From: Raillietiella orientalis
Lineage: Eukaryota
Direction of reading: 5' to 3'
Length of the DNA: 64,000 nt
NCBI GenBank assembly: GCA_036172245.1
Contig: JAYWIR010000072.1
Span: 124,001 to 188,000 of the forward strand
Shown here: in pieces, positions 1-64,000 of the stretch
Layout: the number at the start of each line of letters is the position of its first letter
Position numbering within the stretch: the first letter of the stretch is position 1
Program-made: the position numbers and the translations under genes
The notes under the pieces: model-generated
Seen by the model: only the letters and a program-made list of their open reading frames with translations
Told to the model about the DNA's origin: nothing
Databases searched by the model: none

Positions 1-1690
1 CCTGCGTACTGTTGGCAAGCAGCGTTTCCGAGTGGCAGGTGAACCCATGCCTGCACTTACGGACGCTGCCACCCACAGTTATCCAGGGAAACCAGTCGGG
101 TTTGATGCCATCCATAGCGAAGCACTGCACACATTCTCTCCAGCGTTGCTAAAGTGCTCGATGCTTCACTAGCACCATGGCAAAAGATTGATGCACTGAA
201 GACTTTTATCTTACCCTCGATAGTGCATCCGATGCGAATAGGATCAAAGCCTAAATCATTTTGGACTGCATTGGATTCCTTGGTTAGGAAGGAAGAGATC
301 CTCTAAAGGAAGAGATCCTCCCCCTTACGCAAGTCTTGTCTAGACAATACCTGTATGATAGTGTAGCTCGCGGTGGTCTCGGCCTGATGCTTCTGGAGGA
401 AGAGGCCGATATCATGGCCGTTGACTCAACCTTCAAGCTCCTTTCCTGTCCGCACCCACTCATTAAAGTAATGCCATCGGCTTCACTTTATGAAACTGTA
501 CGCAGGAAAGTAAGGCAAGAACCTTCCACGGCCCTTACAGCGGGATATCTTAATGGTGAAACCCATCTCACATTTGACCTTTTATCGGGGGAACCCGCAG
601 ACTATTGTTGCCGTGAACGCTAAGCCTCCAAGAGACTTCAACTCCAATGGGTCACAGAACCTGGCCAAATGTCGACTGAGCTGGCCTTAAAGACTATTCG
701 CGAGACCGACCGTAAAGTCGTTACTCGCCCCGTTCGAGGCTTGCGTCGCCTCAATCGCAGTGAGGCTCTTCGATCCAAACCGGATCAGGGCGGTATAATG
801 GACTGCTTGGTTCTGCACTTGGGATCTATGCCCTTCAGCGAGCGCTCAGAGCTCATACGTTTCTGTGACTGGCGCTTTATCCATCGAGCCCGCTTGAACC
901 AACTGTTCCTCAATGGAAACCGAAAGCGTCCAGGTTTACACGAGGCTTGTCGTCACTGCCCGTACACCAGGGAAACCCTGTTCCACGTGCTGTGCCATTG
1001 CACAAGACATTTAGCTACACGTATCCCGGCACAGCACAATCAAGTTCTCGATATCATTGACCAGTTTGCTCGGCCAAAATGTCGCCACCTCGCCATAGAC
1101 CGATCTGACCCGACGATCAACAGTTCCCTTAGACCAGACATTGTTGCGACATACGGTTGCCGTATGCTGATTGTGAACATCACCATATCGTTCGAGAATC
1201 CACGCGACGCCATGAATGCAGCACGGAGCTAAGCCAAAAGTGGAAGAATACCAGGAAGTCAGCAGGGAATACCAGGCACAGGGTCTCCGGGTCAAGGTAG
1301 ATGCGCTCGTTGTCGGGTAGCTTGGGATCTGGCACCCAAACAACCATGCAGTTTTCAGCTGTCTTTGCCTGGGCACGCAGGAAATAAAGGCGATACGCCC
1401 TAGAATCGTGTGCTCAGTGATCCGAGCAGAGAGGGATATCTACTTTGACCACAACACAACCCGTCCTTCAGCGACTACCGCTGGTGAACCTGCAGCGCAG
1501 GAGCTGAAACCGGCGGCTCATTTTAATTTTTTCATGGTGCAGGGCGGCTTAACGGGACCTAATCGAAGTTTGAGCCTATCATGTAGTTTCCCCTTTCGAA
1601 CTCCTCGTCCTCGGTGAACACTTGCGTGTCCCCAAGATTAATCCCCCTTTAAGAACTTCTTTGTACAAATGAAAACGTGGTTAACTAAAA
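1..1690 (+). mobile_element. RLE-type non-LTR retrotransposon (NeSL/Utopia/R5 group, subfamily A), 3' part, decayed
   Basis: Motifs LAPWQKIDALKTF, DWRFIHRARLN, CRHCPYTRETLFHVLCHC zinc knuckle, LRPDIV...FEN RLE domain; stops/frameshifts; ends aaaacgtggttaactaaaa. Confidence 0.9.
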
Positions 1691-1815
1691 GTCATCGTCG
1701 CCGCGTTCGGACGTGTTTCCGCGTCGCTCCGTTGTTGACTCTGTGAAATCGTTTTTGCGACTAAATAATCCCTAGATTCTGTAAGCATTTTTGCAATTTG
1801 CAAGAACTTGGTCCA
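1691..1815. repeat. Non-rDNA repeat abutting element 3' ends (candidate second target site), copy 1
   Basis: gtcatcgtcgccgcgttcggacgtgtttcc... recurs at 8391 and, shorter, at 13476, each time directly after an element 3' end. Confidence 0.7.
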
Positions 1816-2431
1816 TTCGGGACCCAAATATTTCTTGTTCTAAGTTTATTGAACTCAAAACATCAATTTTCAAGTGTTTTGTATAGTATCAACGGAAAGG
1901 TAGGACCATTCCTTTTGACTGTTTTTCCCGTAATATTGCGCCTGCCCGATAATTTGACACTTTGTGTTCAAATTATCGGCCTTTGAGATCGTCGTATCCC
2001 TGTTTGAGTTGAAGAAATAAATAATTTGCAATTGGAAAACATGGAAAATTGGAATTACGTGATCGCGTTGCTACTTAACGCGTAATACGTGGTATGAAAT
2101 TGCAAAGTTCTATTTTTTACTATACAGACAATGAATATGTTTTTAAAAAATTCCGCTTGCTCTAAAACCTCGAATTTGTTGTTTACTCCCCAGAGAAAAC
2201 CAACATTTAACTTTAAATTTTATTTTGAAAATTTCCGAAAATTATTGGCGCCATCTACATCGGTCTCGTTACTAAAAGTGATTTTCGATTATCTTGTTTT
2301 TAAGATGAACGTAATAAATTTTAACTTAATTGCTGCGATCTAGTTTAGTTGCTGGAAAGTGGTCTAACTTATTTTTCTTTCGATTCTTACAAACTAGGAA
2401 ATTTTCAAAATACCTTTGCATCTCTCACTTA

Positions 2432-2635
2432 GCCTCTCACTTATGCTCTCGTGTCTTTTCACAATGCCAGATCACAGTCAAGCTCAGAAGTCTTCTTTCC
2501 TTGCTGATTTTTCCAAGTCCGTTCCCTTGGCTGTGGTTTCGCTACATAGTAGGTAGGGACAGGGGGAATCTCGTTAATCCATTCATGCCCATGACTAATT
2601 AGATGACAAAGCACTTGGCTACCTTTAGACAGTCA
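2432..2635 (-). rRNA. 28S rRNA fragment spanning the R2 target region (diverged)
   Basis: Reverse complement of TGACTCTCTTAAGGTAGCCAAATG...GAATGGATTAACGAGATTCC...CCACAGCCAAGGGAACGG with substitutions. Confidence 0.92.
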
Positions 2636-5600
2636 ACGCCCACTGCAAGCATACAAGCCGGAATGTCCCATGCATGTGTCTCTGATCGACACTGAAGTAC
2701 GGACTGATAGTGCGGACGGACATTCTTCCCTGCCCCCTGCACTGATCGCACCGGCTGCCTCGGTCTTGGTCACTCGGACGGACGTTTCCAGGAGATATCA
2801 GCCGCGAGTGCTCATCACGACACTCTCCAAAGAAAACAGCTGACTTCATGCACCCAGCATCAAGCGATAGACTCCAACGCCAGGAACCAGCCACAATTCC
2901 TACCTCATTCAGCTCGGGCCACTCGACCCTGACGGTTGCCTCGCCATCGCAAACAGAAATGGGCCTATTCGACCAAATTCTCCCGAAGTGAACTGTAACA
3001 TTGCTGGTGCCTCGATCTCCTCCTCACTCTTCCCGAGTGAACTGCGTACGTGCGGGCGGTCGACGGAAAGAAGGGGAAGCGCAGGAAGTCGCGCCCTATC
3101 ATTCCCCCGCTTCAGCGACAAAAGCAACTGGCTCGATCGAATGATATACACCAAACTGACGTGGCTCTCGTCTTCCCGCCAGCTGGATGTGTTCCCCAGA
3201 TCTCCCCACTCCTGTCACGCTCAAGACCCTGTGTTAACACTCTTTTAGCCACAGGGAAGATAACCGCGCAAGAGCCGTCTCGCTCAGGAGAAATGACCTC
3301 AACGCCTGCCACTGGAGAAAAGCACCAGCTCCGCCAGCTGTCCTGACTGAGGACAACGTTCTTCTCGTACACCTCCCGACCAATAGCAGCATGTCATGTC
3401 CACTACCGAGATGCAGCTGGAACACCACAACCCAGCAACCCAGGAGCACATTATGTTCGCTGTGCCGACACCTAGAAATGGCTCACTGGAGTACGGTACG
3501 CGGTTCACATCTCATCTTCGGACGGTGCGACTCGCACGTATCGATACCCGTGGGGAGGCACAAATGCGGCCCTAGGGTGCTCCGTTTCATCGAACCTGCC
3601 CACTCCCCTTCCCGGAGTCGAATTGTGGTAAGAGCTTTTACCATCGTAAAGCGCTCGCCAACCACTCACGGTTTTAAGATTCTTTGGCCAGGGCAGAGGA
3701 AAAGACATATTTTCGAGGGTTGCGAGTGCAACGCGTTGATTCAGACGCGCTGCATTCCAGTCGCCAACCCATGCCATGGCCGAACCAGCCTCTTTGCCCT
3801 CGTACCCCAAACAGACAAGCACGTACTGTTCCCCCTCGCTGACTTGCGAACGCTCCACACTGACAGGACTGGAGAGCGATGAATCTCCTACTCCAACCGA
3901 CGATCCCGATGGCACGAACCGCCCCATCCATGCCTGATCTGCCTCATGATCTGAAATGGAAAACAGTACATTACCGCTGAGGACGCAAGAGCAGGACCTT
4001 CGCTGCCCAGACAATTCATCCTTACCCCCACGTCGAAAGGCAGCCATTGCACAGTGCGCGAGCGAGAGGCCGTGCGACATTGCCGCGAGCAACCGACTTT
4101 CGTTTCGTGCTTCTGGAAGACGAGAGTGAACAGGAATGCAGAGACTCACCCGTCGAAACAGCCGGCCACCCCCCTCATATCACCTCGTATCCATGAAAGC
4201 CGCAGGCAGCCTAGCTCGGGGATGGCACAACCCCGTGCAGTCATAGGAGATGCTACGAGAGTACTCGAGAGGCTCCTAGGGGTTCCCACGGTGGACAATC
4301 GGGATCTTGGCATAAGGTCTCTCTCGATTGCATATCAAGCGATCCGAAGCCAATTGTACTTGCGACCTTTCTCCGTTCCTGCTGTTGGCACAAGGAGATC
4401 GAATATGTCACCTCATGCACTCGAACGGCTATACGTCAGAAACAGGCATCGTGCTATTCGACAAATAATGGATGGTGCCCCAAACATTTGCAATGCAAAC
4501 CCGGAAAGGGTCCATGATTACTTCAGTGAACTTCTTGGTGACACACCAGGCTTTCGTGCCCCATCGTGGGACGCGCAACTAAGCCCTTAGCATGAGGAGC
4601 TTGATCTCTTTTCTTTCTCGGAGTCAGACATTGCCAGCTTTCTAAAACAATGCAAGGACACTGCGCCGGGCGCTGACGGTATCCATTTCTCCGCCTTTCG
4701 GAAATTGGACCCTGAATGCAAACTGTTAAGTGCCATGTTTAACATATGCCTAGCTCTCAGGAGGATCCCAGCAGAGTGGAAAGAATCCAGAACCCTCATC
4801 CACAAGGCGAATGCACAGGAACCTGGAGACCTCTCGCAATTTCGGTCAATAATCATCAATCGAACCATTGGGAAACTTCACCAAATGCATTGCTCGACGG
4901 ATGAGAAACTGGATTTTCCAGAACGACAAATTCGGCTTACACATCTGCAGAGGCGTGAAGCAAGGATGTCCGCTATCTGGACTGCTTTCGATGTTACCTT
5001 CGTGCCACTCTGCCAAGGAGTCAAACAAAATGTGCCCGGGATCACTGTCCTTGCATATGCAGACGACGTGGTCCTGCTTCCAGAGGACGCAGAAACGCTA
5101 CAAAAAGCGCTGGACATCTCTGGCGCCATGGCAGCTCGTCTTGGACTTTCTATCAATGCCAGGAAATGCTCCTTTTTCCACTATGACCAAAAACTTTCAA
5201 AACTGTCGGCCAGGAACTATTCCGAGTATCCAGTGAACCCATATCCGCACTATGGATGCCGGCACGTACAGTTATTCAGGGAAACCGGTAGTGCACAGCC
5301 ACGCGCTAGACGGTGAAATTACCGATTGTGTGGCCAAGGTTCTAGACTCATCACTTGCTCCGTGGAAGAAACTTGACTCCCTCAAGACGTTTGTGTTCCC
5401 TGCTTTCGTACATGCACTCAGAATGGGATCCAAACGAAAAATATTTTGGCCATCCATCGACACCATCATCAGAAAAGCACTTAAAGAGGAGGTCCTCCCC
5501 TTTGGCAGGCCTCCTCTACAGAGTACTTATGAGGACCAATCAGCAAGGGATGCCTTGGCATCATGCGACTCGCTGAGAAGGCTGACATAATGGCCACTGG

Positions 5601-6820
5601 CTCGGTCTTTAGACTCTTATCATGCCCCGATAAAATGATTCGTGAACTGGCATGGGCCTCCTAACGTGAAACTGACAGTCGCAAAACTCTGCAAGATCCT
5701 AATGCTGCCTGTAACTTGAACAAGGTGACGGCTCTTCCTCTCAACTTGCCTTCCGGAGACCCGGAGGACTTCTGGTCCCGTGCCATACAGGCTTCCAAAC
5801 GACTCACGCTAAGATAGCTCATATCGGACAACCAATTATCAATTGAGGTGGACGGTAAAACCTTGCGTGAGTCCGATAGGAAGATTGTCGCCAAATCGAT
5901 CTTTGGAATCCGACGACTGCGGTCCAAACCCGATCAAGGAAGAATCATCGTCTGCGTAGCTTTGCACACATCCTCGATGTCCTACATGGGCAATAGCCAT
6001 CTGATTCGCTTCTCCGACTGGCGTTTCTTGCAACGGGTTTGATCAGATTAAACCAACTCTTTCTAAATGGTAATCGCAAACGTTCCGGTTTCCATGAAGC
6101 ATGCCGCCACTGCCCCTACCCCAAGGAAACGCTCGCCCATGTGCTGTGCCACTGCACAAGACACTTAGGGACTCGAGGCGTATGGCTGTCTCAGGAATGT
6201 CGAGCACCGCGTTATCCCTGACTCGGATTCTGGGAAATCATAACGCGGTGCTCGACATTCCTGAGACAGCCATACGCCCCAAGCGGCGAGAACTGACGAT
6301 TGACCGTTACGATCCTTAAATCAACAGTTCCCTCCGACCTGACATTGTGGCAAGTGACATCGCCGCATGCTGCTCATCGATGACAGTCCCATTTGGGAAC
6401 AGAAAAACATCGATACACAAAGCCCGGGCTCGCAAAATTGCCAAACACCAAATCGCTAGAACAGAGTGTGAGGCGCAAGGTCGGATGGTCAAGGTGGACG
6501 CTATCGTAGTGCGGTCGCTAGAAAGCTGGCACACGAACAACGACGCGGTCCTCAGCTGCCTGGGCCTGAGCAACACGGGAATAAAGGCGCTTCGCTCCGA
6601 GATCGTGTGCTCAATGATCCGGGAGGCTCGGGACATCTATTTTGACCATCCCACGAGCCGACCGTCGATGGAAACCGGATTCACGGCCCGGACTCCCTTA
6701 TCACCACATGTCAACTCGTCCTAGAGCGGAGCAGCGTTCCGCAACCTTATCGACCTGTGACTGCAGTCAGTGATGAATCAGTAACCAGTGAACAAACAGT
6801 GCTTTCTGCCTCTTAGGGCT
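2636..6820 (+). mobile_element. RLE non-LTR retrotransposon subfamily A, 5'-truncated, internal RT deletion near 4930
   Basis: CPLPRC zinc-finger region, RGVKQGCPLSG, LAYADD, LAPWKKLDSLKTF, CRHCPYPKETLAHVLCHC, PFGNR, SWHTNND. Confidence 0.9.
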
Positions 6821-8286
6821 TAAAGCTCTAAGAGGGTGGATGCACCTTTGTATGAGAAGAGTTGGCGATTGGCCCGTTCCGGGACGGCAAGTTTTACTTG
6901 CTTGAACGGGCCGCGGTATGGAACGCTTTTGCAACCCCCCTCCTTTGCCCCCAACTTTTTGTGTGCCCCACCCCCCCAGAAATTAGGAGACGGACAAGGG
7001 GTCTCATACGAAATGCCCTCTGGGGCAATCGGAGTCCCCGCGTTCGAATTAAAGACGTGTTCGCTCCACGCAGGGACGCTGGTTTTGGTCTCCTGACGTT
7101 GGAGCGCATGGAGCGACAGCTCCAATTTCGGAAACTTGCCCTTGTGGCAAAATATTGAACAGCACCCTAGTGTGCACCCACAAGACTCCTAGCTTACAGG
7201 GCGATTGACTGCACAACCTGGCTCTAAAAGCCCGTTTCCGCATGGGCGAAAATAAACGGCTCTAGCGACGAGGACTTCTCTTGCCTCCGTAGAGGCAGAT
7301 ACGCTGGTCAGCCACTGCAGGAGATCGTCCGCAACCGACGAAAACTTCTTTGGGCTTCGTCCACCCCTCTTGCCCTCGTGCTGCCTTCCCTAGGCTGGGA
7401 CAGCCAACAGGAGGCATCGTGGGAAGTGTCCTGCCTCATCAGAGGCAGGAAACAACCTTTGAAGGCGTGGACGTCAAGGGTACTAGCGGACGCTAGTGCC
7501 CCGAGTGTACCGCCGAACGGACTTTCAAGCTGGGGAGCGCTGCTCGACATATTTTTGGAGGGATGAAGTGGCCCCCAGCGTCTTGGGACAACGGCACCCT
7601 TCCCCTGCAGTGGCAGGAGACGGCGTTGCTTCTGCTCCATTGGGGACTTTTAAGCAGAGTACGCCTATCTCACTGGACATCGAGGAGTGTGGATGCCAAC
7701 TGCACAGAGTGCGGGGAACGGGAGACTTTCCCCCACCTGATTCTGTAGTGTGTCGCCCTCCGGGAGATGTGCGACCGACTCTCGTCGATCCTAAACATTG
7801 CGGTCGGCGACCCGAAGAACATATTTAGACGCCTCCTGATGCGGGACGCCTTGCCAGCCTCCGGGTGTGTAGCAGAGCTCTGTTCCATGCGCGGAGTCTT
7901 GGACAAGTGGACAGGAAAGGGAAAGGAGTGGAAAAAACAGTCGGAATGCCATTCACTGGGCAGCCATCTCTTTGTAGAAGGCCTGCCGTTGGCGCTGACT
8001 TCGGAAACATTTGCCGGCACTTGTTCGCATCCGAAACTGGATGCAGAGGCCTCCTCACGGCGTACCGTGATCACCTCTTTTTCCCCTCTTCTCCCAAAAA
8101 CATTGACCCCCTAGTAGTTTTTCTTTTTTTTGGTTTTGTTTTTGTTTTTCCCGCCGCTGCGCCAGTGTGGAGGACCTAATCAGCTTGCGGGCCGGTAAGG
8201 ACATGTGCCACAAGACAGTCGGATCATGTGTGCCGACTGAAACAGATGAACGCATGAAAAAATTATTCGACAAAAAGAAAAAAAGA
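6821..8286 (+). mobile_element. Tx1/L1-like LINE ORF2 3' part with 3' UTR and A-rich tail, inside the RLE element 3' UTR
   Basis: ALWGNRSPRVRIKDVFAPRRDAGFGL (post-RT thumb), CTECGERETFPHL C-terminal zinc knuckle, T-rich UTR, caaaaagaaaaaaag tail. Confidence 0.7.
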
Positions 8287-8390
8287 CTTTATTATGAAAT
8301 TTTTTTTTTTGTAATGTCAAAGTTTCAGTAACAAAAGCCCCGGCTCACCCGGGTGAAAAACCTTTGTATGAGAAACGTGGAATAATAAAA
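8287..8390 (+). mobile_element. 3' terminus of RLE element
   Basis: Ends agaaacgtggaataataaaa, matching the termini at ~1690, ~13475, ~13865 and (minus) ~62851. Confidence 0.7.
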
Positions 8391-8515
8391 GTCGCCGCCG
8401 CTGCGTTCGGACGTGTTTCCACGTCGCTGCGTGCGGTTAATTTGCAAAGTCGCTTTTTGTGCATAATTTGCATTTAAAAGTGTGATCTACCTTGCATATT
8501 TGCAAGAAGTGGTAC
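8391..8515. repeat. Non-rDNA repeat abutting element 3' end, copy 2
   Basis: gtcgccgccgctgcgttcggacgtgtttccacgtcgc...tttgcaagaa, homologous to 1691-1815. Confidence 0.7.
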
Positions 8516-8518
8516 TTT

Positions 8519-11500
8519 TTAGATGACGAAAGTGTCTCTACGGAACTTCCGCTCGTCTCATTTGCAAACAGTGTGTATGAAGATTTTTCAGTAATGACCC
8601 CCATCGATTTTACGTTTTGTGCATCCTCTGTCCACAGTGAACCTTTCCACCAATTTTAATGCCAGTGTGGTGGAAATTGTGGTTCCTGTGGACAATTCCG
8701 TCTTCCGCTTGCATACTGCCATGGCTTTGACCAGAGAGCATGCTTGCCGGTAAGCTAAAAGGGTTGCATCGACCTAATCGAGAGCTTGGCTCCACGCAAG
8801 TTGTACTCAATCACTTTGTGACTCTTGCAACCTCTGTGGTTAGCTTGACTTAGCGAAGAGTCGCACGCCATCTTGGAACGATGCCGCCGTCTTACTGTAC
8901 TCTATCTGTGGCAAAGGAATTGTAAATTTTTCATGCCACAGACGCTCCAGTGCCATGCTCCTTGCCTGACTACGTTTGCATCCACTGCGACAGACATTAA
9001 AAATCGCGTGCGCAAACTTCAAGCACACATGAACCGCATTCATGGCGTTCATGTTTAGGTGGTGCATTTTCTCTGTTAGCTGCCATAAGAGTGAGAACAC
9101 TAAGCAGGTGCTGTACCACCATCGGTGTCTCAATCCTCACGTGCCGCTCCCAGAAATGCTCATCGCACTTAAATACCGGTGCCCTAAGTGCAATGCATCC
9201 TTTGGTCGTCCCTCCCTTAGGAGAGCACACTATAAGTGGAAGCACCTAAACATGGACCGTGCTTTAGGTGCGGCGAATGAAGCGCATGAGGATTGCGGAC
9301 AAGTCATCGAGTTTCCCAACTCCTGGGACGAAGTCGACTATCCAAACTCGTCCAGCAGCTCGACGTCCTTACAGAACCTTAATTGGTTCAACTTGTTGCC
9401 TCCAAGTAACCACAGCACCACGCAGTAAGACAGAATGACCACTGCAGCGAGGACGAAAATGGACAACGAAATGCCTTCAACATCGACGGCGGCTAAACAT
9501 CATCTCAGCCTGCTACATGCTCTGAGCGGGCCGCCTGTCTCGGTACCGACACGAGCTACAAAGGACCTAAATCATCAATATCAGCCCAGAGCACTTGTGA
9601 CCAGGCTCTCTAGTGCTGAGATTGACTATTTTACTCGTCCACATCAGTGCAACGTGCCTCCCAGAGCCCTTACTCCTGTTCAATGGGCACTCGACTCGGA
9701 CCCTTGCCTCTCCCTCGCAAACTAGAGCTGATCTCCTTGAGCAACTCTCCATGAGGGATTCTACCACAATACTGGTGCCTCGTTCTCCTCCATTCGCTCC
9801 TCCTTTGCATATCCCATATGTTCATGCAGTCAAGAGAAAGAAGCCTAGGCGCAGACAACAGCGCCCGGTCATCCCACGGCTACAACGTCAAATGCGGCTC
9901 TCCCAGGAGCATAATGGACAATTCGTGATGCGAGACCCAGATCTTTCACCTAGTGAGCGTGCACCAAATAGATCACCACCGCGGCCTCGCTCCTTAGCAC
10001 ACAAGAACCCGATCCCGGTCACACAGAGAGTGAATGAACCGCCTTTCCCTTCCCAGATAGAGAATGCCTCCTCGTCTACTACTCGACAATCGGCACCTGT
10101 CGCACCTTCGATCCTGACTGAGGATGATGTCCTCCTGGTCTACCTCCCGAACAACACCAGCATGCCCTGCCCACTTCCACGATGCACATGGAAGGCCACA
10201 ACACGGCAAGCCAAGTCCACTCTAGGTTCGCTGCGCTGACAGCTTAAGATGGCTCATTGGATTACGGTACTTGGTTCTCTTCCCCAAAACATTACTGCCC
10301 TCCCACGTTTGGACCTTTGTTTTGTTTTGTTTTTATCATCACCCTGCGCATCAGAAGGACCTCGCCGGAATAGCGCCGGCAAGCAGCAAGCTGTTTTGGT
10401 GTGGTGGAACTTCGGGTACGCCACGCGACAATTCTGTGTATTTTTAGTTTCCATAAACAATTGCCCCGGCATATCAGGGTGTGAAGACAGCAGCGCTGTC
10501 CCTGCTTGCCTTGCAACGCCTCCCCACCAGAGATCTGCCTCGAGGAGCCAAAGGGAGGTTAGGAGAAGGTGGTCGGATCCCCTCAGGGGAACAGCCAGAC
10601 TCCTTGAAGACATTGGGGCTTATCCACCAACTGTGGACAGATAAAGCCTCGCCATGCGTGCACTTGACTCTTCCTATAGCACAATCAGAGATGCTTTCGG
10701 ACTACGCCCCTTTGCTGTGCTCACGATACATGCGAGACCCTCGAGTGTCACCTCCATCCCTCCAAAGGTTGTGCAGTCAGAACCGCCGCCGAGCAATTCG
10801 GCTCATATTGGACGGACCCCGGTTAAGTGCCATGTTGATCGGCAAGGAACACAGGCGTACTTTGCCCATCTCCTTGCGGCTACTTCCGGGTTTCAGCCAT
10901 TGAGCTGGAGCTCTTAACTTTCTGTGAACTATGAGACGGTTGACTTATCTTCTTTCGACCCGAAGGAGATTGCCAGCTGCTTGCGGTTATGTGAGGACAC
11001 TGCTCCGGGAGCAGACGGCAACCTCTTTTCGGCTTTCCGCTTCCTTGACCCCGAATGCCGCTTCCTCACTGCAATCTTCAACATTTGCCTCGCACACCGC
11101 CGGATCCCGCCGGAACGGAAGGTCTCGCGCACGACCCTTATTCCAAAATCGCAGCATACCCAGCTGGAGCATCTCTCCCAATTTCGCCCGATTGCGATCA
11201 GTCGCACCATCGGAAAATTTTTTTTCAAAGTGACTCGCAGGGCGAATGCGCGAATGGATCTTAGACAACCGGGCATTGGGGCCACATCAAAAGGGCTTCC
11301 TTCCCTATGATGGTGTCCTTGAGCACAATTTCATGCTGAGGCACCAGATGGACTACAGCAGGCGTTATCTTCGCACATTGTGCGTTGCCTGGCTGGACTT
11401 GAAGGACGCTTTTGCCTCAATCTCGCACTTCCAGCTCTTCTCCTCCCTCCAATGTGCTGGTGCTGACGATAGCCTCATAGAGCTTATCTGCCAGATGTAC

Positions 11501-13475
11501 TCTTAAAACAGCACCCAGATCGTCACAACCGAAGGCCTCACTGACCCCACTGCGGTCACCAGGCGCGTGAAGCAGGGATGCCCTCTGTCTGGCCTCCTGT
11601 TCAACATTGCCCTGGAACCGCTGTATGTGCATCAAGCAGAACATTCCAGGCGTCAATGTGTTGGCCTATGCTAATGATCTCGTTCTTTTGACGGAAGACC
11701 TGGCTACTCTGCAACGGGCGCTCGACTGTGCGAGTGGGATGGCTAGCCGTCTTGGGCTTAGCATCAACACGAAAAAGTGTGCCTCTCTCCACCTAGACCC
11801 CCGCTCCCCTCGTGCTGCTGGCAAGCAACGATTTCGGGTTGCGGGTGAACCCATGCCTCCCCTCTCGGATGCCGGCATGTATAAATACTTAGGGCGAACG
11901 GTTGGCTTTGACGTCATCCACAGTGACTCCCTAGATGAGGAAATTTTAGCCAGCGTGACGATGGTGTTTGATGCTCCCCTTGTGCCATGGCAAAAAAACG
12001 ATGCCATTAAAACTTTCATATTCTTATTCTTCGTCCACTCGTCACCAATTGGGTCCAAACCGAAAACTTTCTGCGCTGCTCTTGACAACCTGATCATAAA
12101 AGCACTCAAGGAGGACATCCTCCCTCTCACACAAGCTTCCTCCACGGAAGACTTGTATAATTCCGTAGCCCAAGGAAGCATGGGATTAGTCCTCCTAGCA
12201 GAGAAAGCCGAGATAATGGCCATTGATTCTGCCTTCAAATTGCTATCGTGCTCGGACTTCATCATCCCAGAAATGGCTTGGGAGTCCCTTTGCGAGACAG
12301 TCCGAAGAAAAGTCAAACAAGAGCCCTCACCGGACCTCATATCAGGATACCTGAATGGCATCATTGCTGCACCCTTTGATCTGCCATCAGGTGATCCCAA
12401 GGAGTACTGGTCGCGAGCTCGTGAGGCCTCGAAACGGCTCCAGCACAAGTGAGTGGTTAATGCTGACCAAGTCTCTTTACAGCTTGCCACAAGAACCTTG
12501 CGTGAATCTGATCGGAAGATCGCAGCCCGGTCAATCCGTGGCCGACGTTGACTTAGACGCAGTGAAGCTTTCAAAGCCAAGCCTCATCAATTCCAAATCA
12601 TCGACTGTGTGGCCCTTCTCACGGAATCTATGGTCTTTTTGGAGGGTCCAGATCTCAAGAGATCCTAGTGGCTGGCACTTCATTCACCGTGCGCGCCTCA
12701 ACCAAGTGCACCTAAATGGTAATAGGAATCGCCCCGACTTTCATGAGGCCTGCCGTCACTGCCCATATCCCAAGGAGACTCTGTCTCATGTCCTGTGTCA
12801 CTGCACCAAGCACTTGGAGACCGGAATCATGGCACGACACAATCAGATCCTGGATCTAATCGATCCAGTCGTTCGTTCGAAGTGGCGCCACCTCGCCATC
12901 GAACGATCCGATCCGAGCATAAACAGCCCCCTTCGCCCCGACATCGTTACCACTGACGGCAATCGCATACTGATCGTGGACGTCACAATTCCATTCGAGA
13001 ACCGAAGAGACGCCATGGATGCAGCAAGAAGCCCAAAGTTAAACAAATATGGTGGCATCAGCAGAGAATACTAAGCTCAGGGCCTCCAGGTGAAAGTGGA
13101 GGTGATCGTTGTCGGGTCGCTGGGGAGCTGGCACCCGAACAACGACGCCGTTCTCAGCTGTTTCGGCCCGAGTGCACAGGAAATAAAGGCGAGTCGCCCC
13201 AGGATCATGTGCTGAGTGATCCGAGCTGCTCGAGATATCTACTTTAACCACACCACCACTCGACCTACATCGACATTGAACCTGCTGCCCAGGAGCTCAC
13301 TCCGGCAGCGCATCCCTCGTGGTGTAGTGCGGACTTCAGGGACCGGATTGACCTGTGAGCTCAGTGTCCCTCCTTGACTTATTTGTGTCCCACCATTGAG
13401 AAAACCTGGGTGTCACCCAGTGCGTTTTAACTCTTTAGAGTTTTTATTGTTCAACCAAAAGCGTGGTAAATAAAA
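8519..13475 (+). mobile_element. RLE non-LTR retrotransposon subfamily A, near full-length, decayed
   Basis: 5' end homologous to 58620-58847 and 61460-61692 (minus); C2H2 fingers (YRCPKCNASFGRPSLRRAHYKWKH); RT (GPHQKGFLPYDGVLEHN, WLDLKDAF, LAYAND); zinc knuckle; RLE (LRPDIV, DVTIPFENR). Confidence 0.93.
10272..10470 (+). mobile_element. Tx1-like 3' UTR fragment replacing part of the RLE ORF
   Basis: ctcttccccaaaacatt...ttttgttttgttttt...ggacct...gccggcaag resembles 8086-8200. Confidence 0.5.
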
Positions 13476-13497
13476 CGTCGCCGCCGCCGCGTTCGGA

Positions 13498-13865
13498 CTG
13501 GTCGGTTGGTCAAGGTGGCCGCTATCTTAGTCGGGTAGCTGGGAAACTAGCACCCGAACAACGATGCGGTACTGAGCGGCCTGGGCCCGAGCAACCCAGA
13601 AATAAAGGCGATCCTCCCTTTAATCGTGTGCTCAGTGATCCGGGCGGCAAGGGATATCTACTTAGACCACACCACCAGCTGACCATCGGCGGACACCGAG
13701 CCGACTCTCTCGGCACCCTTGTCGTTTGCAGCTCATCCATCATGGTGCGGGGCTGCATTCAGAGACCCCATTGAACTATAACCGAGTGATCAATTAACTG
13801 CGAACTCCAAGTGCATCCAATCTCGTATGGCAACTATTTTAAAATAAGAAACGTGGAATAAATAA
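13498..13865 (+). mobile_element. Short 3' fragment of RLE element joined to antisense 28S
   Basis: Decayed VG-LG--HPNND...IVCSVIRAARDIY; terminus agaaacgtggaataaataa|agttactccc. Confidence 0.85.
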
Positions 13866-14260
13866 AGTTACTCCCACCGTTTACTCGCACTTGGTTGAAT
13901 CTCTTCACTTTGACATTCAGAGCAGTGAGCAGAAATCACATCGCGTCAACACCAGCAACGGCCATCGCGATGCTTTGTTTTAATTAGTCGGATTCCTCTT
14001 GCCCGTGCCAGTTCAGCGTCGATCGCTGCAAACCAGCCGAAACGCTCCGGGACCAAAGAGTCCGGTCGCGCGCAGGGCGACCACCGACCGGAACTTCAAG
14101 CGAGGCCGTTCCGGGGTTCGGAATCTCTAGCAAGAACGCCATGGGAGACCATCATCGCTACAGAAAAGGGCGCGCCATCAGAGTGCGCCGCGGGCCCAAG
14201 CGGAACCGCCGGCACGTACGCGCCCCGACCGAGCGGCGAAACGCCGATGTCCCGTTAGCC
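13866..14260 (-). rRNA. 28S rRNA fragment upstream of the insertion site
   Basis: Reverse complement of ...CTCTGAATGTCAAAGTG...GTAAACGGCGGGAGTAACT; corresponds to ~62410-62850. Confidence 0.92.
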
Positions 14261-14289
14261 TGTTCTCTCGTGCCACCCTGCCACAGCTG

Positions 14290-14905
14290 ACGCTGAAGCA
14301 TCGCCTCATGTTCTTACTTTCCTTTCGCCAATCAGGAGCATCTCCCATAACAATCGTGAAACGACTCCACCAAACTCTTCAGCAACAAATACACCTAGAC
14401 CTTCAAGTGGCACTGCTTTAAATGCCCCAGTCCATTCTACGATCGATAATTTCCTCCAAGAAATTCACCCACCCTCAATGGATCAACCCTACTCCCTACT
14501 TCTCTGAACAATTTCGTGCCCCAATTTCCCAACCTAAAAAGAAAGATGAACAATAGAAATCCTGAAGTCCAAATTGATCTCCCTCCTCTTATGCTTATGA
14601 TGTCGTCCTAATTGCGAATTCTCCCCGCAATCTTGAAAATGCCCTCAACCACTTTGCTGCGGCTACCAGCATAGCCCGTTTCACCATCAACCCAAAAAAT
14701 TGTGCCCCTTACCATTTCGTTTCTTTTCTTGAAAGGTCCTACATCGGGTTTGACCCTCTTATCTATGACAGTGCATCGGTAAATTTGCCCTCAACTTTTA
14801 AATTATTCTGCGATCTCCTCAAGCACTGTGGAAGAAGTTGGATGCCATCAAAACGTTTTTCATTCTTTCCCTCGTACACGACCTTCGTTTAGGTAACAAG
14901 CAATT
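14290..14905 (+). mobile_element. RLE retrotransposon subfamily B remnants
   Basis: WKKLDAIKTFFILSLVHDLRLG matches WQKLDAIKRFFLPSLIHDLRLG in the 51876-54371 ORF. Confidence 0.7.
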
Positions 14906-15450
14906 ATCGGCAAACCTTCTCGCCAATCTACGTCTCAGAAAGCGGCAACTGGAACTCTTCGACGCCAACAAAAAACCAGCGAACCAGAGAACCATATTCT
15001 AGTTTTACGACACATTTGGCAACGCAGGAAAAACTACGATGGTCAAATATCTATACCGCAAAAAAGGAACCACCTACATGCATTTCTGCCGAAAAGCTGG
15101 CGCAGCCCATATCTACAATGGGGAACATCGTTGTCACGTGACACACACGTGTCTTCACACGTGACAACCAAGAACACGTACAATATGGCTTTGTAGAATC
15201 CCTCAAAAATGGGATATTCGACCCCAAATATCAAGGATCGATGAAGTACTTTGACGTTGGAAACACTCATATTTGCGAACTGGGAGCCCGACAACTCAAA
15301 AATGAGTGCTGACAGACGGTTTGCAAAAAATATTGGCAGACGTGCAGATTCCCAAGATACGAGTTGGAAAATGAATGGAAAAGGATCCATTCTCCCATGG
15401 GCTTCAAGCCCTAGAACAGAGCAAGTGCATGACACGCCTGACTTCTCTTG
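14906..15450 (+). pseudogene. rep: Endogenous CRESS DNA virus Rep, SF3 helicase half
   Basis: FYDTFGNAGKTT (Walker A), AHIYNGE, QYGFVESLKNG, PKYQG, IFANWEPDNSKMSADR; homologous to 42518-43066. Confidence 0.85.
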
Positions 15451-15464
15451 AGCACGCTTTCACC

Positions 15465-15511
15465 AATTTCTTTGAGTGATTTCGCTAGCAGCGAAATCAC
15501 TCAAAGAAATT
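15465..15511. repeat. Perfect 22-bp inverted repeat with 3-nt loop
   Basis: aatttctttgagtgatttcgct-agc-agcgaaatcactcaaagaaatt. Confidence 0.95.
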
Positions 15512-15529
15512 TTTTACTACTAGTATATT

Positions 15530-15630
15530 GCTAAATCTCTGTTCTGATTGAACTCCAAATAAAACATTTGGGCTATTCTATATATAGAGTAGCCTTTTGT
15601 TAAAGTACCCTCCTTTGGAACCGGTTGATA
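15530..15630 (-). pseudogene. CRESS capsid C-terminal remnant
   Basis: Minus translation PKEGTLTKGYSIYRI vs PKNGNLTKGYPIFRI at ~42400. Confidence 0.65.
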
Positions 15631-18600
15631 GGAAAATAACTATTTTACTAACCTCAAAATATTAACCATTCACTACTGCCTGATGAAAATACACAAACAT
15701 CTTGCGTTGCACTGAATTTTGCATGAATTTCTTGTCACCACGTTCTACCTAATTTTCCAAATACATATTTCGAATATAATGTAGTAACACGTGACTCCTT
15801 CTAAAACAAAAACTAGAAAACTGCCACGTGACAAAAAAACTAAATAAATTTTAGAATCTGAAGTAACAGCCAGTTACTTGAACAGCAAGATTTTAATTCG
15901 CACTAGTTTCACGGGAAAATTCCACGATTTGCAATAGCAACCGAAAGATGTGCCAACATGCCAGTAAGCCATAGATACACTGAACATTCACACATACTTT
16001 CCAACCCTGGGTGCAAGCCCAACCTTGGATGGACTTACCGAAGCAGTTAGCACCTTCAAACATGCCCACCCCTTATATGGGCTCTTTTCATATTAGGATA
16101 CAATCAGGGCGTCATGAAAAGCATTGCCAATTCCAAGATCTTAACATGTACAGATGATCTCGTGATTATTACCAGAAATCCAAACGATCTGCTATCGGCC
16201 TTAGACCTGACTGGGGCACTCACAAAATGAATTGGTGTACTGCCAAACACAAATTAGCGTAACTAACTTCACTGCCAAGCGAAAACACCGACATATCTGG
16301 GAATGACTTTCTTCTCCATTTTCAAGAGCCTCAAGTGTTGCATTCGACTACGACACCATGCATAATTTTGCCGTGCACACAGTACACTGCAATACGATGC
16401 GTGGTACACATTACACGTGAATCATGTGCATGATGTTTTCAGATGTCGTGATGCGGTTTTTCAATGATATAACTTATATTGAAGAGATGCATACATGCAG
16501 ATACATTTGCATAGTGAGTTCACAAAATGACATGTTGGCAACCACCTAAAACATCCGAGTCCTCACAAGCTTAGATTGCACCTACGATTTGAAAAAGTCA
16601 ACTCAACTCTCAGCATGCAACGAAATTACTAACAGCTTACACGTTAGACAACACTAGTGCATCAACTGCAACCCTACTGTCACATTTGACAGAATTGGCC
16701 ATCCAGACTTCCCTCTGGCTGAATGCACATTACAAAACAGTTCAGCAACATGCACAAGCATCCCATGCACATCTCATCAGCACAGCAGGCCCTGATGTAA
16801 CAAAGCATGGCATGAACAAAAACGTTGCAATCCTCAACACTTTCACAGCAGTGCAAGTCCAACAGCTCCACAACCTTTCTTACTAGAATTTACATATCCA
16901 AGTCTCACTGAAACACCTCATTACAAGCAGAACATCCACACATTTTTTTGCCATCCATAAACTCTCCTGTCAACAATCGCCATCACAGTAAACGTGCAAA
17001 GTGGAACGGGACCAAGATGCAGTTCTCAAAACTCTAGTAGGTGCTCTTCCATTGCTTCTTGACGACGTTCTCGATTTCTGATGACTGAAGAAAAACAACA
17101 ACGACATTGCAAGCGAGTGCTTCCGTTCAACTCCTTTCTTTGTTCTGCATCACTGCAAAATAAATCACAAGCATTCCAGCACCTTTCCTTTTCCCGATTC
17201 TCACAGCAATTTTCAAAAAAGCAAAAATTAATTCCTTTACCGTAAAGTGCTCACTGCTAACAGCACCTTCCTTTTCCCATCGATCACATACTCCTCGAAT
17301 GCCTACATGCCTAGCAACCCGACCATTCCACCATCCACACTTTGAGCCACAGCATTTCTTCCCACGTTCCAAACCGAAACTGAACCGTGCAGCGCCACAC
17401 CCACTTCAACCAGAAAGCGCAGCCGCCCCTTTCCCCTCTTCCCGCTCTTTAGCCTCTTCCTGTGCGCTTCAAGATGTGCATTTCGAGGAGGAACAGACAG
17501 CGCGGAGTTCGATCTCCCCAAGTCTTTTGGCAACAACAGCTTCCCTTTTAATTGCACCTTTCCACTCTTCACCACTCTTCAATGATCCTTTCGCAATGAT
17601 TTCCTTACGTCTTCTCCATTGAAGACATTCCTCGGTTCTTCCACCCATGTCGGTGTTCTTGTGCAATCTGAGGTCTCCTCCGAATGCACAAGAGGCTTCT
17701 CACATTCTCCTATCGTCACTTTTACGATTTGTTTGGGAAGTGTTTCATCAGCGGGCGCACTTTTTCAACAAGTACTGCACATGTACACGAAAATGAATCG
17801 AGTTTCAGATTTTCTTATACACAGAAAAGCTGCTTTCCATCGTGAGGACGAAACCAAACCTCGCATAGAAAGGGAGAACCCTTTCCATGCTTGGCTTTTC
17901 AAGATTGGAGATTCGCCAGGGCCTGCAGGGAGATTCTTTCACGGAGCTTCCAAGGATATCAATTTCAATTCAGAACGGTGGTGGAGAGAGAACAGCAATC
18001 GGGCACGTCGGAACGAATATCTCACTTGTCCTGATGGAAAAGTGAGATAAATTGACTTGTTTCAAATTCATTCCTTGCAACACCAGGAATGAATTTGAAA
18101 CAAGTTTGTGTTTGATTAAATTAGGCATAAATTCTACGGATATAAGAACGAAGGAAGGAATCTTTGCATAAATTGATCATTCATTGGAACTGCCTATGTT
18201 GCCTCCGGGACATCAGCCTTCCTGACTTGATGAGAGGACGAAGGGAAGTGCCAAGCTGAACTGCGACAGATGCGGGAAATTTTTCGTTAGACTGCAACTG
18301 TTTCTCTTTCCATGAAATCGAGAAAACTGGTCAAGAAAATAGCATTCTTGTAACAACCACTCCTTCTCCTCGTCACACAAATTCTTTCGAGACCGATGAC
18401 TTTGCGAATTATTGTTTTTTTCTAACCACTGACAATATTTTGCTTCCTAAATGCTGTGCAGCTCCTTTCACATGCAAGAAATTCATATTCTTTATTTTGC
18501 TCTCCATGTGCAAGAGCATTGGTTCCTCCAGAAAATTGGAAGGATAGCCCTTGAATGGATGCTGCCCTTTCTTTATCAAAACTTGGAAAAGCCTTCTCAA

Positions 18601-19785
18601 TGAATTCGGAGTTCACCATCTCACCTGCTCTTCAAATCGCCTCGATTGGCCATTGCAAGCACCAGGATTCGTGCTTCCACCTTTCTTAGGTGTGGATGAA
18701 TTTCAATTAAAACTCACATCACAAGTTGGTTTCTTGGAATACGTGTTTTCCCGAGCTTTCAGTAAGCCTGCATTTCTTCTCCCTAATTTCTCCCCAGAGT
18801 TACGTGAATAAAAGAGAATGCATAAGCCTTTCGTTTTCTGATTTGAGATTTTTAATTGCATGATGTTCAGTGTAAGAAGTCAGCCCGAGTGAAGAAGCTT
18901 CGTGCAGCTCATCAGATTCCACCGAAACCGAGGAAACGTGCCGTCCGACACACGAGTACCTTTTTGATAACCTGGTTATTAAATAGTCTTGTAATTTTGA
19001 ACATCTGCTTCAAAGCCATCTTCAAAATCCGAACCCATGTATCCAACAGATTTTCTTTTCGAGCTGATTTTTGTGTGCATTTCTGTGGAATCGTCATCTT
19101 TAGATTCCTAAAGGAGGATTTTCCTTTCGATCCAAAAACTTTCCTTATATCCATGCAGGGCAACCGCGGCTGCAGGTTATTGCGCAACTGTTTTCTTACA
19201 AAGTTCGGTTTGATCATCCTTTCGAATTTTCCAGTCCGAGGGATTGAGAAACTGTGCTGAAATTCCACACCAAAGGTGAATGCTGCAGTTCTGCACTCCT
19301 GCCGTTCAGCTAAACCATTTGAATGCTATTTTGGCACAATGCTTTTTTCCGAGGCCAACTTACTTGCCTTTTGCCTTTCGAATGCACTGAGAATTAGCAC
19401 GTCTTTGCTGTCCTGAGAATGTTGATGACCTATCCTAAACGAAACAGTTGCATTTACTGTCCACTCTTCCAAATTTCAGGCAGCTGCAACGTTCGCACTG
19501 GGGAAGTGCTCTTGAATGCACTCGGTTGATTGATTGCCTAGTGTGCTGCCAGACTATGATGTTTCCCACTTCCAAAAATTTGAAAATGGGGATTGTCTGC
19601 AATTTTCAGCTGCATAGGAGAAATCCAGTTGTAGCAATCGAGCAATCTTTGGTGCTTCAAAGCAGGAGTTGAGGGTTCCCTGGGAACATGTACATGTTTG
19701 CTGTCTAGCTGTGTTCGATCATATGCTGCCCCTTAGTCAGTTTCTCACATTTGGCGTTCCCTCAACCTAAATGTGGTGAGCGGGT
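15630..19785. repeat. Left arm of a large diverged inverted repeat
   Basis: Collinear reverse-complement blocks: 15630-15870/39455-39700, 15875-16300/38400-38845, 16460-17730/37265-38340, 17735-18270/36250-36722, 18310-18480/34740-34910, 18840-19785/33338-34280. Confidence 0.93.
15900..16300 (+). mobile_element. Decayed RLE RT fragment within the inverted-repeat arm
   Basis: KILTCTDDLVIITRNPNDLLSALDLTGAL (YADD region); mirrored at 38400-38845. Confidence 0.65.
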
Positions 19786-20707
19786 CTCGGATGAAGCACT
19801 CCACGGGAAGTTGTGACGACGAAGACTGCAAGGCATATATGTTTACATGCCGATCGATAAGAGTCTTCATGTCTTGAGGTGTCCCACATTGCTCCGCGAC
19901 TGACTGGCTCTGAAAAGCGTCATTGGGCTGACCACCACTTCAGTCATGAGAATTCAAGCAGGGATGTGCCATGAAAACGGGAGCGTTTTCTTCTACAATT
20001 CAATGACCCAACCACGCCGACCAAGAAGTATGTTTAGTACGAAACAATATGGATCTGAATGTCTCTACCAAACAAGAAATATATATATATTAGTTGTCAG
20101 GGAGCACATGAATCAATTGATATTTACAAATGATAGGATACTGAAGGTGATTGGTTATTCAGATAATTGCCAGGGTGAGAGTGAATCCACATCTGGATCT
20201 GTATTGATTACTACGAGTCTTGCAATATGTAAGAGTTGTACTGTGAGTGTCATTTTCCATACATAGACCAGAAATTGCTACTGCCATGCTGTCAACACTG
20301 GTGAGAGAAAGCACTGTGCCATAATACAAAAGAGGTGATGCAACATGAAGTGTTAAATTTTTTTCCATTGCAGTGAAGGTAGCAAGACGTGCACCAACGT
20401 TTGGAGGCCACATATCACAAAAATGCCACCATATCTTTTAGCCAACTCCGTATGTTTTTCTCCTTCATTTCAAGTGCCACAATAATATGAAACTGTGCAT
20501 TAGTATTTTCGGTTTGACCAAAGACTGATTCCTGAATTTTGTGTGAACGCAAGGGACATATATCACTACTTCACTTACAGTTAATTTGTAGTACTCACTT
20601 GGTGAGTACAGAAAGTGTAACATCCAATTAATACAAAATCATGTGCAACATACGGCAATCTCTCTTTCTTCAAAGCATTCCTCACCGTTAGACAGATTAC
20701 GCCTAAT

Positions 20708-20840
20708 CCCCAGTATTCCATCTCACCAATCCTTTGGCCACCAAAATGTGTTTTTCCATTAAGAAGCTATTGAGTAATCAAACTATAAGGGCGAGTAGAC
20801 CTTGCGTGAATTTTATTCCAAGTATGATTCCAAGACTTAA
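20708..20840 (-). pseudogene. rpoB: Bacterial RNA polymerase beta fragment (Rickettsiales-like)
   Basis: [34 protein letters not shown] vs [35 protein letters not shown]. Confidence 0.9.
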
Positions 20841-21079
20841 TAGACTGTAGAATCGAAAGCTTTATACCCACAGCATTGTTTGCATACGGTGATACGCAAC
20901 ATGCCGCTGCTCCCCATAAATCATTAGGAAAAATGTGACACTACCTCTTCACCAACCTTAATTACATCTCCAACACGCATGCTCACCTATGATATGTGAA
21001 TCTATCTTGATATTATAACGCTTAAGCCATGCAATAGCGTCTTTTGTTCTAGGAATTGGCATGTTCCTCCTCATCGCCT

Positions 21080-21270
21080 GTTATATTCTGAACATCATCA
21101 TATTTTCCAAAATATCCATAAGCTTGATCATAGTTTTCAACTTGTCTTCACTAAGTGATATTTGCTCATTAGGCTTCCAAATTAACTTTGCAACAGATGC
21201 TGTTCTCAGTCCAGATTCTAACCTCCCTTTTGTACTATGAAAACCTGTATGGTCACAAAAAATCCCACAC
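21080..21270 (-). pseudogene. yebC: YebC/PmpR family C-terminal fragment
   Basis: AKLIWKPNEQISLSEDKLKTMIKLMDILEN. Confidence 0.75.
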
Positions 21271-21780
21271 CCAATTTCATACAATGTACAACCCAAGGCT
21301 CGAGCATCATGTGCGATCTGCAGCATTCTGTCTTGCACTGCTTTTGAAGCAAAGTTATACTATTTTTGTTCTCACAAAAATTAATGAACTTTGTGCCAAC
21401 ACAGAGACATCTCTGGAATTATTTGGCATATTTTCTGCTGACAATACACATTCTTCTGCAGCCGCCAGATCACCATTGTAAACATAAATATCTGCTAATT
21501 CTTGATTTGGCCTAAGAACTTGCTTTTTTACAGCTGCTCTGTAATTTTGCCAGCTCATCAGATGCTTCGTACCTATTAAGACTCGATTCAATTATATGCA
21601 AAAGATCAGACTTTGCACCAAGCTCGGGTCTTTCACGCAACTCCTCAAACTTCAACACAGTAAATCGATTATCAAATTCAATCGTATTGCTCCCACGGAT
21701 AGCTATTGTATTTTTCTTTGTTGTTTCTCCTTGCTGGCTCAATGCCTAGTGATACCTGTGATCAAACTTGCTTTCTGTTT

Positions 21781-21985
21781 CAGATGAATTCTTTGAATGC
21801 CATGTTTTTCGAATGTATTTAGCAATATTCTGTCATCAACACACCATTACCAAGGCTGTGCGTTTCTGGTGTAATTTCAGCGTTATCTGAGATGTTTTCC
21901 TCTGCTCTACACAAGTTTTCTAGAATCCGAACTAGTTCTTTTGAAAAATTTGCAATAGCATGCTTTTTGGCAGCATCGAGCTAAC
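21781..21985 (-). pseudogene. grpE: GrpE fragment
   Basis: DAAKKHAIANFSKELVRILENLCRA...GVLMTE/LLNTFEKHGIQRI. Confidence 0.8.
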
Positions 21986-21989
21986 GTAG

Positions 21990-22190
21990 AAGATTGCAAA
22001 GTGTTACATCATTATATTGAAATGCCTGAAAATTGGTTTGGATGTCTTGGAGTGATACTGGCAACTTTGAATTCATCAGTAGATTGAATGTTGCTGTTGC
22101 AAATAAACAAGGTAGCTTAGCAGAGTTAATCGCTCAAATGAACAGTGACATCACAAATGTGAAGGTAAAATCCAGATTACAAAACTTCTT
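21990..22190 (+). pseudogene. spoT: RelA/SpoT C-terminal ACT domain fragment
   Basis: VWMSWSDTGNFEFISRLNVAVANKQGSLAELIAQMNSDITNVKV. Confidence 0.65.
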
Positions 22191-22604
22191 CACAAAGCAG
22201 CCGGAAAAGCATATACCTCTTTGGTGAGAGAATTTATAGTGAAGGCTTTATAAGAGCAAAGATGATCTGTATGCTAAATGCTTTGTACTCAGAACCAGGT
22301 GAGCTTGAAGTTGATATAATTTTAATTAATTAAAGAGTCAGTTGCAAACATGCTTTACAATGACATAAAAATGTTGTGCAATACCAGAGTACAGCACAGA
22401 CTGGGATAAAGATGATTGTGATGCGTTTTATGAGCAACTTCTTGCAAATTCAGAAAAATGCAGGAAGTCTTGAAATCATAGCAAATGATGGGATTCATTT
22501 TGGATCTGGTGTGCAGGTTGAGATTGCCAACTAGACTCAATAAAATTTGCTGCATGCGCATATTTTATTCTAAAAAAGTATCATCAGTGTCAGGGTTTCA
22601 CAGA

Positions 22605-22712
22605 ATGGCTATAGCTGTTTTGATGCCAGCTCTTTCTCCTACAACGAGTAAAGGAAATGTTGCAAAATGGATCAAAGAAGAAAGTGATTTGTTAGAACCA
22701 GGACAGATGATC
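22605..22712 (+). pseudogene. pdhC: Pyruvate dehydrogenase E2 lipoyl-domain N-terminus (alphaproteobacterial type)
   Basis: MAIAVLMPALSPTTSKGNVAKWIKEESDLLEPGQMI. Confidence 0.8.
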
Positions 22713-22944
22713 CAAGACAAAGATATTGGAGGCTATTCTGGAGTCAACTTCAATCTTCGATATGCCAGGAACAGGTCTAATAAGTCAGCTATGTACTATA
22801 GAAAAGGTTTTATTTAGGTTTCCTGATTATTTTCCTGACATCACTTCAAAATTCGAAGCTATCAGAATTGATCTGCAAGAGGTTAACCACACAGTTGAGC
22901 GCAAAAGATCAGAACTCATTATTAATGAAGATCTTCATTTGCGT

Positions 22945-23200
22945 ATGCTTCAATTACTACATATCTAAAAAGATCAACTATCTCTGCTATCCTGGATTGG
23001 TCTTGGAAGAATTTTCTAATTTCTGCAGTAGTAATTGGTCCAAGTCCATTAATGTTTATCAAACCTTCCTCATCTGAAGTTTTCACAGCAGAAAAAAAAG
23101 TTGTCAACGTCACCGTAGTGAGTGGAGAGTAACTTTGCAGCTGATTTTCCAACACTTCCAATGACAAGTGAGTATATAAAGTTCCCTAGAGAAATGTTTC
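22945..23200 (-). pseudogene. ligA: NAD-dependent DNA ligase HhH region fragment
   Basis: SLGNFIYS...SDEEGLININGLGPITTAEIRKFF. Confidence 0.7.
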
Positions 23201-24014
23201 TTGACTTCTGATTCATCCTTGATCATCCACGTATCCTGAATAGCCGACCTAGATTTATTGATAGATAAAAGTGAATGGATCACTATGTGAAACCACGCAG
23301 TTTGAAGAGAAATAAGATTTGCACCAAGATCTTCATACAGCGTAATGAATATACACGAATCACGTTTCTCAGGATGTCAAGCGACCAATTCCTTATCGAA
23401 AAATAATTTGTATTGCAAGCAGGAGCAAACCTTAGCGAATTACGCTTGCTGCGGTTTCAGGGGAGCTTATGTGGATTATATTGCCTGCATATCTATTTTC
23501 TAAAAGACTAGAAATAGAATCTACTTTGCGCGTAGGAACCATTTTTGCTATTTCTGCATTACTAATTGCTCGCTTTTCTAATAAAAGCTTCTTAAGGAGA
23601 GCACTTAATACGAGTCTTGCAGTCTCATTCCATATTTTATGATTCTGGATGATCTGGAATCAAGCTATTGTCTTAATGTGGGCTAAGTAGTCTCTTTCAC
23701 TAAGGAGTCCCCGGTTCTCAGCTCGCATGTCAAACAGATGTCAAACATGTCAATATAATTCGAGAATCAAGGCATTATCTTGTAAAAACTCTCTACCACT
23801 CTTTGGATAGTTCAATGCATTCCATATAAGTCCTATACCTGAAGAGCCAGGCAGAGCCTTCTTTAAAAGCTCCTGAAACTGCTATAAACTTTGTATGCGC
23901 CAAGATTATCCAAGTTTCGTGCAATCTCCCATGAAAGCTTATGTCGCTTGAATACGGCAGCTTTGGAATCTCCAGAAATAGCAGTTTGTACCTCAGAGCT
24001 TATAGCATTCCTCT

Positions 24015-24330
24015 GCTCAAAGTATGTTCTTATGTATGTATCGGCTTCAGCTTCAACTCTATTTGGGAATAATCAGCGCATAATAGGGTGCATCCCTCTT
24101 TAGCTATGAATGCTTCTCTGATGCTTGCACCATCTTTAGTTTTTATTAAGATATTTCGTGTTTTGAAGAGAATCGGCCAGTTGCCCTTACGGTCAGTTCA
24201 AACGTTGCATGTAGCCTTTTAGCAATAGGGTTGATTGAGTTCAATGTTGCTTTCCCTACACTTCTTGGCCCTTAAAATAAAAGCGCGTGCGGCAACCTAT
24301 CTGAAAGTACAGAATCTAAAAAAGAACTTG
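24015..24330 (-). pseudogene. polA: DNA polymerase I fragment, internally deleted
   Basis: RLHATFELTVRATGRFSS; KTKDGASIREAFIAKEGCTLLCADYSQIEL; EADTYIRTYF. Confidence 0.88.
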
Positions 24331-24464
24331 GAGATTTTATCATGTCCATACAGATCATTATTTTTCATAGGGTGTCACGCAAATCATCTCCAACTGAATG
24401 TATGGAGTTTCGCGGCACTATTGAACTTGGAATTTGCATCGAATTCATATCAACAACATGTCAC

Positions 24465-24610
24465 GAGACGGACCGATCTCTAGCGTTTTCAAGCCACTTT
24501 CCAAACAAGCCATCTTCAAAATGCTCTGGAATCCAGTTCATCTTCTGATTATTTGCGATCATTTGTTCTTGAAGCGCTGTAGCCTTTACATACCAAGAAT
24601 GAACCCTCTC
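24465..24610 (-). pseudogene. ileS: Isoleucyl-tRNA synthetase (type 2) fragment
   Basis: SWYVKATALQEQMIANNQKMNWIPEHFEDGLFGKWLENARD. Confidence 0.88.
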
Positions 24611-24659
24611 GAAATCAATGGAGACCACGGAACGAACTTACGTTCGTTTGCTCAGAGGG

Positions 24660-24925
24660 CATATAAGACCTGCAAAAGCAATATTCCCAGAAGGTACGAA
24701 CTAGAGGAAGCCAGCTAGTTGCTTTAGCACGCTTTGATGTTTGGCAGTATGGATGCAGTGATAGACATGGGCACTGGGCATGGAGCAGGGCATTTCCTAT
24801 CGGTACATGGAGGCCCGCAGAGCATAGGATATGGCAGAAAGGTTGTCCCGCTTCGGGCTTGCATGGTGCTGTCAAATGAAAGGATAGGATTTCATATGGA
24901 TGGAGAATATGGTATCGAAGGTTTG
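24660..24925 (+). pseudogene. pepP: Aminopeptidase P (M24) fragment
   Basis: GTGHGAGHFLSVHGGPQSIG...VPLRACMVLSNE..GFHMDGEYGI. Confidence 0.85.
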
Positions 24926-25459
24926 TAGGATCTTTAGCGTAAGTTCTGCAACTTTACTGTCTTCGTACATGAAGGGTTTTCTTCTATGTGTGTATTGCTT
25001 GAGATTGCTCCATCTATTTCTTGCTAGAAAGCCTAGGTGCGTTGTAGGTTTTGGTGATAAGATAATTGCATACTTTTGCAAGAGTTTATCTGTGTCTTTT
25101 CCAGATACTGTTGGGTTGCCAAGCACTGTATTAAATAATGGCTTTCTTTTCGTCCAGTAAAATCTCTGATGGTTAAACGTCAGTTTAGCACGGTCAGTAC
25201 TGATGCCTTGTAAATAACGATGGCCATAGAATGGATAAGCAAATGCTTCCGGTTCCAGGCAAACGAATTCTGGTTTTGGATAATGCACGTTATGTTTTGG
25301 CAAGTGCCGTAACTTCCTGCAGTCCCTTTTGTACCAACTCGTCTTCAATGTGTAAAATAACTAAAAGTCGAAAGACACTTGCCTTGTTGCTTGCTCTCGG
25401 CCTTGTCTTCTTTTCGTATTACCATAAGAAGACATAATTAATATATGAAATGGAGCGTC

Positions 25460-25900
25460 ACTCTAGATGCAATAGTAGTAAGTGAATATGCTGATCGTAA
25501 AGTAATTAAGGGAGCACCTTTGCAGGGTGCATTTACTGCTGCTGCAACGCATATGTTTCGGCCGATCTTGACATCCACATTGGTGAAAATCATAGTATTT
25601 TCTCCTCTTCTATTTTGGCCTGGAGTTCTTTAGCAATTTACGCACCACTTGCCAATTACTGCTCATTTCATATTAGGCAACTCTGCTTTTTGCTCTCTTT
25701 TTCCAACTTGGTCCATTATTTGGAAAGAGCAATGCAATACATCAAGATGACGTAGCTGCGATGAAAGCATCAGAAGAAGGAGACTTTGAGAATTAAGGCA
25801 CATTCTCCAAGTTGTATACAAAGTGCCTATTGTATGTCTTGGATCGTGCTAAAGTTTTTGTATATGCAGTAATTGCTGGGATCATTGCAGTGCTGTTAAA
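25460..25900 (+). pseudogene. RND efflux permease (AcrB/AcrD/AcrF family) fragment
   Basis: DAIVVSEYADRK...MFRPILTSTLVKIIVFSPLLFWPGVL*QF.HHLPIT. Confidence 0.85.
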
Positions 25901-26829
25901 CGTAGGCAGGGACGTTTCAGACAGAACTTGCTTGGAAAAAGGGTATATTACTGAGGGCGTTCTGCGATCGTTGTGGGGCCTGAATTAAAGTGTGGTCTTC
26001 CAAAGCAAATGGCGCTTGAGCTACTCAAGCCATCAAGAGAGCAGAACCTGCCTCAAAATTGATTAGTTACTATACAGTGCATATTAAATATATATGAGCA
26101 AAGCATGCCAACAACTGAGTGAATCACGTTCTATTGTAAACTATGAACACCTGCACTAATCCTAAGTATATCCAAACATTAAACTGTCTAGAACACAATT
26201 GTCAGACAATCATCCACGCCTGGTAATAGAGGCCATCGAGCAGTTGTACAGAATGTTGCGCGCAATCTGAAAGGAAGGCCGTTGGGAAATCGTAGCTGGA
26301 AAGCTGCGTGCTCAGGGTTCAGAGCTAATCACGGGTTTCAAGAAAAACATGAAAGATTCAGACAGCCGCAGGGCAACTTAAGCAGATCTGCCACATACAG
26401 CACACAAGACATAGATCAGCAACCAATTTCTTGGCAAACCTATTTGCTAAGGAATTAGTTTTCAAAAATCTTTCTGACGCAATGTTATCAATGCTTCTGC
26501 CAGAAACTGCTGGAGTGAAAACCGTGCTCTTGACAACTGACACAGCAAGTGAAGATTCAGTTTCTAAGAGAAGAAGAACAATTGCGGAAAACAGAACGTA
26601 CCTTATGATGATAATAAAGGCACTAGCAAATATACAGATAGTAAATAGTACCTTGTCAATGCAAAATGTAGTCCCTCTGCACGAAGGAAGTATGAAATTC
26701 TATAATGAAAATCCATTGTATTGGAGCAGATAATTGAGCTCAGATCCGACAATACAACAATTCATGCAAAGTGCTGATTCTTCCTCTGTACATAAAAAGT
26801 TCCACCTGGTAATTGCTCTAAAGATGGAT

Positions 26830-27115
26830 GACATGAAGGTTTCAAGTAAAGTGACGTTGCGATGGGTCTTGTTGGCTGCAGCTTTTTGCTATGGCATAGA
26901 CCTTCAGCGTGGGCAGAAGGATGCACTGCTGTTTCTGACAGGGTATGTCATAGAGCTTGCACAAAGTTCTGACAATGTATGTATTCTTATGTATTTAATG
27001 TATTCATATTGTTTTTCGAAATTTGCAAGACTAAGAAACAATTTCAACATAAGGTCTTGTTTATAGGAATCTTGAGCGCAATTGTAATGCGACTTTGGTT
27101 TGGGATATTCTACTT
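26830..27115 (+). pseudogene. terC: TerC/Alx family membrane protein fragment
   Basis: ALLFLTGYVIELAQSSDNV; QHKVLFIGILSAIVMR. Confidence 0.85.
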
Positions 27116-27719
27116 TGGTAGGATTTCATGTCGGAAGATCAAAAAGATCCATAGCAAAAGACTGGAGAACCCACTTCCAAGAGCCTTGAAACGGCTAGAG
27201 AGGAAAGGGATGTGGTGACTTCCAGAGAAAATATTACCTTTCTGTTATTTACGTTTTTTACTGTATCTCTCTACTTTGGAATGCGTCTGATTATGAAGAG
27301 TGCTACAAAAATATTAGCTCCATACACGTGTAATATCTCAGCTGCTAAAGAGTAAAGGGCTGACGCGGGCAAGCGCTCAGAATATTCTTTGTGCGGTCAG
27401 CCAGCAAGAAGGCTGCCTGACATTAAAAGGTAACATTGGAGAGATAGAAATTTCTGCAGAGCACGTGAGAAGTATATTGATCTCAGTACTCTGACGACAC
27501 TTCACGTCATACACTCAAGAGCAAAGCATGAAGCATTTCTTGTCACTATTAGTGACGAAAAATTAATTAAAGCTTTAGGCATCAAAACTGGTGCCAAGTA
27601 TTTTGCACTCAAGCATCAAAAGCCTTCTAATGTGACAGACTTAAAAGAGTTAGCAAGCACCAGAAGAGAACATTGGATGGAAAAGCAGGGTTATGCCAAC
27701 TTCTACAGTATGGAAGGAA

Positions 27720-28405
27720 CAGGTAGGAACTGGGGACATCCCCCGAAACCCTCATCAGCGATGAGAGCATAAGCACCAGGGGGACCAGCTCTGCCGCGAA
27801 GCAGTGATAAAATTCCGCAGGCAGCCCATCCTCGCCTGGCTCTCTTCGTCTCTTGAGCTTCGCGATTGCAGAGAAAATTCCCTCCGCCGTGAAGGACTCG
27901 TCGAGACGTGAGCGTTCCTCTTCTGACGAGCAGAAGTCCCCCAACGGTACGCCAAGGTAAATACCTTGGCGTACCGTTGGGGACTGGCCGTTCACCTGGC
28001 CGCGGGGATCCCCGAACGGATCCAGTCAGGACGTCCAGCCCACGTCGCACTAACCGCCACCACTGACGACTTTGCCTTGTTCACCCTTAGTCCCATCCCG
28101 CGGCTTAGCAGATCGAAGAAATCCTTGACTGCGGCTGCCTGGGTTGACATGGGTAATAACAGCAGAAGATCGTCAGCGTACGCTGCCACGGCAGGCGTGC
28201 CGGGGCACGAGCTCGGCAAGGGGGCCAAAGTCGCACTATACGCTCTCAGCACCAACTCGAAGTAGGTGTTAAAGAGCAGGGGACTGAGGCTGTCGCCTTG
28301 CCGTATCCTACGCCGCACCGGCACGCCGAAGGAAACGTTGATGAGCGCGTCGCGCCAGCTGGAGCGCAGAAACTGATAATAAGGCCGGGAAGCCCAAGCG
28401 TTCCA
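27720..28405 (-). mobile_element. Tx1/L1-like RT fragments in rearranged order
   Basis: IRQGDSLSPLLFN, AYADDL, GLRVNKAKS (27992-28324), followed on the minus strand by the upstream motif PGEDGLPAEFY (27720-27930). Confidence 0.85.
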
Positions 28406-31319
28406 GAAGTTCCAGAAGTTTTTTTAGTATTTTTTAGTGCACAACCACCACTAAGATTGTTCTTTATTCAGGTATAGCAAGTTATTGTTTGGGTTCCGCC
28501 ATTCAAAATTTCAAGTCGTGTTTCAAATTGGCCCGGCCAGCAGTCTGTTTTGAGGCAAACAGTGTTATCGCTTGTGATTCCTTGAGTCTGTGACTGAAGT
28601 GTTTCCAACAAGCGTAGTGGTGATTAGGAAAAAAAGGAAAAAAGACTATGTTTCAGCACTCCAGACAATTGAAACAGGGTTTGTGGAAGAACAGGTTGTA
28701 AATTCCATAGAGATGTCGCTCAAAGAAGTGGACAGTCCATTTTGAGTTCAGAGCAACCATTTTTCCTGAGCAAGTCGGAATGAAACCGTGCAGCGCTAAG
28801 GCAACGCGAATGCAAACAGTTGGAGTGTAGACGTCAGCGCAACGTCCCCATTTGAAATGGAAGAGATAGACACAAAAGAAAGGGGTGGTGTCTCACGCAT
28901 GAGGCAAGATTAGAGGTGCCAGGAATAGATCCATTTCTTTCCAGACGTTTGATTCTTGTGTTGAGCTTGCATTCCAGTTTCACGAACGCTTGAAAGCTTG
29001 CGGGAAGAATGTTGGTAAACGCTTGCCCTAATTTACGACCAAATGCAGATGGATGGGTCACGCCAGTCGGTCTTCATAAAAATGGCTGATTACGGGACAT
29101 CTTTGCAGTGCCATCCGCGGGAGCAGCAAGGTCGAGTTCAGCAACATTCGAATCGAAATCGACAGTTCGAATCACGAGGAGAGCGGTCGTAACACCTCCT
29201 CTCCGACGACTTCGGCCTGCAATGGCTCACCGCTAGACAGAATCCGATTGACCACGTTCTGTATGGCGAAGACGAGCATCCAGAAGTACCAAGATATTGA
29301 AGCCCTACTCTCGGATCAGCCTCTCTTGCAGTTCACCTTGATGATGGAAAACAGCTTCAGAGCTGCGCTGCTCTGCACGCCCGAACGGTTGGTGATCGTT
29401 TCGATTTGCCGATACGTTTGTCGGTCACCAGAAGCTGATGGAGTTGACATTGCAGGACGCCGACATCCGCAGGGTCGACGAATGGCATCGGTTGAAACGC
29501 ACGATCCACCTATTTCCGAATGTCTTTAAACACTCTCTAGCTTGAAATTAGGTATCTGCATAAACCATGAGTCCACCGATACCTCTGTTAATTTTCACCA
29601 TCTTCCAAGTTTATATCAGCCTTCAATAAACTTTGCTTAAGGAGCGAAAAGCAATGGTCTCTGCTTTCTGCTGATAGTTCAGATGTCTCCGTTCCCAAAT
29701 CATCTTCTAACGCCTCTCTTCAGTATTTGATTCCCTGTTTGGTCGCTGCTCATTAGCTCGTTCTCCTTGCAAGCGTTAAGTTCTGCAAATCCTGAGGGGT
29801 CACTCATACTTTCCCCTAGCAGGGTTAGGTAATATATTGTGCACAATATGGGTCAAACGATTTCCACAACAACATGTTGGCTAATCTGAAAGGCTGATTT
29901 TCTGCGGTAGGTCGAGATGTTTACTTAAACTTTCCTTCAACTAATAAAGATGTCTATTAGAATAAATTTGCAATTGTGCCACAGAGCACTAAATAGCACA
30001 TGTACCTAAAATGTATAGTTTTTATTCTTCCATACCCAACTGAAGTTCCTAAACCTTGCTAATATTCTTGGAATTGCCAAGTGAATTTTTCTTATTTGCT
30101 TTTCTCTTAAGCGTCCGTGCATTGAGTCAAAGTTTAACATAGAAAATGATTTACTTCATGATAGAATCTAGAGTGTTGTTGGTAAAACATTTATGGAAGG
30201 GCGATAATATGTCTAATTTGAGCCAAAGTCGGAAACACTGCGCAAAACTTAAAATACAGTCTTTATTAATCTTAACAACTTTGACACGAAACGGCAGTTC
30301 CATATATGCCGATAGAGCAGTTATCAATGGATGTGATGAGGTACAGCATGGAGGAAAGATCATGGAAACACATAGCATCGAAAGAGGAACCACAAATATG
30401 TGCTCATAGAATGTTAAAATACACATCCGATGAAGATGTGGCGATTCTTCCACCGTTCTTTCTGTAGGGTCTTTCTCTTGATAACGTGTTACTGGCTCAA
30501 CAAGAGAAAGACCCTTCAAGTGTGGTGCTTCGTTGGAACTGTCCAGGAGGTTTACAGTTTCGATAAAGGGGAAGCTGGCTACAGAAAGCACAGTGGAGGA
30601 ATCGCCAGTAGGCTAATCAAAGTCCATCGCAAAGTGGGAAACATGCTGTCAATCGAAGCCTACACATTCCATAATTGTTTTTACAACAGGCCTAGCTGGG
30701 AATGACAGACGCTTGGCATCCCTGAAAACGGCACGATTGGTCCGTAAGACCCATCTCCTGTTGAAGGGAATAATGATTTTGAAGAAACCTACTTCTTGGA
30801 GTTCAATTTACCAGTAGATGTTACCATCTTGTGAAGTAAACTGCAAGGATGACAGTTTTGGGGCTTTTTTCATGAAGAACCACTATGTAGGGGGGTCGCT
30901 ACAGGGTGAATCAGCTGCTAATTCAGTATCTGGCCATCGGTTCAGTAGTGGGAGGCGCATGTGATTGCCTACTTCTGGGGTCCGCTAAAGCAGCAAGAGC
31001 AACTTCGGAAACCATGGTATCCGAGCAAGTGACCAAGAATGAATCTGCTACCATACTACGAGCTTCTTGCACTGTCAACATCTCACTGAGACATCGGTCG
31101 CCCGTATGCGTAAAAATAAATTTATTAGGCGAGCCTGGAGACAAATTTGCCTAATGTTTGATCAGCTTGTTTCATCTTGTCCAGGAAGGAACGATGTTGT
31201 TCCCTCTGCGTGGATTGTGAACTGGGAAAGGTGCAAAGCAAGATTCCACGGAATCTATTTTCCACTACGGGACAAATGATTATTGGGAACATTGCGGAAT
31301 TGTACAGAAAAAAAGGCTC

Positions 31320-32250
31320 TAAGTATGTATATATTTATTGATGGAAAAGCGATAGAAAACGGCAACCCTACACATGAAACTAATAAGATGCACATTTGCA
31401 AGGGTTGATGTACAATGCAGCATCGAACGTGTACTCAGTGAGGGCTGCGAGGGCCAATTGCAAATCTTCACGAGTATTTGCCGAGAGGGTGCATCATCAT
31501 TAGCATAAGGCAAGGGCATGACTGAAGGGTGTCCATGGAGTACAATTTCAATGAATGGCTCGAGTGCAATGTTCAACAGCAATCCACCGAATGGACACTT
31601 TTGCCGTACGCCTCCAAAAACGCTGATATTGTCTGCGCAGACCAACACGCATCCAATCTTATATGGGAGGAGATTGCTATACAGATCTCGAATGAGTACA
31701 CAAAAGTTGCTGTCAACACGGAAGGATTGCCATGTTCGAAGGACGAGTTCATGAGAAACACAAGTAGGGACATCTTTAAAATGTTCCGAAAATATAGCAA
31801 CATTCCGATGATGGACTCTGCAACGATCGAGTAATGTGCTCATGAGGAAAAAAATTTTCAGTGCAATCGTCCAACAAGTAATTTGCTAATGATTTTTTCC
31901 ATTTCCTTCGAGATCGCAGGGAGGGGGAATCGGGCAACATGGGAGAGATCGGACGCGGCAGTTTTATGAATAAACACTGTTTGCAAGGACTTCCAATTCT
32001 TCAGAATTTTATTAAAATGCAAAACACGTAACAAAGAGGGCAGTTAGACACGAAAACTCCAAGTCAGCCTTCAAGAAAGTTTAACAAGAGATACCATGGT
32101 TCCTGAAAAATGAAGAAAGTCAGCTCCGGGGTGAATGAGGAGAGGGTGGTTTCGTTTGATGAATCCCAGCTCCACTTGAGAGCCACCAAAAACAATCTCT
32201 AAGGAAGGCACACATTTCTTCTACTAGTGCTGACGCTCTCCCAGGTAACT
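31320..32250 (-). mobile_element. Decayed RLE RT fragment (subfamily B-like)
   Basis: LLDRCRVHHRN, GVRQKCPFGGLLLNIALEP, PLPYANDD. Confidence 0.8.
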
Positions 32251-33337
32251 TTGGAAGATCCTCAAGAAATCCGAAAAGAGATTTTGCCTTATTGATGGAA
32301 AGAATAATTTTATAGTGAATTCAACTGCTCTAACAACATGTGTTCGAGGTAAATAACCACAAGCAATTATACATTCTCAAGTTGATGTAAAACCTATAAG
32401 GTATCCAGCTGGAGGAATCTTTGGCAACCACCTTTTTTGCATTAATATGACCAGTTGCTGTAGAACGAGATGAAATGAATTCTTTCTAGCTCACCATCAC
32501 ATCTCTCCTTACATCAATCCTTATCTTCTTATCCTAGCACTATCGTTTCTTTGCTCAAGCTATTGAGGTTCTTCATTCAGCTAGTGGAAAACTTCAACAT
32601 AAAACACAGTATCCCAACTAGGGCCAGTGTTTCCAGGAATTTACTTTTTAAAACATTCTCATCTCTATGTAACAGGGGTCCTTGCTTTCCAGGTTTTGGT
32701 CCCCTCCAACACCTCTGAACTTTACATTGACATCTGTAAAAATCACTTGTAGAAATAGTTTTTAAAGTTGGGAACTATTCTTACCGCAGTTGGAAATTCA
32801 TGCGACTAAAATCCTTCACATAAAGTGGCTGTAGAATGCAAATTCTGCAACACCATTTTCCTTGAACTATGCAACTGTAGCAGGTGACCGAAGTGTGGAA
32901 AACAAACCTTCACAGATGCCTAAGAGATTTAGCTTGGTTTGAGAATTGCCACTTTAATCTTTGATAACTTCTGAACAAGCCATTCAGAATATATGTTGCA
33001 TAAATATGAAATCCTGCACATGGTCAGCAAACTATTATGCATCTGCATGTGCTGCAGCAGTTCCCAAACACAAGAGAAAGCATGCATCACCCATTCTTAC
33101 ACCAAGCATTTGGAAGTTGTATCAATGAAAAACATGTTCCAGCAGAGACTTACAATTCTGCAATCGAATATCCAGGTTTTGGAATATGTGCAGCCTTCCA
33201 CAAACCGAGCTTGCAAAACTGGGCTTTAGAAACTCAGAAGACATGGAATGCTTCTTTGGAAAACACATCACGTCTCAAACACTGAGAGCTTGGTGTACTC
33301 CTTTCAATCCATAGAGTGCGAACTTTACCTGAAGGCC

Positions 33338-36300
33338 ACCACATTTAGGTTGTGGCAACGCCAATTGTGAGAAACTGATTAAGGGGGCAGCATGTGATCT
33401 CACACTGCTAGACACCAAACGGGTACATGTTCCCAGGAAACCATCAACTCCTGCTTGGAAACACCAAAGATTGCTCGATTACTACAACTGGATCCCTCCT
33501 ATGCAGCTGAAAATTGCATACAATCCCCATTTTCCGATTCCTGGAGGCGGGAAACACCATAACCTGGCAGCACACTAGGCAAGCAATCAACGTAGTGCAC
33601 CCAAGAGCACTTCCCCATTGCAAACGTTGCAGCTGCCTGGATTTTGGAAGAGTGGACAGTAAATGCAACTGTTTCGTTTAGGATAGGTCATCAACATACT
33701 CAGGACAGCAAAGACGTGCTAATTCTCAGTGGATTCGAAAAACAAAAGACAAGTGAGTTGGCGTCGGAGAAAAGCATTCTGCCAAAATAGCATTCAAATG
33801 GTTTAGCTGAACGGCAGGAGTGCAGAAGTGCAGTTTCCTCTGCAGCATTCATCTGTGGTTTGGTTTTTCGATGCCTCGGACTCGAAAATTCTAAGGGATG
33901 ATGAAACGGAACTTTGGATGAAAACAGTTGCTCAATAACGCGGAGCTGCCGTCGCCCTCCGCGGATGTGAGAAGAGTTTTCGGATCCAAAGGAAAATCCT
34001 CATTTAGGAATCTCAAGGCGACGATTTCACAAAAATTCACACAAAAGTTAGCTTGAAAAGAAAATCTGTTGGATACATAGGTTCAGATTTTCAAGATGAC
34101 TTTGAAACATGCTCAAAGTAACAACACCATTTAATAACCAGATTTTCAAAAATGTACTCACTTGTGTGTCGGACGGCACGTTTCCTCGGTTTCGGTGGAA
34201 TCTGATGAGCTGCACGAAGCTTCTTCACTCGAGCTGACTTCTTACACTGAACATCATGCAATTCAAAAATTGAATTCTGAATTCAAAAAAAGAAAAAGCT
34301 GTTTGTCGATGATTGTTTCGCGTACGCTTGAGCACGTGCTGCATTTGAATAGTGAAGGGTAGTTTGGATTCGGATATTTTTCGTTTGTCTTCGGAAGAAC
34401 AGCAATGATATCGATGAGAGGTTACCCGTTTTCTAAATAGTCACTATATGTAATACATGTGGTGATTTCTTGTCTTGGTAATCTTGTTTTCTACTGTAGC
34501 CACTTGAAGGCAGATGAGTCCATTCAAAAGAGCAAGTGATTCTCCAGTGTTCTGAGATGCACTGTTCCTGAATGGTTTGGGAAGAAACACAATAGGCATG
34601 TGGTGCCACAATTTGGGAAAGTAATGAGCACATCATAGCTAAAGCACTTTGGAAAGTTGATTTGCATCTATTATGCAGTGGATGGGTCTACTTTAGTTCA
34701 TGGATTTCACACTGGTGACACAGCAAGAACAAAGAGCATTTCTTGCATGTGAAAGGTTTGAAACCCTCCAGCTGCACAGCATTTAGGAAGCAAAATATTC
34801 TCAGTGGTGAGAAACCAATAATAACTTGCAAAGTTATCGGTCTGAACAGAATTGCTGCGATGAGGAGGAGAGGTTGCTACATGAATGCCAGTTTTTGTGA
34901 CCAGTGTTCTGGATTCCAAGGAAAGAGAAACGGCAGAAGATGGAAGGCATAGGTTCCAGGGGGTTCTGTAAACTGGAACACTATCATCTTGGCTATGCTG
35001 AAGATGCAGGAGCATCAAAGATTCCTGACGTACGTTCAGGCAGGAAAAGGGAGAAGTTTTCAGGCTAAGGATAGGAATGTTAAAATGATTGGCGTAGATG
35101 ACATCTGAGAAACGATTAGGAATGAACAAAAGCATTGGACTGGAACTGCAAATAATGGTTTGATTTCCACTGTACATGTAGCATGTGCTTTGGGGGTAAT
35201 AGGAAAGATGTGAGGCTCGGTGTCATCAAGCTCACCCTCAAGAAAAAAGCTAGAATGCTTCTAGCAAGCTGCGAGTCATTTTAGCAATGTGGAAACAGAA
35301 GGTGAGCAGTTCAGTCTTTCAATGTGGGTAGACAAGTATAGGCCTACCAGCAACCTGGAAATGGTAGGACAGCAGAGTCTGTTAGTAAGCTTCATACATG
35401 GCTCCAAAATTGGCAGGAGAATAGGCGGCCTGCCCACAGATCTCTCCATGCATGCAAGCAGGTCTTAAGGTGGTTTGGTTGCAATTCCATTCAAAAGTTT
35501 TTAGGTGTAGTTGCAAAATAGTGCTGATGCAGCATACTTTAAAGCAATCACATAGGTTAATCAATCTTTCACCTGGCCAAGTATCATGTCCTTCTGATTA
35601 GGGCAAGCACTGCTACACTGACTGAATGTTACAAATGCAAGGTTAAAGCATCCTTCGCAAGCAGAGGAAGCACCTATTCTTAGACATCAGATTTTACTGT
35701 TGCAGTCCAAAGAAAAAAGTTATTTTGTTATGATCATGGAGGAAGTGAGTAAGTTGGAAAAGTAAGTTTCTTTGCTCTTATGGGTCCATTTAGCAGCACA
35801 GAGTGCTTGCAGACCAAAATGTTTGCTGGAAAACTATCAGCAGGAAAGAAGAATCAGGGAAGAAGAAAACTCAAGCATTGAAGGAAACGGCTCTCTTTTG
35901 TAATTGTTTCCGAAGTTTGTGTTTCCACGTGCTGCACAAGAGGAAATGCTCCCTTGTTGCATGGAATTCCTTGTGTCCCAGCATCCCAAGAAAGGGGGTG
36001 CCTCTTATGCAGGGAAGAATCGTTCAGGAGAATGGAGGGAGGAGTGCAAATCCCTGCACAGTTGGGTCCTTCGCATTCCTTGCAGTATGCTGGCGAGGTC
36101 CTCTGCATGACTTTCCAAGTGGAAGCACCTCGAGCCCACCTGTAAGATCCCGATGTGGAAATGAGTGACTGCTGCTGTGGAGTCCAAAGCAAGGGGGAAG
36201 GTTGCCCGGAGAGGAAAAGAGTGCACTAGAAGGTGCACGAATTATTCGATTTTCCAGCATGTGGCGCCGTTTGGTTTGGCACTCCCCTGCGTCCTTTATA

Positions 36301-39300
36301 GCAAGGCTGATGTCCTGGAGGCAACATAGACAGTTCCAAGGAGCAGTCTCTTTTTGCTAGGATTCCTTCGCTAATTCCTCTACCCGCAGAATGTATGCCC
36401 AATTCAATCACGCACGAACTTGTTTCAAACTGATTCCTGGTGTTGAGATATTCGTTCCGACGTGCTCGGCTGCTGCTCTCTCTGCACCACTGTTCCGTGA
36501 TTTGAATTTCACATCCATGGAAGCTTCGTGAAATAATCTGCTTGCAGGCCCTGCCGAGCATGAATTCTTGAAAAGCCAAGCGTGGAATAGGGAGAAGGTT
36601 TGGTTTCGTGCTTACGATGGAAAGCAGCCTTTCTGCGTATAAGAGAGCCTAAAACTCGATTCATTTTCGTGTACATGTGCAGTGTTTTTTGAAAAAGTAC
36701 GTCCACTGATAAAACACTTCGCATGATTCCAATTCTTTTTCGTACAATAGTCGTTACCTAGAAACTAATAGTCATCTATACGCGAACACTTCAATGCTAG
36801 ACAGTGGATCTTTAGAAGGGAGTGGGCATTGACGAGTCCACTGGGACGCACCTTCAGAATCATAAGAAGTGTTCAGAAAACTTTCTGGAAGGTACTCCGT
36901 TTCGAATAGCGGAGAATCGAAATGCACCAACGGCCATGATGGAGACATTGGTTTCAGTCGACGCGACTCCAATGAGCCACGTTTGGGAAATATGATCCAT
37001 TCCAGGAGTCGGCATGATCCCTAGCCGCGTGGCTGAGCCACACCAAGTATGAGAAATGCCAAGTTGTCATTGTAATACTACAAATGGGAAAGATTCCGCG
37101 ATGCCATGGGCATCACTTGAAGAACGACGAATTCGGAAAGACGATTGCTGAATGTGCAGTGTCGGCTTTGTGGTGGCTTTGAAGATTCTCGTGGGAACAA
37201 CGGTTGAACAACGCGGCATGCAAGACGAGCCGTTTGTGGCCGGAAAGTGTGGAAAGCAGAGGCCACAAATCGTAAAACTGACGCTAGGAGAACGTGAGAA
37301 GCCTCTTGTGCATTCGTAGGAGACCTCAGATTGCAAAAGAACACCGACATGAGTGGAAGAACCGAGGAATGTCTTCAATGGAGAAGACGTAGGGAAATCA
37401 TTGCGAAAGGATCATTGAAGAGTGGTGAAGAGTGGAAAGGTGCAATTTGAAGGTAAGCTGTTGTTGGCAAAAGACTTGGTGAGATCAAACTCCGCGCTGT
37501 CTGTTCCACCTCGAAATGCACATCTTGAAGCGCACGGGAAGAGGCCGAAGAGCGGGAAGAGCGGTAGAGGGCGGCTGCGCTTTCCGGTGGAAGTGGGCGT
37601 GGCGCTGCACGGTTGTGTTTCCGTTTGGAAGAAATGCTGTGGCTCAAAGTGTGTATGGTGGAATGGTCAGGTGGCAAGGCATGTAGGCATTCGAGGAGTA
37701 TGTGATCGATGGGAAAAAGAAAATGCCGTTAGCAGTGAGCACTTTACGGTAAAGGAATTAATTTTTTGCTGTTTTGGAAATTGCTGCAAGAATCGGGAAA
37801 AAGAAAAGTGCTGGAATGCTTGTGATTTCTTTTGCAGTGATGGGGATCAAAGAAAGGAGTTCACTTGCAATGCTGCTGTTTTTTTTTTTTCACTCATGAG
37901 AAATCGAGAATCGTCAAGAAGCAATGGAAGTTCGACCTACTAGAGTTTTGAGAACTGCATTTGTCCCGTTTGTTCCTCCTTGCACGTTTACTGTGACGGC
38001 GATTGTTCACAGGAATGCTCATGAATGAGAAAAGGGTGTGTTGATGTTCTGATTCTTGTGGTGAGATGACTTGGGATGTTATGAGTTTTAGCAGGAAAGG
38101 TTTTGGAACTGTTGGACTTGCACTGCTGACAAAGTGTTGAGGTTTGCAACGTTTCTGTTCATGCCATGCTTTTTGACAGCAGGGCCTGCTGAGAGTAGAG
38201 TTGACTTTTTCAAATTGTAGGTGCAATCTAAGGTTGTGAGCACTCAGCTGTGCAGGTGGTTGACAACGTGTTGTTTTGTGAAGTTACCATGCAAATGTAA
38301 CCTCATGCAGGTATCTCTCCGATATGAGTTATATCATTGAGAAGAAGTTGATATGCAAAGATACTCGTATGTGAAAGCATCTCACAATAAGTCGTTCCTG
38401 GAGATGTTGTTTTCTCTTGGCGGTAAAGTTAGTTACACTAATTTGTGTTTAGCAGTATGCCAAGGCATTTTGCGAGTGCCCCTGTCAGGTCTGAGGCTGA
38501 TGGCAGATCGTTCGGATTTCTGGTTACAATCACGAGATCGTCTGCAGATGCTAAGACCTTGGGATTGGCAATGCTTTTCTGATGCCCTGTCATAGTGATT
38601 GGATCCCAATATGAAAAGAGCTTATATAAGGGGTGGACGTGTTTGGGGGTTGTAATCTCCTGGGTAAGTCCATCGAAGGTTGGGCTTGCACCCATGGTTC
38701 GAAAGTGTGTGTGAATGGTATGGATGACATCGTTCAATGTATCTATGGCTAACTGGCATGTTTGCACATCTTTCGGTTATTATTGCAAATCGCGGAATTT
38801 TCCCTTGAAACTGGTTTGAAATGGAATCTTGCTGTTCAGTTATAGAGGCGGAAATTTCGAGATGAGTATCATCACCTGTAGATTGGAGTGTGATGTAAGG
38901 AGATGGTCTGCTTGTGGGATGAGAGTAGTTCTTGCAGAAGTGGGAGTTGGTGCAGTTTGTTGACTTGTAGCAAGTGGCATGCTTGCTCTCTGGCGGATGA
39001 GGAATGTGAATTTGTGAGGATGTTCTTGGAGAGATCCCATTATTTGAGAGATTTGACAAAGGAACTACAGAATGGTACTTTATGTCTAAAGGGCTAAAGA
39101 AGATGTCCTGTTTGAGATTTGATTGCCAAGGTTCTTACTTGATTTGGTACTTTTGATTAGCATCTCATCTGATCCCATCCACAGTCGACTGTGCTCCCAG
39201 GATGGAGTGTTTCAGTCTAGGAGTTTCGTACTGTGGATTCTGGGAATGCTAACCCTTTCCAGATAAGACGCGAGTAACAGGTAGTCCTTTGCTCCAAGCT

Positions 39301-39700
39301 TGTGCAATAAGTTTATCATGTATCTGAACATCATTGTTTTATTATGACATCTGCCTGGAAATACCAAAGCTTATGTGGTGTTCTGCAAGGTGCTTCAGAG
39401 TTTATAGTCCTTCATGAAGTGCATAGATAAAGGGATTCAAACAATTTGTTGCAGAGTTTTTTTACTTCAGATTCTAGAGTTCATTTCATTTTTTTGGCAC
39501 ATGGCAATTTCTTAACCTTAGTTTTTAAAGGAATAACGTGTGACCCCATTATATTTGAAACATGTATTTGTAAAATAAGGTAGAACGTGGTGACAAAAAA
39601 TTCATGCAAAATTCAGTGCAACGCAAAATATTTGTGTATTTTCATGAGACAGTAGTGAATGGTTAATATTTTGAGGTCAGTAAAATGGTTATTTTCCTGG
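33338..39700. repeat. Right arm of the large inverted repeat, with arm-specific insertions
   Basis: Reverse complement of 15630-19785; extra segments ~34300-34740, ~34910-36250, ~36722-37265, ~38850-39450. Confidence 0.93.
38850..39450 (-). mobile_element. Subfamily B N-terminal zinc-finger remnant
   Basis: RTINS/KHLAEHHI resembles KRTLNSLKRHLKSHH of the 51876-54371 ORF. Confidence 0.45.
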
Positions 39701-40480
39701 TTTTCCATTTTATGGTCCCCAAAATGTTTCAGTGCATTTTCATAAAGTCAAATATGGGAAAGAAATAAAATACCAAGCCAATTTAGATTGAATTCTTCGA
39801 AGTTTGGGAAAGTGGGAAATTCTCTTATTGTGGAGAGTTTGTTCTTTCTGGAATAGGAAGGCCCTGCAAAGTGGAAAGTAGGGTTATGGATAGTATTTAA
39901 ACAGCAAATACAAATAGATAAGAGGAAAACACAATAAGGTTAACAACGCAATGGGAAACTAAATTGCTTATTTGACTCTACAGACTGGGCACTAATGTGT
40001 TCTGTGATGAAAATGTGAAAAAGAGTGGTGATGTTTTGTGATTTACTTTTGTCATTCTAGTATTCGTCTTGAGGTAATCTGAAATGCAGCGAGTTTATTA
40101 TTATGAAAACTGACTGCAATGTTTTGTAGATGTCAAAGCAAAGAAAGTTCTTGGAAATTCTAATATGGAATTGCTGATATGGAGACTGCCTTTTCAGTTT
40201 GAAAGTTAAATTTTCCTTGTTCAAATTGATAAGAGAAGTAACGCAGTTTTCCAGACTTGCATCTTTCAGTTTGGGCGTTTCTGCTGTGGTATTCGTTTGG
40301 AGTGGAATGTCATGCATTGAAGTGTACTGTGATATTGTTGCATGAAAAAATTCCAAAATGCAACTATTTACTCATTGCTGATAGTTGTTTAAATTATTCT
40401 CATGGCAATTATGATGATAGAAAGTCTGCAGTTATTCAATGTTTGAAGCTAAATCAAAATCTTTGGATCTTTAACATGAT
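39540..40480 (+). pseudogene. Probable heavily decayed CRESS capsid
   Basis: Convergent with a rep ending INQDS*, as in the 41621-43066 unit; mirror of the region next to the left cap remnant; only weak residual similarity. Confidence 0.4.
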
Positions 40481-40483
40481 GTG

Positions 40484-41277
40484 TTATGAATCTTGATTTA
40501 TAATTTCAACTTTTTTGAGGTTTGTGACAGATGTTGCACTGAAAGTTGACTGTGCATAAATTTCCATACAGCAAAGGCAAGATTTTTTCTTCTTGTTTTT
40601 GCTAATCGGTATGCTTGGAATCAGAAGTTCCGAAATATGTTGCCTACCCATCTTACTGAACTGCAAATTGTTTTCTTGAAAAGCATTTGTTAGTATCCTG
40701 GAGTTAATTTGGGGTGAGGGCCAAGTCATCATTATGAATGTGGTGAGGGGGTTGGGGTGTGCTCTGCTTCGTGTAAGGCGGAAGCATTCTTTTACAAAAT
40801 TTATGTTTTTACTATAAAATTTGGTGTGGTTGTTGAGTATGAAGAGTTCGTCGGCGCCATCTTTTATGAGTTGGAGTATCTAGCGGGTAGATGATTTTCG
40901 ATGTTTTTGTTAAAAATTTTAGGCTTACCAGGTCTTGGTAGTCCTGAGGCTCGTTGGCTTCGTGTAGTTTGCCGAATATCCAAGCTTGTTTATCTTCCTT
41001 TGTGCAGTACCGTAAGTTGCTCTGCGGACTGCCTCTAGCTTTTTCAAGATGACTTTTTTGGAAAGTTTTTCTTTTTAATCCTGGTAGTGTTCGAGGTTCT
41101 TTTAGTTGGAAGAATCCTTGAAGGTGTGGTGTTCGGGTTTTTGCGATCTCTGCCTATGCATGCGAAGAGGCAGTTAAGTCGGCACCGGTTCATGATTTCT
41201 TTTAAGTCGTCTTCGGTGAAGTTGCACAGGGTAAAGCACCAGTTGAAGAAGAGTGCGTAAGGCATCTTGAAATTCAC
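40484..41277 (-). pseudogene. rep: CRESS Rep (frameshifted, deleted), with short intron 40880-40928
   Basis: Motif I WCFTLCN, decayed motif II, motif III NLRYCTKE, C-terminal INQDS. Confidence 0.85.
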
Positions 41278-41341
41278 TGTAAGTGCGACTTGTTTGTGGT
41301 TGTCTGCGTGTTGGTATTTATACTGCGTAACTGCGCAGAAG

Positions 41342-41376
41342 ATGCAATCTGGTAAATAGTATTACCCAGATTGCAT
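41342..41376 (+). other. CRESS rolling-circle origin stem-loop
   Basis: 11-bp stem atgcaatctgg/ccagattgcat with nonanucleotide TAGTATTAC at 41357-41365, between divergent rep and cap. Confidence 0.93.
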
Positions 41377-41620
41377 TTCGCTACAACGCAAAACCTTGGG
41401 AAATTCGTTATGTTGTAATAGATATGTTGGGTGGCTGGTCTTTGTCCGCAATCGTGGAAGACTTTGGAATGCGGAACAAGCTGTTGCTGTCCACGTGGGA
41501 AGTGCGTGGGCGTGATCCGACCTCGTGGAAGGCTGATAAAGTAGGATGGGCGTGCCCACCAGCCAGATTTAAAAAGGGAGGGGGTTAGTGTAGGTCGCCA
41601 GTACGCTGTGAATCAGCGGA

Positions 41621-42494
41621 ATGGTGTCACCTCGCGCTGTTCGTTCTAGAAAACGAAAGCGTGTAGTATCTTCTGGTTATGTAAAGCGTCGTCGTTGGAA
41701 TGTCGGTCGTCGTAAATGGAGGCGTTTGCGTGGTTCACGTTATCGTTTAGTGAGAACAACGCGTGTAGTTGTGAGGGACCAAACGCAGGGTGCCACGCAT
41801 TATTCGTCTTTGAGGACTGCCGACGGGGATGCAGTAAATTGTTCTTGGATGTTTTGTTATTTGGAGGATGAACCTTATGTGAAAGACTTGTTGAGGAATC
41901 GTAATTTGGAGCAATTCGCAAGATATAGGTACATGCGGGTAAAAGGCTCATCTGTAAAGATAGAGCTCTTATCTTTGGGCTTAAGAATTGGCAACATGGG
42001 TGAAGAGTTCGGAATGAAAGTTTCGTATCGAAATATGTTGTTGTATCAAAGTCATAAGCAGGGCGAGACTTTTGGAAGCTTAACTGGAATGCCTTATAGC
42101 AGGGTGGAAGATGTTATTGCTGGTCATGTCGAAACTTCTGGTTGTTTTGATCATTATTTCGGTGTACGTGGATTGAGGTTTTACTCCAAAGCATATATCC
42201 GGGATACGCTGTTTGAGGAAGGAGGAAACTTGTACAGATTTCGGCGTTTGCCTTGGATTGATTGTTGGCAAGATTGATTCTTTGGATCCGGAAACTTCGT
42301 GTCGTGTGTGTTTCCATAGGATGCATGTATTGAAGCATATGTCAGGTGTGGATATACCTGATGAATTGAAGGAAGCTTGTCAGTCTGGTGTATGTCCCAA
42401 GAATGGAAACCTGACCAAAGGCTATCCGATATTCAGAATAACCACAAGATACTATATATAGTTTAAGCATCTGAGAGATGTTAGTTTATATTAA
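41621..42494 (+). pseudogene. cap: CRESS capsid (218-aa ORF, frameshift near 42275, then C-terminal part)
   Basis: Arg-rich N-terminus RSRKRKR...KRRRWNVGRRKWRR, YRYMRVKG, ambisense to rep. Confidence 0.85.
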
Positions 42495-42517
42495 ATGAAT
42501 GAATTGCAAAGAGCTAT

Positions 42518-43300
42518 TTACGAATCTTGGTTTATTTCATCAAAAAATGGGGAAATGGATGACAATGAGGAATCAGGCGAGTCGCGGGCTTGCGCTGTAC
42601 TAGGGCTTGAAGTGCAAGCCCAAGGGAGAATGGTTCCATCATGGATCATCATCATCCAATCGGTTAGTTTACTGGAACTAGATGTGGATATATCTCTGAC
42701 AACCCATCTATCAGAACTCATCTTATCATAGTTGGGTTCACAATTACTGAAAACCATATGTGGTGGCTGGAAGTATTTTATAGAGCCTTGATACTTCGAA
42801 TCGAATATAATGCCATTTTTTAGACTCTCTATGAAGCCGTATTTCACGTGTTCCATGTTGTCCTTGGTGAGGTCGACTACGATGATCCTTTCGCCGTTGT
42901 ATATGTGAGCGGCGTCAGCTGTTTTGCAAGAGTGCATGTATATTGCTCCCTTTTTAAGATGTAGGAATGTGGGTATAGTTGTTCTGCCAATTTCTCCGAT
43001 TGGGTCAAAGAACCAATGGATCTTGCGGTTGTCTGGATTGTGACGTATGAGTTTGAGGATATCCATTTGCCATGTTCGAAGTTGATGATTGGCGATGGGG
43101 TTGGGGTGTGCTGATAGATCTTAGCGGAGGTGTGGTAGATTTCGAACGAATGCGTGGTCCATCTGTTTGGCGTTCTCGCGCGAATGCGCTGGGAATTCCG
43201 TGCCGCTCTCAAACAATATGGTACCGTTCACGCGCAGCAGTTCAAGCCTTCTGTGGATTTTACTGTACATCAGTGCGAACTCTCGGCCACGCGTATTTGA
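42518..43300 (-). pseudogene. rep: CRESS Rep helicase half
   Basis: WFFDPIGEIGRT (decayed Walker A), IIVVDL (Walker B), ESLKNG, VFSN (motif C), MSSDRW. Confidence 0.9.
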
Positions 43301-43330
43301 CTCGTACCCTGGAATCGGCTCGTACGGAGA
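43301..43330 (+). rRNA. 30-nt 28S rRNA microfragment between two rep copies
   Basis: ctcgtaccctggaatcggctcgtacggaga matches 62107-62136 at 29/30 nt. Confidence 0.85.
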
Positions 43331-43334
43331 TGAA

Positions 43335-44146
43335 TGCGAAGGTGATACCATTGTTTAGTGTTTCTATGAAACCGTATTGCACGATTTCCTGGTTATCTCT
43401 GGTGAGATCTACTACAATGATGCGTTCTCCGTTGTAAATGTGTGCGGCGTCTGCTTTCTTGCATGAATGCATGTAAATAGCCTTTTTTTTTTGAGATATA
43501 AAAAATTGGCGAAGGTGGTTTTGCCGTTTCCTCCGACTGGATCATAATACCAGTAGATTTTGGGGTTGTCTGGTTCAGATCGTAATAGTTTAAGTATGTC
43601 CATTTGCCGGCTGCGCAATTGTAAGTTTGCCATCGGGTTTGGGTGGTTTCTGCTTCGTGTTAACCTGAAGCATTCTTTAACGAAATTGATGTTTTTGCTG
43701 TAAAATTTAGTATGGCTTTGTAGGATATCTAGTTCTGATGCTCCGTTTTGGATTAGTTGTAGTATCTTGGGTAGAATAAAGTAATTAAGTAATTTAATTT
43801 TGCTTACCATGTCTTGGTAGTCGTTTGTTTCTTTTTGTTCTTGTATCATGCCAAATGTCCACGCTTGGTGGTCCTCTTTGCTGCAGTACCGTAAGTTGCT
43901 ACGTGGACTGCCTTTTGCCTTTTCCAAGTGTGCCTTTTGGAAAGGTGTTCTTTTTAAACTGTATAGTGTTCTGGGATCCTTGAGTTGTTTGTAGCCTTGG
44001 AGATGCGGCGTTCCTGTGCTTGCGTTTTCTTTCCCGATGACTGCGAAGGTGCAATTTCTCCTGCACCAGTCCTTTATTTCTTGAAGTTCTTCATCCAAGT
44101 AATTGCATAGTGTGAAGCACCAATATAGGAAGTGCCCGTACGGCAT
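43335..44146 (-). pseudogene. rep: CRESS Rep, near complete (frameshift in poly-T ~43490, 3'-truncated), intron 43766-43807
   Basis: FTLCN, PHLQG, YCSKE, GGNGKT, IIVVDL. Confidence 0.93.
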
Positions 44147-44169
44147 TGTTGTGTAGTGAATTTGCACCT

Positions 44170-45565
44170 TTGGGTCATAAATAGGGGAACAGACACTGGG
44201 GATGGGAGAGAGGGTTGCGGCTCAATGTTTGGGAGGCCGACGTTGTGAGGGGATATATGCTCAATGTAAATGTTCCGGGTCCATCGGATCGCCAAAAGGG
44301 TTGAAGTAGCAGCAATGTTCTTTATACTATGTTGGGGGAGACCTGCTAATCGAAACACTGCATCATTGGGGGGGTGCCAAGCACCTAGAGTGCCGACAAC
44401 GATAGCATCATTTAAAACTTTTAAGCCTTGAGACTCAAGGAACTTTTTAAGAGGGATGTATTTTTGTTTTCTTTGCCAAGCTGCTTTAAAGGAAGTAAGT
44501 CTGTTTTCATACGGGATGACTAGGTCCAGAAGGAGGGCATGGGTGGCATCTTGAAGAACGAGATCAGGGCGAAGAGTGGAGTGGGAATCTGGGATGCATT
44601 GGTTGCTGAAGGATATGGGCCATAGGAGAAGAAGAAATTCTTTTAATATTTCAGGAATAGCATTGTGTCGGGACGTGATCAATGTTCCTAAATGTGCGGG
44701 GCAATGGGAGAGCACGTGGGCTAACGTTTCTTTAGGGTATGGAGATTTTCTGCATTACTCGTTGAAGCCAGCTCTCTTACGATTGCCGTTCAAAACCAAT
44801 TGGTTGAGCTGGGTTCGGTGAATGAACCACCAATCGGCATATCGTAAGAAAGCATCTACTTCAAGAAAGCTCATTGATGCAGAGTGGCACTTAATACATT
44901 CCATGGAGCGACCTTGGTCCGGTTTGGAAAGCAGGGATTGGATTTTCTGGTCTCTGAGGAGAGACGGAATGGATTTGGCAATTTGCCTTCTAGAATTTGA
45001 AAATAAGACTTTGGAATTGTGAGAATCTACGCAAGCAAGGCGAATAACGATTTGATTCTCGACCAAGTCCCAAGAAACCGGTAAGCATTTCGCGAGTGAT
45101 CGACAACGAGACCAGAACGTTTTGGGGTCACCACTTGGTTCATCAAAGGGAGGGTTGTTAGAACCATTTAGGTAGTCTACAATTGTTTGGAGATCAGGGG
45201 AAGAGTGGCATTTTCTACTTACAGCATCGGACAATGTTTGGAATGCAAGTGAGGAAATGGAATCGTCAGGGCAACAAAGTAATTTAAAAGCGGAATCAAT
45301 TAGCATGATTCGGGATTCTTCCGAAAGAGCCATGATTCCGAGACAACCATCTTTGACACGACCGTATAACTATTCAACAGAGGAACCTTGTGTTAAGGGG
45401 AGTGTTTTGTTTCAAGGAATTACGGACAGTTTTTTCCAATTTGGACAACTCAGACAGCGGCTTGGTGCCCAAACGAAGATCATGAACTAGGGATGGAAGG
45501 AGGAACGTTTTAATGGCATCTAGTTTTCGGCAAGGGGCAAGGTACGAATTAGTCAATCCGTGAAA
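44170..45565 (-). mobile_element. RLE retrotransposon subfamily B, 3' part
   Basis: LAPCRKLDAIKTF, YADWWFIHRTQLN, RHNAI, LRPDLV, IPYENR, VGTLGAWHPPND. Confidence 0.9.
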
Positions 45566-47815
45566 TTTTATTGTATATACTCAATGTACCGATTGAACTG
45601 TACGAGCGTCTCCCCCGCTGTACAGTCTCAACTTTTTAACATGGTTACAACTGACCAGCGTAACGCTGATCTTTCTGTGAGTCACACGTCGTACGTCTGA
45701 GTATCTCGGCGTTTAACTGGGCAAGCACTTGCCTGTATTCCTACGTGGCCCAGATTTACAAAGAAAAAGGGTTTCCGATCCGGTGATCACAATCAGTTCC
45801 TAAGCTATCGCTTTTTGGGAGACATAGGGTCCTGGCTGTGCGATTTTCCCAGGCAGAATCTGCCTTTATTTCTCGCACGGTGCAGACTGGGAGTACATGG
45901 CACGAAGGGGATAGGTAACAAAGTTTTTTTGATCCTGGGTAGTTAATCGTTCTCAAGTCCGATGGTTCGGTTGTGGAGGAAAACAGCTGCCTCTACAGCT
46001 GGATCAGGTCTTGAAAGGCGGCGCGGCACCACGGGACGGTCGGTGTTACGCTGATCTTGTCCGTCTTGGATGAGACATGGTCGGCGTAGATATTCTTAGC
46101 TGCACGGATCACAGAGCACACGAGCTTTGGGCGAATCGCCTTTATTTCGTGGCTGCTCAGACCCATGCAGCTGAGGACCGAGTCGTTCTTGGGGTGCCAG
46201 CTGCCTAACGATCCAATCACAAAGGCTTCAATTTTGACGTTGTAGCCTTGTTTCTCGTATCTCCTGCGGATCTCAGCATATTTTGCGATCTTGAGTTTTC
46301 TCGCTGTATCCATCGTTTCTTTCCGGTTTTCGAAGGTGATGCATACATCCACAATGATCATGTGTTGTCCATGGGATGCGACGATATCAGGACGCAGGCT
46401 GCTATCAATGGATGAGTCTGTTCTATCGACCGAGAAGTGGCCCCATTTCGGTCGAGGAGAACGCTCTAGCATGGCTAAGACGACAATATGCCTGGCTGTG
46501 ATTGTTCCCAGATGCTTTGTGCAATGGCATAGCGCATGGGACAGTGTCTCCTTCGGGAACGGTCAGTGTCTGCAGGCCTCGTGGAAGCCCGGTCGCTTCC
46601 GGTTACCGTCAAGAAACATCTGGTTAAGACGGGCTCTATGGATAAACTTCCAATCGCTGTGGCGAATCAGCTCGGGCCTATCCAGAAAGGCCATGGAGGC
46701 TGGGTGGATGGCTACGCAATCCATAATGCGGCCCTGGTCCGGCTTGCTTCCCAGCACGTTGCTCCTTTGGAGCCTTTTTAGGCCCCGGATGGACCGGGCT
46801 ATTATTTTCCGGTCGTTCTCGCGGAGTGTCCTCTTGGATAGTTGAATGGAGACTTTGTTTGCTCGGATGGACCACTGCAAGTCAAGCCTCTTCGAGGCTT
46901 CGCGAGCTCTCGACCAGAAGTCGGCGGGGTCTCCCGACTGATGATGAAAAGGTGGGTCGGTGTCTCCGCTGATGTAACCGGATATCAAGGTAGCACCTTC
47001 CTCCGGACAGTTTAATTCAGAGAGACCCAGGCCATCTCTCTTATGGTCAGGTCGGGGCATGTCAGCATTTTGAACGCTGAATCGATGGCCATAATGTCGG
47101 CCTCCTCGGCGAGGATCATCAGCCCTAGACCACCATATCTCTTAGACCCGTAGAGATACTCTTTGGAAGAGGCTCGGGTCAGCAAGAGAATATCTTCCTT
47201 TAAGGCTTTCTTGATTATTTCATCCAGGCTGCTCCAGAAGCCTCTGGGCTTAGAGCCCATCCGCATGTGGTGGACGAAGGATGGAAAAATAAATGTTTTC
47301 AAGGCGTCCAGCGTTTGCCACGGAGCTAGTGGTGCCTCCAGAATTTTAATTACGCTGGATCGGATGTCGGCTTCAAGCGCATCGCTGTGGATGGCATCGA
47401 ACCCGACCGGCTTCCCCAGGTAGCCGTAAGTGCCAACATCTGTGAGGGCGGGCAAGAGCTCACCCGCCACTCGGAATCGCTGGCGTCCAACGGTTCTTGG
47501 GGTACCCGGGTGGTATTGGAACGATGCACACTTCCTGGCGTTAATCGACATTCAAAGTCGAGAGGCCGTGCTTTTGAAGTTCCGCCGCATCTTTTGTCAG
47601 GACGACTAGGTCATCCGTATAAGCCAATAAATTGTCCTTGGGCACCTGGCTCTTGATGCACACACAGAGGCTCCAGTGTGATATTAAACAAGCCCGATAG
47701 AGGGCAACCTTGCTTGACCCCCCTTTCGAGGGGAATGTGCGCTGATAGCCCCTCTTCGGTAACGATCCGGGTGGTGTTCCCGGAATACATTTGGCAGACA
47801 AGCTCTTCATCAAGC
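45566..47815 (-). mobile_element. RLE retrotransposon subfamily C, 3' half with 3' UTR ending aataaaa
   Basis: RGVKQGCPLSG, LAYTDD, LAPWQTLDALKTF, DWKFIHRARLN, LRPDIV, IGSLGSWHPKND. Confidence 0.9.
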
Positions 47816-47899
47816 TTAGTCCTGATCTCTGCAACTATGTCAGTACCAGGGGCGGGCAATATTAACTCAAAAGGCTTCATGGCCAGCTCTTTAGGAACC

Positions 47900-48961
47900 T
47901 TAGAACAAAAACCGTCCCACTGGGGAATAGTCCTCTTTTGATTCTATGGCCTGTTGTGTTAAATGCGGAGATGAACACAGGGTTGACTTAGGGTATACAT
48001 TAAGCATGAATGATCCCAAGCGGCCAAGGGTTGCATCCGCATCTGCATCATTGAACACTACACGTGGTTGCCCTGTCAGGTAACGTGCCCCAATATGGTA
48101 ATTCCTGGCATTTAACATAATATCTGCATAGGCAGCCCCTAGGAACACCATGTTCTCAATGCTCGGACAGTTGGCTGCGTGTGCCCAGTTGACAAGTCTG
48201 CGCAGGGCTTGATATGCTATAGCATGTCGGTGAGTCCCAGCAGGAGGTGATGCGAAACGTAGCAACGCATCCTGATATATCGTTATTTCTTTAAATGGAT
48301 CACCAGATATGTCTATGGGTGCTGTTTCTAATAATCCTATCATGCCAGCTTTCCGCAAAATTTCCAGAGTGCTCCCAAAGTGACCAAGCTTATGGACTAT
48401 TTCCATAGCCCTATCCTCGGGCACCGTTGATCGACTAAACAATGCTCTCCAGACCTTTAGAGGAAATCCTGCTCCCTTCGAGTTATCTTTTCTCATGCCG
48501 ATATGATGGTTCGTTAACCACCACGAAACTTTCGTAGAGATTATGAAGACCATCATATTGTTAACTGAAAGCTGGTTAATCATTCCTCGGCTCTGTGATC
48601 TTTGACCCGGCGCCATGTCTATCCTTTGAGTGATCGGTTTCCAATCACCTTCTGGGGTAAGATTAACACCATGTTTCTTGTATCTAATAAGTCCGTATGC
48701 TATTAGCCCATAAATTCCATTAAGCATAAGGGCTAAAGCTGAGTCCTTGTACAATTTGGTGGAATACATCCAACCAAATGCTACTGCTACAATGTTCTTT
48801 ATTGTGGGATGATAGATCTGCAGCTTTCTATCCTCAGCAAGAGCCACATCTGTACCTGTAGTCAGACCCACTTCTATCTCGCCGTCTAAGTCCGGGAGGC
48901 CACTGCAGTATTCATCGAACACATTCGGATTATCCTCGGAACTTTGGGAAGCGATCGTCAA
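47900..48961 (-). CDS. Endogenous negative-strand RNA virus nucleoprotein, Qinviridae-like (353-aa open frame; viral sequence probably spans ~47815-49090)
   Basis: TKVSWWLTNHHIG, HKLGHFGST, LRFASPPAGT, YHIGARYLTG, STLCSSPH resemble qinvirus N motifs as I recall them; not confirmed by search. Confidence 0.72.
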   Translation of the reverse strand: MTIASQSSEDNPNVFDEYCSGLPDLDGEIEVGLTTGTDVALAEDRKLQIYHPTIKNIVAVAFGWMYSTKLYKDSALALMLNGIYGLIAYGLIRYKKHGVNLTPEGDWKPITQRIDMAPGQRSQSRGMINQLSVNNMMVFIISTKVSWWLTNHHIGMRKDNSKGAGFPLKVWRALFSRSTVPEDRAMEIVHKLGHFGSTLEILRKAGMIGLLETAPIDISGDPFKEITIYQDALLRFASPPAGTHRHAIAYQALRRLVNWAHAANCPSIENMVFLGAAYADIMLNARNYHIGARYLTGQPRVVFNDADADATLGRLGSFMLNVYPKSTLCSSPHLTQQAIESKEDYSPVGRFLF

Positions 48962-49189
48962 CTAATACATTAGTTATCTGTAATTAGAGATACATTTGCT
49001 GTAAGTGAATTCTTTAAACCCATAATCCCAACGCATACCCCTCAGCAATTTCCCATACCCTGGGGTGCAATCGGAAGGTAGATTCCCATGCGCATCATGC
49101 TCTTGGCTCACAAATCACCCAAGCGGGTAGACAGTGGCATGCAGATAGCACACACAGAAAAAAAAACAAGGGGGCTCCCGGACGTTGAA

Positions 49190-49452
49190 GTATCCCGTTA
49201 TCAGGTGCGCCCGCCGCACACCATCTTTGGCCAACCAATCTTACCGCAGGGCTCCGAAGAACGCAGTGCGTTCTCCGCGCCTGTGGCTGCTGCAGGGCGC
49301 GTATACGTTCGCGACCACGAGGTCGATCGAGTCGGACCACTTGAGAACAAGTTGCCCAACTCGAGCTTCCTCGTCGAACAGTACACTGCGCACTGCCTTT
49401 GCGACAGCTGGCTTCAGCAGGAAGGCCACTTCGCGGGAGTGGTCTCCACCGG
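49190..49452 (-). mobile_element. Tx1/L1-like APE endonuclease fragment
   Basis: AFLLK...ARVGQLVLKWSDSIDLVVANVYAP...ERTAFF. Confidence 0.7.
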
Positions 49453-50877
49453 ATTATGCTCCAGAACGCCGTCATATGGAAGGAAGCCCTTCTGGTGTGG
49501 ACCAAGAATCCTATTTGCCGAAATCCAGTCGCGAAGTCTTCTGGCTAGGCATTTTGCAAATATCTTGCCAATAGTCCGGCTAATGGCTATCGGCCGAAAG
49601 TGCGCGAGGTCTTCCCTCCGTAGCGCAAAGCTCTCGAGTATCAGGGTCGTCCTCGACTCTTTCCATTCGTGGGAGATTCGGCGGGGTAACAGGCAGATGT
49701 TGAATATCGCCCTTAGGAACCGACACTCTGGGTCGAGTTTCTGAAAGGCGGAGTACGGGATGCCATCTGACCCGGGCGCCGTGTCTTCACATTGGCGGAG
49801 ACAATTGGCAATTTCCCGGGCGTCGAGGGAAAACATGTCCACTTGGGCTTCCGTTGATTCCTCCACGGGGTCGAACGCCACAGGGCGAAAGTCGGGACGG
49901 GCCTTAAACAATTCCTTGAAGTATAGCTCGATACGCTCAGGGGATGCCTGGCATTGCACTTAGTCGCTATCCAAAACGTGCCTGATCGCCCTTCGGCGAT
50001 TCCTGCCGTACATCCTCTGCAGCGACCTAGCGTACATACTTGGTTGCCGGTGTTCTTGGGTTGGGGGGGTGAAGGGGCGTAGTTTGAGAACGTATCTAAT
50101 CGCCTCATAGGCAGCGTTCAGTTCCTTCATCGCTAACCCCCAAGACTCCATGGAGATTTTTCGTGATTCCAGGTCTTCGAGGATTCACGTTGCTTCTTCA
50201 AGCGTGCTGGTAGGATTTCCCATCTTTTCCTTCTCAGCTCCTCGATACGACGCTCCCGAGCACCCGTCAGCTAACGCGTTCGGGAGCCCATATCCACGCG
50301 AGATTTCTCGCTCTCTATTATGGAGGGCGTCATAGCGCGAGTTGAGTGCGGAGGGAGGGCTCCTTCCCGGCGGGTCGCCCTCATCTTCTGTCTTAGATCG
50401 AAGTGGCCATCGCTGTGATGGCGACGTAATGGAGCCGTACGCCGCACGCTCGCGTGGGCGGGAATTGTCGTCGGCGCTACTTCCTTCCCAGAGACCTTGT
50501 TGGCGCCCCTTCTAACTTCAGCCCTGGTTCTTTGGTATGGTGCCCTAACGCATACGCTAGCTAGCGCGCGCGAGGGCCCACTTCCGCGGGAATTCTCTCG
50601 TTCACCATTACAACGGGCATCAAAGTGCGAGCTGAAGAAGGGAGGGCTCCCTTCCGGCGAACTGTCTTCGCGTGTTATCTTGTCTTAGGTCGGAGGGGCC
50701 ATCGCTACGGTGGCGACGTAGTGGGGCCGTGCGCCACGCGCTCGCGGGAGCTGGGCATGTAGCCGACAGTTTATTCTTTCCACGCGGTTGGTTGGCGTTC
50801 CTTCTGACTTCATCCTCAGCTTCTCGGTGTGGTGCCCTCGCGCATACGCTGGTTAACGCGCGTGAGGGCACATTTTC
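49453..50877 (-). mobile_element. RLE retrotransposon subfamily C, N-terminal and early RT part
   Basis: LQRMYGRNRRRAIR, DTAPGSDGIPY, FRPIAI, GPHQKGFLPYDGVLEHN. Confidence 0.88.
50270..50877. repeat. Two and a partial third tandem copies of a ~290-bp coding unit
   Basis: gcta(a/g)cgcg...ggagggctcc...tcttag...ggccatcgct...tggtgccct..cgcatacgct repeats at ~50270, ~50560, ~50850. Confidence 0.8.
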
Positions 50878-51281
50878 GCGTCCGGAAGGCTCCGTTCGGC
50901 CCTTGAAAATCTGAGTGAGGTAGAACGAATCTCGTGCCAGATCGTACCCATATCCGCAGCAGGTCTCCAAGGTGAACAGCCTCTGGCATGTTAGAACAAT
51001 GTAGGTAAGGGAAGTCGGCAAGCCGGATCCGTAACTTCGGGATAAGGATTGGCTCTGAGGGTCGGGCCGGTCGGGCTTGGCCGGGAAACGGTAGTGGTTT
51101 CCTCGCTCGGTCGGGGCGCGCGCGTGCCGGCGGGTCCGCTCGGGGTACGCTCAGCGGCTGCCTGCGGCGCTCGCCGGTCGCGCTCCGGTCGGCCGTCGCC
51201 CGCCGCCGCGCGCCGTTTTCTCGGCGCGCGGCCGGGCGCTCTGGTCCCGGAGCGTTTCGGGCGGCATGCAGCGATCGACTC
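50878..51281 (+). rRNA. 28S rRNA fragment
   Basis: CGTACCCATATCCGCAGCAGGTCTCCAAGGTGAACAGCCTCT...GTAAGGGAAGTCGGCAAGCCGGATCCGTAACTTCGGGATAAGGATTGGCTCT; paralogous to ~62175-62696. Confidence 0.95.
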
Positions 51282-54200
51282 GCGGGCGTGAGTAGTATCT
51301 CGGAGAACGAGATCGGGGCGAAGGGAGGAGTGAGAGTCTGGGATGTACTGGTTGGTGGAGGAAATTGGCCATAAGGGAAGGAGGGATTCTTTTAGCTTAT
51401 CCAGAATGGCATTGTGACGAAGGGTGATTAGTGTCCCTAAATCAGCGGGACAATGGGAAAGGACATGTGCCAAAGTTTCATTGGGGTAGGGACATTTCCT
51501 ACATTGCTCGTTGAAACCAGCTCTCTTACGGTTGCCATTTAAAACTAATTGGTTAAGTCTGGCTCGATGAATGAACCTCCAATCAGCAAACCGTAAGAAA
51601 GCGTCCTCTTCAAGGAAGCTCAATGATGCAGAGTGACATCTGATACATTCAATAGAGCGATCTTGATCGGGTTTCGACAGCAACGATTTAATCTTCTGGT
51701 CTCTGAGAACAGACCGAATAGACTTCGCAATTTGCCTTCTAGCGTTAGAATACAACACTTTGGTATCATCTGAGTCAACACAAGTGAGGCGAAGCACAAT
51801 TTGACTTTCCACGAGGTCCCAGAGGATAGGTAAAGAATTTGCAAGGGAACGACAACGAGACCAGAACGTTTTTGGTTATCCACTCGGCTTGTCAAAGGGA
51901 GGATTGGTGGATCCATTGAGGTAGTCAACAATGAGTTGTAGATCAGGGGGACAATGGCATTTCCTCCGGACTGCATCGGATAAGGTTTGAAAAGCAAGTG
52001 AAGAAATAGCATCATCGGGGCAAGAAATTATTTTAAAAGCAGAGTCAATGAGCATAATTCGGGCTTTTTCCGAAAGAGCCATGACTCCGAGACAACCATC
52101 TCTAATACGCCCATAAAGATATTCGACGGAGGAGCCTTGGGTAAGGGGAAGAATGTTTTGTTTAAGGGAATTGCGTATAATTTTTTCTAATTTGGACCAT
52201 TCGGAGAGTGGCTTGGTACCTAAGCGAAGATCATGGATTAAAGAAGGGAGGAAGAACCTCTTGATTGCATCTAGCTTTTGCCAAGGGGCAAGATATGAAT
52301 TGGCTAGTGCGTGAAATTTATCAATGAACACAGAGAGATCTCCATTATAGAATAGAGGGTCAAACCCAATGGGTTTCTCTAAATATTTGTAAGTCTGGTG
52401 GGATTCAAGGGGAGGAACGACTTCATTAAGAACAAAAATGGGGGAGGGAAGAACTTGAGGGGGAGAAGCAATGTAGTGGAATGAGCCACATTTTCTCGGG
52501 TTAAGAGATAGGCTCCACTGAAGGCATTGATTAGAAAACACCGTCACTGCATCCTGTAGAACATCGAAATTCTCTGATGTAAAGGCAACATCATCAGCGT
52601 ATGCCAAGGGTAGAATTTCAGGGAAAGTACGTACTATTAATTGGATAAGGGGTTCCAGAGCAATATTGAATATTAAGCCACTAAGAGGGCATCCTTGCTG
52701 AACACCAGCTAGAATGGGAATTGGTTCTGACAGCCCGGTCGCTGTGCACATTTTGGTGTACGATTCCGCGTACATGTTCTTCATAATGGAGATGAAGTCT
52801 TCTCCTACACCAAAGTAACGGAGAGCACAAAAGATAAGAGCGTGGGGGACGGAAGAAAAAGCATCTTTTAAATCAAGCCAGCCGATACATAGATTTTTGT
52901 GGTGGACTCTAGCACGCTCTAGAAGTGAAGCTAATAAGAAGTTTTGTTCTAGCACCTCGTCATAAGTTAAGAAACCTTTCTGGTGAGGGCCTAAAATGGA
53001 ATTTTCTAAAATCCATGATCTAAGTCGGCGAGCTAAAATTTTGGAGTACAGTTTGCTCAAGGTACAGCTGATGGCAATGGGACGAAATTGGGAGACATCA
53101 TCGAAGGAGGAGGTACCAAGTTTAGGGATTAGCACAGTTCGGGAAATTTTCCAATTGGAGGGAATCCGTTTGTGTTGCAGGCAAGCGGAAAACAGGGCGG
53201 CCAAACATTTATATGAAGGATCGGATCTTTTCAGGACAGAGTATGGGATTCCATCTTCACCAGGGGTTGTATCATGGGAAAATTTTAAGGCAAAGGCAAC
53301 TTCTTCAGCAGTTATGGGGGAAAGATTAAATGGAGTATGGGATAACATAGGAGGGAGTGACTCAAATATCGAGAGGTTGCAAGGCTTGAGGGAAAATTTC
53401 TCTAGAAAATGTTGAGAAGCCGTCTCAACAGGACCAGAAAAGGAAACAGGGTTGGGTTGAAGAATGGCTCGCACTGCTAATTTTTTATTCCGTCGATACA
53501 TCTTCTGTAGAGTTTTTACGTTTGGAGTAGTTCGAGAGTGGCTTTGCGGTTTGAACAAATAGGGACGAATTTTGAATTTAGCTTGAATGGCGGAAACAGC
53601 TTCAGACAAGGTGTCCAGAGTTATTTGCCAAGAATCATCGGATACTGGGACGGTGTGGGACCATTGAAAAATTGGAGTGAAGGGTTCTAGAACGTATTGA
53701 GGGGAGGGACGAGTTAAGGATCTATGATGAGGAATGCTGTCAAAAGAGGACGGAACGTTCAAAGCGCCTGATGAATGAGATGAATTAGGCTTAGGAGGCA
53801 CAGGTACGGGGATAATTTGAGGCAAGGGAGGAGGAGGAACAGTCGGCACAGGGACAGATAAAACGGAGTCATCAGTGTACAGAACAGAAAAGCGGTTGGA
53901 AGTTGGGACAGGTGTGGGAGCCGAGCGATTTGAGGCACTTCTTAGCTTAGCTTTACCTAGAATTCGTTTATGCCACCGAAGGTGGTTTTGAAGGCCTTTT
54001 AATGAAGCAAACGATGATGAACAATTTTCATGGGAGCATTGGAATCGAGAAGGGGTGGGGTTAACTAGAGGAGGGGATGGCTTTCTATCATTTTTAAAGC
54101 AGGCATGGTGTTGAGTAGGTAAACTAATGATAGAGTCGCATTTTCGGCAAATGAGGTCATGTGAATAGAAGGGGAGTTTATGGTGACTTTTAAGATGTCT

Positions 54201-54337
54201 CTTTAGGGAATTCAGAGTTCTTTTAGGGTCCTCCGTTTTAGTAAACCAACTACAAGAGGGAATGATGCAAGCTAATGCCCTGTTTACCGGGAATTTGACA
54301 TGTAGATGATTATCCTGGGTGAGAATAATATCTGCAT
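51282..54337 (-). mobile_element. RLE retrotransposon subfamily B, long, truncated within the RLE domain
   Basis: Zinc fingers, complete RT, zinc knuckle, LRPDLV then 28S; one frameshift near 51876. Confidence 0.93.
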
Positions 54338-54371
54338 TTTCGAGCACGGGACCAAAAGTCTGCCGGGTCAC
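51876..54371 (-). CDS. Zinc-finger plus reverse transcriptase ORF, 831 aa (first ~12 codons come from the adjacent element)
   Basis: FQCSHENCSSSFASLKGLQNHLRWH, WLDLKDAF, GVQQGCPLSG, LAYADD with no internal stop. Confidence 0.9.
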   Translation of the reverse strand: MTRQTFGPVLENADIILTQDNHLHVKFPVNRALACIIPSCSWFTKTEDPKRTLNSLKRHLKSHHKLPFYSHDLICRKCDSIISLPTQHHACFKNDRKPSPPLVNPTPSRFQCSHENCSSSFASLKGLQNHLRWHKRILGKAKLRSASNRSAPTPVPTSNRFSVLYTDDSVLSVPVPTVPPPPLPQIIPVPVPPKPNSSHSSGALNVPSSFDSIPHHRSLTRPSPQYVLEPFTPIFQWSHTVPVSDDSWQITLDTLSEAVSAIQAKFKIRPYLFKPQSHSRTTPNVKTLQKMYRRNKKLAVRAILQPNPVSFSGPVETASQHFLEKFSLKPCNLSIFESLPPMLSHTPFNLSPITAEEVAFALKFSHDTTPGEDGIPYSVLKRSDPSYKCLAALFSACLQHKRIPSNWKISRTVLIPKLGTSSFDDVSQFRPIAISCTLSKLYSKILARRLRSWILENSILGPHQKGFLTYDEVLEQNFLLASLLERARVHHKNLCIGWLDLKDAFSSVPHALIFCALRYFGVGEDFISIMKNMYAESYTKMCTATGLSEPIPILAGVQQGCPLSGLIFNIALEPLIQLIVRTFPEILPLAYADDVAFTSENFDVLQDAVTVFSNQCLQWSLSLNPRKCGSFHYIASPPQVLPSPIFVLNEVVPPLESHQTYKYLEKPIGFDPLFYNGDLSVFIDKFHALANSYLAPWQKLDAIKRFFLPSLIHDLRLGTKPLSEWSKLEKIIRNSLKQNILPLTQGSSVEYLYGRIRDGCLGVMALSEKARIMLIDSAFKIISCPDDAISSLAFQTLSDAVRRKCHCPPDLQLIVDYLNGSTNPPFDKPSG

Positions 54372-57300
54372 CGGATGGGAGATCTAAAGGGGGAACCGTC
54401 TCCCCACTGAGATATTTTGCAATTAGCTCCGCTGAAGGGTTTTGTCGTGTCTTGCGGCGCACGGTCTCCCTCAGGGAGGACCAGGCCAGCTCACGGATCA
54501 TGGGGTCCGGGCACGAAAGGATGTTGAATGCCGAGTCGGTGGCCATGATTTCGGCCTCTTCGGCAAGTATCATGATCCCAAGGCAGCTCTTACTGACCGG
54601 ACCATATAGGTATTCGGTCGAGGATGCCTGGGTCAGGGGGAGGATTTCCTCCTTTAACGCCTTGCGAATGATTTGGTCGAGCGATTGCCAGAAGGTTTTC
54701 GGCTTCGACCCCATTCGGAGTGCGTGCACGAAGGCTGGGAAAACAAAAGTCTTCAATGCGTCGAGCTGCTGCCACGGCGCGAGTGGACAGTCCAGTACCT
54801 TCGCAACGCTGCCAGTAATGTCCGCTTCAAGCGCATGGCTGTGCATGGCGTCGAAGCCTACGGGCTTTCCAAGATAACTGTGCCTATGTCGTTCAGCACA
54901 GGGATGGGTTCCCCTGTTATGCTGAATTTCCCTCGCCAAAGGGTCTTGGGAGTTCGGGGATCGTAGTGCAGGGAGGAGCACTTCTTGGCATTGATGGTGA
55001 GGCCCAGGCGTGTCGCCATGGAGCCTGCCGCATTCAACGCCGCTTGCAATGTTTGTACGTCCTCAGTTAGGATGAGCAGATCATCCGCATAAGCCAGCAC
55101 CTTGGTTCCCGGGACATGCTGTTTGATTCCTTGGCACAACGGCTCAATCGCAATATCAAACAGCAGTCCGGATAGCGGGCAGCCCTGCTTTACGCCCCTA
55201 CATATATGTATTGGAGGCGAGAGACCGGCAGATGCAACGATCTGCGTGATGTTGTCCGTATACATCTCGCACACGAGTTCGACGAATCGGTCACCGGCTC
55301 CCGCACACTGAAAGGATCACAGGAGCTGTGAATGTGGAATGGAGGCAAATGCGTCTTTTAGGTCTATCCAGGCAGCACAGACGGTTCGATGGTGGCGCTT
55401 GCTATAATCGAGCAAGTGGGCTAGCATGAAGTTATGTTCGAGAACACCATCGAACGGGAGGAAGCCCTTCTGGTGCGGGCCGAGAATGTTATTTTGTATG
55501 ATCCAGTCCCTCACTCGGCGAGCCATGCACTTGGTAAATATTTTACCTAACGTGAGGCTTATGACAATCGGGCGAAACTGAGAAATGTCTTCAGTGTCCT
55601 GATTATTTGCCTTGGGAATGAGTGTAGTCCTGGACTCTTTCCACTCGGCCAGTATGCGCCGATGGTGAAGGCAGAGGTTGAACATGGCACACAAGAATTT
55701 GCAGTCTGGGTCCACTCTGCGGAACGCAGAGTATGGAATCCCATCAGCGCCTGGCGCTGTGTCCTCGCACTGCCTGAGGCAGTTGGCAACCTCGGCTTCC
55801 GTAAAGGGGGAGAGGTCCACTTCCTCATGCTGGGGACTTAAGTTTGCATTCCATGATAGGGGGCGAAAGCCTGGAATTGCACCGAAGAGGGCGGTATAGT
55901 GTTGAATTATTTGATCGGGATCAGCAGTGCACACAGTGGAAGTACCGTCCATGATTTGGCGGATGGCTCGCCTCCTGTTCCTGCCATACAGGCGCTGGAT
56001 GTATTGCGGTGTTATTACACTTTGTCTGCGTTCGGGCCTCGGCACCGTAAAGGGGCGGAGCCGTAGCTGGTGCTGAATCGTTTGGTATGTAAACGATAGC
56101 ACCCTGATCGCATGACCCCAGTGGTCCACCGATGGGGCTCTGTGCAAGAGGTTGTCCAGCGTTTGGGTAGCTCCCTGAAGTGGTGGGCGCAAGTCAGGTC
56201 GCCTGGACACTTGTTGCCGTCGCACTGTTTGGGGGTGGGTTGTTTTTGGAGGTGAATGGCCGGTCCTCATGCCGGGTGAGTCCCTTCCCTCCTGCTCACT
56301 TTCATCCTCGAGCAGTGCAAATCGGGAGCCCGTCGCTCGTGGTGCCAATGCGGTATTCCGTCTCGGTGCCAGACGAGTGGGCTCCCGAGTGGCAGCGCCG
56401 CGTGGTCGAGTACTGACGTTAGAGGCGAGTCTCCTTGGTTGACGTCGACGGTGTTGGACTGTGCACCACCCTTGATCTTGAGGCGGGTCAGGGGGGGGTG
56501 CATCTGGCACCAATGTCGCAACCTCTGGGGATTCCCTAGTGTTTTGTTCGATTGCAGGCGTGCTCCGAGATGGGATCTGTCTGTGCTCTGTAGCAGACAC
56601 TGTACTGCTTGTGCCCCTGCCGACACCAGGGTCCCGTTGACGCTCATGTTCCCGGACGATCGCGTTGTGCCAGCGTACATGGTTCGCCAGTGCCTTTCTA
56701 TTGAAGAAGGTCTGGGCACAGTTTTGCTGTTGGCAGCGGAGAGGAGCCGGGGGTGTGATCGGGGCGAGCCTCGGCCCACAGCGGTGATGCCATACAGGTA
56801 TGGCCAAGCGCTGGTTACAGCGGCGACAGAGGAGGTGGGTGCCACGTACCGGTATCCGATGCGCGGTTTGTATGTGTCGTCTAAGCGACCCCAGCAACCG
56901 CTTGGGTTCCATCCCGGAGGTGGCCCATCTGCATCGCGGTAACGGGCATTCCATGTTCCTGGTCGTTGGATGGAAAACGATGAGAACGTCCTCCATCGTC
57001 AGAATGGGAGCCGTGTTGCTTTGGCTGTCCATCGGTGGAGGCTCAAAACTCACCCTGGGAGCCAGGAGAGCTATTTCTGGAACCGTATCGGCGCGTGTCG
57101 GGCTCTCGTGCGAGCGTAATCTGGCATTCGTCCCACGTGGGCATTGCTGATTATTACGTGGTCGCACGTGTGTTCTCGGACGAGCCGAACATTCTGACCG
57201 CACTCTGTTCATGCCTGATGGGCCTGGTGGCTCATTAGCTGGATTATTGCTGCTCTTTGCGTGGTTTGGCGCATTCTGCCGTAAGCGTTGAAACCGAGGG

Positions 57301-58847
57301 ATGATCGGTCTTGCGGTCTTCGCTTCGATTCGACCGCCCGTATGTACGCAGGGTGTACGGGAGGCGGCGCAGGAGGGAGGCGCGGGAACAAGACACAGGT
57401 TGTCGCCCTCGGTGACAGGTCTTGGATAAGTTCAAGACCAGTTTGTGAGGGGGAGGCAACAGTCAACGTGGAGTGTCCGGACTGTAGCGATTCCTGTTGC
57501 GGGACCATGCTCTCAGAGGAGGTAACACATTGAGGAGGGCGTGCGAAGTAATTGATTTCGGCGCTTGACAGCCTCGTTACCATGACTCTGTGCTGGTATG
57601 CCCGGTCGAGGTCCATCCTGCCTTGTGGATGCACCGATGACGGTGGCTCCAATAGAGGAGGGGGCAACTGGATTGAGTGCTCTGCCACAGTGAGCTCTGT
57701 TGGCACTACAGTGTCCAGGAGTGATGTTGGAGAGTCGGGCGTGCCGATGACTTTGGGGGTTGACCTGGAGGCCGGGCCGGGGGTGTGTAGGCTCCTCTGC
57801 TTGGGAGTACTGCTGCTGCTCGGTCCGGGATGGTTAAACCAGTTCATCTTTAGCCGGGATAGGTCTCTTGAACTCCACGACGAATCGGTTGAATCATCCT
57901 TGTCCCAAGAGTCTGGGAGCCCAATTGTAGTGCCGCAGTCCTCTCGTGCCTCGTTCGCAGCACCCTGTACTCTGTCCATGTTCAAGTGTTTCCACTTGTA
58001 ATGGGCTCTCCTGTGGCCGGGCCTGCCGAAGGATGCATTGCATAACGGGCACTTATATTTCAGTGTTAAAAGCATTTCTGGTAGTGGCACAGGGGGATTG
58101 AGGCATCGGTGCTGCGCTAGCGGTTGCTGCGTGCTCTCATTCTTGTGACATACTACACAGAAAAATCTGACGGCCGAAACATGAGTGCCGTGTATTCGAT
58201 TGAGGTGGGTCTTGAGGTTTCTAACTCGGTTCTTAACATCATTTGCCATGGTGGCAAACCAGCAGTCTGGATGTGGGCATGGCACCGGGAGGTCTGTGCC
58301 ATGGGAAATCCAAAGTTCACGCCCGGTAGAGAGGGTGCAGTGAGACGATGGCATACTTAAAAGATGGCGCCTGACGCTTCGCGTGATCACGTGGGAAGAA
58401 GTCGCAGAGCCAATAGGAGAGCGAGTTCTCCGAGCGGACCAATGGGAGCGCTCGGAAGGGACGCTAAGTTTTCCCGCGCTAAGCGAGGTTACAAAGGATG
58501 TTGAAGATCGATGTGGTCGATCTCTTGGATCAACCACCGTGGTTCAATTCCGCACAAAATCAGTCAAAGAGGACGTGTTGAGGGCCCGGGTGATCGGTTC
58601 GAACTGTCAAACCCTCTTACCTTCCCGGCAAGTGTGCTCTCTGGTCTAGGCCATGGCAGCACGAAGGCGGGAGATGAGAATGTGCACAGCACCCACAAAA
58701 ATTACCACACAGGCACAAAAGTTGGTAAAAAGGTTCACTGTGGGCAGGAGATGCACAGAACGAAAATTCATGAAGGGTCATCCCTGAAAGTTTTTCACAA
58801 TCAAGAGTCAAACTTCATGCCGCGTCGGAGCTCCGCTCAGACACGTC
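54338..58847 (-). mobile_element. RLE retrotransposon subfamily A with intact 5' end, 3'-truncated after the thumb
   Basis: ORFs 57209-58537, 55317-57212, 54858-55274 and 54310-54981 form one frameshifted ZF-RT polyprotein. Confidence 0.93.
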
Positions 58848-59033
58848 CGTCGTGTAAGGAGTGACGCGCATGAATGGATTAAGGAGATTCCCACTGTCCC
58901 TACCTACTATCTAGCGAGACCACAGCCAAGGGAACGGGCTTGGAAAAATCAGCGGGTAAAGAAGACCCTGTTGAGCTTGACTCTAATCTGGCATTGTGAA
59001 GAGACATGAGAGGTGTAGCAGAAGTGGGAGGCG
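58848..59033 (+). rRNA. 28S rRNA fragment downstream of the insertion site
   Basis: GTGACGCGCATGAATGGATTAA...CCACAGCCAAGGGAACGGGCTTGG...GACCCTGTTGAGCTTGACTCTA. Confidence 0.95.
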
Positions 59034-59034
59034 T

Positions 59035-61692
59035 TCCCGCTGGCAATCTCGGTTCGCGGCCGCGGTCCGCTCCCTTGCTCCTGCGGCGCGCCGCTACGTG
59101 TATCGCCTTTCCTCCTCTCTGCCTAACGAGTAATGCCATCGGGCGTGATTCGCGACAGCCTTGCTATTGAAGAAGTGTGTATCGCAGTTCGGTTCTGGGC
59201 AGGGAAGTGGCGCCGGTTCCTCAAATCGCATCGCCCGGGGTCTCCAATTTCCAGGATTCAGATTAACATTGAGAAGTGTTCGACACTTTATTAGGGGGAG
59301 ATGCTTTGGACTCTGTGTTGTTTCCATGGTAACCAGTGTCGGAATTATATATTGAATCTTTTCCATCGCACTGATACATCATGTGTTCCAAATTTCCACT
59401 TTTTGTGTTTTGTAATCAATTGAAAATCAGCAGACTTCAATATTGCACTGTTGCGACTCTTCCTGACGCTTCCATTTGCAGTGAGTGGCAAATTCCCTTC
59501 ATGGAAAGCCGCACAGCATTCCAATTTCCAGGATTCAAATTGACATTGAAAAGTGTTCGACACTTTATTAGGACGGGGTACTTTGGACTCTGTGTTGTTT
59601 CCATGGTAACCACTTTCGGAATTAAATGTTGAATGTTTTCCATCGCAGTGATTCATCATGTGTTCCACACGGGGATCGGCACATTCACGTTGCATCGTCC
59701 ACACACGAGGTGGGAGCTACGTACCGGGATCCAGTGAGCCCCTCTCAGGTGTCCGCGTAGCGATCCTAGAGTAGACTTGGCCTGTTGGGTACTAGTCTGC
59801 CACCTGCAGCGTGGTAATGGGCTAGGCATGTTGGTGCTCGTCGGCAAGCATACCAGGAGAACATCATCCTCAGTCAAGGCCGATGTCACTGCAGTTGCCG
59901 ATTGCTCTATTGTTGACGAGGGAGTAGTGGTTCTCTGGGGGTATACAGACACCGGCGATTCGATCAGCTTCCGAGCGTTTGTGGTCGAAGTTCCACATGT
60001 TTGTGAAGGGCGCATTGCAGGCGCTTGAGTTGGAACACGAGTGGTCGGTCGCCGGTCAGTGCTTCCATCTTCAATCGACCGTCACAAGCCTGAGTCAGCC
60101 GCATCTGTCGCTGCAGACGGGGGATAACCGGGCTTTGTTGGCGGCGTCTCGGTTTTTTCCGTTCGACTGCACGCACATATGCCGGGTGTACAGGCGGGGC
60201 AGGTGGAGAAGAGTGTGGAATCTGCAGTGCAGATTCCACACTCTTCCACGACCTCTTTTGTCGGGGAGACTTGTTCAAGCAACTCGGCTCCAGTTTGAGA
60301 GGGAGATGCAAGGGTGAGTGTAGAGTGACCGGAGAGCCGCGATTCCGGTATCGGAGTTACCATTCTGGGGTCCATATTGCACTGTGGAATGCGGGTGAAG
60401 TATTCATGTTCGGCCTGCGACAGCCTGGTCACCAGTACCCTTGGTTGGAACGCATGCTCGAGGTCCTTTGGGTTCGGGACTGAGACAGGCTGTCCGAGTG
60501 AGGGAGATGGCAGGCGGACGGGTTGTTCTTCCACCGTCGAATTCGACGGTACTTCGGTGTCTAGGATGGAAGATGCAGGGTTCGTTGTCCGGTAGGCTTG
60601 AGTATTCACATTGTTGCTCCTAGGTGTGGTGTGGTTCCCATTCCGACGTGGGGTGCTGTGGTCACCTGGTATGATCTGATTAAACCAATTGTTGTGCAAC
60701 TGTGAAAGGTCTGCTGAGCTGCAAGATGAGTCGGGGAAGTCTGCATCGTACCAGAAGTTGGAATATTCGTTGCCCTCCCCACAGTCCTCAAGGGCTTCAT
60801 TAGAGGCACCGAGAGCACGATCCATATTCAAGTGCTTCCATTTGTGGTGCGCCTTTCGGAGCGAATTGCGTCCGAATGATGCACTGCATTTTGGGCACTT
60901 GTGTTTTAGCGTTAACAACATTTCTGAGATAGCCACAGGGGGATTGTGGCACCGATGCTGAGTAAGCATCTGGTTGCTGTTCTCGTTTTTGTGGCATTTC
61001 ACACATCAAAAGCGAACGCCAGGAATGTGCACTCCGTGAATGCGATTCATGTGTGCTTTCTAGTTCCGCACACGGTTCTTACTGTCTGTCGCCGTAGTGG
61101 CGGATACACAGTCAGGGATCGCACAGGGCACTGGAATGTCCATTCCATGTGAAATCCATAATTCCCGCTCCACGGAGAGCATGCAATACGACGGCGGCAT
61201 CAGTTCAAGATGGCGCGCGACGCTTCACGCTGTCACGTGGGAGGGAGCGAGAGACCCAATGAGCGAGCGGGTTCGCCGAGTCGACCAATGAGATCGCTTG
61301 GTGGGGACGCTAGTTTTTACCGCGCATACCGATGGAAGAAAGGAAGTTCAGGAACCGAGGTGGTCGATCCCTGTGGTCGACCACCGTGGTTCCAAGTTTC
61401 GGAATGGGAATAAGGGCGACGTAGTAAGGACCCGAGCGGTCAGTTCCGTTGATCAATCCCTCTTACCTTCCAGACAAGTGTGCTCTCTGGTCTGAGCCAT
61501 GGCAGCACACAGGCGGGAGACGAATTTGTCCACTGCGACCACAAAATTTTCCACACTTGCACAAAAGTTGGTGGAAAGGTTCACTGTGGGTTGCGGGTTC
61601 GTGAGACGAAGAATCACGGGGCGTCACCCCTGAAAATCTGCACTAGCAGCAGTTGCACACTGATGTGCGCGGGAGCTCCGGCTAGACACGTC
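59035..61692 (-). mobile_element. RLE retrotransposon subfamily A, 5' part only
   Basis: HKCPKCSASFGRNSLRKAHHKWKH, LTEDDVLLVCLP..PLPRC, conserved 5' end. Confidence 0.88.
59244..59667. repeat. Insertion of two ~146-bp direct repeats around a ~130-bp spacer
   Basis: ccaatttccaggattca...catcatgtgttcca at 59244-59389 and 59521-59667. Confidence 0.88.
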
Positions 61693-62714
61693 CGTCATCT
61701 AAGCAGTGCCGCGCATGAATGGATTAACGAGATTCCCACTGTGGGATGAACCAAACGTTGGGTTACGGCGCCCGACGCGACGCTCATCAGATCCCATGAA
61801 AGTTGTTGGTTGCTATGGACAGCAGGACGGTGGCCATGGAAGTCGGAATTTGCTAAGGAGTGTGTAACGACTCACCTGCCGAAGGAACTAGCCCTGAAAA
61901 TGGATGGCGCTCAAGCGTCGAGCCTATACCGAACCGCCGGGACAGAGCCGTTCCTGCCTTCCGGGCCGTTCCGCAGCGGCAGCAGCAGGAGCGTCGGTTC
62001 GCGTCGCGGCCGGAAGGGAATCCGCTTCTCGCTGCAAAGCAAACGAGCTCGGAGACGTCGAACTCGGTACCCCGGGAAGAGTTTTCTTTTCTGCATAAGG
62101 GATTGCCTCGTACCCTGGAATCGACTCGTACGGAGAGAGAGTCGGGCTCCCGAAGGGCGCCGTGGTTCTTGCGGCGTCCGGAAGGCTCCCTTCGCCCCTT
62201 GAAAATCCGAGTGAGGTAGAACGAATCTCGTGCCAGATCGTACCCATATCCGCAGCTGGTCTCCAAGGTGAACAGCCTCTAGACGATAGAATAATGTAGG
62301 TAAGGGAAGTCGGCAAACCAGATCCGTAACTTCGGGAGAAGGATTGGCTCTGAGGGTCGAGCCGGTCGGGCATGGCCGGGAAACGGTAGTGGTTTCCTCG
62401 CCGTGGCCGGGGGCTAACGAAAGATCGGCGTTTCCTCGCTCGGTCGGGGCGCGCGCGTGCCCGCGAGTCCGATCTGTGTACGCTCAGCGGCTGCCTGCGA
62501 CGCTCGCCGGTCGCGCGCGGTCTTTCGTAGCGATACCCGTCTCCCATCCCGGCCTTGCGCGGGATTCCGACCAGCGGAACGGCCTCAGTTGACGCTCCTG
62601 TCGGCCGTCGCCCGCCGCCGCGCGCCGTTTTCTTTTCGGCGCGCGGCCGGGCGCTCTGGTCCCGGAGCGTTTCGGCCGGCATGCAGCGATCGACTCAGAA
62701 CTGGCACGGACAAA

Positions 62715-62746
<32 letters not shown>

Positions 62747-62774
62747 CGCGATGGCCGTTGCCGGTGTTGACGCG

Positions 62775-62806
<32 letters not shown>

Positions 62807-62850
62807 AGTGGAGAGATTCAACCAAGCTCGAGTAAACGGCGGGAGTAACT
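61693..62850 (+). rRNA. Permuted 28S rRNA fragment: ~50 nt downstream of the target fused to ~1.1 kb upstream of it
   Basis: cgtcatctaa...gattcccactgt|gggatgaaccaaacg...GGACGGTGGCCATGGAAGTCGG...GTAAACGGCGGGAGTAACT. Confidence 0.95.
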
Positions 62851-64000
62851 TTTATTGGCCCACGCTTTTTACAGAAATGTTTGCCCTAGGAGGGTGAATG
62901 AACTGTATCTATGGAGGGTCTGGTTTTACACACACACTGTTTTCACACTAAATTTAAAGATCTTTGAGGTCAGGGAAAGCCGCACAACACCAGGACGAGT
63001 CCACCGCTGGTGATAAGGGGGCTCGAGTCGTCGATCCGGTGTCCGTCGACGGTCTGCTGGTGGTATGGTCAAAATAGATGTCCCGATCTGCCCGGATCAC
63101 CGAGCACACGATCTCAGGGCGAAGCGCCTTTATTTCTGTGTTGCTCAGGCCCAGGCAGCTGAGGACTGCATCGTTGTTAGGGTGCCAGCTTCCTAGCGAC
63201 CCTACAACGAGTGCATCCACCTTGACCATCCTTCCCTGCGCCTCGTAGTCTCTCTGCAGCACACGGTATTTGGCTATCTTGTTGGCTCGGGCAGTCTCCA
63301 GTGACGCTTGTCTGTTCTCGAAGGGGACAGTCACGTCGACAAGGATGATGCGTCGACCATCAGATGCCACGATATCCGGGCGTAGGGAGCTGTTGATGGC
63401 GGGGTCGGAGCGGTCGATCGGCAGCTCAGGCCATTTGGGTCTGATTACTGGTTCAAGGGTGTTCAGGACCGCATTGTTCAGGACCGCCCGAGGATTCGTG
63501 TTCCCAGGTGTCTGGTGCATTGACACAGCACGTGGGCTAATGTTTCTTTCGGGTAGGGGCAGTTTCGGCATGCCTCTTGGAAGCAAGGGCGCTTGCGGTT
63601 CCCATTAAGAAACAACGGATTTAAGCGTGCCCGGTGTAGGAATCGCCAGTCACAGAACCTTATCAATCGACTGTTGTCGAGAAAAGACATGGACGCAGGG
63701 TGCAGCGCCACGCAGTCGATGATTCGGCCTTGATCTGGTTTGTTTCGCAGGCGTTCAAGTCTCTCCAACCTACGGATGCCCCGTATAGATCTCGCCACGA
63801 TCTTACGGTCAGCCTCACGTAGTGTCTTCCCGGAAACCTCTATCGAGGCTTGGCAGTCGGATATACGCCAGCAAAGCGCTAGGCGCTTAGATGCTTCCCG
63901 GGCACGGGACCAAAAGTCTGCGGGGTCGCCAGATGGGAGGTCTAGAAGGGGTGTCAATTCCCCGTTGAGGTACCTGGCGATTAGTTCCGAGGTGGGACTC
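62851..64000 (-). mobile_element. RLE retrotransposon subfamily A, 3' end joined antisense to 28S
   Basis: DWRFLHRARLN, CRNCPYPKETLAHVLCQC, LRPDIV, VVGSLGSWHPNND; terminus (rc) aaaaagcgtgggccaataaa|agttactccc. Confidence 0.93.

What the first reader, a model, noticed from the sequence alone, without database searches (positions are those of the whole stretch)
1..64000. Strand-polarised, retrotransposon-built archive of viral, symbiont and TE sequence (candidate bidirectional small-RNA immunity locus)
Seen: every recognisable retroelement piece (RLE and Tx1) and the CRESS rep reads + left of ~16.3 kb; every retroelement piece, rep and the qinvirus-like N gene reads - right of ~27.7 kb; 28S pieces are always opposite. 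The switch lies between two arms of an inverted repeat. Cargo includes an RNA virus gene, ssDNA virus genomes and endosymbiont fragments. Known: flamenco-type and mosquito piRNA clusters hold single-orientation TE and EVE fragments; R2-type RTs jump between RNA templates. Inference: outward transcription from the centre, or in the rRNA sense direction, would give antisense RNA to nearly all TE and viral cargo (cap excepted), making this a heritable memory locus written by a site-specific RLE retrotransposon.
Basis: partly seen in the sequence, partly recalled or inferred. Interest (0 to 1): 0.92.

Follow-up and report, generated by a model that had tools for sequence, protein, structure and literature searches.

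The report
Collapsed rDNA array with backwards R2-like retrotransposons
This stretch of an unidentified eukaryote looks like a decayed ribosomal-DNA array packed with R2-like retrotransposons inserted backwards into the 28S gene, later invaded by viral and bacterial DNA and partly duplicated in mirror image; whether it makes defensive small RNAs could not be tested.

Summary
The strand polarity is real. All R2-like pieces read + at 32-16,320 and all read - at 27,995-63,999. The six 28S pieces I mapped lie opposite to them. The switch falls between the arms of an inverted repeat, 15,630-19,778 and 33,337-39,698, which are 78-93% identical and differ mostly by substitutions.

The polarity has a structural explanation. 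The elements sit antisense in 28S at a single site about 15 nt upstream of the canonical R2 site. Consecutive copies keep only short 28S flanks, so this reads as a collapsed tandem rDNA array whose orientation was fixed by the array. One old inverted duplication produced the mirror half.

The cargo does not look written by a reverse transcriptase. The CRESS virus carries cap, rep and an intact origin hairpin, which points to integration as DNA. The bacterial scraps sit at the centre with the opposite polarity. Only the N-like ORF is embedded among R2 pieces.

"Tx1" was not confirmed, and 62,957-64,000 is an R2 ORF, not 28S. The antisense 28S-specific R2-like lineage is the most unusual result; I found no report of it in print.

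The parts
1..1691 (+). E1: R2-like element, RT C-terminal part, RLE and 3' end (5' part cut off by the window start)
   Evidence: tblastn; 3' terminal motif
2432..2635 (-). 28S piece downstream of the insertion site (Rfam LSU model about 2266-2411+), abutting the 5' end of E2
2636..6757 (+). E2: near full-length R2-like element (N-terminal zinc fingers, RT, RLE), frameshifted
8511..13470 (+). E3: near full-length R2-like element with a short 28S-derived leader at 8,511-8,598; preceded by another element's 3' end at about 8,373-8,390
13490..13860 (+). E3b: heavily 5'-truncated R2-like copy ending at the 28S junction
13810..14260 (-). 28S piece upstream of the insertion site; the 28S proper starts at about 13,861, and the range given is the blastn match, which runs into the last ~50 nt of E3b
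   Evidence: Rfam 13,801-14,004, model 2121-2337, 91.9 bits; motif; blastn to 62,904-62,412 at 74.5%
14590..14909 (+). Internal R2a-like RT scrap
14883..15619 (+). CRESS Rep C-terminal (helicase) piece, 62% nt identity to 43,102-42,395
15630..19778 (.). Left arm of the inverted repeat (holds a faint RT scrap on + at 16,057-16,320)
21084..27352 (.). Patchwork of short bacterial gene scraps. On -: YebC, GrpE, HHH_2, TrwB, PolA, class I tRNA synthetase, up to 24,637. On +: M24 peptidase, RpoC, DDE transposase/TAXI receptor, TerC, FlhB, from 24,728
27995..28423 (-). RT scrap in the unique centre; best solved match is R2Bm
30926..32095 (-). Divergent RT scrap in the unique centre; best solved matches are R2 proteins
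33337..39698 (.). Right arm of the inverted repeat (longer than the left; extra blocks)
40742..41265 (-). CRESS rep copy 2 (N-terminal part)
41342..41376 (+). CRESS origin hairpin with TAGTATTAC in the loop
41612..42274 (+). Putative CRESS capsid ORF with an arginine-rich N-terminus
   Evidence: by inspection; no Pfam hit
42521..44221 (-). CRESS rep copy 1 (HUH endonuclease and helicase, with an internal partial duplication)
44222..45580 (-). R2a' : 5'-truncated copy of the R2a family (78% nt identity to 51,284-52,319)
45996..47805 (-). R2d: 5'-truncated R2-like copy (from mid-RT to the C-terminus)
47903..48961 (-). N-like ORF, open for 353 codons, probably derived from an RNA virus
49453..50217 (-). 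R2c: internal R2-like RT piece that ends abruptly in the RT
50631..51279 (+). 28S piece (model about 1490-2085), joined to R2a by a deletion inside the RLE ORF
51285..54383 (-). R2a: 835-codon open frame (zinc fingers and RT) plus RLE (CCHC, PD motif)
54313..57431 (-). R2b: R2-like element in three frames
57212..58800 (-). XR1: 5' part (zinc-finger N-terminus and leader) of a further R2-like element
58849..59032 (+). 28S piece downstream of the insertion site, abutting the 5' end of XR1
59124..60012 (-). R2b-like N-terminal (zinc-finger) scrap lying between XR2 and the 28S piece at 58,849-59,032
   Evidence: R2b N-terminal ORF residues 92-215 and 220-258
60085..61650 (-). XR2: 5' part of a further R2-like element
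61665..62850 (+). 28S: a short post-site piece (to 61,742) fused to model about 1150-2264, ending at the insertion site
62851..64000 (-). Right-end R2-like element: 3' end and RLE ORF (runs off the window)

Best explanation
The window is a fossil of a tandem rDNA array. Its 28S genes each carried an R2-like (RLE-type) non-LTR retrotransposon inserted antisense to the rRNA, at one site about 15 nt upstream of the canonical R2 site.

Deletions then removed nearly all of each rDNA unit. What remains is elements lying head to tail, with 80-1,200 nt 28S stubs on the opposite strand. The shared orientation of the elements is therefore inherited from the array and the fixed insertion orientation. It need not reflect selection.

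A CRESS-DNA virus genome integrated as DNA, and an N-like gene of a probable RNA virus landed among the R2 pieces. Later, one inverted duplication produced the mirror-image left part. It covered at least an R2a scrap, Rep and about 4 kb of unidentified sequence. Bacterial DNA scraps fill part of the spacer between the two copies, perhaps as filler at the rearrangement junction.

Shown: the polarity, the junctions, the repeat, and the nature of the cargo. Inferred: the order of events, the collapse by deletion, and the filler origin of the bacterial DNA.

Whether the locus is transcribed or makes small RNAs is unknown. The architecture allows it but does not require it.
For: 1. R2 identity.
- The 835-aa frame at 51,879-54,383 (-) hits RVT_1 at E 3e-29.
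- Its best solved relatives are R2 proteins, at E 2e-36.
- The downstream frame aligns its CCHC and PD motifs to residues 931-1006 of R2 entry 9nl2.

2. Antisense insertion at a single site.
- Two 3' junctions (13.86 kb and 62.85 kb) join the same element terminus to 28S ending at ...GGGAGTAACT.
- Four element 5' ends (E2, E3, XR1, XR2) are preceded by antisense 28S from just after that point.

3. Tandem units with deletions. At 61,665-62,850 a post-site 28S stub is fused directly to 28S model position about 1150, which then runs up to the site. The R2a/28S join at 51.28 kb cuts the RLE ORF, which continues in the sister copy.

4. Polarity without exception.

5. Inverted duplication.
- Collinear inverted matches: 14,841-14,901 with 45,520-45,460 (79%); 14,913-15,619 with 43,102-42,395 (62%); 15,630-19,778 with 39,698-33,337 (78-93%).
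- Over 3,389 aligned columns there are 404 mismatches (220 transitions, 184 transversions) against 113 gap columns. That is evolutionary divergence, not read error.
- The spacer at 19.8-33.3 kb matches nothing else in the window.

6. CRESS entered as DNA. Rep is on -, an arginine-rich cap ORF is on +, and a hairpin with TAGTATTAC lies between a second rep copy and cap.
Against: - The three left-hand copies E1, E2b and E3 are followed by a recurrent sequence of about 45 nt rather than by recognisable 28S. I could not explain this.
- E3b and the right-end element are 81% alike, with 74-89% alike flanks. They could be two copies of one insertion, so independent junctions at the site may number as few as 2-3.
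- The left Rep piece is only 62% like its best right-hand match, while the arms are about 85% alike. A single duplication then needs an extra assumption: a lost paralogous rep copy next to the right arm.
- No 18S, 5.8S or spacer remnant was found. The rDNA-array origin therefore rests on 28S stubs alone.
- The N-like ORF sits between two R2 RT pieces on the same strand with no poly(A). That fits reverse-transcriptase template switching as well as it fits an ordinary insertion.
- The assembly could not be checked against reads.
Confidence: 0.62

Rival explanations
1. The locus is a working bidirectional small-RNA (piRNA or siRNA) source. Transcription outward from the centre, or in the rRNA sense direction, gives RNA antisense to the R2-like elements, rep and the N-like gene, so the locus serves as a heritable memory.
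For: - The architecture fits: dense fragments on one strand per half, converging on a centre, and viral sequence embedded among them.
- Mosquito core piRNA clusters are reported to be enriched for non-retroviral EVEs in antisense orientation (abstract of bioRxiv 10.1101/2022.08.22.504762, seen in the listing).
- Because the elements are antisense to 28S, any rRNA-sense read-through would be antisense to them.
- GC skew changes sign near 22 kb.
- The arms share 21 exact complementary runs of 21-68 nt, so a read-through transcript could form partial dsRNA.
Against: - There is no expression evidence of any kind.
- The polarity is fully explained by insertion mechanics plus one duplication.
- The non-R2 viral cargo amounts to about two independent events, so its agreement with the polarity is not significant.
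- Cap and all of the bacterial scraps would be read in sense.
- The host, and hence whether it has a PIWI pathway, is unknown.
- The skew can equally reflect the base composition of the elements' sense strand.
Confidence: 0.25
2. The array was written by reverse transcription. Repeated target-primed reverse transcription took place at a reusable 28S half-site, with the R2-like enzyme jumping between RNA templates, so that viral and other RNAs were copied in the same sense as the element.
For: - The N-like ORF is flanked on both sides by R2 RT pieces on the same strand. It has no poly(A), and about 95 nt separate its stop from the next RT piece.
- E3b is a copy of about 370 nt stacked directly behind E3 and in front of the 28S flank.
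- Template jumping by R2 enzyme is established knowledge that I recall.
Against: - CRESS cargo carries both strands' genes and an intact origin hairpin.
- The bacterial scraps have the opposite polarity and are not next to element 5' ends.
- The 28S stubs from beyond the site lie between copies. That fits separate rDNA units better than repeated use of one nick.
- Only one cargo item (N) fits this model.
Confidence: 0.1
3. Assembly artefact: the inverted arrangement, or the joins between blocks, are chimeric.
For: The region is repeat-rich and rDNA-derived, which is hard to assemble. Only one public run holds even 8% of the sampled words of 39.5-49.4 kb. No read support could be obtained.
Against: - The arms differ by substitutions far more than by indels, and they carry large private blocks. 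A fold-back read artefact would not look like this.
- There is a 13.5-kb unique spacer between them.
- Long open frames of up to 835 codons argue for accurate sequence.
Confidence: 0.08

Closest known systems
R2 non-LTR retrotransposons (RLE class, 28S rDNA-specific)
   Same: Single long frame with N-terminal C2H2-type fingers, RT, and C-terminal CCHC plus PD-(D/E)XK-type endonuclease. R2 proteins are the best solved relatives. The element uses one precise site in the most conserved part of 28S.
   Different: It is inserted antisense to the rRNA, so the priming nick must be on the 28S sense strand, and the site is about 15 nt upstream of the R2 site. R2 is cotranscribed with 28S (abstract of PMC12192640, listing) and its fixed nick is on the antisense strand (passage of PMC5035012). 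Protein identity to database relatives is only 28-32%. No R2 ribozyme or R2 3'UTR family was matched in Rfam.
Uni-strand piRNA clusters (flamenco type) and mosquito EVE-bearing clusters
   Same: Nested, fragmentary TEs in one orientation, with viral fragments among them.
   Different: No small-RNA or transcript data exist here. The builder is an R2-like element in rDNA remnants, rather than the LTR elements described for mosquitoes (listing). The two opposed halves arise from an inverted duplication.
Endogenous CRESS-DNA virus integrations
   Same: Rep with HUH and helicase parts (Viral_Rep E 9e-15), an arginine-rich cap on the other strand, and a hairpin with TAGTATTAC.
   Different: More than one unit length is present, and the two rep copies are only about 72% alike. 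The integration is embedded in an R2/rDNA fossil, and a further rep piece lies in the mirror half.
Degenerate R1/R2-inserted rDNA units outside functional arrays (recalled from Drosophila and stick-insect work; only a reference title was seen)
   Same: Inserted units decay and persist as arrays of dead elements with 28S stubs.
   Different: Several deeply divergent lineages (35-70% aa identity between copies) sit side by side, and the orientation is antisense.

Membership tests
R2 / RLE non-LTR retrotransposon | Reverse transcriptase domain of the non-LTR type | tested here: met
   RVT_1 E 3.3e-29 on 51,879-54,383 (-). Best PDB hits are R2 proteins, E 2.4e-36.
R2 / RLE non-LTR retrotransposon | C-terminal CCHC motif and restriction-like (PD...) endonuclease, with no APE domain | tested here: met
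   Alignment of 51,285-51,875 (-) to 9nl2 residues 931-1006 covers the C..C...H...C and PD motifs. No Exo_endo_phos hit in 549 ORFs.
R2 / RLE non-LTR retrotransposon | N-terminal zinc fingers (and Myb) | tested here: inconclusive
   C2H2-type patterns are visible, but the Pfam zf hits are below cut-off. No Myb hit.
R2 proper | Insertion at the canonical 28S site, in the rRNA sense orientation, cotranscribed | tested here: not met
   The elements lie on the strand opposite to all six 28S stubs. The junction is at Rfam LSU model position about 2264/2266, 15 nt before the AAGG/TAGCC site, whose position is recalled.
R2 proper | 5' HDV-like ribozyme and R2 3'UTR RNA element | tested here: inconclusive
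   No such Rfam family at gathering score or at E<=0.001 in the window. These models are narrow.
piRNA cluster | Dense TE/EVE fragments with strand bias | tested here: met
piRNA cluster | Abundant 24-30 nt small RNAs with 1U/10A signatures, antisense to the cargo | not testable with these tools
piRNA cluster | Defined promoter(s) and transcription direction; host with a PIWI pathway | not testable with these tools
   The host is unknown and no genome is held.
CRESS-DNA virus (endogenous) | Rep with rolling-circle endonuclease and SF3 helicase | tested here: met
   PF02407 E 8.9e-15 and 9.3e-11. Walker-A-like GGNGKT is seen.
CRESS-DNA virus (endogenous) | Origin hairpin with a conserved nonanucleotide | tested here: met
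   41,342-41,376: 11-nt stem arms around a loop holding TAGTATTAC.
Qinviridae small-segment protein | Sequence or fold membership in the qinvirus putative structural protein family | not testable with these tools
   There is no model for it in Pfam or PDB. The AlphaFold2 model is too poor to use, mean pLDDT 36. The only support is size: relatives lie on contigs of 1.7-2.1 kb with one ORF, like the 1,729-nt small segment described in PMC6955108 (passage).
Tx1 / L1-clade APE retrotransposon | APE endonuclease and L1-type RT | tested here: not met
   No APE family hit. A scrap that I read by eye as APE-like at 49,244-49,453 (-) gave only spurious repeat-protein hits.

The most novel reading that the evidence does not exclude
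An R2-like lineage that nicks the sense strand of 28S and inserts backwards has turned a stretch of rDNA into a polar stack. In that stack any rRNA-sense or outward transcription is antisense to every element, to rep and to a captured RNA-virus N gene. The locus would then be a retrotransposon-built small-RNA memory that grows next to a reusable 28S half-site, with at least the N gene acquired by template switching of the R2-like enzyme.
Probability: 0.1. Interest if true: 0.85.

Novelty: new variant of a known kind. Interest (0 to 1): 0.5.

Why it matters
R2 is the textbook site-specific retrotransposon and is now a genome-engineering tool. Its biology rests on sense insertion and cotranscription with rRNA. 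A relative that uses almost the same 28S site in the opposite orientation would need its own promoter and a top-strand priming nick. It would also be read as antisense RNA by the rDNA promoter, which offers a natural route to silencing. That makes a concrete question testable.

The locus also shows how a strand-polarised TE and virus "archive" can arise purely from insertion mechanics and one rearrangement. This is a caution against reading polarity alone as evidence of a small-RNA immunity locus.

Tried and rejected
- Whole-genome search: no genome is held for this window.
- Sequencing runs: one DNA(?) run with an 8% share was listed, and no RNA holder.
I sent nothing further, so there is no read evidence for or against the structure or its expression.
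- N-like ORF:
  - No Pfam family and no solved relative.
  - AlphaFold2 model unusable, pLDDT 36, so no fold search was run.
  - No relative in viral contigs.
  - The protein atlas gave only weak leads to RNA-virus clusters, scores 0.79-0.83.
- Bacterial donor: two genome-contig scans and a plasmid tblastn found no close source. The plasmid blastn only revealed an rpoC scrap.
- Arms: no Pfam family in 129 short ORFs beyond one weak zinc-finger hit, and no relatives for the 170-aa arm ORF.
- An APE/Tx1 scrap that I read by eye near 49.3 kb: searched first in the wrong frame, then no Pfam hit and only spurious fibronectin-repeat hits. Rejected.
- No tandem repeats.
- No 28S in 6,600-9,000 by Rfam.
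- My early idea that 62,957-64,000 and its left-hand look-alikes were 28S was rejected. They are the conserved C-terminal ORF and 3' end of the element.
- Repeated priming at one nick as the main builder was rejected in favour of collapsed tandem units, because 28S stubs from beyond the site lie between copies.
- Literature on an antisense 28S-specific R2-like element: three searches aimed at it, one related search on R2 orientation and cotranscription, and passages of four papers showed none. Subscription-only papers are not covered.

Full report
WHAT THE WINDOW IS

It is eukaryotic DNA and no genome is held for it. GC content is 37-58%, and GC skew is negative on the left and positive on the right, changing sign near 22 kb. 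Rfam finds only eukaryotic LSU rRNA. There is no SSU, 5.8S, ribozyme or R2 RNA element.

CHECKING THE OBSERVATION

I translated every stop-to-stop frame of 75 aa or more (144 on +, 140 on -) and scanned them against Pfam.
- RVT_1 was found in 3 + frames, all at 4.6-12.4 kb, and in 4 - frames, all at 28.0-57.4 kb.
- Viral_Rep was found in 2 - frames, at 40.8-44.2 kb.
- The longest frame (835 aa, 51,879-54,383 -) has R2 proteins as its best solved relatives, E 2e-36, ahead of LINE-1 ORF2p.
- The frame that follows it aligns its CCHC and PD motifs to the endonuclease part of an R2 protein.

Using 7 R2-like frames from the window's right half as tblastn queries gave 91 HSPs, self hits included. 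These merge into 8 + blocks, all within 32-16,320, and 9 - blocks, all within 30,926-63,999.

A self-comparison shows the inverted repeat 15,630-19,778 against 39,698-33,337. Over 3,389 aligned columns the arms differ by 404 substitutions (220 transitions, 184 transversions) and 113 gap columns. The right arm carries about 2.2 kb of private sequence. The 13.5-kb spacer matches nothing else in the window. This looks like an old duplication rather than a fold-back read.

CORRECTIONS TO THE OBSERVATION

- The stretch 62,957-64,000, which the Rfam global alignment ran through as LSU, encodes the C-terminal part of an R2-like protein on the - strand. It is 47-66% identical to the other copies. Its look-alikes at 1.3, 6.5 and 13.5 kb are the conserved 3' ends of the left-hand elements, not 28S.
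- True 28S pieces are 2,432-2,635 (-), a weak leader at 8,511-8,598 (-), 13,810-14,260 (-), 50,631-51,279 (+), 58,849-59,032 (+) and 61,665-62,850 (+).
- Tx1 was not found. No APE family appeared in 549 scanned frames. The two RT scraps in the centre match R2 proteins best. A scrap that I took by eye for an APE domain failed every test.

WHY THE 28S PIECES ARE OPPOSITE

At 13.86 kb and 62.85 kb the same element terminus (...AAAAGT) is joined to antisense 28S that, in the rRNA sense, ends ...GGCGGGAGTAACT.

At the other end, the 5' end of E2 at 2,636 abuts antisense 28S that in the rRNA sense starts TGACTGTCTAAAGGTAGCC. This corresponds to LSU model position 2266 onward. The 5' leaders of E3, XR1 and XR2 are likewise preceded by antisense 28S from beyond that point. 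These three share a deletion of about 17 nt at the site.

So the elements lie antisense in 28S, between model positions about 2264 and 2266. That is 15 nt before the AAGG/TAGCC position that I recall as the R2 site. In target-primed reverse transcription this requires the priming nick to be on the rRNA sense strand. For R2 the fixed nick is on the antisense strand (passage of PMC5035012), and the element is cotranscribed with 28S (abstract of PMC12192640, listing).

Three searches aimed at this point, a related one on R2 orientation and cotranscription, and passages of four papers gave no report of an antisense 28S-specific R2 relative.

Caveats:
- E3b and the right-end copy may be duplicates of one insertion.
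- E3, XR1 and XR2 share one leader variant.
- Independent junctions may therefore be as few as two or three.
- Three left-hand copies end in a recurrent sequence of about 45 nt that I could not place.

HOW THE HEAD-TO-TAIL ORDER AROSE

Reading the - strand at the right end gives, in order:
- an element;
- 28S from the site back to model position about 1150;
- then, fused to it, about 80 nt of 28S from beyond the site;
- then the 5' end of the next element.

This is what two neighbouring inserted rDNA units look like after a deletion has removed the rest of the unit. The join of R2a to 28S at 51.28 kb is another deletion: it cuts the endonuclease frame, which continues in the sister copy at 44.5 kb. 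I therefore read the stacks as a collapsed tandem array. The uniform orientation comes from the array and from site-specific insertion.

The copies are deeply divergent from one another (35-70% aa identity) and from database proteins (28-32%, 3 hits), so several old lineages are present.

THE CARGO

CRESS virus:
- Rep is on - (HUH and helicase parts).
- A 221-aa frame on + has an arginine-rich start typical of capsids (by inspection).
- Between a second, partial rep copy and cap lies a hairpin at 41,342-41,376 with TAGTATTAC in its loop.
- Both strands' genes and an intact origin mean the virus entered as DNA, in more than one unit length.
- The two rep copies are about 72% alike. A third rep piece, on + at 14.9-15.6 kb, is 62% like the right-hand helicase part and directly abuts the left arm.
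- Together with a 61-nt R2a scrap (14,841-14,901 against 45,520-45,460, 79%), this shows that the inverted duplication reached beyond the arms. Rep polarity on the two sides is therefore one event, not two.

N-like ORF (47,903-48,961 -):
- It is open for 353 codons.
- It has 4 relatives at 28-40% identity. One cluster includes unnamed Bemisia tabaci proteins.
- A fifth relative fills a 1,673-nt metagenome contig as a single 399-aa ORF.
- That size matches the 1,729-nt small segment described for a qinvirus (passage of PMC6955108), but no model, name or fold confirms the family.
- It lies between two R2 RT pieces on the same strand, without poly(A).

Bacterial scraps:
- On -, up to 24,637: YebC, GrpE, HHH_2, TrwB, PolA, a class I tRNA synthetase.
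- On +, from 24,728: M24 peptidase, RpoC, a DDE transposase fused to a TAXI receptor piece, TerC, FlhB.
- Six of these pass Pfam's own cut-offs; the rest are weaker.
- They lie in the unique spacer, and their polarity is the reverse of the elements' polarity.
- No donor was found.

The logical point stands. Transcription outward from the centre, or in the rRNA sense, would be antisense to the elements, rep and the N-like gene.

But the polarity needs no selection to explain it. The independent non-R2 events that agree with it number about two. The CRESS and bacterial cargo were not copied in by the retrotransposon.

The decisive data are missing. No RNA run holds the stretch, and the one DNA run holds 8% of the sampled words.

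Loci of this build are often small-RNA sources in arthropods (listing), so I leave about one chance in four that it is one. I give about one in ten to the full 'written memory' reading.

VERDICT

The most notable result is a by-product of the check: an R2-like lineage that appears to use the R2 neighbourhood of 28S in reverse.

Noticed in passing
window 41,342-41,376: An apparently intact CRESS origin hairpin: 11-nt stem arms around a loop holding TAGTATTAC. It lies between a partial rep copy and the cap ORF, so more than one unit length of the viral genome is integrated.
   Followed up: yes
window 21,084-27,352, switch at about 24,640-24,728: Six bacterial gene scraps on - are followed by five on +. 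This is the reverse of the retroelement polarity and has roughly 1% probability under random orientation. It could reflect two donor pieces, or replichore strand bias of a donor genome. No donor was found.
   Followed up: partly
window 1,692-1,740; 8,391-8,440; 13,478-13,500: Three left-hand R2-like copies end in the usual terminus but are followed by a shared GC-rich sequence of about 45 nt (containing GCGTTCGGAC) instead of recognisable 28S. Its origin is unknown.
   Followed up: partly
window 47,903-48,961 (-): The N-like frame has no internal stop over 353 codons, although its neighbours are frameshifted. It lacks an ATG near the position where its relatives start.
   Followed up: no
window 1-64,000: GC skew is negative up to about 22 kb and positive beyond, strongest at 14-18 kb and 38-44 kb. 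CpG observed/expected is lowest (0.42-0.69) in the arms and the centre.
   Followed up: partly
window 15,630-19,778 and 33,337-39,698: The arms contain no recognisable gene apart from a faint RT scrap. They share 21 exact complementary runs of 21-68 nt (721 nt in all), so a read-through RNA could form a patchy hairpin.
   Followed up: partly
window 43,415-44,221 and 42,521-43,120 (-): Rep copy 1 carries an internal partial duplication: about 73 aa around the Walker A region occur twice, at 49% identity.
   Followed up: no
window 21,545-21,784 (+): A weak hit, below cut-off, to a nematode chemoreceptor family (Srbc, 20.1 bits) in AT-rich sequence. It is probably spurious.
   Followed up: no

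Follow-up and report, generated by a model that had tools for sequence, protein, structure and literature searches.

In Ixodes ricinus and I. inopinatus, the nuclear genome contains Spiroplasma and Midichloria DNA in so-called "cassettes" (PMC11617991). One Spiroplasma cassette of ~19 kb comprises 26 pieces of differing homology, and the Midichloria stretches mostly measure <0.1-0.4 kb (PMC11617991). The locus described here resembles these cassettes in that its donor and Midichloria are members of one family. However, that donor is Lariskella-like, and sequence identity is 74-91% here versus 92-98% in Ixodes, which indicates that our mosaic is much older. Moreover, its 24 pieces are packed without intervening host DNA. 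The available part of the Ixodes report contains no analysis of sense orientation or breakpoint composition (PMC11617991).

The nuwts (NUWTs) of arthropods and filarial nematodes are likewise non-functional fragments transferred from Rickettsiales to a host, and in Brugia, nuwts that lie side by side can derive from distinct regions of the Wolbachia genome (PMC3849323, PMC12693587). Their donor is another genus, whereas our locus consists of many very short pieces in one block, taken from random donor positions and ordered block-wise by gene sense. In complex numts, nupts and "numins", several donor fragments that are not contiguous come together ahead of integration or in its course, with hallmarks of NHEJ at the joints (PMC6215612). 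The present mosaic also joins several non-contiguous fragments, but at least 24 of them and from a bacterium, as opposed to the usual few fragments per locus from an organelle. In the piRNA clusters of Aedes, EVEs lie among unidirectional retrotransposon fragments, and template switching in the course of reverse transcription has been proposed as their source (10.1101/127498). Both loci hold foreign fragments with strand-polarised content in a transposon graveyard. In Aedes these are RNA-virus fragments beside LTR elements of the same orientation, whereas here the source is bacterial and no retroelement partner was found. Symbiont fossils of this kind are already known; the arrangement of this one in sense blocks is unexpected.

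Extent and content of the mosaic

The window, by which we mean the whole 64-kb stretch of DNA analysed, contains a patchwork of bacterial DNA of ~7 kb at 20264-27336, made of at least 24 short pieces. We mapped these by BLAST against G149, a Lariskella-type genome of 1,592,871 bp, and searched 146 stop-to-stop ORFs for NCBIfam families. Twenty-two pieces match G149 over 93-426 bp (median 229) at 74-91% nucleotide identity, and two further pieces derive from F-type conjugation genes without a counterpart in G149. When the whole 64 kb was compared with G149 by blastn, all 24 HSPs fell within 20315-27336, which leaves ~57 kb without a match. A preliminary description had placed the bacterial DNA at 20100-27720; it does lie there, within slightly narrower edges, the right one being the end of piece 24 at 27336. 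The pieces are listed below with the strand of gene sense and the matching G149 positions; percentages are nucleotide identities unless marked aa.

20264-20408, minus: piece 1, fragment of a donor 1825-aa ORF without an NCBIfam family (359194-359347; 89% over 20315-20403 by blastn, 63-65% aa over 20264-20408 by tblastn)
20698-20817, minus: piece 2, rpoB fragment (1241011-1241132, 84%; NCBIfam rpoB)
20834-21084, minus: piece 3, dapE fragment (69938-70200, 78%; donor ORF DapE, 2.2e-142)
21085-21360, minus: piece 4, yebC fragment (1285966-1286242, 86%)
21614-21694 (coordinates approximate), minus: piece 5, fragment of F-type TraC, a conjugation ATPase (22/27 aa identical to P0003, itself TraC-F-type at 2.2e-84; no match in G149, several in genomes G404 and G162)
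21701-21986, minus: piece 6, grpE fragment (478254-478547, 82%; NCBIfam GrpE)
21991-22190, plus: piece 7, spoT fragment (915740-915949, 84%)
22196-22454, plus: piece 8, fragment of a donor 120-aa ORF without family (838697-838951, 76%; paralogue at 688436-688557; strand classifier +9.8)
22456-22708, plus: piece 9, lptC 3' end, 76-bp spacer lacking a terminator-like site, and pdhC 5' end (249562-249829, 84%; donor ORFs LptC and PDH E2)
22710-22940, plus: piece 10, recN fragment (1040372-1040602, 88%; RecN 6.8e-95)
22940-23211, minus: piece 11, ligA fragment (917867-918137, 85%)
23435-23659, minus: piece 12, fragment of a type IV coupling protein, TraD/TrwB-like (no G149 counterpart; Pfam TrwB_AAD_bind, 27.3 bits, cut-off 20.5; among 47 genomes of the donor's family, nine encode homologues at 40-43% aa and G149 encodes none)
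24053-24238, minus: piece 13, polA fragment (1390697-1390892, 80%; NCBIfam PolA)
24243-24403, minus: piece 14, dapA 3' end and holB 5' end (1122274-1122433, 91%)
24470-24623, minus: piece 15, ileS fragment (1453065-1453219, 84%; NCBIfam IleS)
24624-24648, no strand: 25-bp filler between pieces 15 and 16 (hairpin with a 7-bp stem; DNA fold of -6.2 kcal/mol with 5 flanking bases per side)
24649-24915, plus: piece 16, pepP fragment (975788-976049, 74%; donor ORF Xaa-Pro peptidase)
24912-25138, plus: piece 17, murG fragment (473650-473731, 86%, and 473822-473966, 91%; MurG 9.7e-67)
25466-25891, plus: piece 18, fragment of an RND efflux permease, acrB-like (99075-99508, 83%; NCBIfam)
25902-26031, plus: piece 19, rpoC fragment (1243052-1243190, 88%; NCBIfam rpoC)
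26356-26455, plus: piece 20, remnant of an IS982-type transposase (1249543-1249640, 80%, without an ORF >=60 aa in G149; NCBIfam IS982 1.2e-4)
26502-26716, plus: piece 21, 3' end of a TAXI TRAP solute-binding protein gene (815823-816037, 86%)
26725-26817, plus: piece 22, uppS fragment (299275-299368, 82%; donor ORF UppS)
26817-27096, plus: piece 23, terC fragment (1187123-1187385, 80%)
27099-27336, plus: piece 24, fliR 3' end and flhB 5' end (108302-108539, 87%)

NCBIfam and BLAST bore out twelve of the thirteen earlier gene calls (rpoB, yebC, grpE, spoT, pdhC, ligA, polA, ileS, pepP, RND/acrB-like, terC and the tentative recN), whereas the place of a tentative pgsA near 26600 is occupied by the TAXI and uppS pieces. 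Pieces beyond that list are the 1825-aa and 120-aa ORFs, dapE, lptC, dapA/holB, murG, rpoC, the IS982 remnant, TAXI, uppS, fliR/flhB, TraC and the type IV coupling protein. The gene content, including recN, ligA, polA, holB, murG, uppS and flhB, resembles a length-weighted sample of a genome; ribosomal-protein, tuf and groEL pieces are not among the mosaic genes, and no match to an RNA family, rRNA and tRNA included, lies in 19000-34000. The mosaic DNA is non-functional.

No source could be assigned to ~29% of the mosaic. Eight stretches gave no G149 match by blastn or tblastn and no family hit:

20409-20697 (stretch A)
21361-21613
23212-23434
23660-24052
24404-24469
25139-25465
26032-26355
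26456-26501

In GC content (0.36-0.42) they are like the pieces, which makes it probable that they are donor DNA without an equivalent in G149.

Identity of the donor

The yebC piece has 73% aa identity to P0001, named by its source as YebC of a Candidatus Lariskella endosymbiont, and G149 encodes P0001 at 99% identity. While the 22 pieces match G149 at 74-91% nucleotide identity, the other 46 genomes of its family reached at most 81%, on the most conserved genes only. Judged by these sequences, the donor is a close relative of a sequenced Lariskella, an intracellular bacterium of the Midichloriaceae. The suggestion of a possibly unknown symbiont fails on this ground.

Position within the locus

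As had been proposed, the mosaic occupies the centre of the locus. It lies in a 13.6-kb spacer (19779-33336) between inverted-repeat arms of 4-6 kb, and the flanking arms carry LINEs and virus relics oriented toward the locus centre, with opposite polarity on the two sides.

15630-19778, no strand: inner inverted repeat, left arm (collinear inverted matches to 33337-39698, 77-86% identity)
27995-28423, minus: fragment of a host LINE reverse transcriptase (Pfam RVT_1 3.3e-11), in the spacer to the right of the mosaic
33337-39698, no strand: inner inverted repeat, right arm (pairs with 15630-19778)

Virus-derived Rep fragments are present in the polarised right arm.

Scatter and joining of the fragments

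The donor positions are scattered over the 1.59 Mb of G149 and are indistinguishable from random. Six pairs of pieces lie <10 kb apart where 2.9 would be expected (P=0.07), and adjacency in the window does not go with greater proximity in the donor (P=0.77). Junctions between adjacent pieces are of the end-joining type: they contain 0-25 bp of filler or overlap by 1-4 bp, without host sequence. The dapE/yebC junction (pieces 3/4) is blunt, and murG overlaps pepP by 4 bp. Copying of fillers from the neighbourhood was not supported, as only one of six tested was marginal (P=0.048). Of 42 piece ends, 25 have a T immediately before the cut (29% expected, P=4.7e-5) and 11 have TpA across it (8.4% expected, P=5e-4), a nuclease-like cleavage signature. 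The abutting ends and the T|A breakpoints indicate that the mosaic arose by end-to-end joining of cut fragments. The preliminary view of unlinked genes abutting directly, and of concatenated, degraded symbiont nucleic acid, agrees with this anatomy.

The segment 20264-27336 is very probably a dead, end-joined mosaic of Lariskella-like origin. At least 24 fragments of ~90-430 bp were probably cut from a conjugative element and from random sites in all parts of the bacterial chromosome, and host end-joining repair would have linked them end to end. We infer a single event, in which they would have entered the chromosome as one concatemer or as pieces in quick succession. The likeliest entry site would be a double-strand break in a retrotransposon-rich region, where it would have opened the centre of the inverted repeat, with neutral decay of the mosaic after entry. 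The default reading is that the fragments were DNA rather than RNA copies. Taken as a whole, DNA route included, this scenario seems to us reasonably probable.

Block-wise gene sense

The gene sense of the 24 oriented pieces falls into four blocks of six minus, four plus, five minus and nine plus (P=2.4e-4), a pattern noticed post hoc with three definitions of orientation tested. It persists given totals of 11 minus and 13 plus (P=1.25e-4) and when the count is restricted to the 20 best-annotated pieces (P=2.2e-3). By contrast, the pieces are randomly oriented with respect to the donor DNA strand (12 runs among 22 pieces, P=0.60), and with respect to replication direction they form 16 runs without clustering. 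The mixed strands noted earlier are correct for the DNA strand, but in gene sense the mixture is not a random one; the supposed contrast with the polarised arms needs correcting, as the pieces are themselves polarised. The sense flips lie between grpE and spoT (pieces 6/7, head to head, 4-bp filler TAGA), between recN and ligA (pieces 10/11, tail to tail, 1-bp overlap) and at the 25-bp filler between ileS and pepP (pieces 15/16, head to head).

These blocks count against ligation of double-stranded fragments, which predicts random gene sense, and hint at RNA or another sense-strand intermediate. Under an RNA-templated route, the pieces would be copies of bacterial mRNA fragments, made by a reverse transcriptase or an RNA-copying repair polymerase that switches templates while extending both 3' ends of a chromosome break. 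This route predicts one block of a single sense per extended end, minus on the left and plus on the right, as in LINE twin priming; the observed order would represent two such units, or one unit and one inversion. Besides the blocks and the unclustered orientation by the other two definitions, it is favoured by the three pieces that cross gene borders, each between co-directional genes, and by the T before the cut, which is found more often on the sense strand (14 T-only versus 6 A-only ends, P=0.02), as expected of RNA cleaved after U. A strand classifier also assigns four of the five large blank stretches the sense of their own block, although 25139-25465 scores opposite. There is precedent in the reported capture of reverse-transcribed mRNA at breaks in mouse zygotes (PMC4516963) and in the template-switch virus-transposon hybrids proposed for mosquito EVEs (10.1101/127498). 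However, rRNA dominates bacterial RNA, so that the absence of rRNA pieces argues against an RNA intermediate, as does that of highly expressed genes. Furthermore, the blocks are accompanied by no poly(A), target-site duplication or adjoining retroelement fragment of the same sense, the nearest LINE fragment being of opposite sense, and the route would also require bacterial mRNA to arrive at a nuclear break. Together with the post hoc discovery of the pattern, this makes the RNA route a tentative alternative that we consider unlikely.

Age and integrity of the mosaic

Mismatches to the donor amount to 11.5, 10.8 and 21.4% at codon positions 1, 2 and 3, and there are 49 indel events; the decay is put at about 7-9% neutral substitutions plus the indels. 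Since mismatch rates at positions 1 and 2 are homogeneous over the four blocks (chi-square 3.3, 3 df, P=0.35), the blocks appear to be of one age. Centres of palindromes are prone to breakage, and the locus centre, as a palindrome centre or a trap resembling a piRNA cluster, could have taken up single fragments repeatedly over a long period. We consider such serial capture improbable: it sits poorly with the homogeneous decay, with pieces 0-25 bp apart without host sequence, and with Lariskella matches nowhere else in the 64 kb.

Another reading is a single collinear insert, possibly as large as an entire bacterial genome, that many deletions eroded to small remnants. In its favour, the two murG blocks with their 90-bp deletion are collinear, although they are the sole such pair. 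Heavy rearrangement also occurs in Rickettsiales genomes, and the gene order of the donor need not be that of G149. Nevertheless, distances of 77-791 kb in G149 separate 20 of the 21 neighbour pairs, and the remaining one, rpoC and IS982, lies ~6 kb apart in opposite orientation. A loss of 99.5% at 7-9% substitution would also require very many large deletions with nearly coinciding ends, and the T|A signature at the breakpoints is nuclease-like. This reading is very improbable and close to refuted.

Misjoining of live-symbiont reads to host DNA is the least probable origin of all, as a living genome would not show 49 indels, numerous stops and neutral decay of ~11% at the first and second codon positions, 24 mid-gene joins of 100-400 bp pieces are unlike any assembler product, and the window contains no N. 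The one low-coverage DNA run found, with contigs <=270 bp and possibly from the source sample itself, provided no independent confirmation of the host-bacterium junctions; its contigs match inside the mosaic at 23278-23545 (1 difference) and 26485-26651 (0 differences), and matched the flanks too. The divergence between the inverted-repeat arms, ~13-14%, is similar to twice the decay of the mosaic.

Bacterial content, host setting and donor

Between 19800 and 27900, both strands carry short stretches that match a wide range of unrelated bacterial housekeeping families (NCBIfam, 146 stop-to-stop ORFs of at least 33 aa). These matches bear out the gene fragments listed in the preliminary description, with a tentative pgsA as the only entry left without NCBIfam support. 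To place the fragments in a donor genome we used G149, a Lariskella-type genome of the Midichloriaceae. A blastn search with window positions 19500–28000 returned 23 significant matches to G149 at 74–91% identity, and the remaining three parts of the window returned none. Aligning all 64 kb with the complete G149 contig (1,592,871 bp) gave 24 HSPs, every one within 20315–27336, while a translated search extended piece 1 and otherwise yielded nothing new. The resulting mosaic occupies 20264–27336, outside which the window holds no bacterial match. Its 22 pieces with homology to G149 (74–91% nucleotide identity) are 93–426 bp long, with a median of 229, and cover 67% of the interval.

The window itself is eukaryotic repeat DNA with 0 N, and LINE reverse-transcriptase ORFs flank the mosaic on both sides within the same gap-free 64-kb sequence. 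No retroelement domain was detected inside the mosaic (NCBIfam, Pfam), and a sequence look-up found no near-copy of it. X1, a single low-coverage DNA sequencing run that is possibly the source sample itself (0.11 of sampled words), provides short contigs on parts of the mosaic and its flanks and leaves other parts uncovered. Its contigs reveal neither junctions nor an absence of the mosaic. About half of the X1 contigs matching 17000–35000 continue into unlike sequence, and several are only 88–95% identical. Such contigs could stem from additional, diverged copies of some pieces or from a related bacterium present in the X1 sample.

The yebC fragment (about 21084–21359, minus strand) is 73% identical to P0001, a protein whose source name is YebC of 'Candidatus Lariskella endosymbiont of H...'. 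P0001 is found at 99% identity in G149, with a runner-up at 59% among 401 genomes of the order, and the name Lariskella for the donor rests on this source label together with the 99% match. It was a search across the order, with a Rickettsiales MAG at its centre, that led to G149; a first contig scan with the yebC fragment gave no match, and a scan with P0001 gave 80 alphaproteobacterial loci, the Lariskella genome not among them. Across the 47 genomes of the donor family, with six candidates scored per genome, those other than G149 reach at most 81% identity, and only on rpoB, rpoC, ileS, pdhC and the RND gene. Judged by sequence similarity, the donor is a close relative of G149 that diverges from it mainly at third codon positions, and not the possibly unknown symbiont initially envisaged. 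We found no nuclear transfer from Lariskella in the literature searched; the Lariskella-like donor is new, and the kind of transfer is already known (nuwts, tick cassettes). The mosaic is a record that the host lineage once lived in heritable association with a Lariskella-type symbiont.

Only about 73% of the G149 contig is taken up by long ORFs, and its cumulative GC skew has a maximum near 680 kb and becomes irregular beyond 1.2 Mb, which suggests pseudogenes and rearrangements.

Scatter of the pieces and anatomy of the joints

Donor positions of the pieces span 70 kb to 1,453 kb of G149, and neighbouring pieces lie 6–791 kb apart in the donor. Six pairs of pieces fall within 10 kb of each other in the donor against 2.9 expected (P=0.07), so that clustering of donor positions is not significant, and pieces adjacent in the window show no greater proximity in the donor than after shuffling (P=0.77). 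Collinearity with the best available donor genome is confined to two murG blocks separated by a 90-bp deletion, in agreement with the earlier reading of scattered, unlinked pieces.

Read at base level, the joints carry fillers of 0, 1, 1, 2, 4, 4, 5, 8, 10, 16 and 25 bp or overlaps of 1, 1 and 4 bp. Non-adjacent donor fragments are joined directly, as in a mosaic (complex) end-joined insertion. Copying of the fillers from within 300 bp is unsupported, one of six tested being marginal (P=0.048); the 25-bp filler at 24624–24648 includes a hairpin whose stem is 7 bp long. Gene borders are crossed by three pieces (lptC-pdhC, dapA-holB and fliR-flhB), each time between co-directional genes, and no bias toward gene 3' ends was seen (mean relative position 0.53, calculated by hand). 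The mosaic is unusually well resolved: 24 pieces and 42 breakpoints are mapped, and 16 junctions between pieces can be read base by base. This makes it a good natural example of the way an animal chromosome comes to incorporate degraded foreign nucleic acid. Beyond the usual descriptions of such relics, it offers two measurable signatures: blocks of common gene sense, and cuts after T, often at TpA.

Gene-sense blocks

When the pieces are oriented by gene sense, they fall into four blocks of 6, 4, 5 and 9 consecutive pieces:

Gene-sense blocks of the mosaic (coordinates, strand, content)
20264–21986, minus: block 1, large ORF, rpoB, dapE, yebC, TraC, grpE
21991–22940, plus: block 2, spoT, 120-aa ORF, lptC/pdhC, recN
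22940–24623, minus: block 3, ligA, coupling protein, polA, dapA/holB, ileS
24649–27336, plus: block 4, pepP, murG, RND, rpoC, IS982, TAXI, uppS, terC, fliR/flhB

Four sense runs in 24 pieces have a probability of 2.4e-4, or 1.25e-4 given the composition of 11 minus and 13 plus pieces. The 22 G149 pieces alone give P=7.4e-4, and leaving out the two least certain gives P=2.2e-3. Corrected for its post hoc discovery and for the trial of three orientation definitions, the significance of the pattern is nearer 1e-3. The two other definitions were rejected as alternatives to gene-sense polarity: with respect to the strand of the donor DNA the pieces are randomly oriented (12 runs among 22 pieces, P=0.60), and orientation relative to replication direction, taken from donor GC skew, gives 16 runs.

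A strand classifier trained on donor ORFs, 86–92% accurate on mutated fragments of 200–300 bp, was correct on 18 of the 22 real pieces. Applied to the large stretches without a source match, it placed four of five in the sense of their own block, with 25139–25465 opposite.

This four-block pattern is not predicted by ligation of double-stranded fragments. Should sense blocks recur elsewhere in this genome, the view that bacteria pass only DNA to animal chromosomes would have to be revised; should they fail to recur, the mosaic would be an ordinary symbiont fossil.

Breakpoints

Breakpoints were located on the donor sequence, with gene sense setting their orientation. Of 42 ends, 25 have T before the cut, where 29.4% would be expected (P=4.7e-5), and 11 have TpA across it, where the expectation is 8.4% (P=5e-4). 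There is no enrichment of A following the cut (17/42, P=0.24). Ends showing a single feature are more often T-before than A-after: 14 against 6 when read on the sense strand (P=0.02), 13 against 7 on the donor strand, and 12 against 8 on the window strand. The strand asymmetry of the cuts is only suggestive. With T before the cut and TpA across it, the pieces look like products of endonucleolytic cutting and not like arbitrary copy-choice points.

Origin of the mosaic

The best-supported account, which we hold with moderate confidence, is the capture of end-joined symbiont DNA. Nucleases would have cut symbiont nucleic acid into fragments, end joining would have linked these into a concatemer, and the concatemer would have been captured at a chromosome break. 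DNA is favoured because the gene content resembles a length-weighted sample of the genome, without rRNA or tRNA. For an end-joined concatemer, complex organelle insertions are among the closest precedents in the consulted literature (PMC6215612). Many-piece stretches of symbiont DNA are also shared with the Ixodes cassettes, as described in the consulted parts of that report: a 19-kb Spiroplasma cassette has 26 pieces, most Midichloria stretches are <0.1–0.4 kb, and the supplement searched contains no orientation data for the cassettes (PMC11617991).

By contrast, the blocks of shared gene sense, together with the weakly sense-biased cuts, suggest that the intermediate was single-stranded and had sense polarity. 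This brings in a second, rather doubtful account, in which the mosaic consists of copies of Lariskella messenger RNA fragments and not of bacterial DNA: a polymerase with reverse-transcriptase activity would extend both 3' ends of a break and jump between templates. Four sense-coherent blocks correspond to one transcript polarity per unit, as template switching would leave them; copying from both 3' break ends would give exactly the observed minus-plus units; and a sense-strand preference for cuts after T (U) would be explained. Reverse-transcribed mRNA is reported to be captured at breaks (PMC4516963), and template-switch hybrids have been proposed for mosquito EVEs (10.1101/127498), although in the text consulted neither precedent involves bacterial RNA. 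However, the block ends lack poly(A) or poly(T), and there is neither a retroelement partner nor a target duplication, the nearest LINE fragment lying in the opposite sense. Moreover, no rRNA, tRNA or other Rfam match occurs in 19000–34000, and classic highly expressed genes are missing from the set of pieces. If this RNA route were true, the mosaic would provide the first evidence that a bacterial symbiont's transcripts become fixed in animal genomes, the route being the one proposed for endogenous elements of RNA viruses.

Decay and age

Relative to G149, the pieces mismatch at 11.5%, 10.8% and 21.4% of codon positions 1, 2 and 3 (1475, 1478 and 1475 sites), with 423 transitions against 221 transversions. 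In the most conserved genes, positions 1 and 2 differ by 7–8% (rpoC 6/87, pdhC 5/70, holB 7/92, flhB 11/139, spoT 11/133, RND 24/285). From these values we infer neutral decay in the host of about 7–9%.

The mismatch rate at positions 1 and 2 is the same across the four blocks (chi-square 3.3, P=0.35), which fits one event or a short episode; serial capture of fragments appears improbable. Erosion of one large insert, set against donor positions this widely scattered, is less probable still. An assembly artefact is the least credible of all: decay is clear, codon positions 1 and 2 mismatching at about 11% of sites and the pieces carrying 49 indel events, and this likewise speaks against a live symbiont.

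Conjugation genes and stretches without a source match

Two pieces carry conjugation genes. The ORF at 23435–23659 (minus strand) scores above the Pfam cut-off for TrwB_AAD_bind, a type IV coupling-protein domain, and has homologues of 40–43% identity in 9 of the 47 family genomes. The ORF at 21515–21700 (minus strand) matches F-type TraC at 22 of 27 residues. Neither piece has a counterpart in G149. G149 has no TraC_F, of which two other genomes of the family hold several copies, so the real donor possessed an F-type conjugative element missing from G149. Such an element probably accounts for the 29% of the mosaic without a source match, whose GC content of 0.36–0.42 is like that of the pieces. 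Copies of the IS982 type are present in G149.

The stretches without a source match gave no hit in a homologous-protein search, in family-wide protein searches or, across 29 ORFs, in PHROGs. Pfam on 35 ORFs returned only TrwB_AAD_bind and one sub-threshold GPCR match. A blastn search with 23212–24052 against 400 Rickettsiales genomes gave a single, chance-like match of 31 bp, and tblastn with the coupling-protein ORF against plasmids gave none. P0002, the top match of a representative search, was discarded as a repeat protein without a BLASTP alignment.

Inverted repeat and polarised arms

The mosaic sits in the left part of a 13.6-kb spacer between the arms of an inner inverted repeat (15630–19778 versus 33337–39698). 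The arms are collinear over 4–6 kb at 77–86% identity and differ by 14% substitutions (518/3687), or 12.7% without the outermost block. This divergence is roughly twice the decay of the mosaic, so repeat and mosaic may be of similar age. The position of the mosaic in the spacer would link symbiont capture to breakage at the centre of a palindrome. Among 95 ORFs from the left repeat arm and the remainder of the spacer, Pfam found no match, and the right arm likewise has none.

Farther out, the outer arms (1–14300 versus 46000–64000) share common LINE families only in inverted orientation, at 63–83% identity, and all arm-to-arm repeats are inverted. The reverse-transcriptase (RT) ORFs are plus in the left arm (2/2) and minus in the right arm and spacer (4/4):

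RT and Viral_Rep ORFs (coordinates, strand, description)
4591–5313, plus: RT ORF, left arm
11571–12449, plus: RT ORF, left arm
27995–28423, minus: RT ORF, spacer
40815–41153, minus: Viral_Rep ORF, circovirus-type, E 9e-11
43415–44221, minus: Viral_Rep ORF, circovirus-type, E 9e-15
51879–54383, minus: RT ORF, right arm
54861–55316, minus: RT ORF, right arm
55320–57431, minus: RT ORF, right arm

The GC skew changes sign near 22 kb. In its sequence features, the layout is that of a strand-polarised transposon graveyard, piRNA-cluster-like in appearance. The two Viral_Rep ORFs are probably the endogenous remains of a CRESS-DNA virus. They share their orientation with the right-arm LINEs, and a direct repeat of 69% identity joins 40749–41265 with 43635–44146.

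Follow-up and report, generated by a model that had tools for sequence, protein, structure and literature searches.

Probable antisense homing of an R2-supergroup retrotransposon family to one 28S position in Raillietiella orientalis

Retrotransposons specific to rDNA are a model for target-primed reverse transcription (TPRT) and are now being developed for gene insertion at safe sites. The classic R2 site in the 28S gene, which we take to be TTAA^GGTAGC, receives its element in the sense orientation. Insertion into 28S in the antisense orientation is, as such, already on record for the planarian NeSL-clade elements LIN9_SM, LIN24_SM and LIN26_SM, at sites other than the one described here. 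These elements of Schmidtea mediterranea belong to the R5/LIN lineage, are 28S-specific and are of the restriction-like endonuclease (RLE) type; a supplementary figure gives their flanking 28S as the reverse complement and hence places them antisense to the rRNA (Kojima & Jurka 2015, S6 Fig). Published work also indicates that 28S targets have diversified within the R5/LIN lineage, and that R5 of Girardia tigrina is 28S-specific and has been put in the NeSL clade. Utopia, of the same clade, is described as carrying between one and three zinc fingers at the N-terminus, followed by a reverse transcriptase (RT), a zinc finger and an RLE (Kojima & Jurka 2015, PMC4640811); it has been recorded in arthropods, namely spiders, ticks, Daphnia and a centipede. 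Hassan et al. 2026 used the absence of Myb to assign elements to Utopia rather than to R2. Target deletions are attributed to described NeSL elements in PMC3636483. Our literature search found no paper whose text describes antisense 28S insertion by RLE elements.

Here we describe a single 64-kb window, the whole stretch of DNA analysed, from Raillietiella orientalis (GCA_036172245.1, contig JAYWIR010000072.1). We think it probable that this window contains an R2-supergroup family which homes antisense to one 28S nucleotide, and that a decayed array was hit separately by several of its lineages. The window is best explained as a decayed, collapsed and non-homogenised piece of an rDNA array; it holds 10 partial element copies and 2 short end fragments, and every copy is broken. 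The sequence is strongly repetitive and rearranged. Across seven sequencing runs, the best DNA run shares 0.22 of the sampled words and the RNA rows share 0.04-0.10, figures that are no gauge of expression or habitat.

Insertion site and junctions

The element copies and 28S pieces, with 28S positions counted from the insertion site, are as follows.

1-1689, + strand: copy c1, lineage A; the window start cuts it, leaving the 3' part
2432-2635, - strand: 28S from +1/+2 to about +205, on the downstream side of the site
2636-6870, + strand: copy c2, lineage A, broken, with a 5' truncation of about 1.1 kb and a degraded 3' end
8330-8500, + strand: element 3'-end fragment to 8389, then, head-to-tail, a ~110-nt element 5'-end fragment from 8390
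8529-13475, + strand: copy c3a, lineage A, near full length, broken
13476-13499, + strand: linker (C)GTCGCCGCCGCCGCGTTCGGAC(T), the same sequence as follows two other 3' ends
13500-13865, + strand: copy c3b, the last 366 nt of the element, after 22 nt of element 5' terminus
13866-14260, - strand: 28S upstream of the site, decayed, with a 4-nt deletion and several substitutions
44200-45585, - strand: copy c4B, lineage B, 5'-truncated; CCHC and RLE look intact
45600-47793, - strand: copy c5, lineage A, 3' half
49279-50217, - strand: copy c6, lineage A, fragment, residues 227-550
50878-51281, + strand: 28S upstream of the site, its final 154 nt before the site deleted
51282-54383, - strand: copy c7B, lineage B and AT-richer; one TAA stop in 1029 codons
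54340-58847, - strand: copy c8, lineage A, 5' end complete, two three-zinc-finger modules, four ORF pieces
58848-59032, + strand: 28S downstream of the site, beginning at +28 (CGTCGTGTAAGGAGTGACGCGC...)
59650-61692, - strand: copy c9, lineage A, 5' part only
61693-61742, + strand: 28S from +28 to +77, fused straight to 28S at about -1108
61743-62850, + strand: 28S from about -1108 to 0, on the upstream side of the site, with GGGAGTAACT as its end; Rfam LSU, model positions to about 2265
62851-64000, - strand: copy c10, lineage A, with 3' UTR, RLE and CCHC region, running past the window end

Two element 3' ends touch non-element DNA, and both do so at the identical 28S base. At 62821-62850 the + strand is 28S (...ACGGCGGGAGTAACT), and TTTATTGGCCC... 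from 62851 is the reverse complement of an element ending ...GGCCAATAAA; this copy, c10, has ORFs at 62957-63604 and 63481-63999 with one frame break. At 13865/13866 an element on the + strand has the end ...GGAATAAATAA; the next bases, AGTTACTCCCACCG, are 28S in - strand orientation. Both flanks map to about 2016-2265 of LSU_rRNA_eukarya and end ...GGGAGUAACU (Rfam), and in both the element adjoins GGGAGTAACT^. The initial annotation had placed the junctions 62850/62851 and 13865/13866 at one 28S nucleotide, about 13 nt upstream of the R2 site and in an orientation opposite to rRNA transcription; the first statement can be read directly from the sequence, a count along ATGACTCTCTTAA gives 13 nt to TTAA^GGTAGC, and all elements of the window are antisense to the rRNA. 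Fuzzy searches of the window placed the upstream half-site (up to 6 mismatches) at two positions, exactly the two 3' junctions, and the downstream half-site (up to 8 mismatches) at one. Were insertion positions random, the agreement of both junctions in base and orientation, in a gene of ~4 kb, would have a probability of roughly 1 in 10^4. The informative 3' junctions number only two and come from one 64-kb window with dead copies. A scan of metagenome contigs for the junction word matched three loci, none of which is 28S: one match lies in a short repeat and the other two in a bacterial-looking gene, and all three are put down to chance.

The 5' ends complement this picture. All four that touch non-element DNA meet 28S downstream of the site in a collinear antisense arrangement, one at +1/+2 (c2) and three at +28 (c3a, c8 and c9). 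In c2, reverse-complement 28S (...GGCTACCTTTAGACAGTCA) passes into element sequence at 2635/2636, base 2636 belonging to the 28S, as a mutated base, or else to the element, as its first; the earlier claim that this copy is 5'-truncated and follows the other 28S half was correct. The 5' end of c3a adjoins about 25 nt of degenerate 28S (8500-8528) at CGTCATCTAA. In c3a, c8 and c9 the rejoining at +28 reads, from the sequence, as a 28-nt target deletion. It is also possible that this common junction descends from one event; such an origin would be hard to recognise in the 28S stubs, given their shortness (about 25, 185 and 50 nt) or decay. Two units, 8500-14260 and 50878-59032, keep both 28S halves around their elements. 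The joint at 61742/61743 (28S +77 to -1108) would be a deletion between two neighbouring inserted rDNA units, as a deletion between successive units gives exactly such a 28S-28S fusion. In the second of the two units c8 is truncated near residue 845, where c7B starts, and the 3' end of c7B is gone together with the deleted 28S.

Five 3' ends are recognisable, of which three adjoin another element copy rather than 28S, and in every case where a flank in the window can be identified it is one or the other. The initial annotation mentioned neither these element-to-element joints nor the 28-nt target deletion. All five 3' ends are followed by (A/C)GT regardless of the further flank; it is thus possible that the element itself supplies the last one to three bases (ACT in 28S sense), and the nick is placed to within 3 nt only.

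Independence of the insertions

The two 28S 3' junctions most likely represent independent events, as had been asserted at the outset. The 28S flanks of c3b and c10 are identical at 93/100 and 145/156 positions (about 93%), whereas the adjoining element ends are identical at only 63/82, 124/165 and 281/365 (75-77%), with many gaps, and the flank mutations relative to the Rfam consensus are private to each copy. It is this difference in likeness, together with the private mutations, that makes the insertions look independent. The higher likeness of the flanks might partly stem from past gene conversion with active rDNA.

A single ancestral insertion, with segmental or tandem duplication afterwards multiplying the block of 28S and element, would make the identical junctions uninformative on site specificity. 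The region is indeed repetitive and much rearranged, c3a, c8 and c9 have a common +28 junction, and a 756-nt match (13504-14260 versus 63231-62412) spans the junction. However, duplication predicts equal divergence of flank and element, which is not what is observed, and it predicts shared rather than private changes in the flanks. Moreover, two lineages lie antisense at or beside the site, and the 5' junction of c2 differs from the others. We therefore regard duplication as very unlikely. Between c10 and the lineage B copy c7B, identity is 82-96% in the 28S flank but 48% in the protein.

Least probable of all the alternatives that we considered is an element with no site specificity, the antisense 28S having been carried along by 3' read-through (transduction) from one source copy. 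Read-through is conceivable, as a long poly(A) tail is absent and AATAAA stands at the extreme end of the element. Nevertheless, transduction fails to place the downstream 28S half collinearly at the 5' ends (4/4), leaves the units with both 28S halves unexplained, and sits poorly with c10, whose 28S flank of 1108 nt ends in another 28S piece and not in a new target.

Domains, relatives and precedents

The element encodes zinc fingers, an RT, a CCHC motif and an RLE, a combination that places it in the R2 supergroup. A Pfam scan of 138 ORFs of the window found RVT_1 in c7B at E = 3e-29 and also in c2, c3a and c8, and the RT matches R2 chains in the PDB at E = 8e-42. The motifs CRKCPYPNETLAHVLSHC (CCHC) and RPDLV...LLLDL...K..KY (PD-(D/E)XK RLE) are present, and in vertebrate R2 structures it is the RLE to which their region aligns (E = 3e-8). 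With RT, CCHC and RLE found, the initial annotation's site-specific insertion element is an RLE-type non-LTR retrotransposon. An APE-type LINE is ruled out, as no apurinic endonuclease (Exo_endo_phos) was matched among the 138 ORFs; canonical R2 and R1 are ruled out by site and strand.

Three Zn-binding motifs (CCHH, CCHC, CCHH) at the N-terminus are kept in relatives, and the module is doubled in lineage A. An AlphaFold model of residues 1-340 (mean pLDDT 71) predicts zinc-finger modules followed by disorder. Foldseek with this model gave nothing at E <= 0.001 and only weak zinc-finger arrays (best E = 0.09), and a search of the ESM Atlas with the N-terminus gave no usable match. Among the window ORFs and 14 relatives that were also scanned, Pfam detected neither a Myb family, although a very divergent Myb might be present, nor a peptidase family. 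Rfam, applied to the whole window at E <= 0.1, reported LSU rRNA alone, and no ribozyme, R2 RNA element or U2 gene.

A total of 941 library proteins match at E <= 1e-30, and word-indexed protein searches gave 13 and 7 matches at 24-44% identity, none of them a protein of the source species itself. Among named relatives, the nearest are arthropod proteins that carry the automatic label 'R2'; springtail, spider, barnacle and crayfish records are among the related sequences. Lineages A and B are 38-48% identical in amino acids. A FastTree phylogeny united nine window copies in one clade (local support 100), divided into B (two copies) and A (seven copies) and adjoining unnamed arthropod elements; in this tree the window rows were anchored to c7B in the alignment, which may favour their grouping, FastTree supports are optimistic, and named clade references were absent.

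The likeness to R2 extends to a single ORF that runs from N-terminal zinc fingers through RT and CCHC to the RLE, to the use of the same conserved 28S stretch 13 nt apart, and to 5'-truncated copies, several lineages per genome and inserted units that gather in decayed rDNA. The window family differs from R2 in several respects. Its antisense position implies a first nick on the rRNA-sense strand, whereas PMC5035012 gives the antisense strand for R2. No Myb, Rfam ribozyme or R2 RNA element was detected; co-transcription with rRNA would be ruled out by the antisense orientation; 5' junctions of c3a, c8 and c9 have the 28-nt target deletion; and an unnamed arthropod clade (E = 3e-149) is a much closer match in sequence than canonical R2.

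The comparison with the NeSL clade is similarly mixed, and we treat the NeSL/R5-group label of the initial annotation as a candidate placement. Target-site deletion, seen at three of the four 5' junctions (+28, the three possibly non-independent), is a point of likeness, and the architecture of zinc fingers, RT, CCHC and RLE without Myb fits the published Utopia description. The target, however, is 28S and not the U2 snRNA gene, of which Rfam (E <= 0.1) found none in the window. NeSL-1 in the strict sense, specific to the nematode spliced leader, likewise differs in target, and Pfam found no peptidase family in the window element. LIN24_SM and LIN26_SM target the same conserved 28S domain, but their 3' junction lies at ...|ACGTTGTGTCAAAGCC, about 70 nt upstream of the window site in 28S sense, and LIN9_SM inserts in another 28S region. 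All three have T-rich tails, whereas the window family ends ...AATAAA, and their host is a flatworm.

It is possible, but unlikely, that the family has already been catalogued at this very site, either as an arthropod element of Utopia/NeSL type (Repbase, Fell et al. 2025) or as an R5 relative. Utopia as described is known from arthropods with a matching architecture, the library matches are numerous, and R5/LIN targets appear to have diversified within 28S, with three antisense families among them. Against this, the three planarian 28S families with readable junctions use other positions, the literature search found no text on antisense 28S insertion by RLE elements, and the U2 gene is absent from the window. 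The claim of novelty made initially was overstated: the site-specific element is real, but antisense 28S insertion has precedents at other positions in LIN9_SM, LIN24_SM and LIN26_SM. Its suggested use as a gene-insertion enzyme was also overstated, as every window copy is broken.

We suggest more tentatively, as somewhat short of an even chance, that these copies represent an old zinc-finger/RLE lineage, with arthropod sequences as its closest named relatives, that acts backwards on a 28S specificity of its own and from its own promoter, with at least two deep lineages competing and head-to-tail arrays forming. If the proposed homing is correct, a 28S hotspot has been occupied more than once and in either direction, the family offers a natural comparison for DNA reading by N-termini with zinc fingers only, and the question arises of how an antisense rDNA element is transcribed. 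Should intact copies exist elsewhere in the genome, they could provide a natural TPRT enzyme for a second, hitherto undescribed position in the universally conserved 28S safe-harbour region, on the strand opposite to R2. The value of the window itself is limited by its dead copies and by the planarian precedents.

Insertion pathway and head-to-tail pairs

A full-length copy measures about 5.9 kb and has one long ORF, in which a three-zinc-finger module, single or doubled, is followed by RT, CCHC and a PD-(D/E)XK RLE. We propose that the element homes to 28S at ...GGGAGTAACT^ATGACT..., antisense to the rRNA. From the anatomy of the junctions and by analogy with R2, the endonuclease would nick the rRNA-sense strand at T^A or no more than 3 nt away, and the freed 3' OH of ...GTAACT would prime reverse transcription from a conserved RNA 3' end (...AAACGTGGnnAATAAA). 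The second strand would be cut at the same place in c2, while in c3a, c8 and c9 the cDNA would rejoin 28 nt further on, at CGTCATCTAA, with the loss of 28 nt of target. As the antisense position would preclude a ride on the Pol I transcript as in R2, the element presumably needs, and is transcribed from, a promoter of its own. At least five inserted units would have been hit separately by two or more lineages and would then have decayed, most of the rDNA being lost through deletions.

Three 3' ends are joined directly to the 5' end of another copy and hence form head-to-tail pairs. At 1689 the 3' end of c1 is followed by the 5' end of another copy (1690 to about 1760), and c4B lies head-to-tail after c5, its own 3' side entering a CRESS Rep-like ORF. 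The three 3' flanks that are not 28S are the same sequence, leading into GACGTGT..., with which full-length copies start. We read this linker as the element's own 5' terminus, AGTCGCCGCC.../GACGTGT..., as the linkers resemble each other far more than they resemble 28S; c3b is in consequence listed as an internally deleted copy. By eye, the linker AGTCGCCGCCGC..GCGTTCG matches the upstream 28S flank at about 13/24 positions and the downstream flank at about 9/17, but the three linkers are 77-88% alike, and the case for a decayed piece of 28S is too weak.

Such pairs may have formed by template jumping, in which the RT, having reached the 5' end of a first RNA, continues at the 3' end of a second. 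Alternatively, a half-site retained at an existing 3' junction may have been cut again by a later element. Re-cutting is the doubtful one of these two routes, yet it has several points in its favour. In c3a-c3b, c5-c4B and c8-c7B the second copy is found 3' of the first, towards the upstream 28S half; this half is kept in two of the three pairs, the exception being c4B with its Rep-like ORF; and two pairs mix lineages, A and then B. If recognition is R2-like, on the other hand, the resident copy would have displaced the DNA beyond the nick. The R2 RT performs end-to-end template jumping in vitro, and in the window all three joints connect a 3' end precisely with one and the same 5' terminus and leave no target bases in between, as end-to-end jumping gives.

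Insertion site and orientation

Copies of the element were mapped by tblastn with c7B, by self-comparison and by a search for pieces of 28S, after which the joints were re-read. In total, ten copies, all of them partial, were located in the window, along with two short fragments of element ends.

Element copies and adjoining 28S (28S-up and 28S-down, fragments upstream and downstream of the insertion site; suffix B, lineage B; strands are those of the copies)
1-1689, +: c1
2432-2635, 28S-down; then 2636 to about 6870, +: c2
To 8389, then from 8390, +: a 3'-end fragment, then a 5'-end fragment
8529-13475, +: c3a, preceded by about 25 nt of 28S-down
22 nt, +: linker between c3a and c3b
13500-13865, +: c3b; then 13866-14260, 28S-up
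44200-50217, -: c4B, c5 and c6
50878-51281, 28S-up; then 51282-54383, -: c7B
After c7B, to 58847, -: c8; then 58848-59032, 28S-down
59650-61692, -: c9; then 61693-61742, 28S-down
61743-62850, 28S-up; then 62851 to beyond 64000, -: c10

The sequence contains the three junctions named in the initial annotation, as described there. On the + strand, 28S ends at 62850/62851 in ...ACGGCGGGAGTAACT; next comes TTTATTGGCCC, the element end ...GGCCAATAAA in reverse complement. At 13865/13866 the element ends on the + strand in ...GGAATAAATAA and is followed by AGTTACTCCCACCG, which is - strand 28S meeting the element at the nucleotide identical to that of the first junction. The third, at 2432-2635, consists of reverse-complement 28S (...GGCTACCTTTAGACAGTCA) and then element sequence. 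Direct reading bears out that the two 3' junctions share one 28S nucleotide, as does Rfam, in which both 3' flanks align to the eukaryotic LSU model as far as ...GGGAGUAACU; every copy is also antisense to its adjoining 28S, in keeping with the orientation first proposed. In a mismatch-tolerant search the upstream half-site occurred at two places in the window, which are the two 3' junctions, and the downstream half-site at one. The 3'-terminal motif AAACGTGGnnAATAAA is conserved among copies and, as (A/C)GT directly follows all five recognisable 3' ends, the nick position is resolved only to within 3 nt. This site lies 13 nt upstream of the classic R2 site. The initial annotation had labelled the element as a putative member of the NeSL/R5 group, either an R5 relative or an independent lineage with a possible new rDNA specificity; what stands of this as the best reading is site-specific antisense insertion into 28S, which we consider probable on the evidence of this one window.

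Probable independence of the insertions and structure of the joints

Identical junctions might be duplicates of one ancestral insertion. For c3b and c10, the copies at the two 3' junctions, 93/100 and 145/156 positions of the 28S flanks are identical, while the element ends adjoining them match at only 63/82, 124/165 and 281/365, with many gaps. The same pattern is seen for c7B and c10 (28S flanks 82-96% identical, proteins 48%) and for c2 and c8 (28S-down flanks 83%, proteins 52%). Flanks much more similar than the elements they enclose would be expected if units of a homogenised gene family had been hit separately, but not if one ancestral insertion had been duplicated. It is also possible that gene conversion of the 28S flanks contributes to their similarity. 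Relative to the Rfam consensus the c3b and c10 flanks carry different private changes, with a 4-nt deletion and CUGCUCACUGC in one and ACAAAAGG and GGAGAG in the other; the changes common to both look like the species' own 28S.

The 5' ends of c8, c9 and c3a rejoin 28S at CGTCATCTAA, 28 nt past the 3' junction site, so that ATGACT...GCCT is in effect deleted; c2, 5' truncated by about 1.1 kb, rejoins 28S at +1/+2. Of the five recognisable 3' ends, those of c1, c3a and the fragment at 8389 have no contact with 28S; all three adjoin one common sequence, (A)GTCGCCGCCGC..GCGTTCG, that continues into GACGTGT..., the start of full-length copies. In our reading, the element RNA begins with this sequence, its true 5' terminus, and the three joints are head-to-tail pairs. 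As c3b is made up of this 5' terminus and the last 366 nt of an element, it is an internally deleted copy. Head-to-tail pairs could arise by RT template jumping, which the R2 RT is known to perform in vitro, or alternatively by re-cutting of a retained half-site. The roughly 20 nt after these three 3' ends, AGTCGCCGCCGC..GCGTTCG (13476-13499, 1690-1710 and 8390-8410), show slight similarity to the 28S sequence surrounding the site; 5' ends resembling 28S are reported for some sea squirt R2 elements.

None of the window copies is intact. The largest ORFs in c2 and c3a do not exceed 293 codons, the c8 ORF is split into four pieces, c10 has one frame break, and c7B has a single stop and lacks its 3' end along with 154 nt of 28S. 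At 61742/61743, 28S position +77 is fused directly to -1108, precisely the joint expected from a deletion reaching from one inserted rDNA unit into the next. The window most plausibly represents part of an rDNA array that has collapsed and decayed, with insertions in at least five of its units. Two stray pieces are more debris from inserted units: one of 34 nt at 43297-43330 (+), which matches the 28S expansion segment at 62103-62136 with 94% identity, and an RT fragment lying alone at 14590-14909 (+) that covers residues 595-727.

Protein domains, relatives and proposed mechanism

CCHC and RPD...D...K..KY motifs occur in the ORFs lying behind the junctions and align to the restriction-like endonuclease (RLE) of solved vertebrate R2 proteins (E = 3e-8). 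A Pfam scan of 138 window ORFs, each of at least 100 codons, found RVT_1 in several copies and an apurinic endonuclease in none of the 138. The best-preserved copy, c7B (51282-54383, - strand), has 1029 codons with one TAA; its RT matches R2 structures from turtle and finch (E = 8e-42) and silkmoth (5e-28). Three zinc-binding motifs (CCHH, CCHC, CCHH) at the N-terminus are kept in relatives. Lineage A has this three-finger module twice in tandem (57212-58543 and 56655-57017, both -), residues 77-154 of the upstream ORF being 30% identical to the second module, which gives a long N-terminal extension as in relatives of 1500-2500 residues. Pfam found no Myb domain, nor did an AlphaFold model covering residues 1-340 (mean pLDDT 71) show one; Foldseek matches to this model were weak zinc-finger arrays only. 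Rfam detected no ribozyme, R2 RNA element or U2 gene in the window, with LSU rRNA alone at E <= 0.1.

Window copies share 38-79% pairwise protein identity. In a 61-row FastTree tree, nine of these copies form one clade with local support of 100, an optimistic measure in FastTree and one obtained with window rows aligned by anchoring on c7B. Within this clade, B comprises c7B and c4B, and A the other seven copies, in at least three sub-groups; a 30-row clade including springtail and spider proteins adjoins the window clade. With E <= 1e-30 as the threshold, HMMER run in full against 1.84 billion representatives returned 941 proteins, of which the top hit has 35% identity (E = 3e-149). Among the best 20 of the 941, seven carry a source name and six a named organism, including Orchesella dallaii, Pollicipes pollicipes, Cherax quadricarinatus and, twice, Araneus ventricosus; a second protein search gave Araneus, Nephila pilipes and, distantly, a bee. 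Relatives' names containing 'R2' are automatic annotation in all cases, and Pfam found no Myb or protease domain in these relatives.

R2 is the closest well-studied system, but the window element departs from it in three defining features: site and orientation, Myb domain and ribozyme. Its architecture fits the description of Utopia (NeSL clade) in section 9 of PMC4640811; the hosts listed for Utopia are spiders, ticks, Daphnia and a centipede. However, Utopia targets U2, which is absent from the window. A 2026 review mentions a 2025 survey that inventoried many NeSL/Utopia elements, mostly from arthropods. Antisense insertion into 28S as such is already known and has close precedents. S6 Fig of Kojima and Jurka (2015) writes the 28S flank of planarian LIN9_SM, LIN24_SM and LIN26_SM as reverse complement, and places the LIN24/26_SM junction directly before ACGTTGTGTCAAAGCC, a position that in the 28S sense lies some 70 nt upstream of the site described here; their main text names 28S as the target of the three and says nothing further. 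The limited library searched yielded no textual description of an antisense 28S-specific RLE element at the present position.

Orientation, junction positions, domains and the 3'-terminal motif are observed anatomy, from which a mechanism may be proposed by analogy with R2. The RLE would make its first nick in the rRNA-sense strand, at T^A or close to it, and the 3' OH of ...GTAACT would prime cDNA synthesis on element RNA; cleavage of the second strand might take place opposite that nick, or else the cDNA might rejoin at +28. Antisense orientation would preclude Pol I co-transcription, and the element would therefore need to be transcribed from its own promoter.

Other features of the window

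The element-rich, rDNA-derived arms mirror each other (1-14300 on +, 44000-64000 on -). A large inverted duplication, 15630-19778 versus 39698-33337, comprises several blocks of 77-86% identity and flanks the AT-richer middle of the window on both sides. Fragments of unrelated RTs lie at 27995-28423 (-) and 30926-32095 (-), the evidence being an RVT_1 match in Pfam (E = 3e-11) and 25% identity to P0016 in tblastn; other LINE families have therefore accumulated in the window too. A short ORF at 26353-26730 (+) matches bacterial-type NMT1_3 (E = 1e-8) and, weakly, DDE_Tnp_1_3 in Pfam; odd for a eukaryotic rDNA/transposon region, it may be a transferred or contaminant fragment. Two CRESS/circovirus-type Rep ORFs, 43415-44221 (-) and 40815-41153 (-), match Pfam Viral_Rep (E = 9e-15 and 9e-11), and their regions (43635-44146 and 40749-41265) are about 69% alike in DNA. 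The former continues directly from the 3' side of c4B and may represent endogenous viral sequence that was captured beside the element or by means of it.
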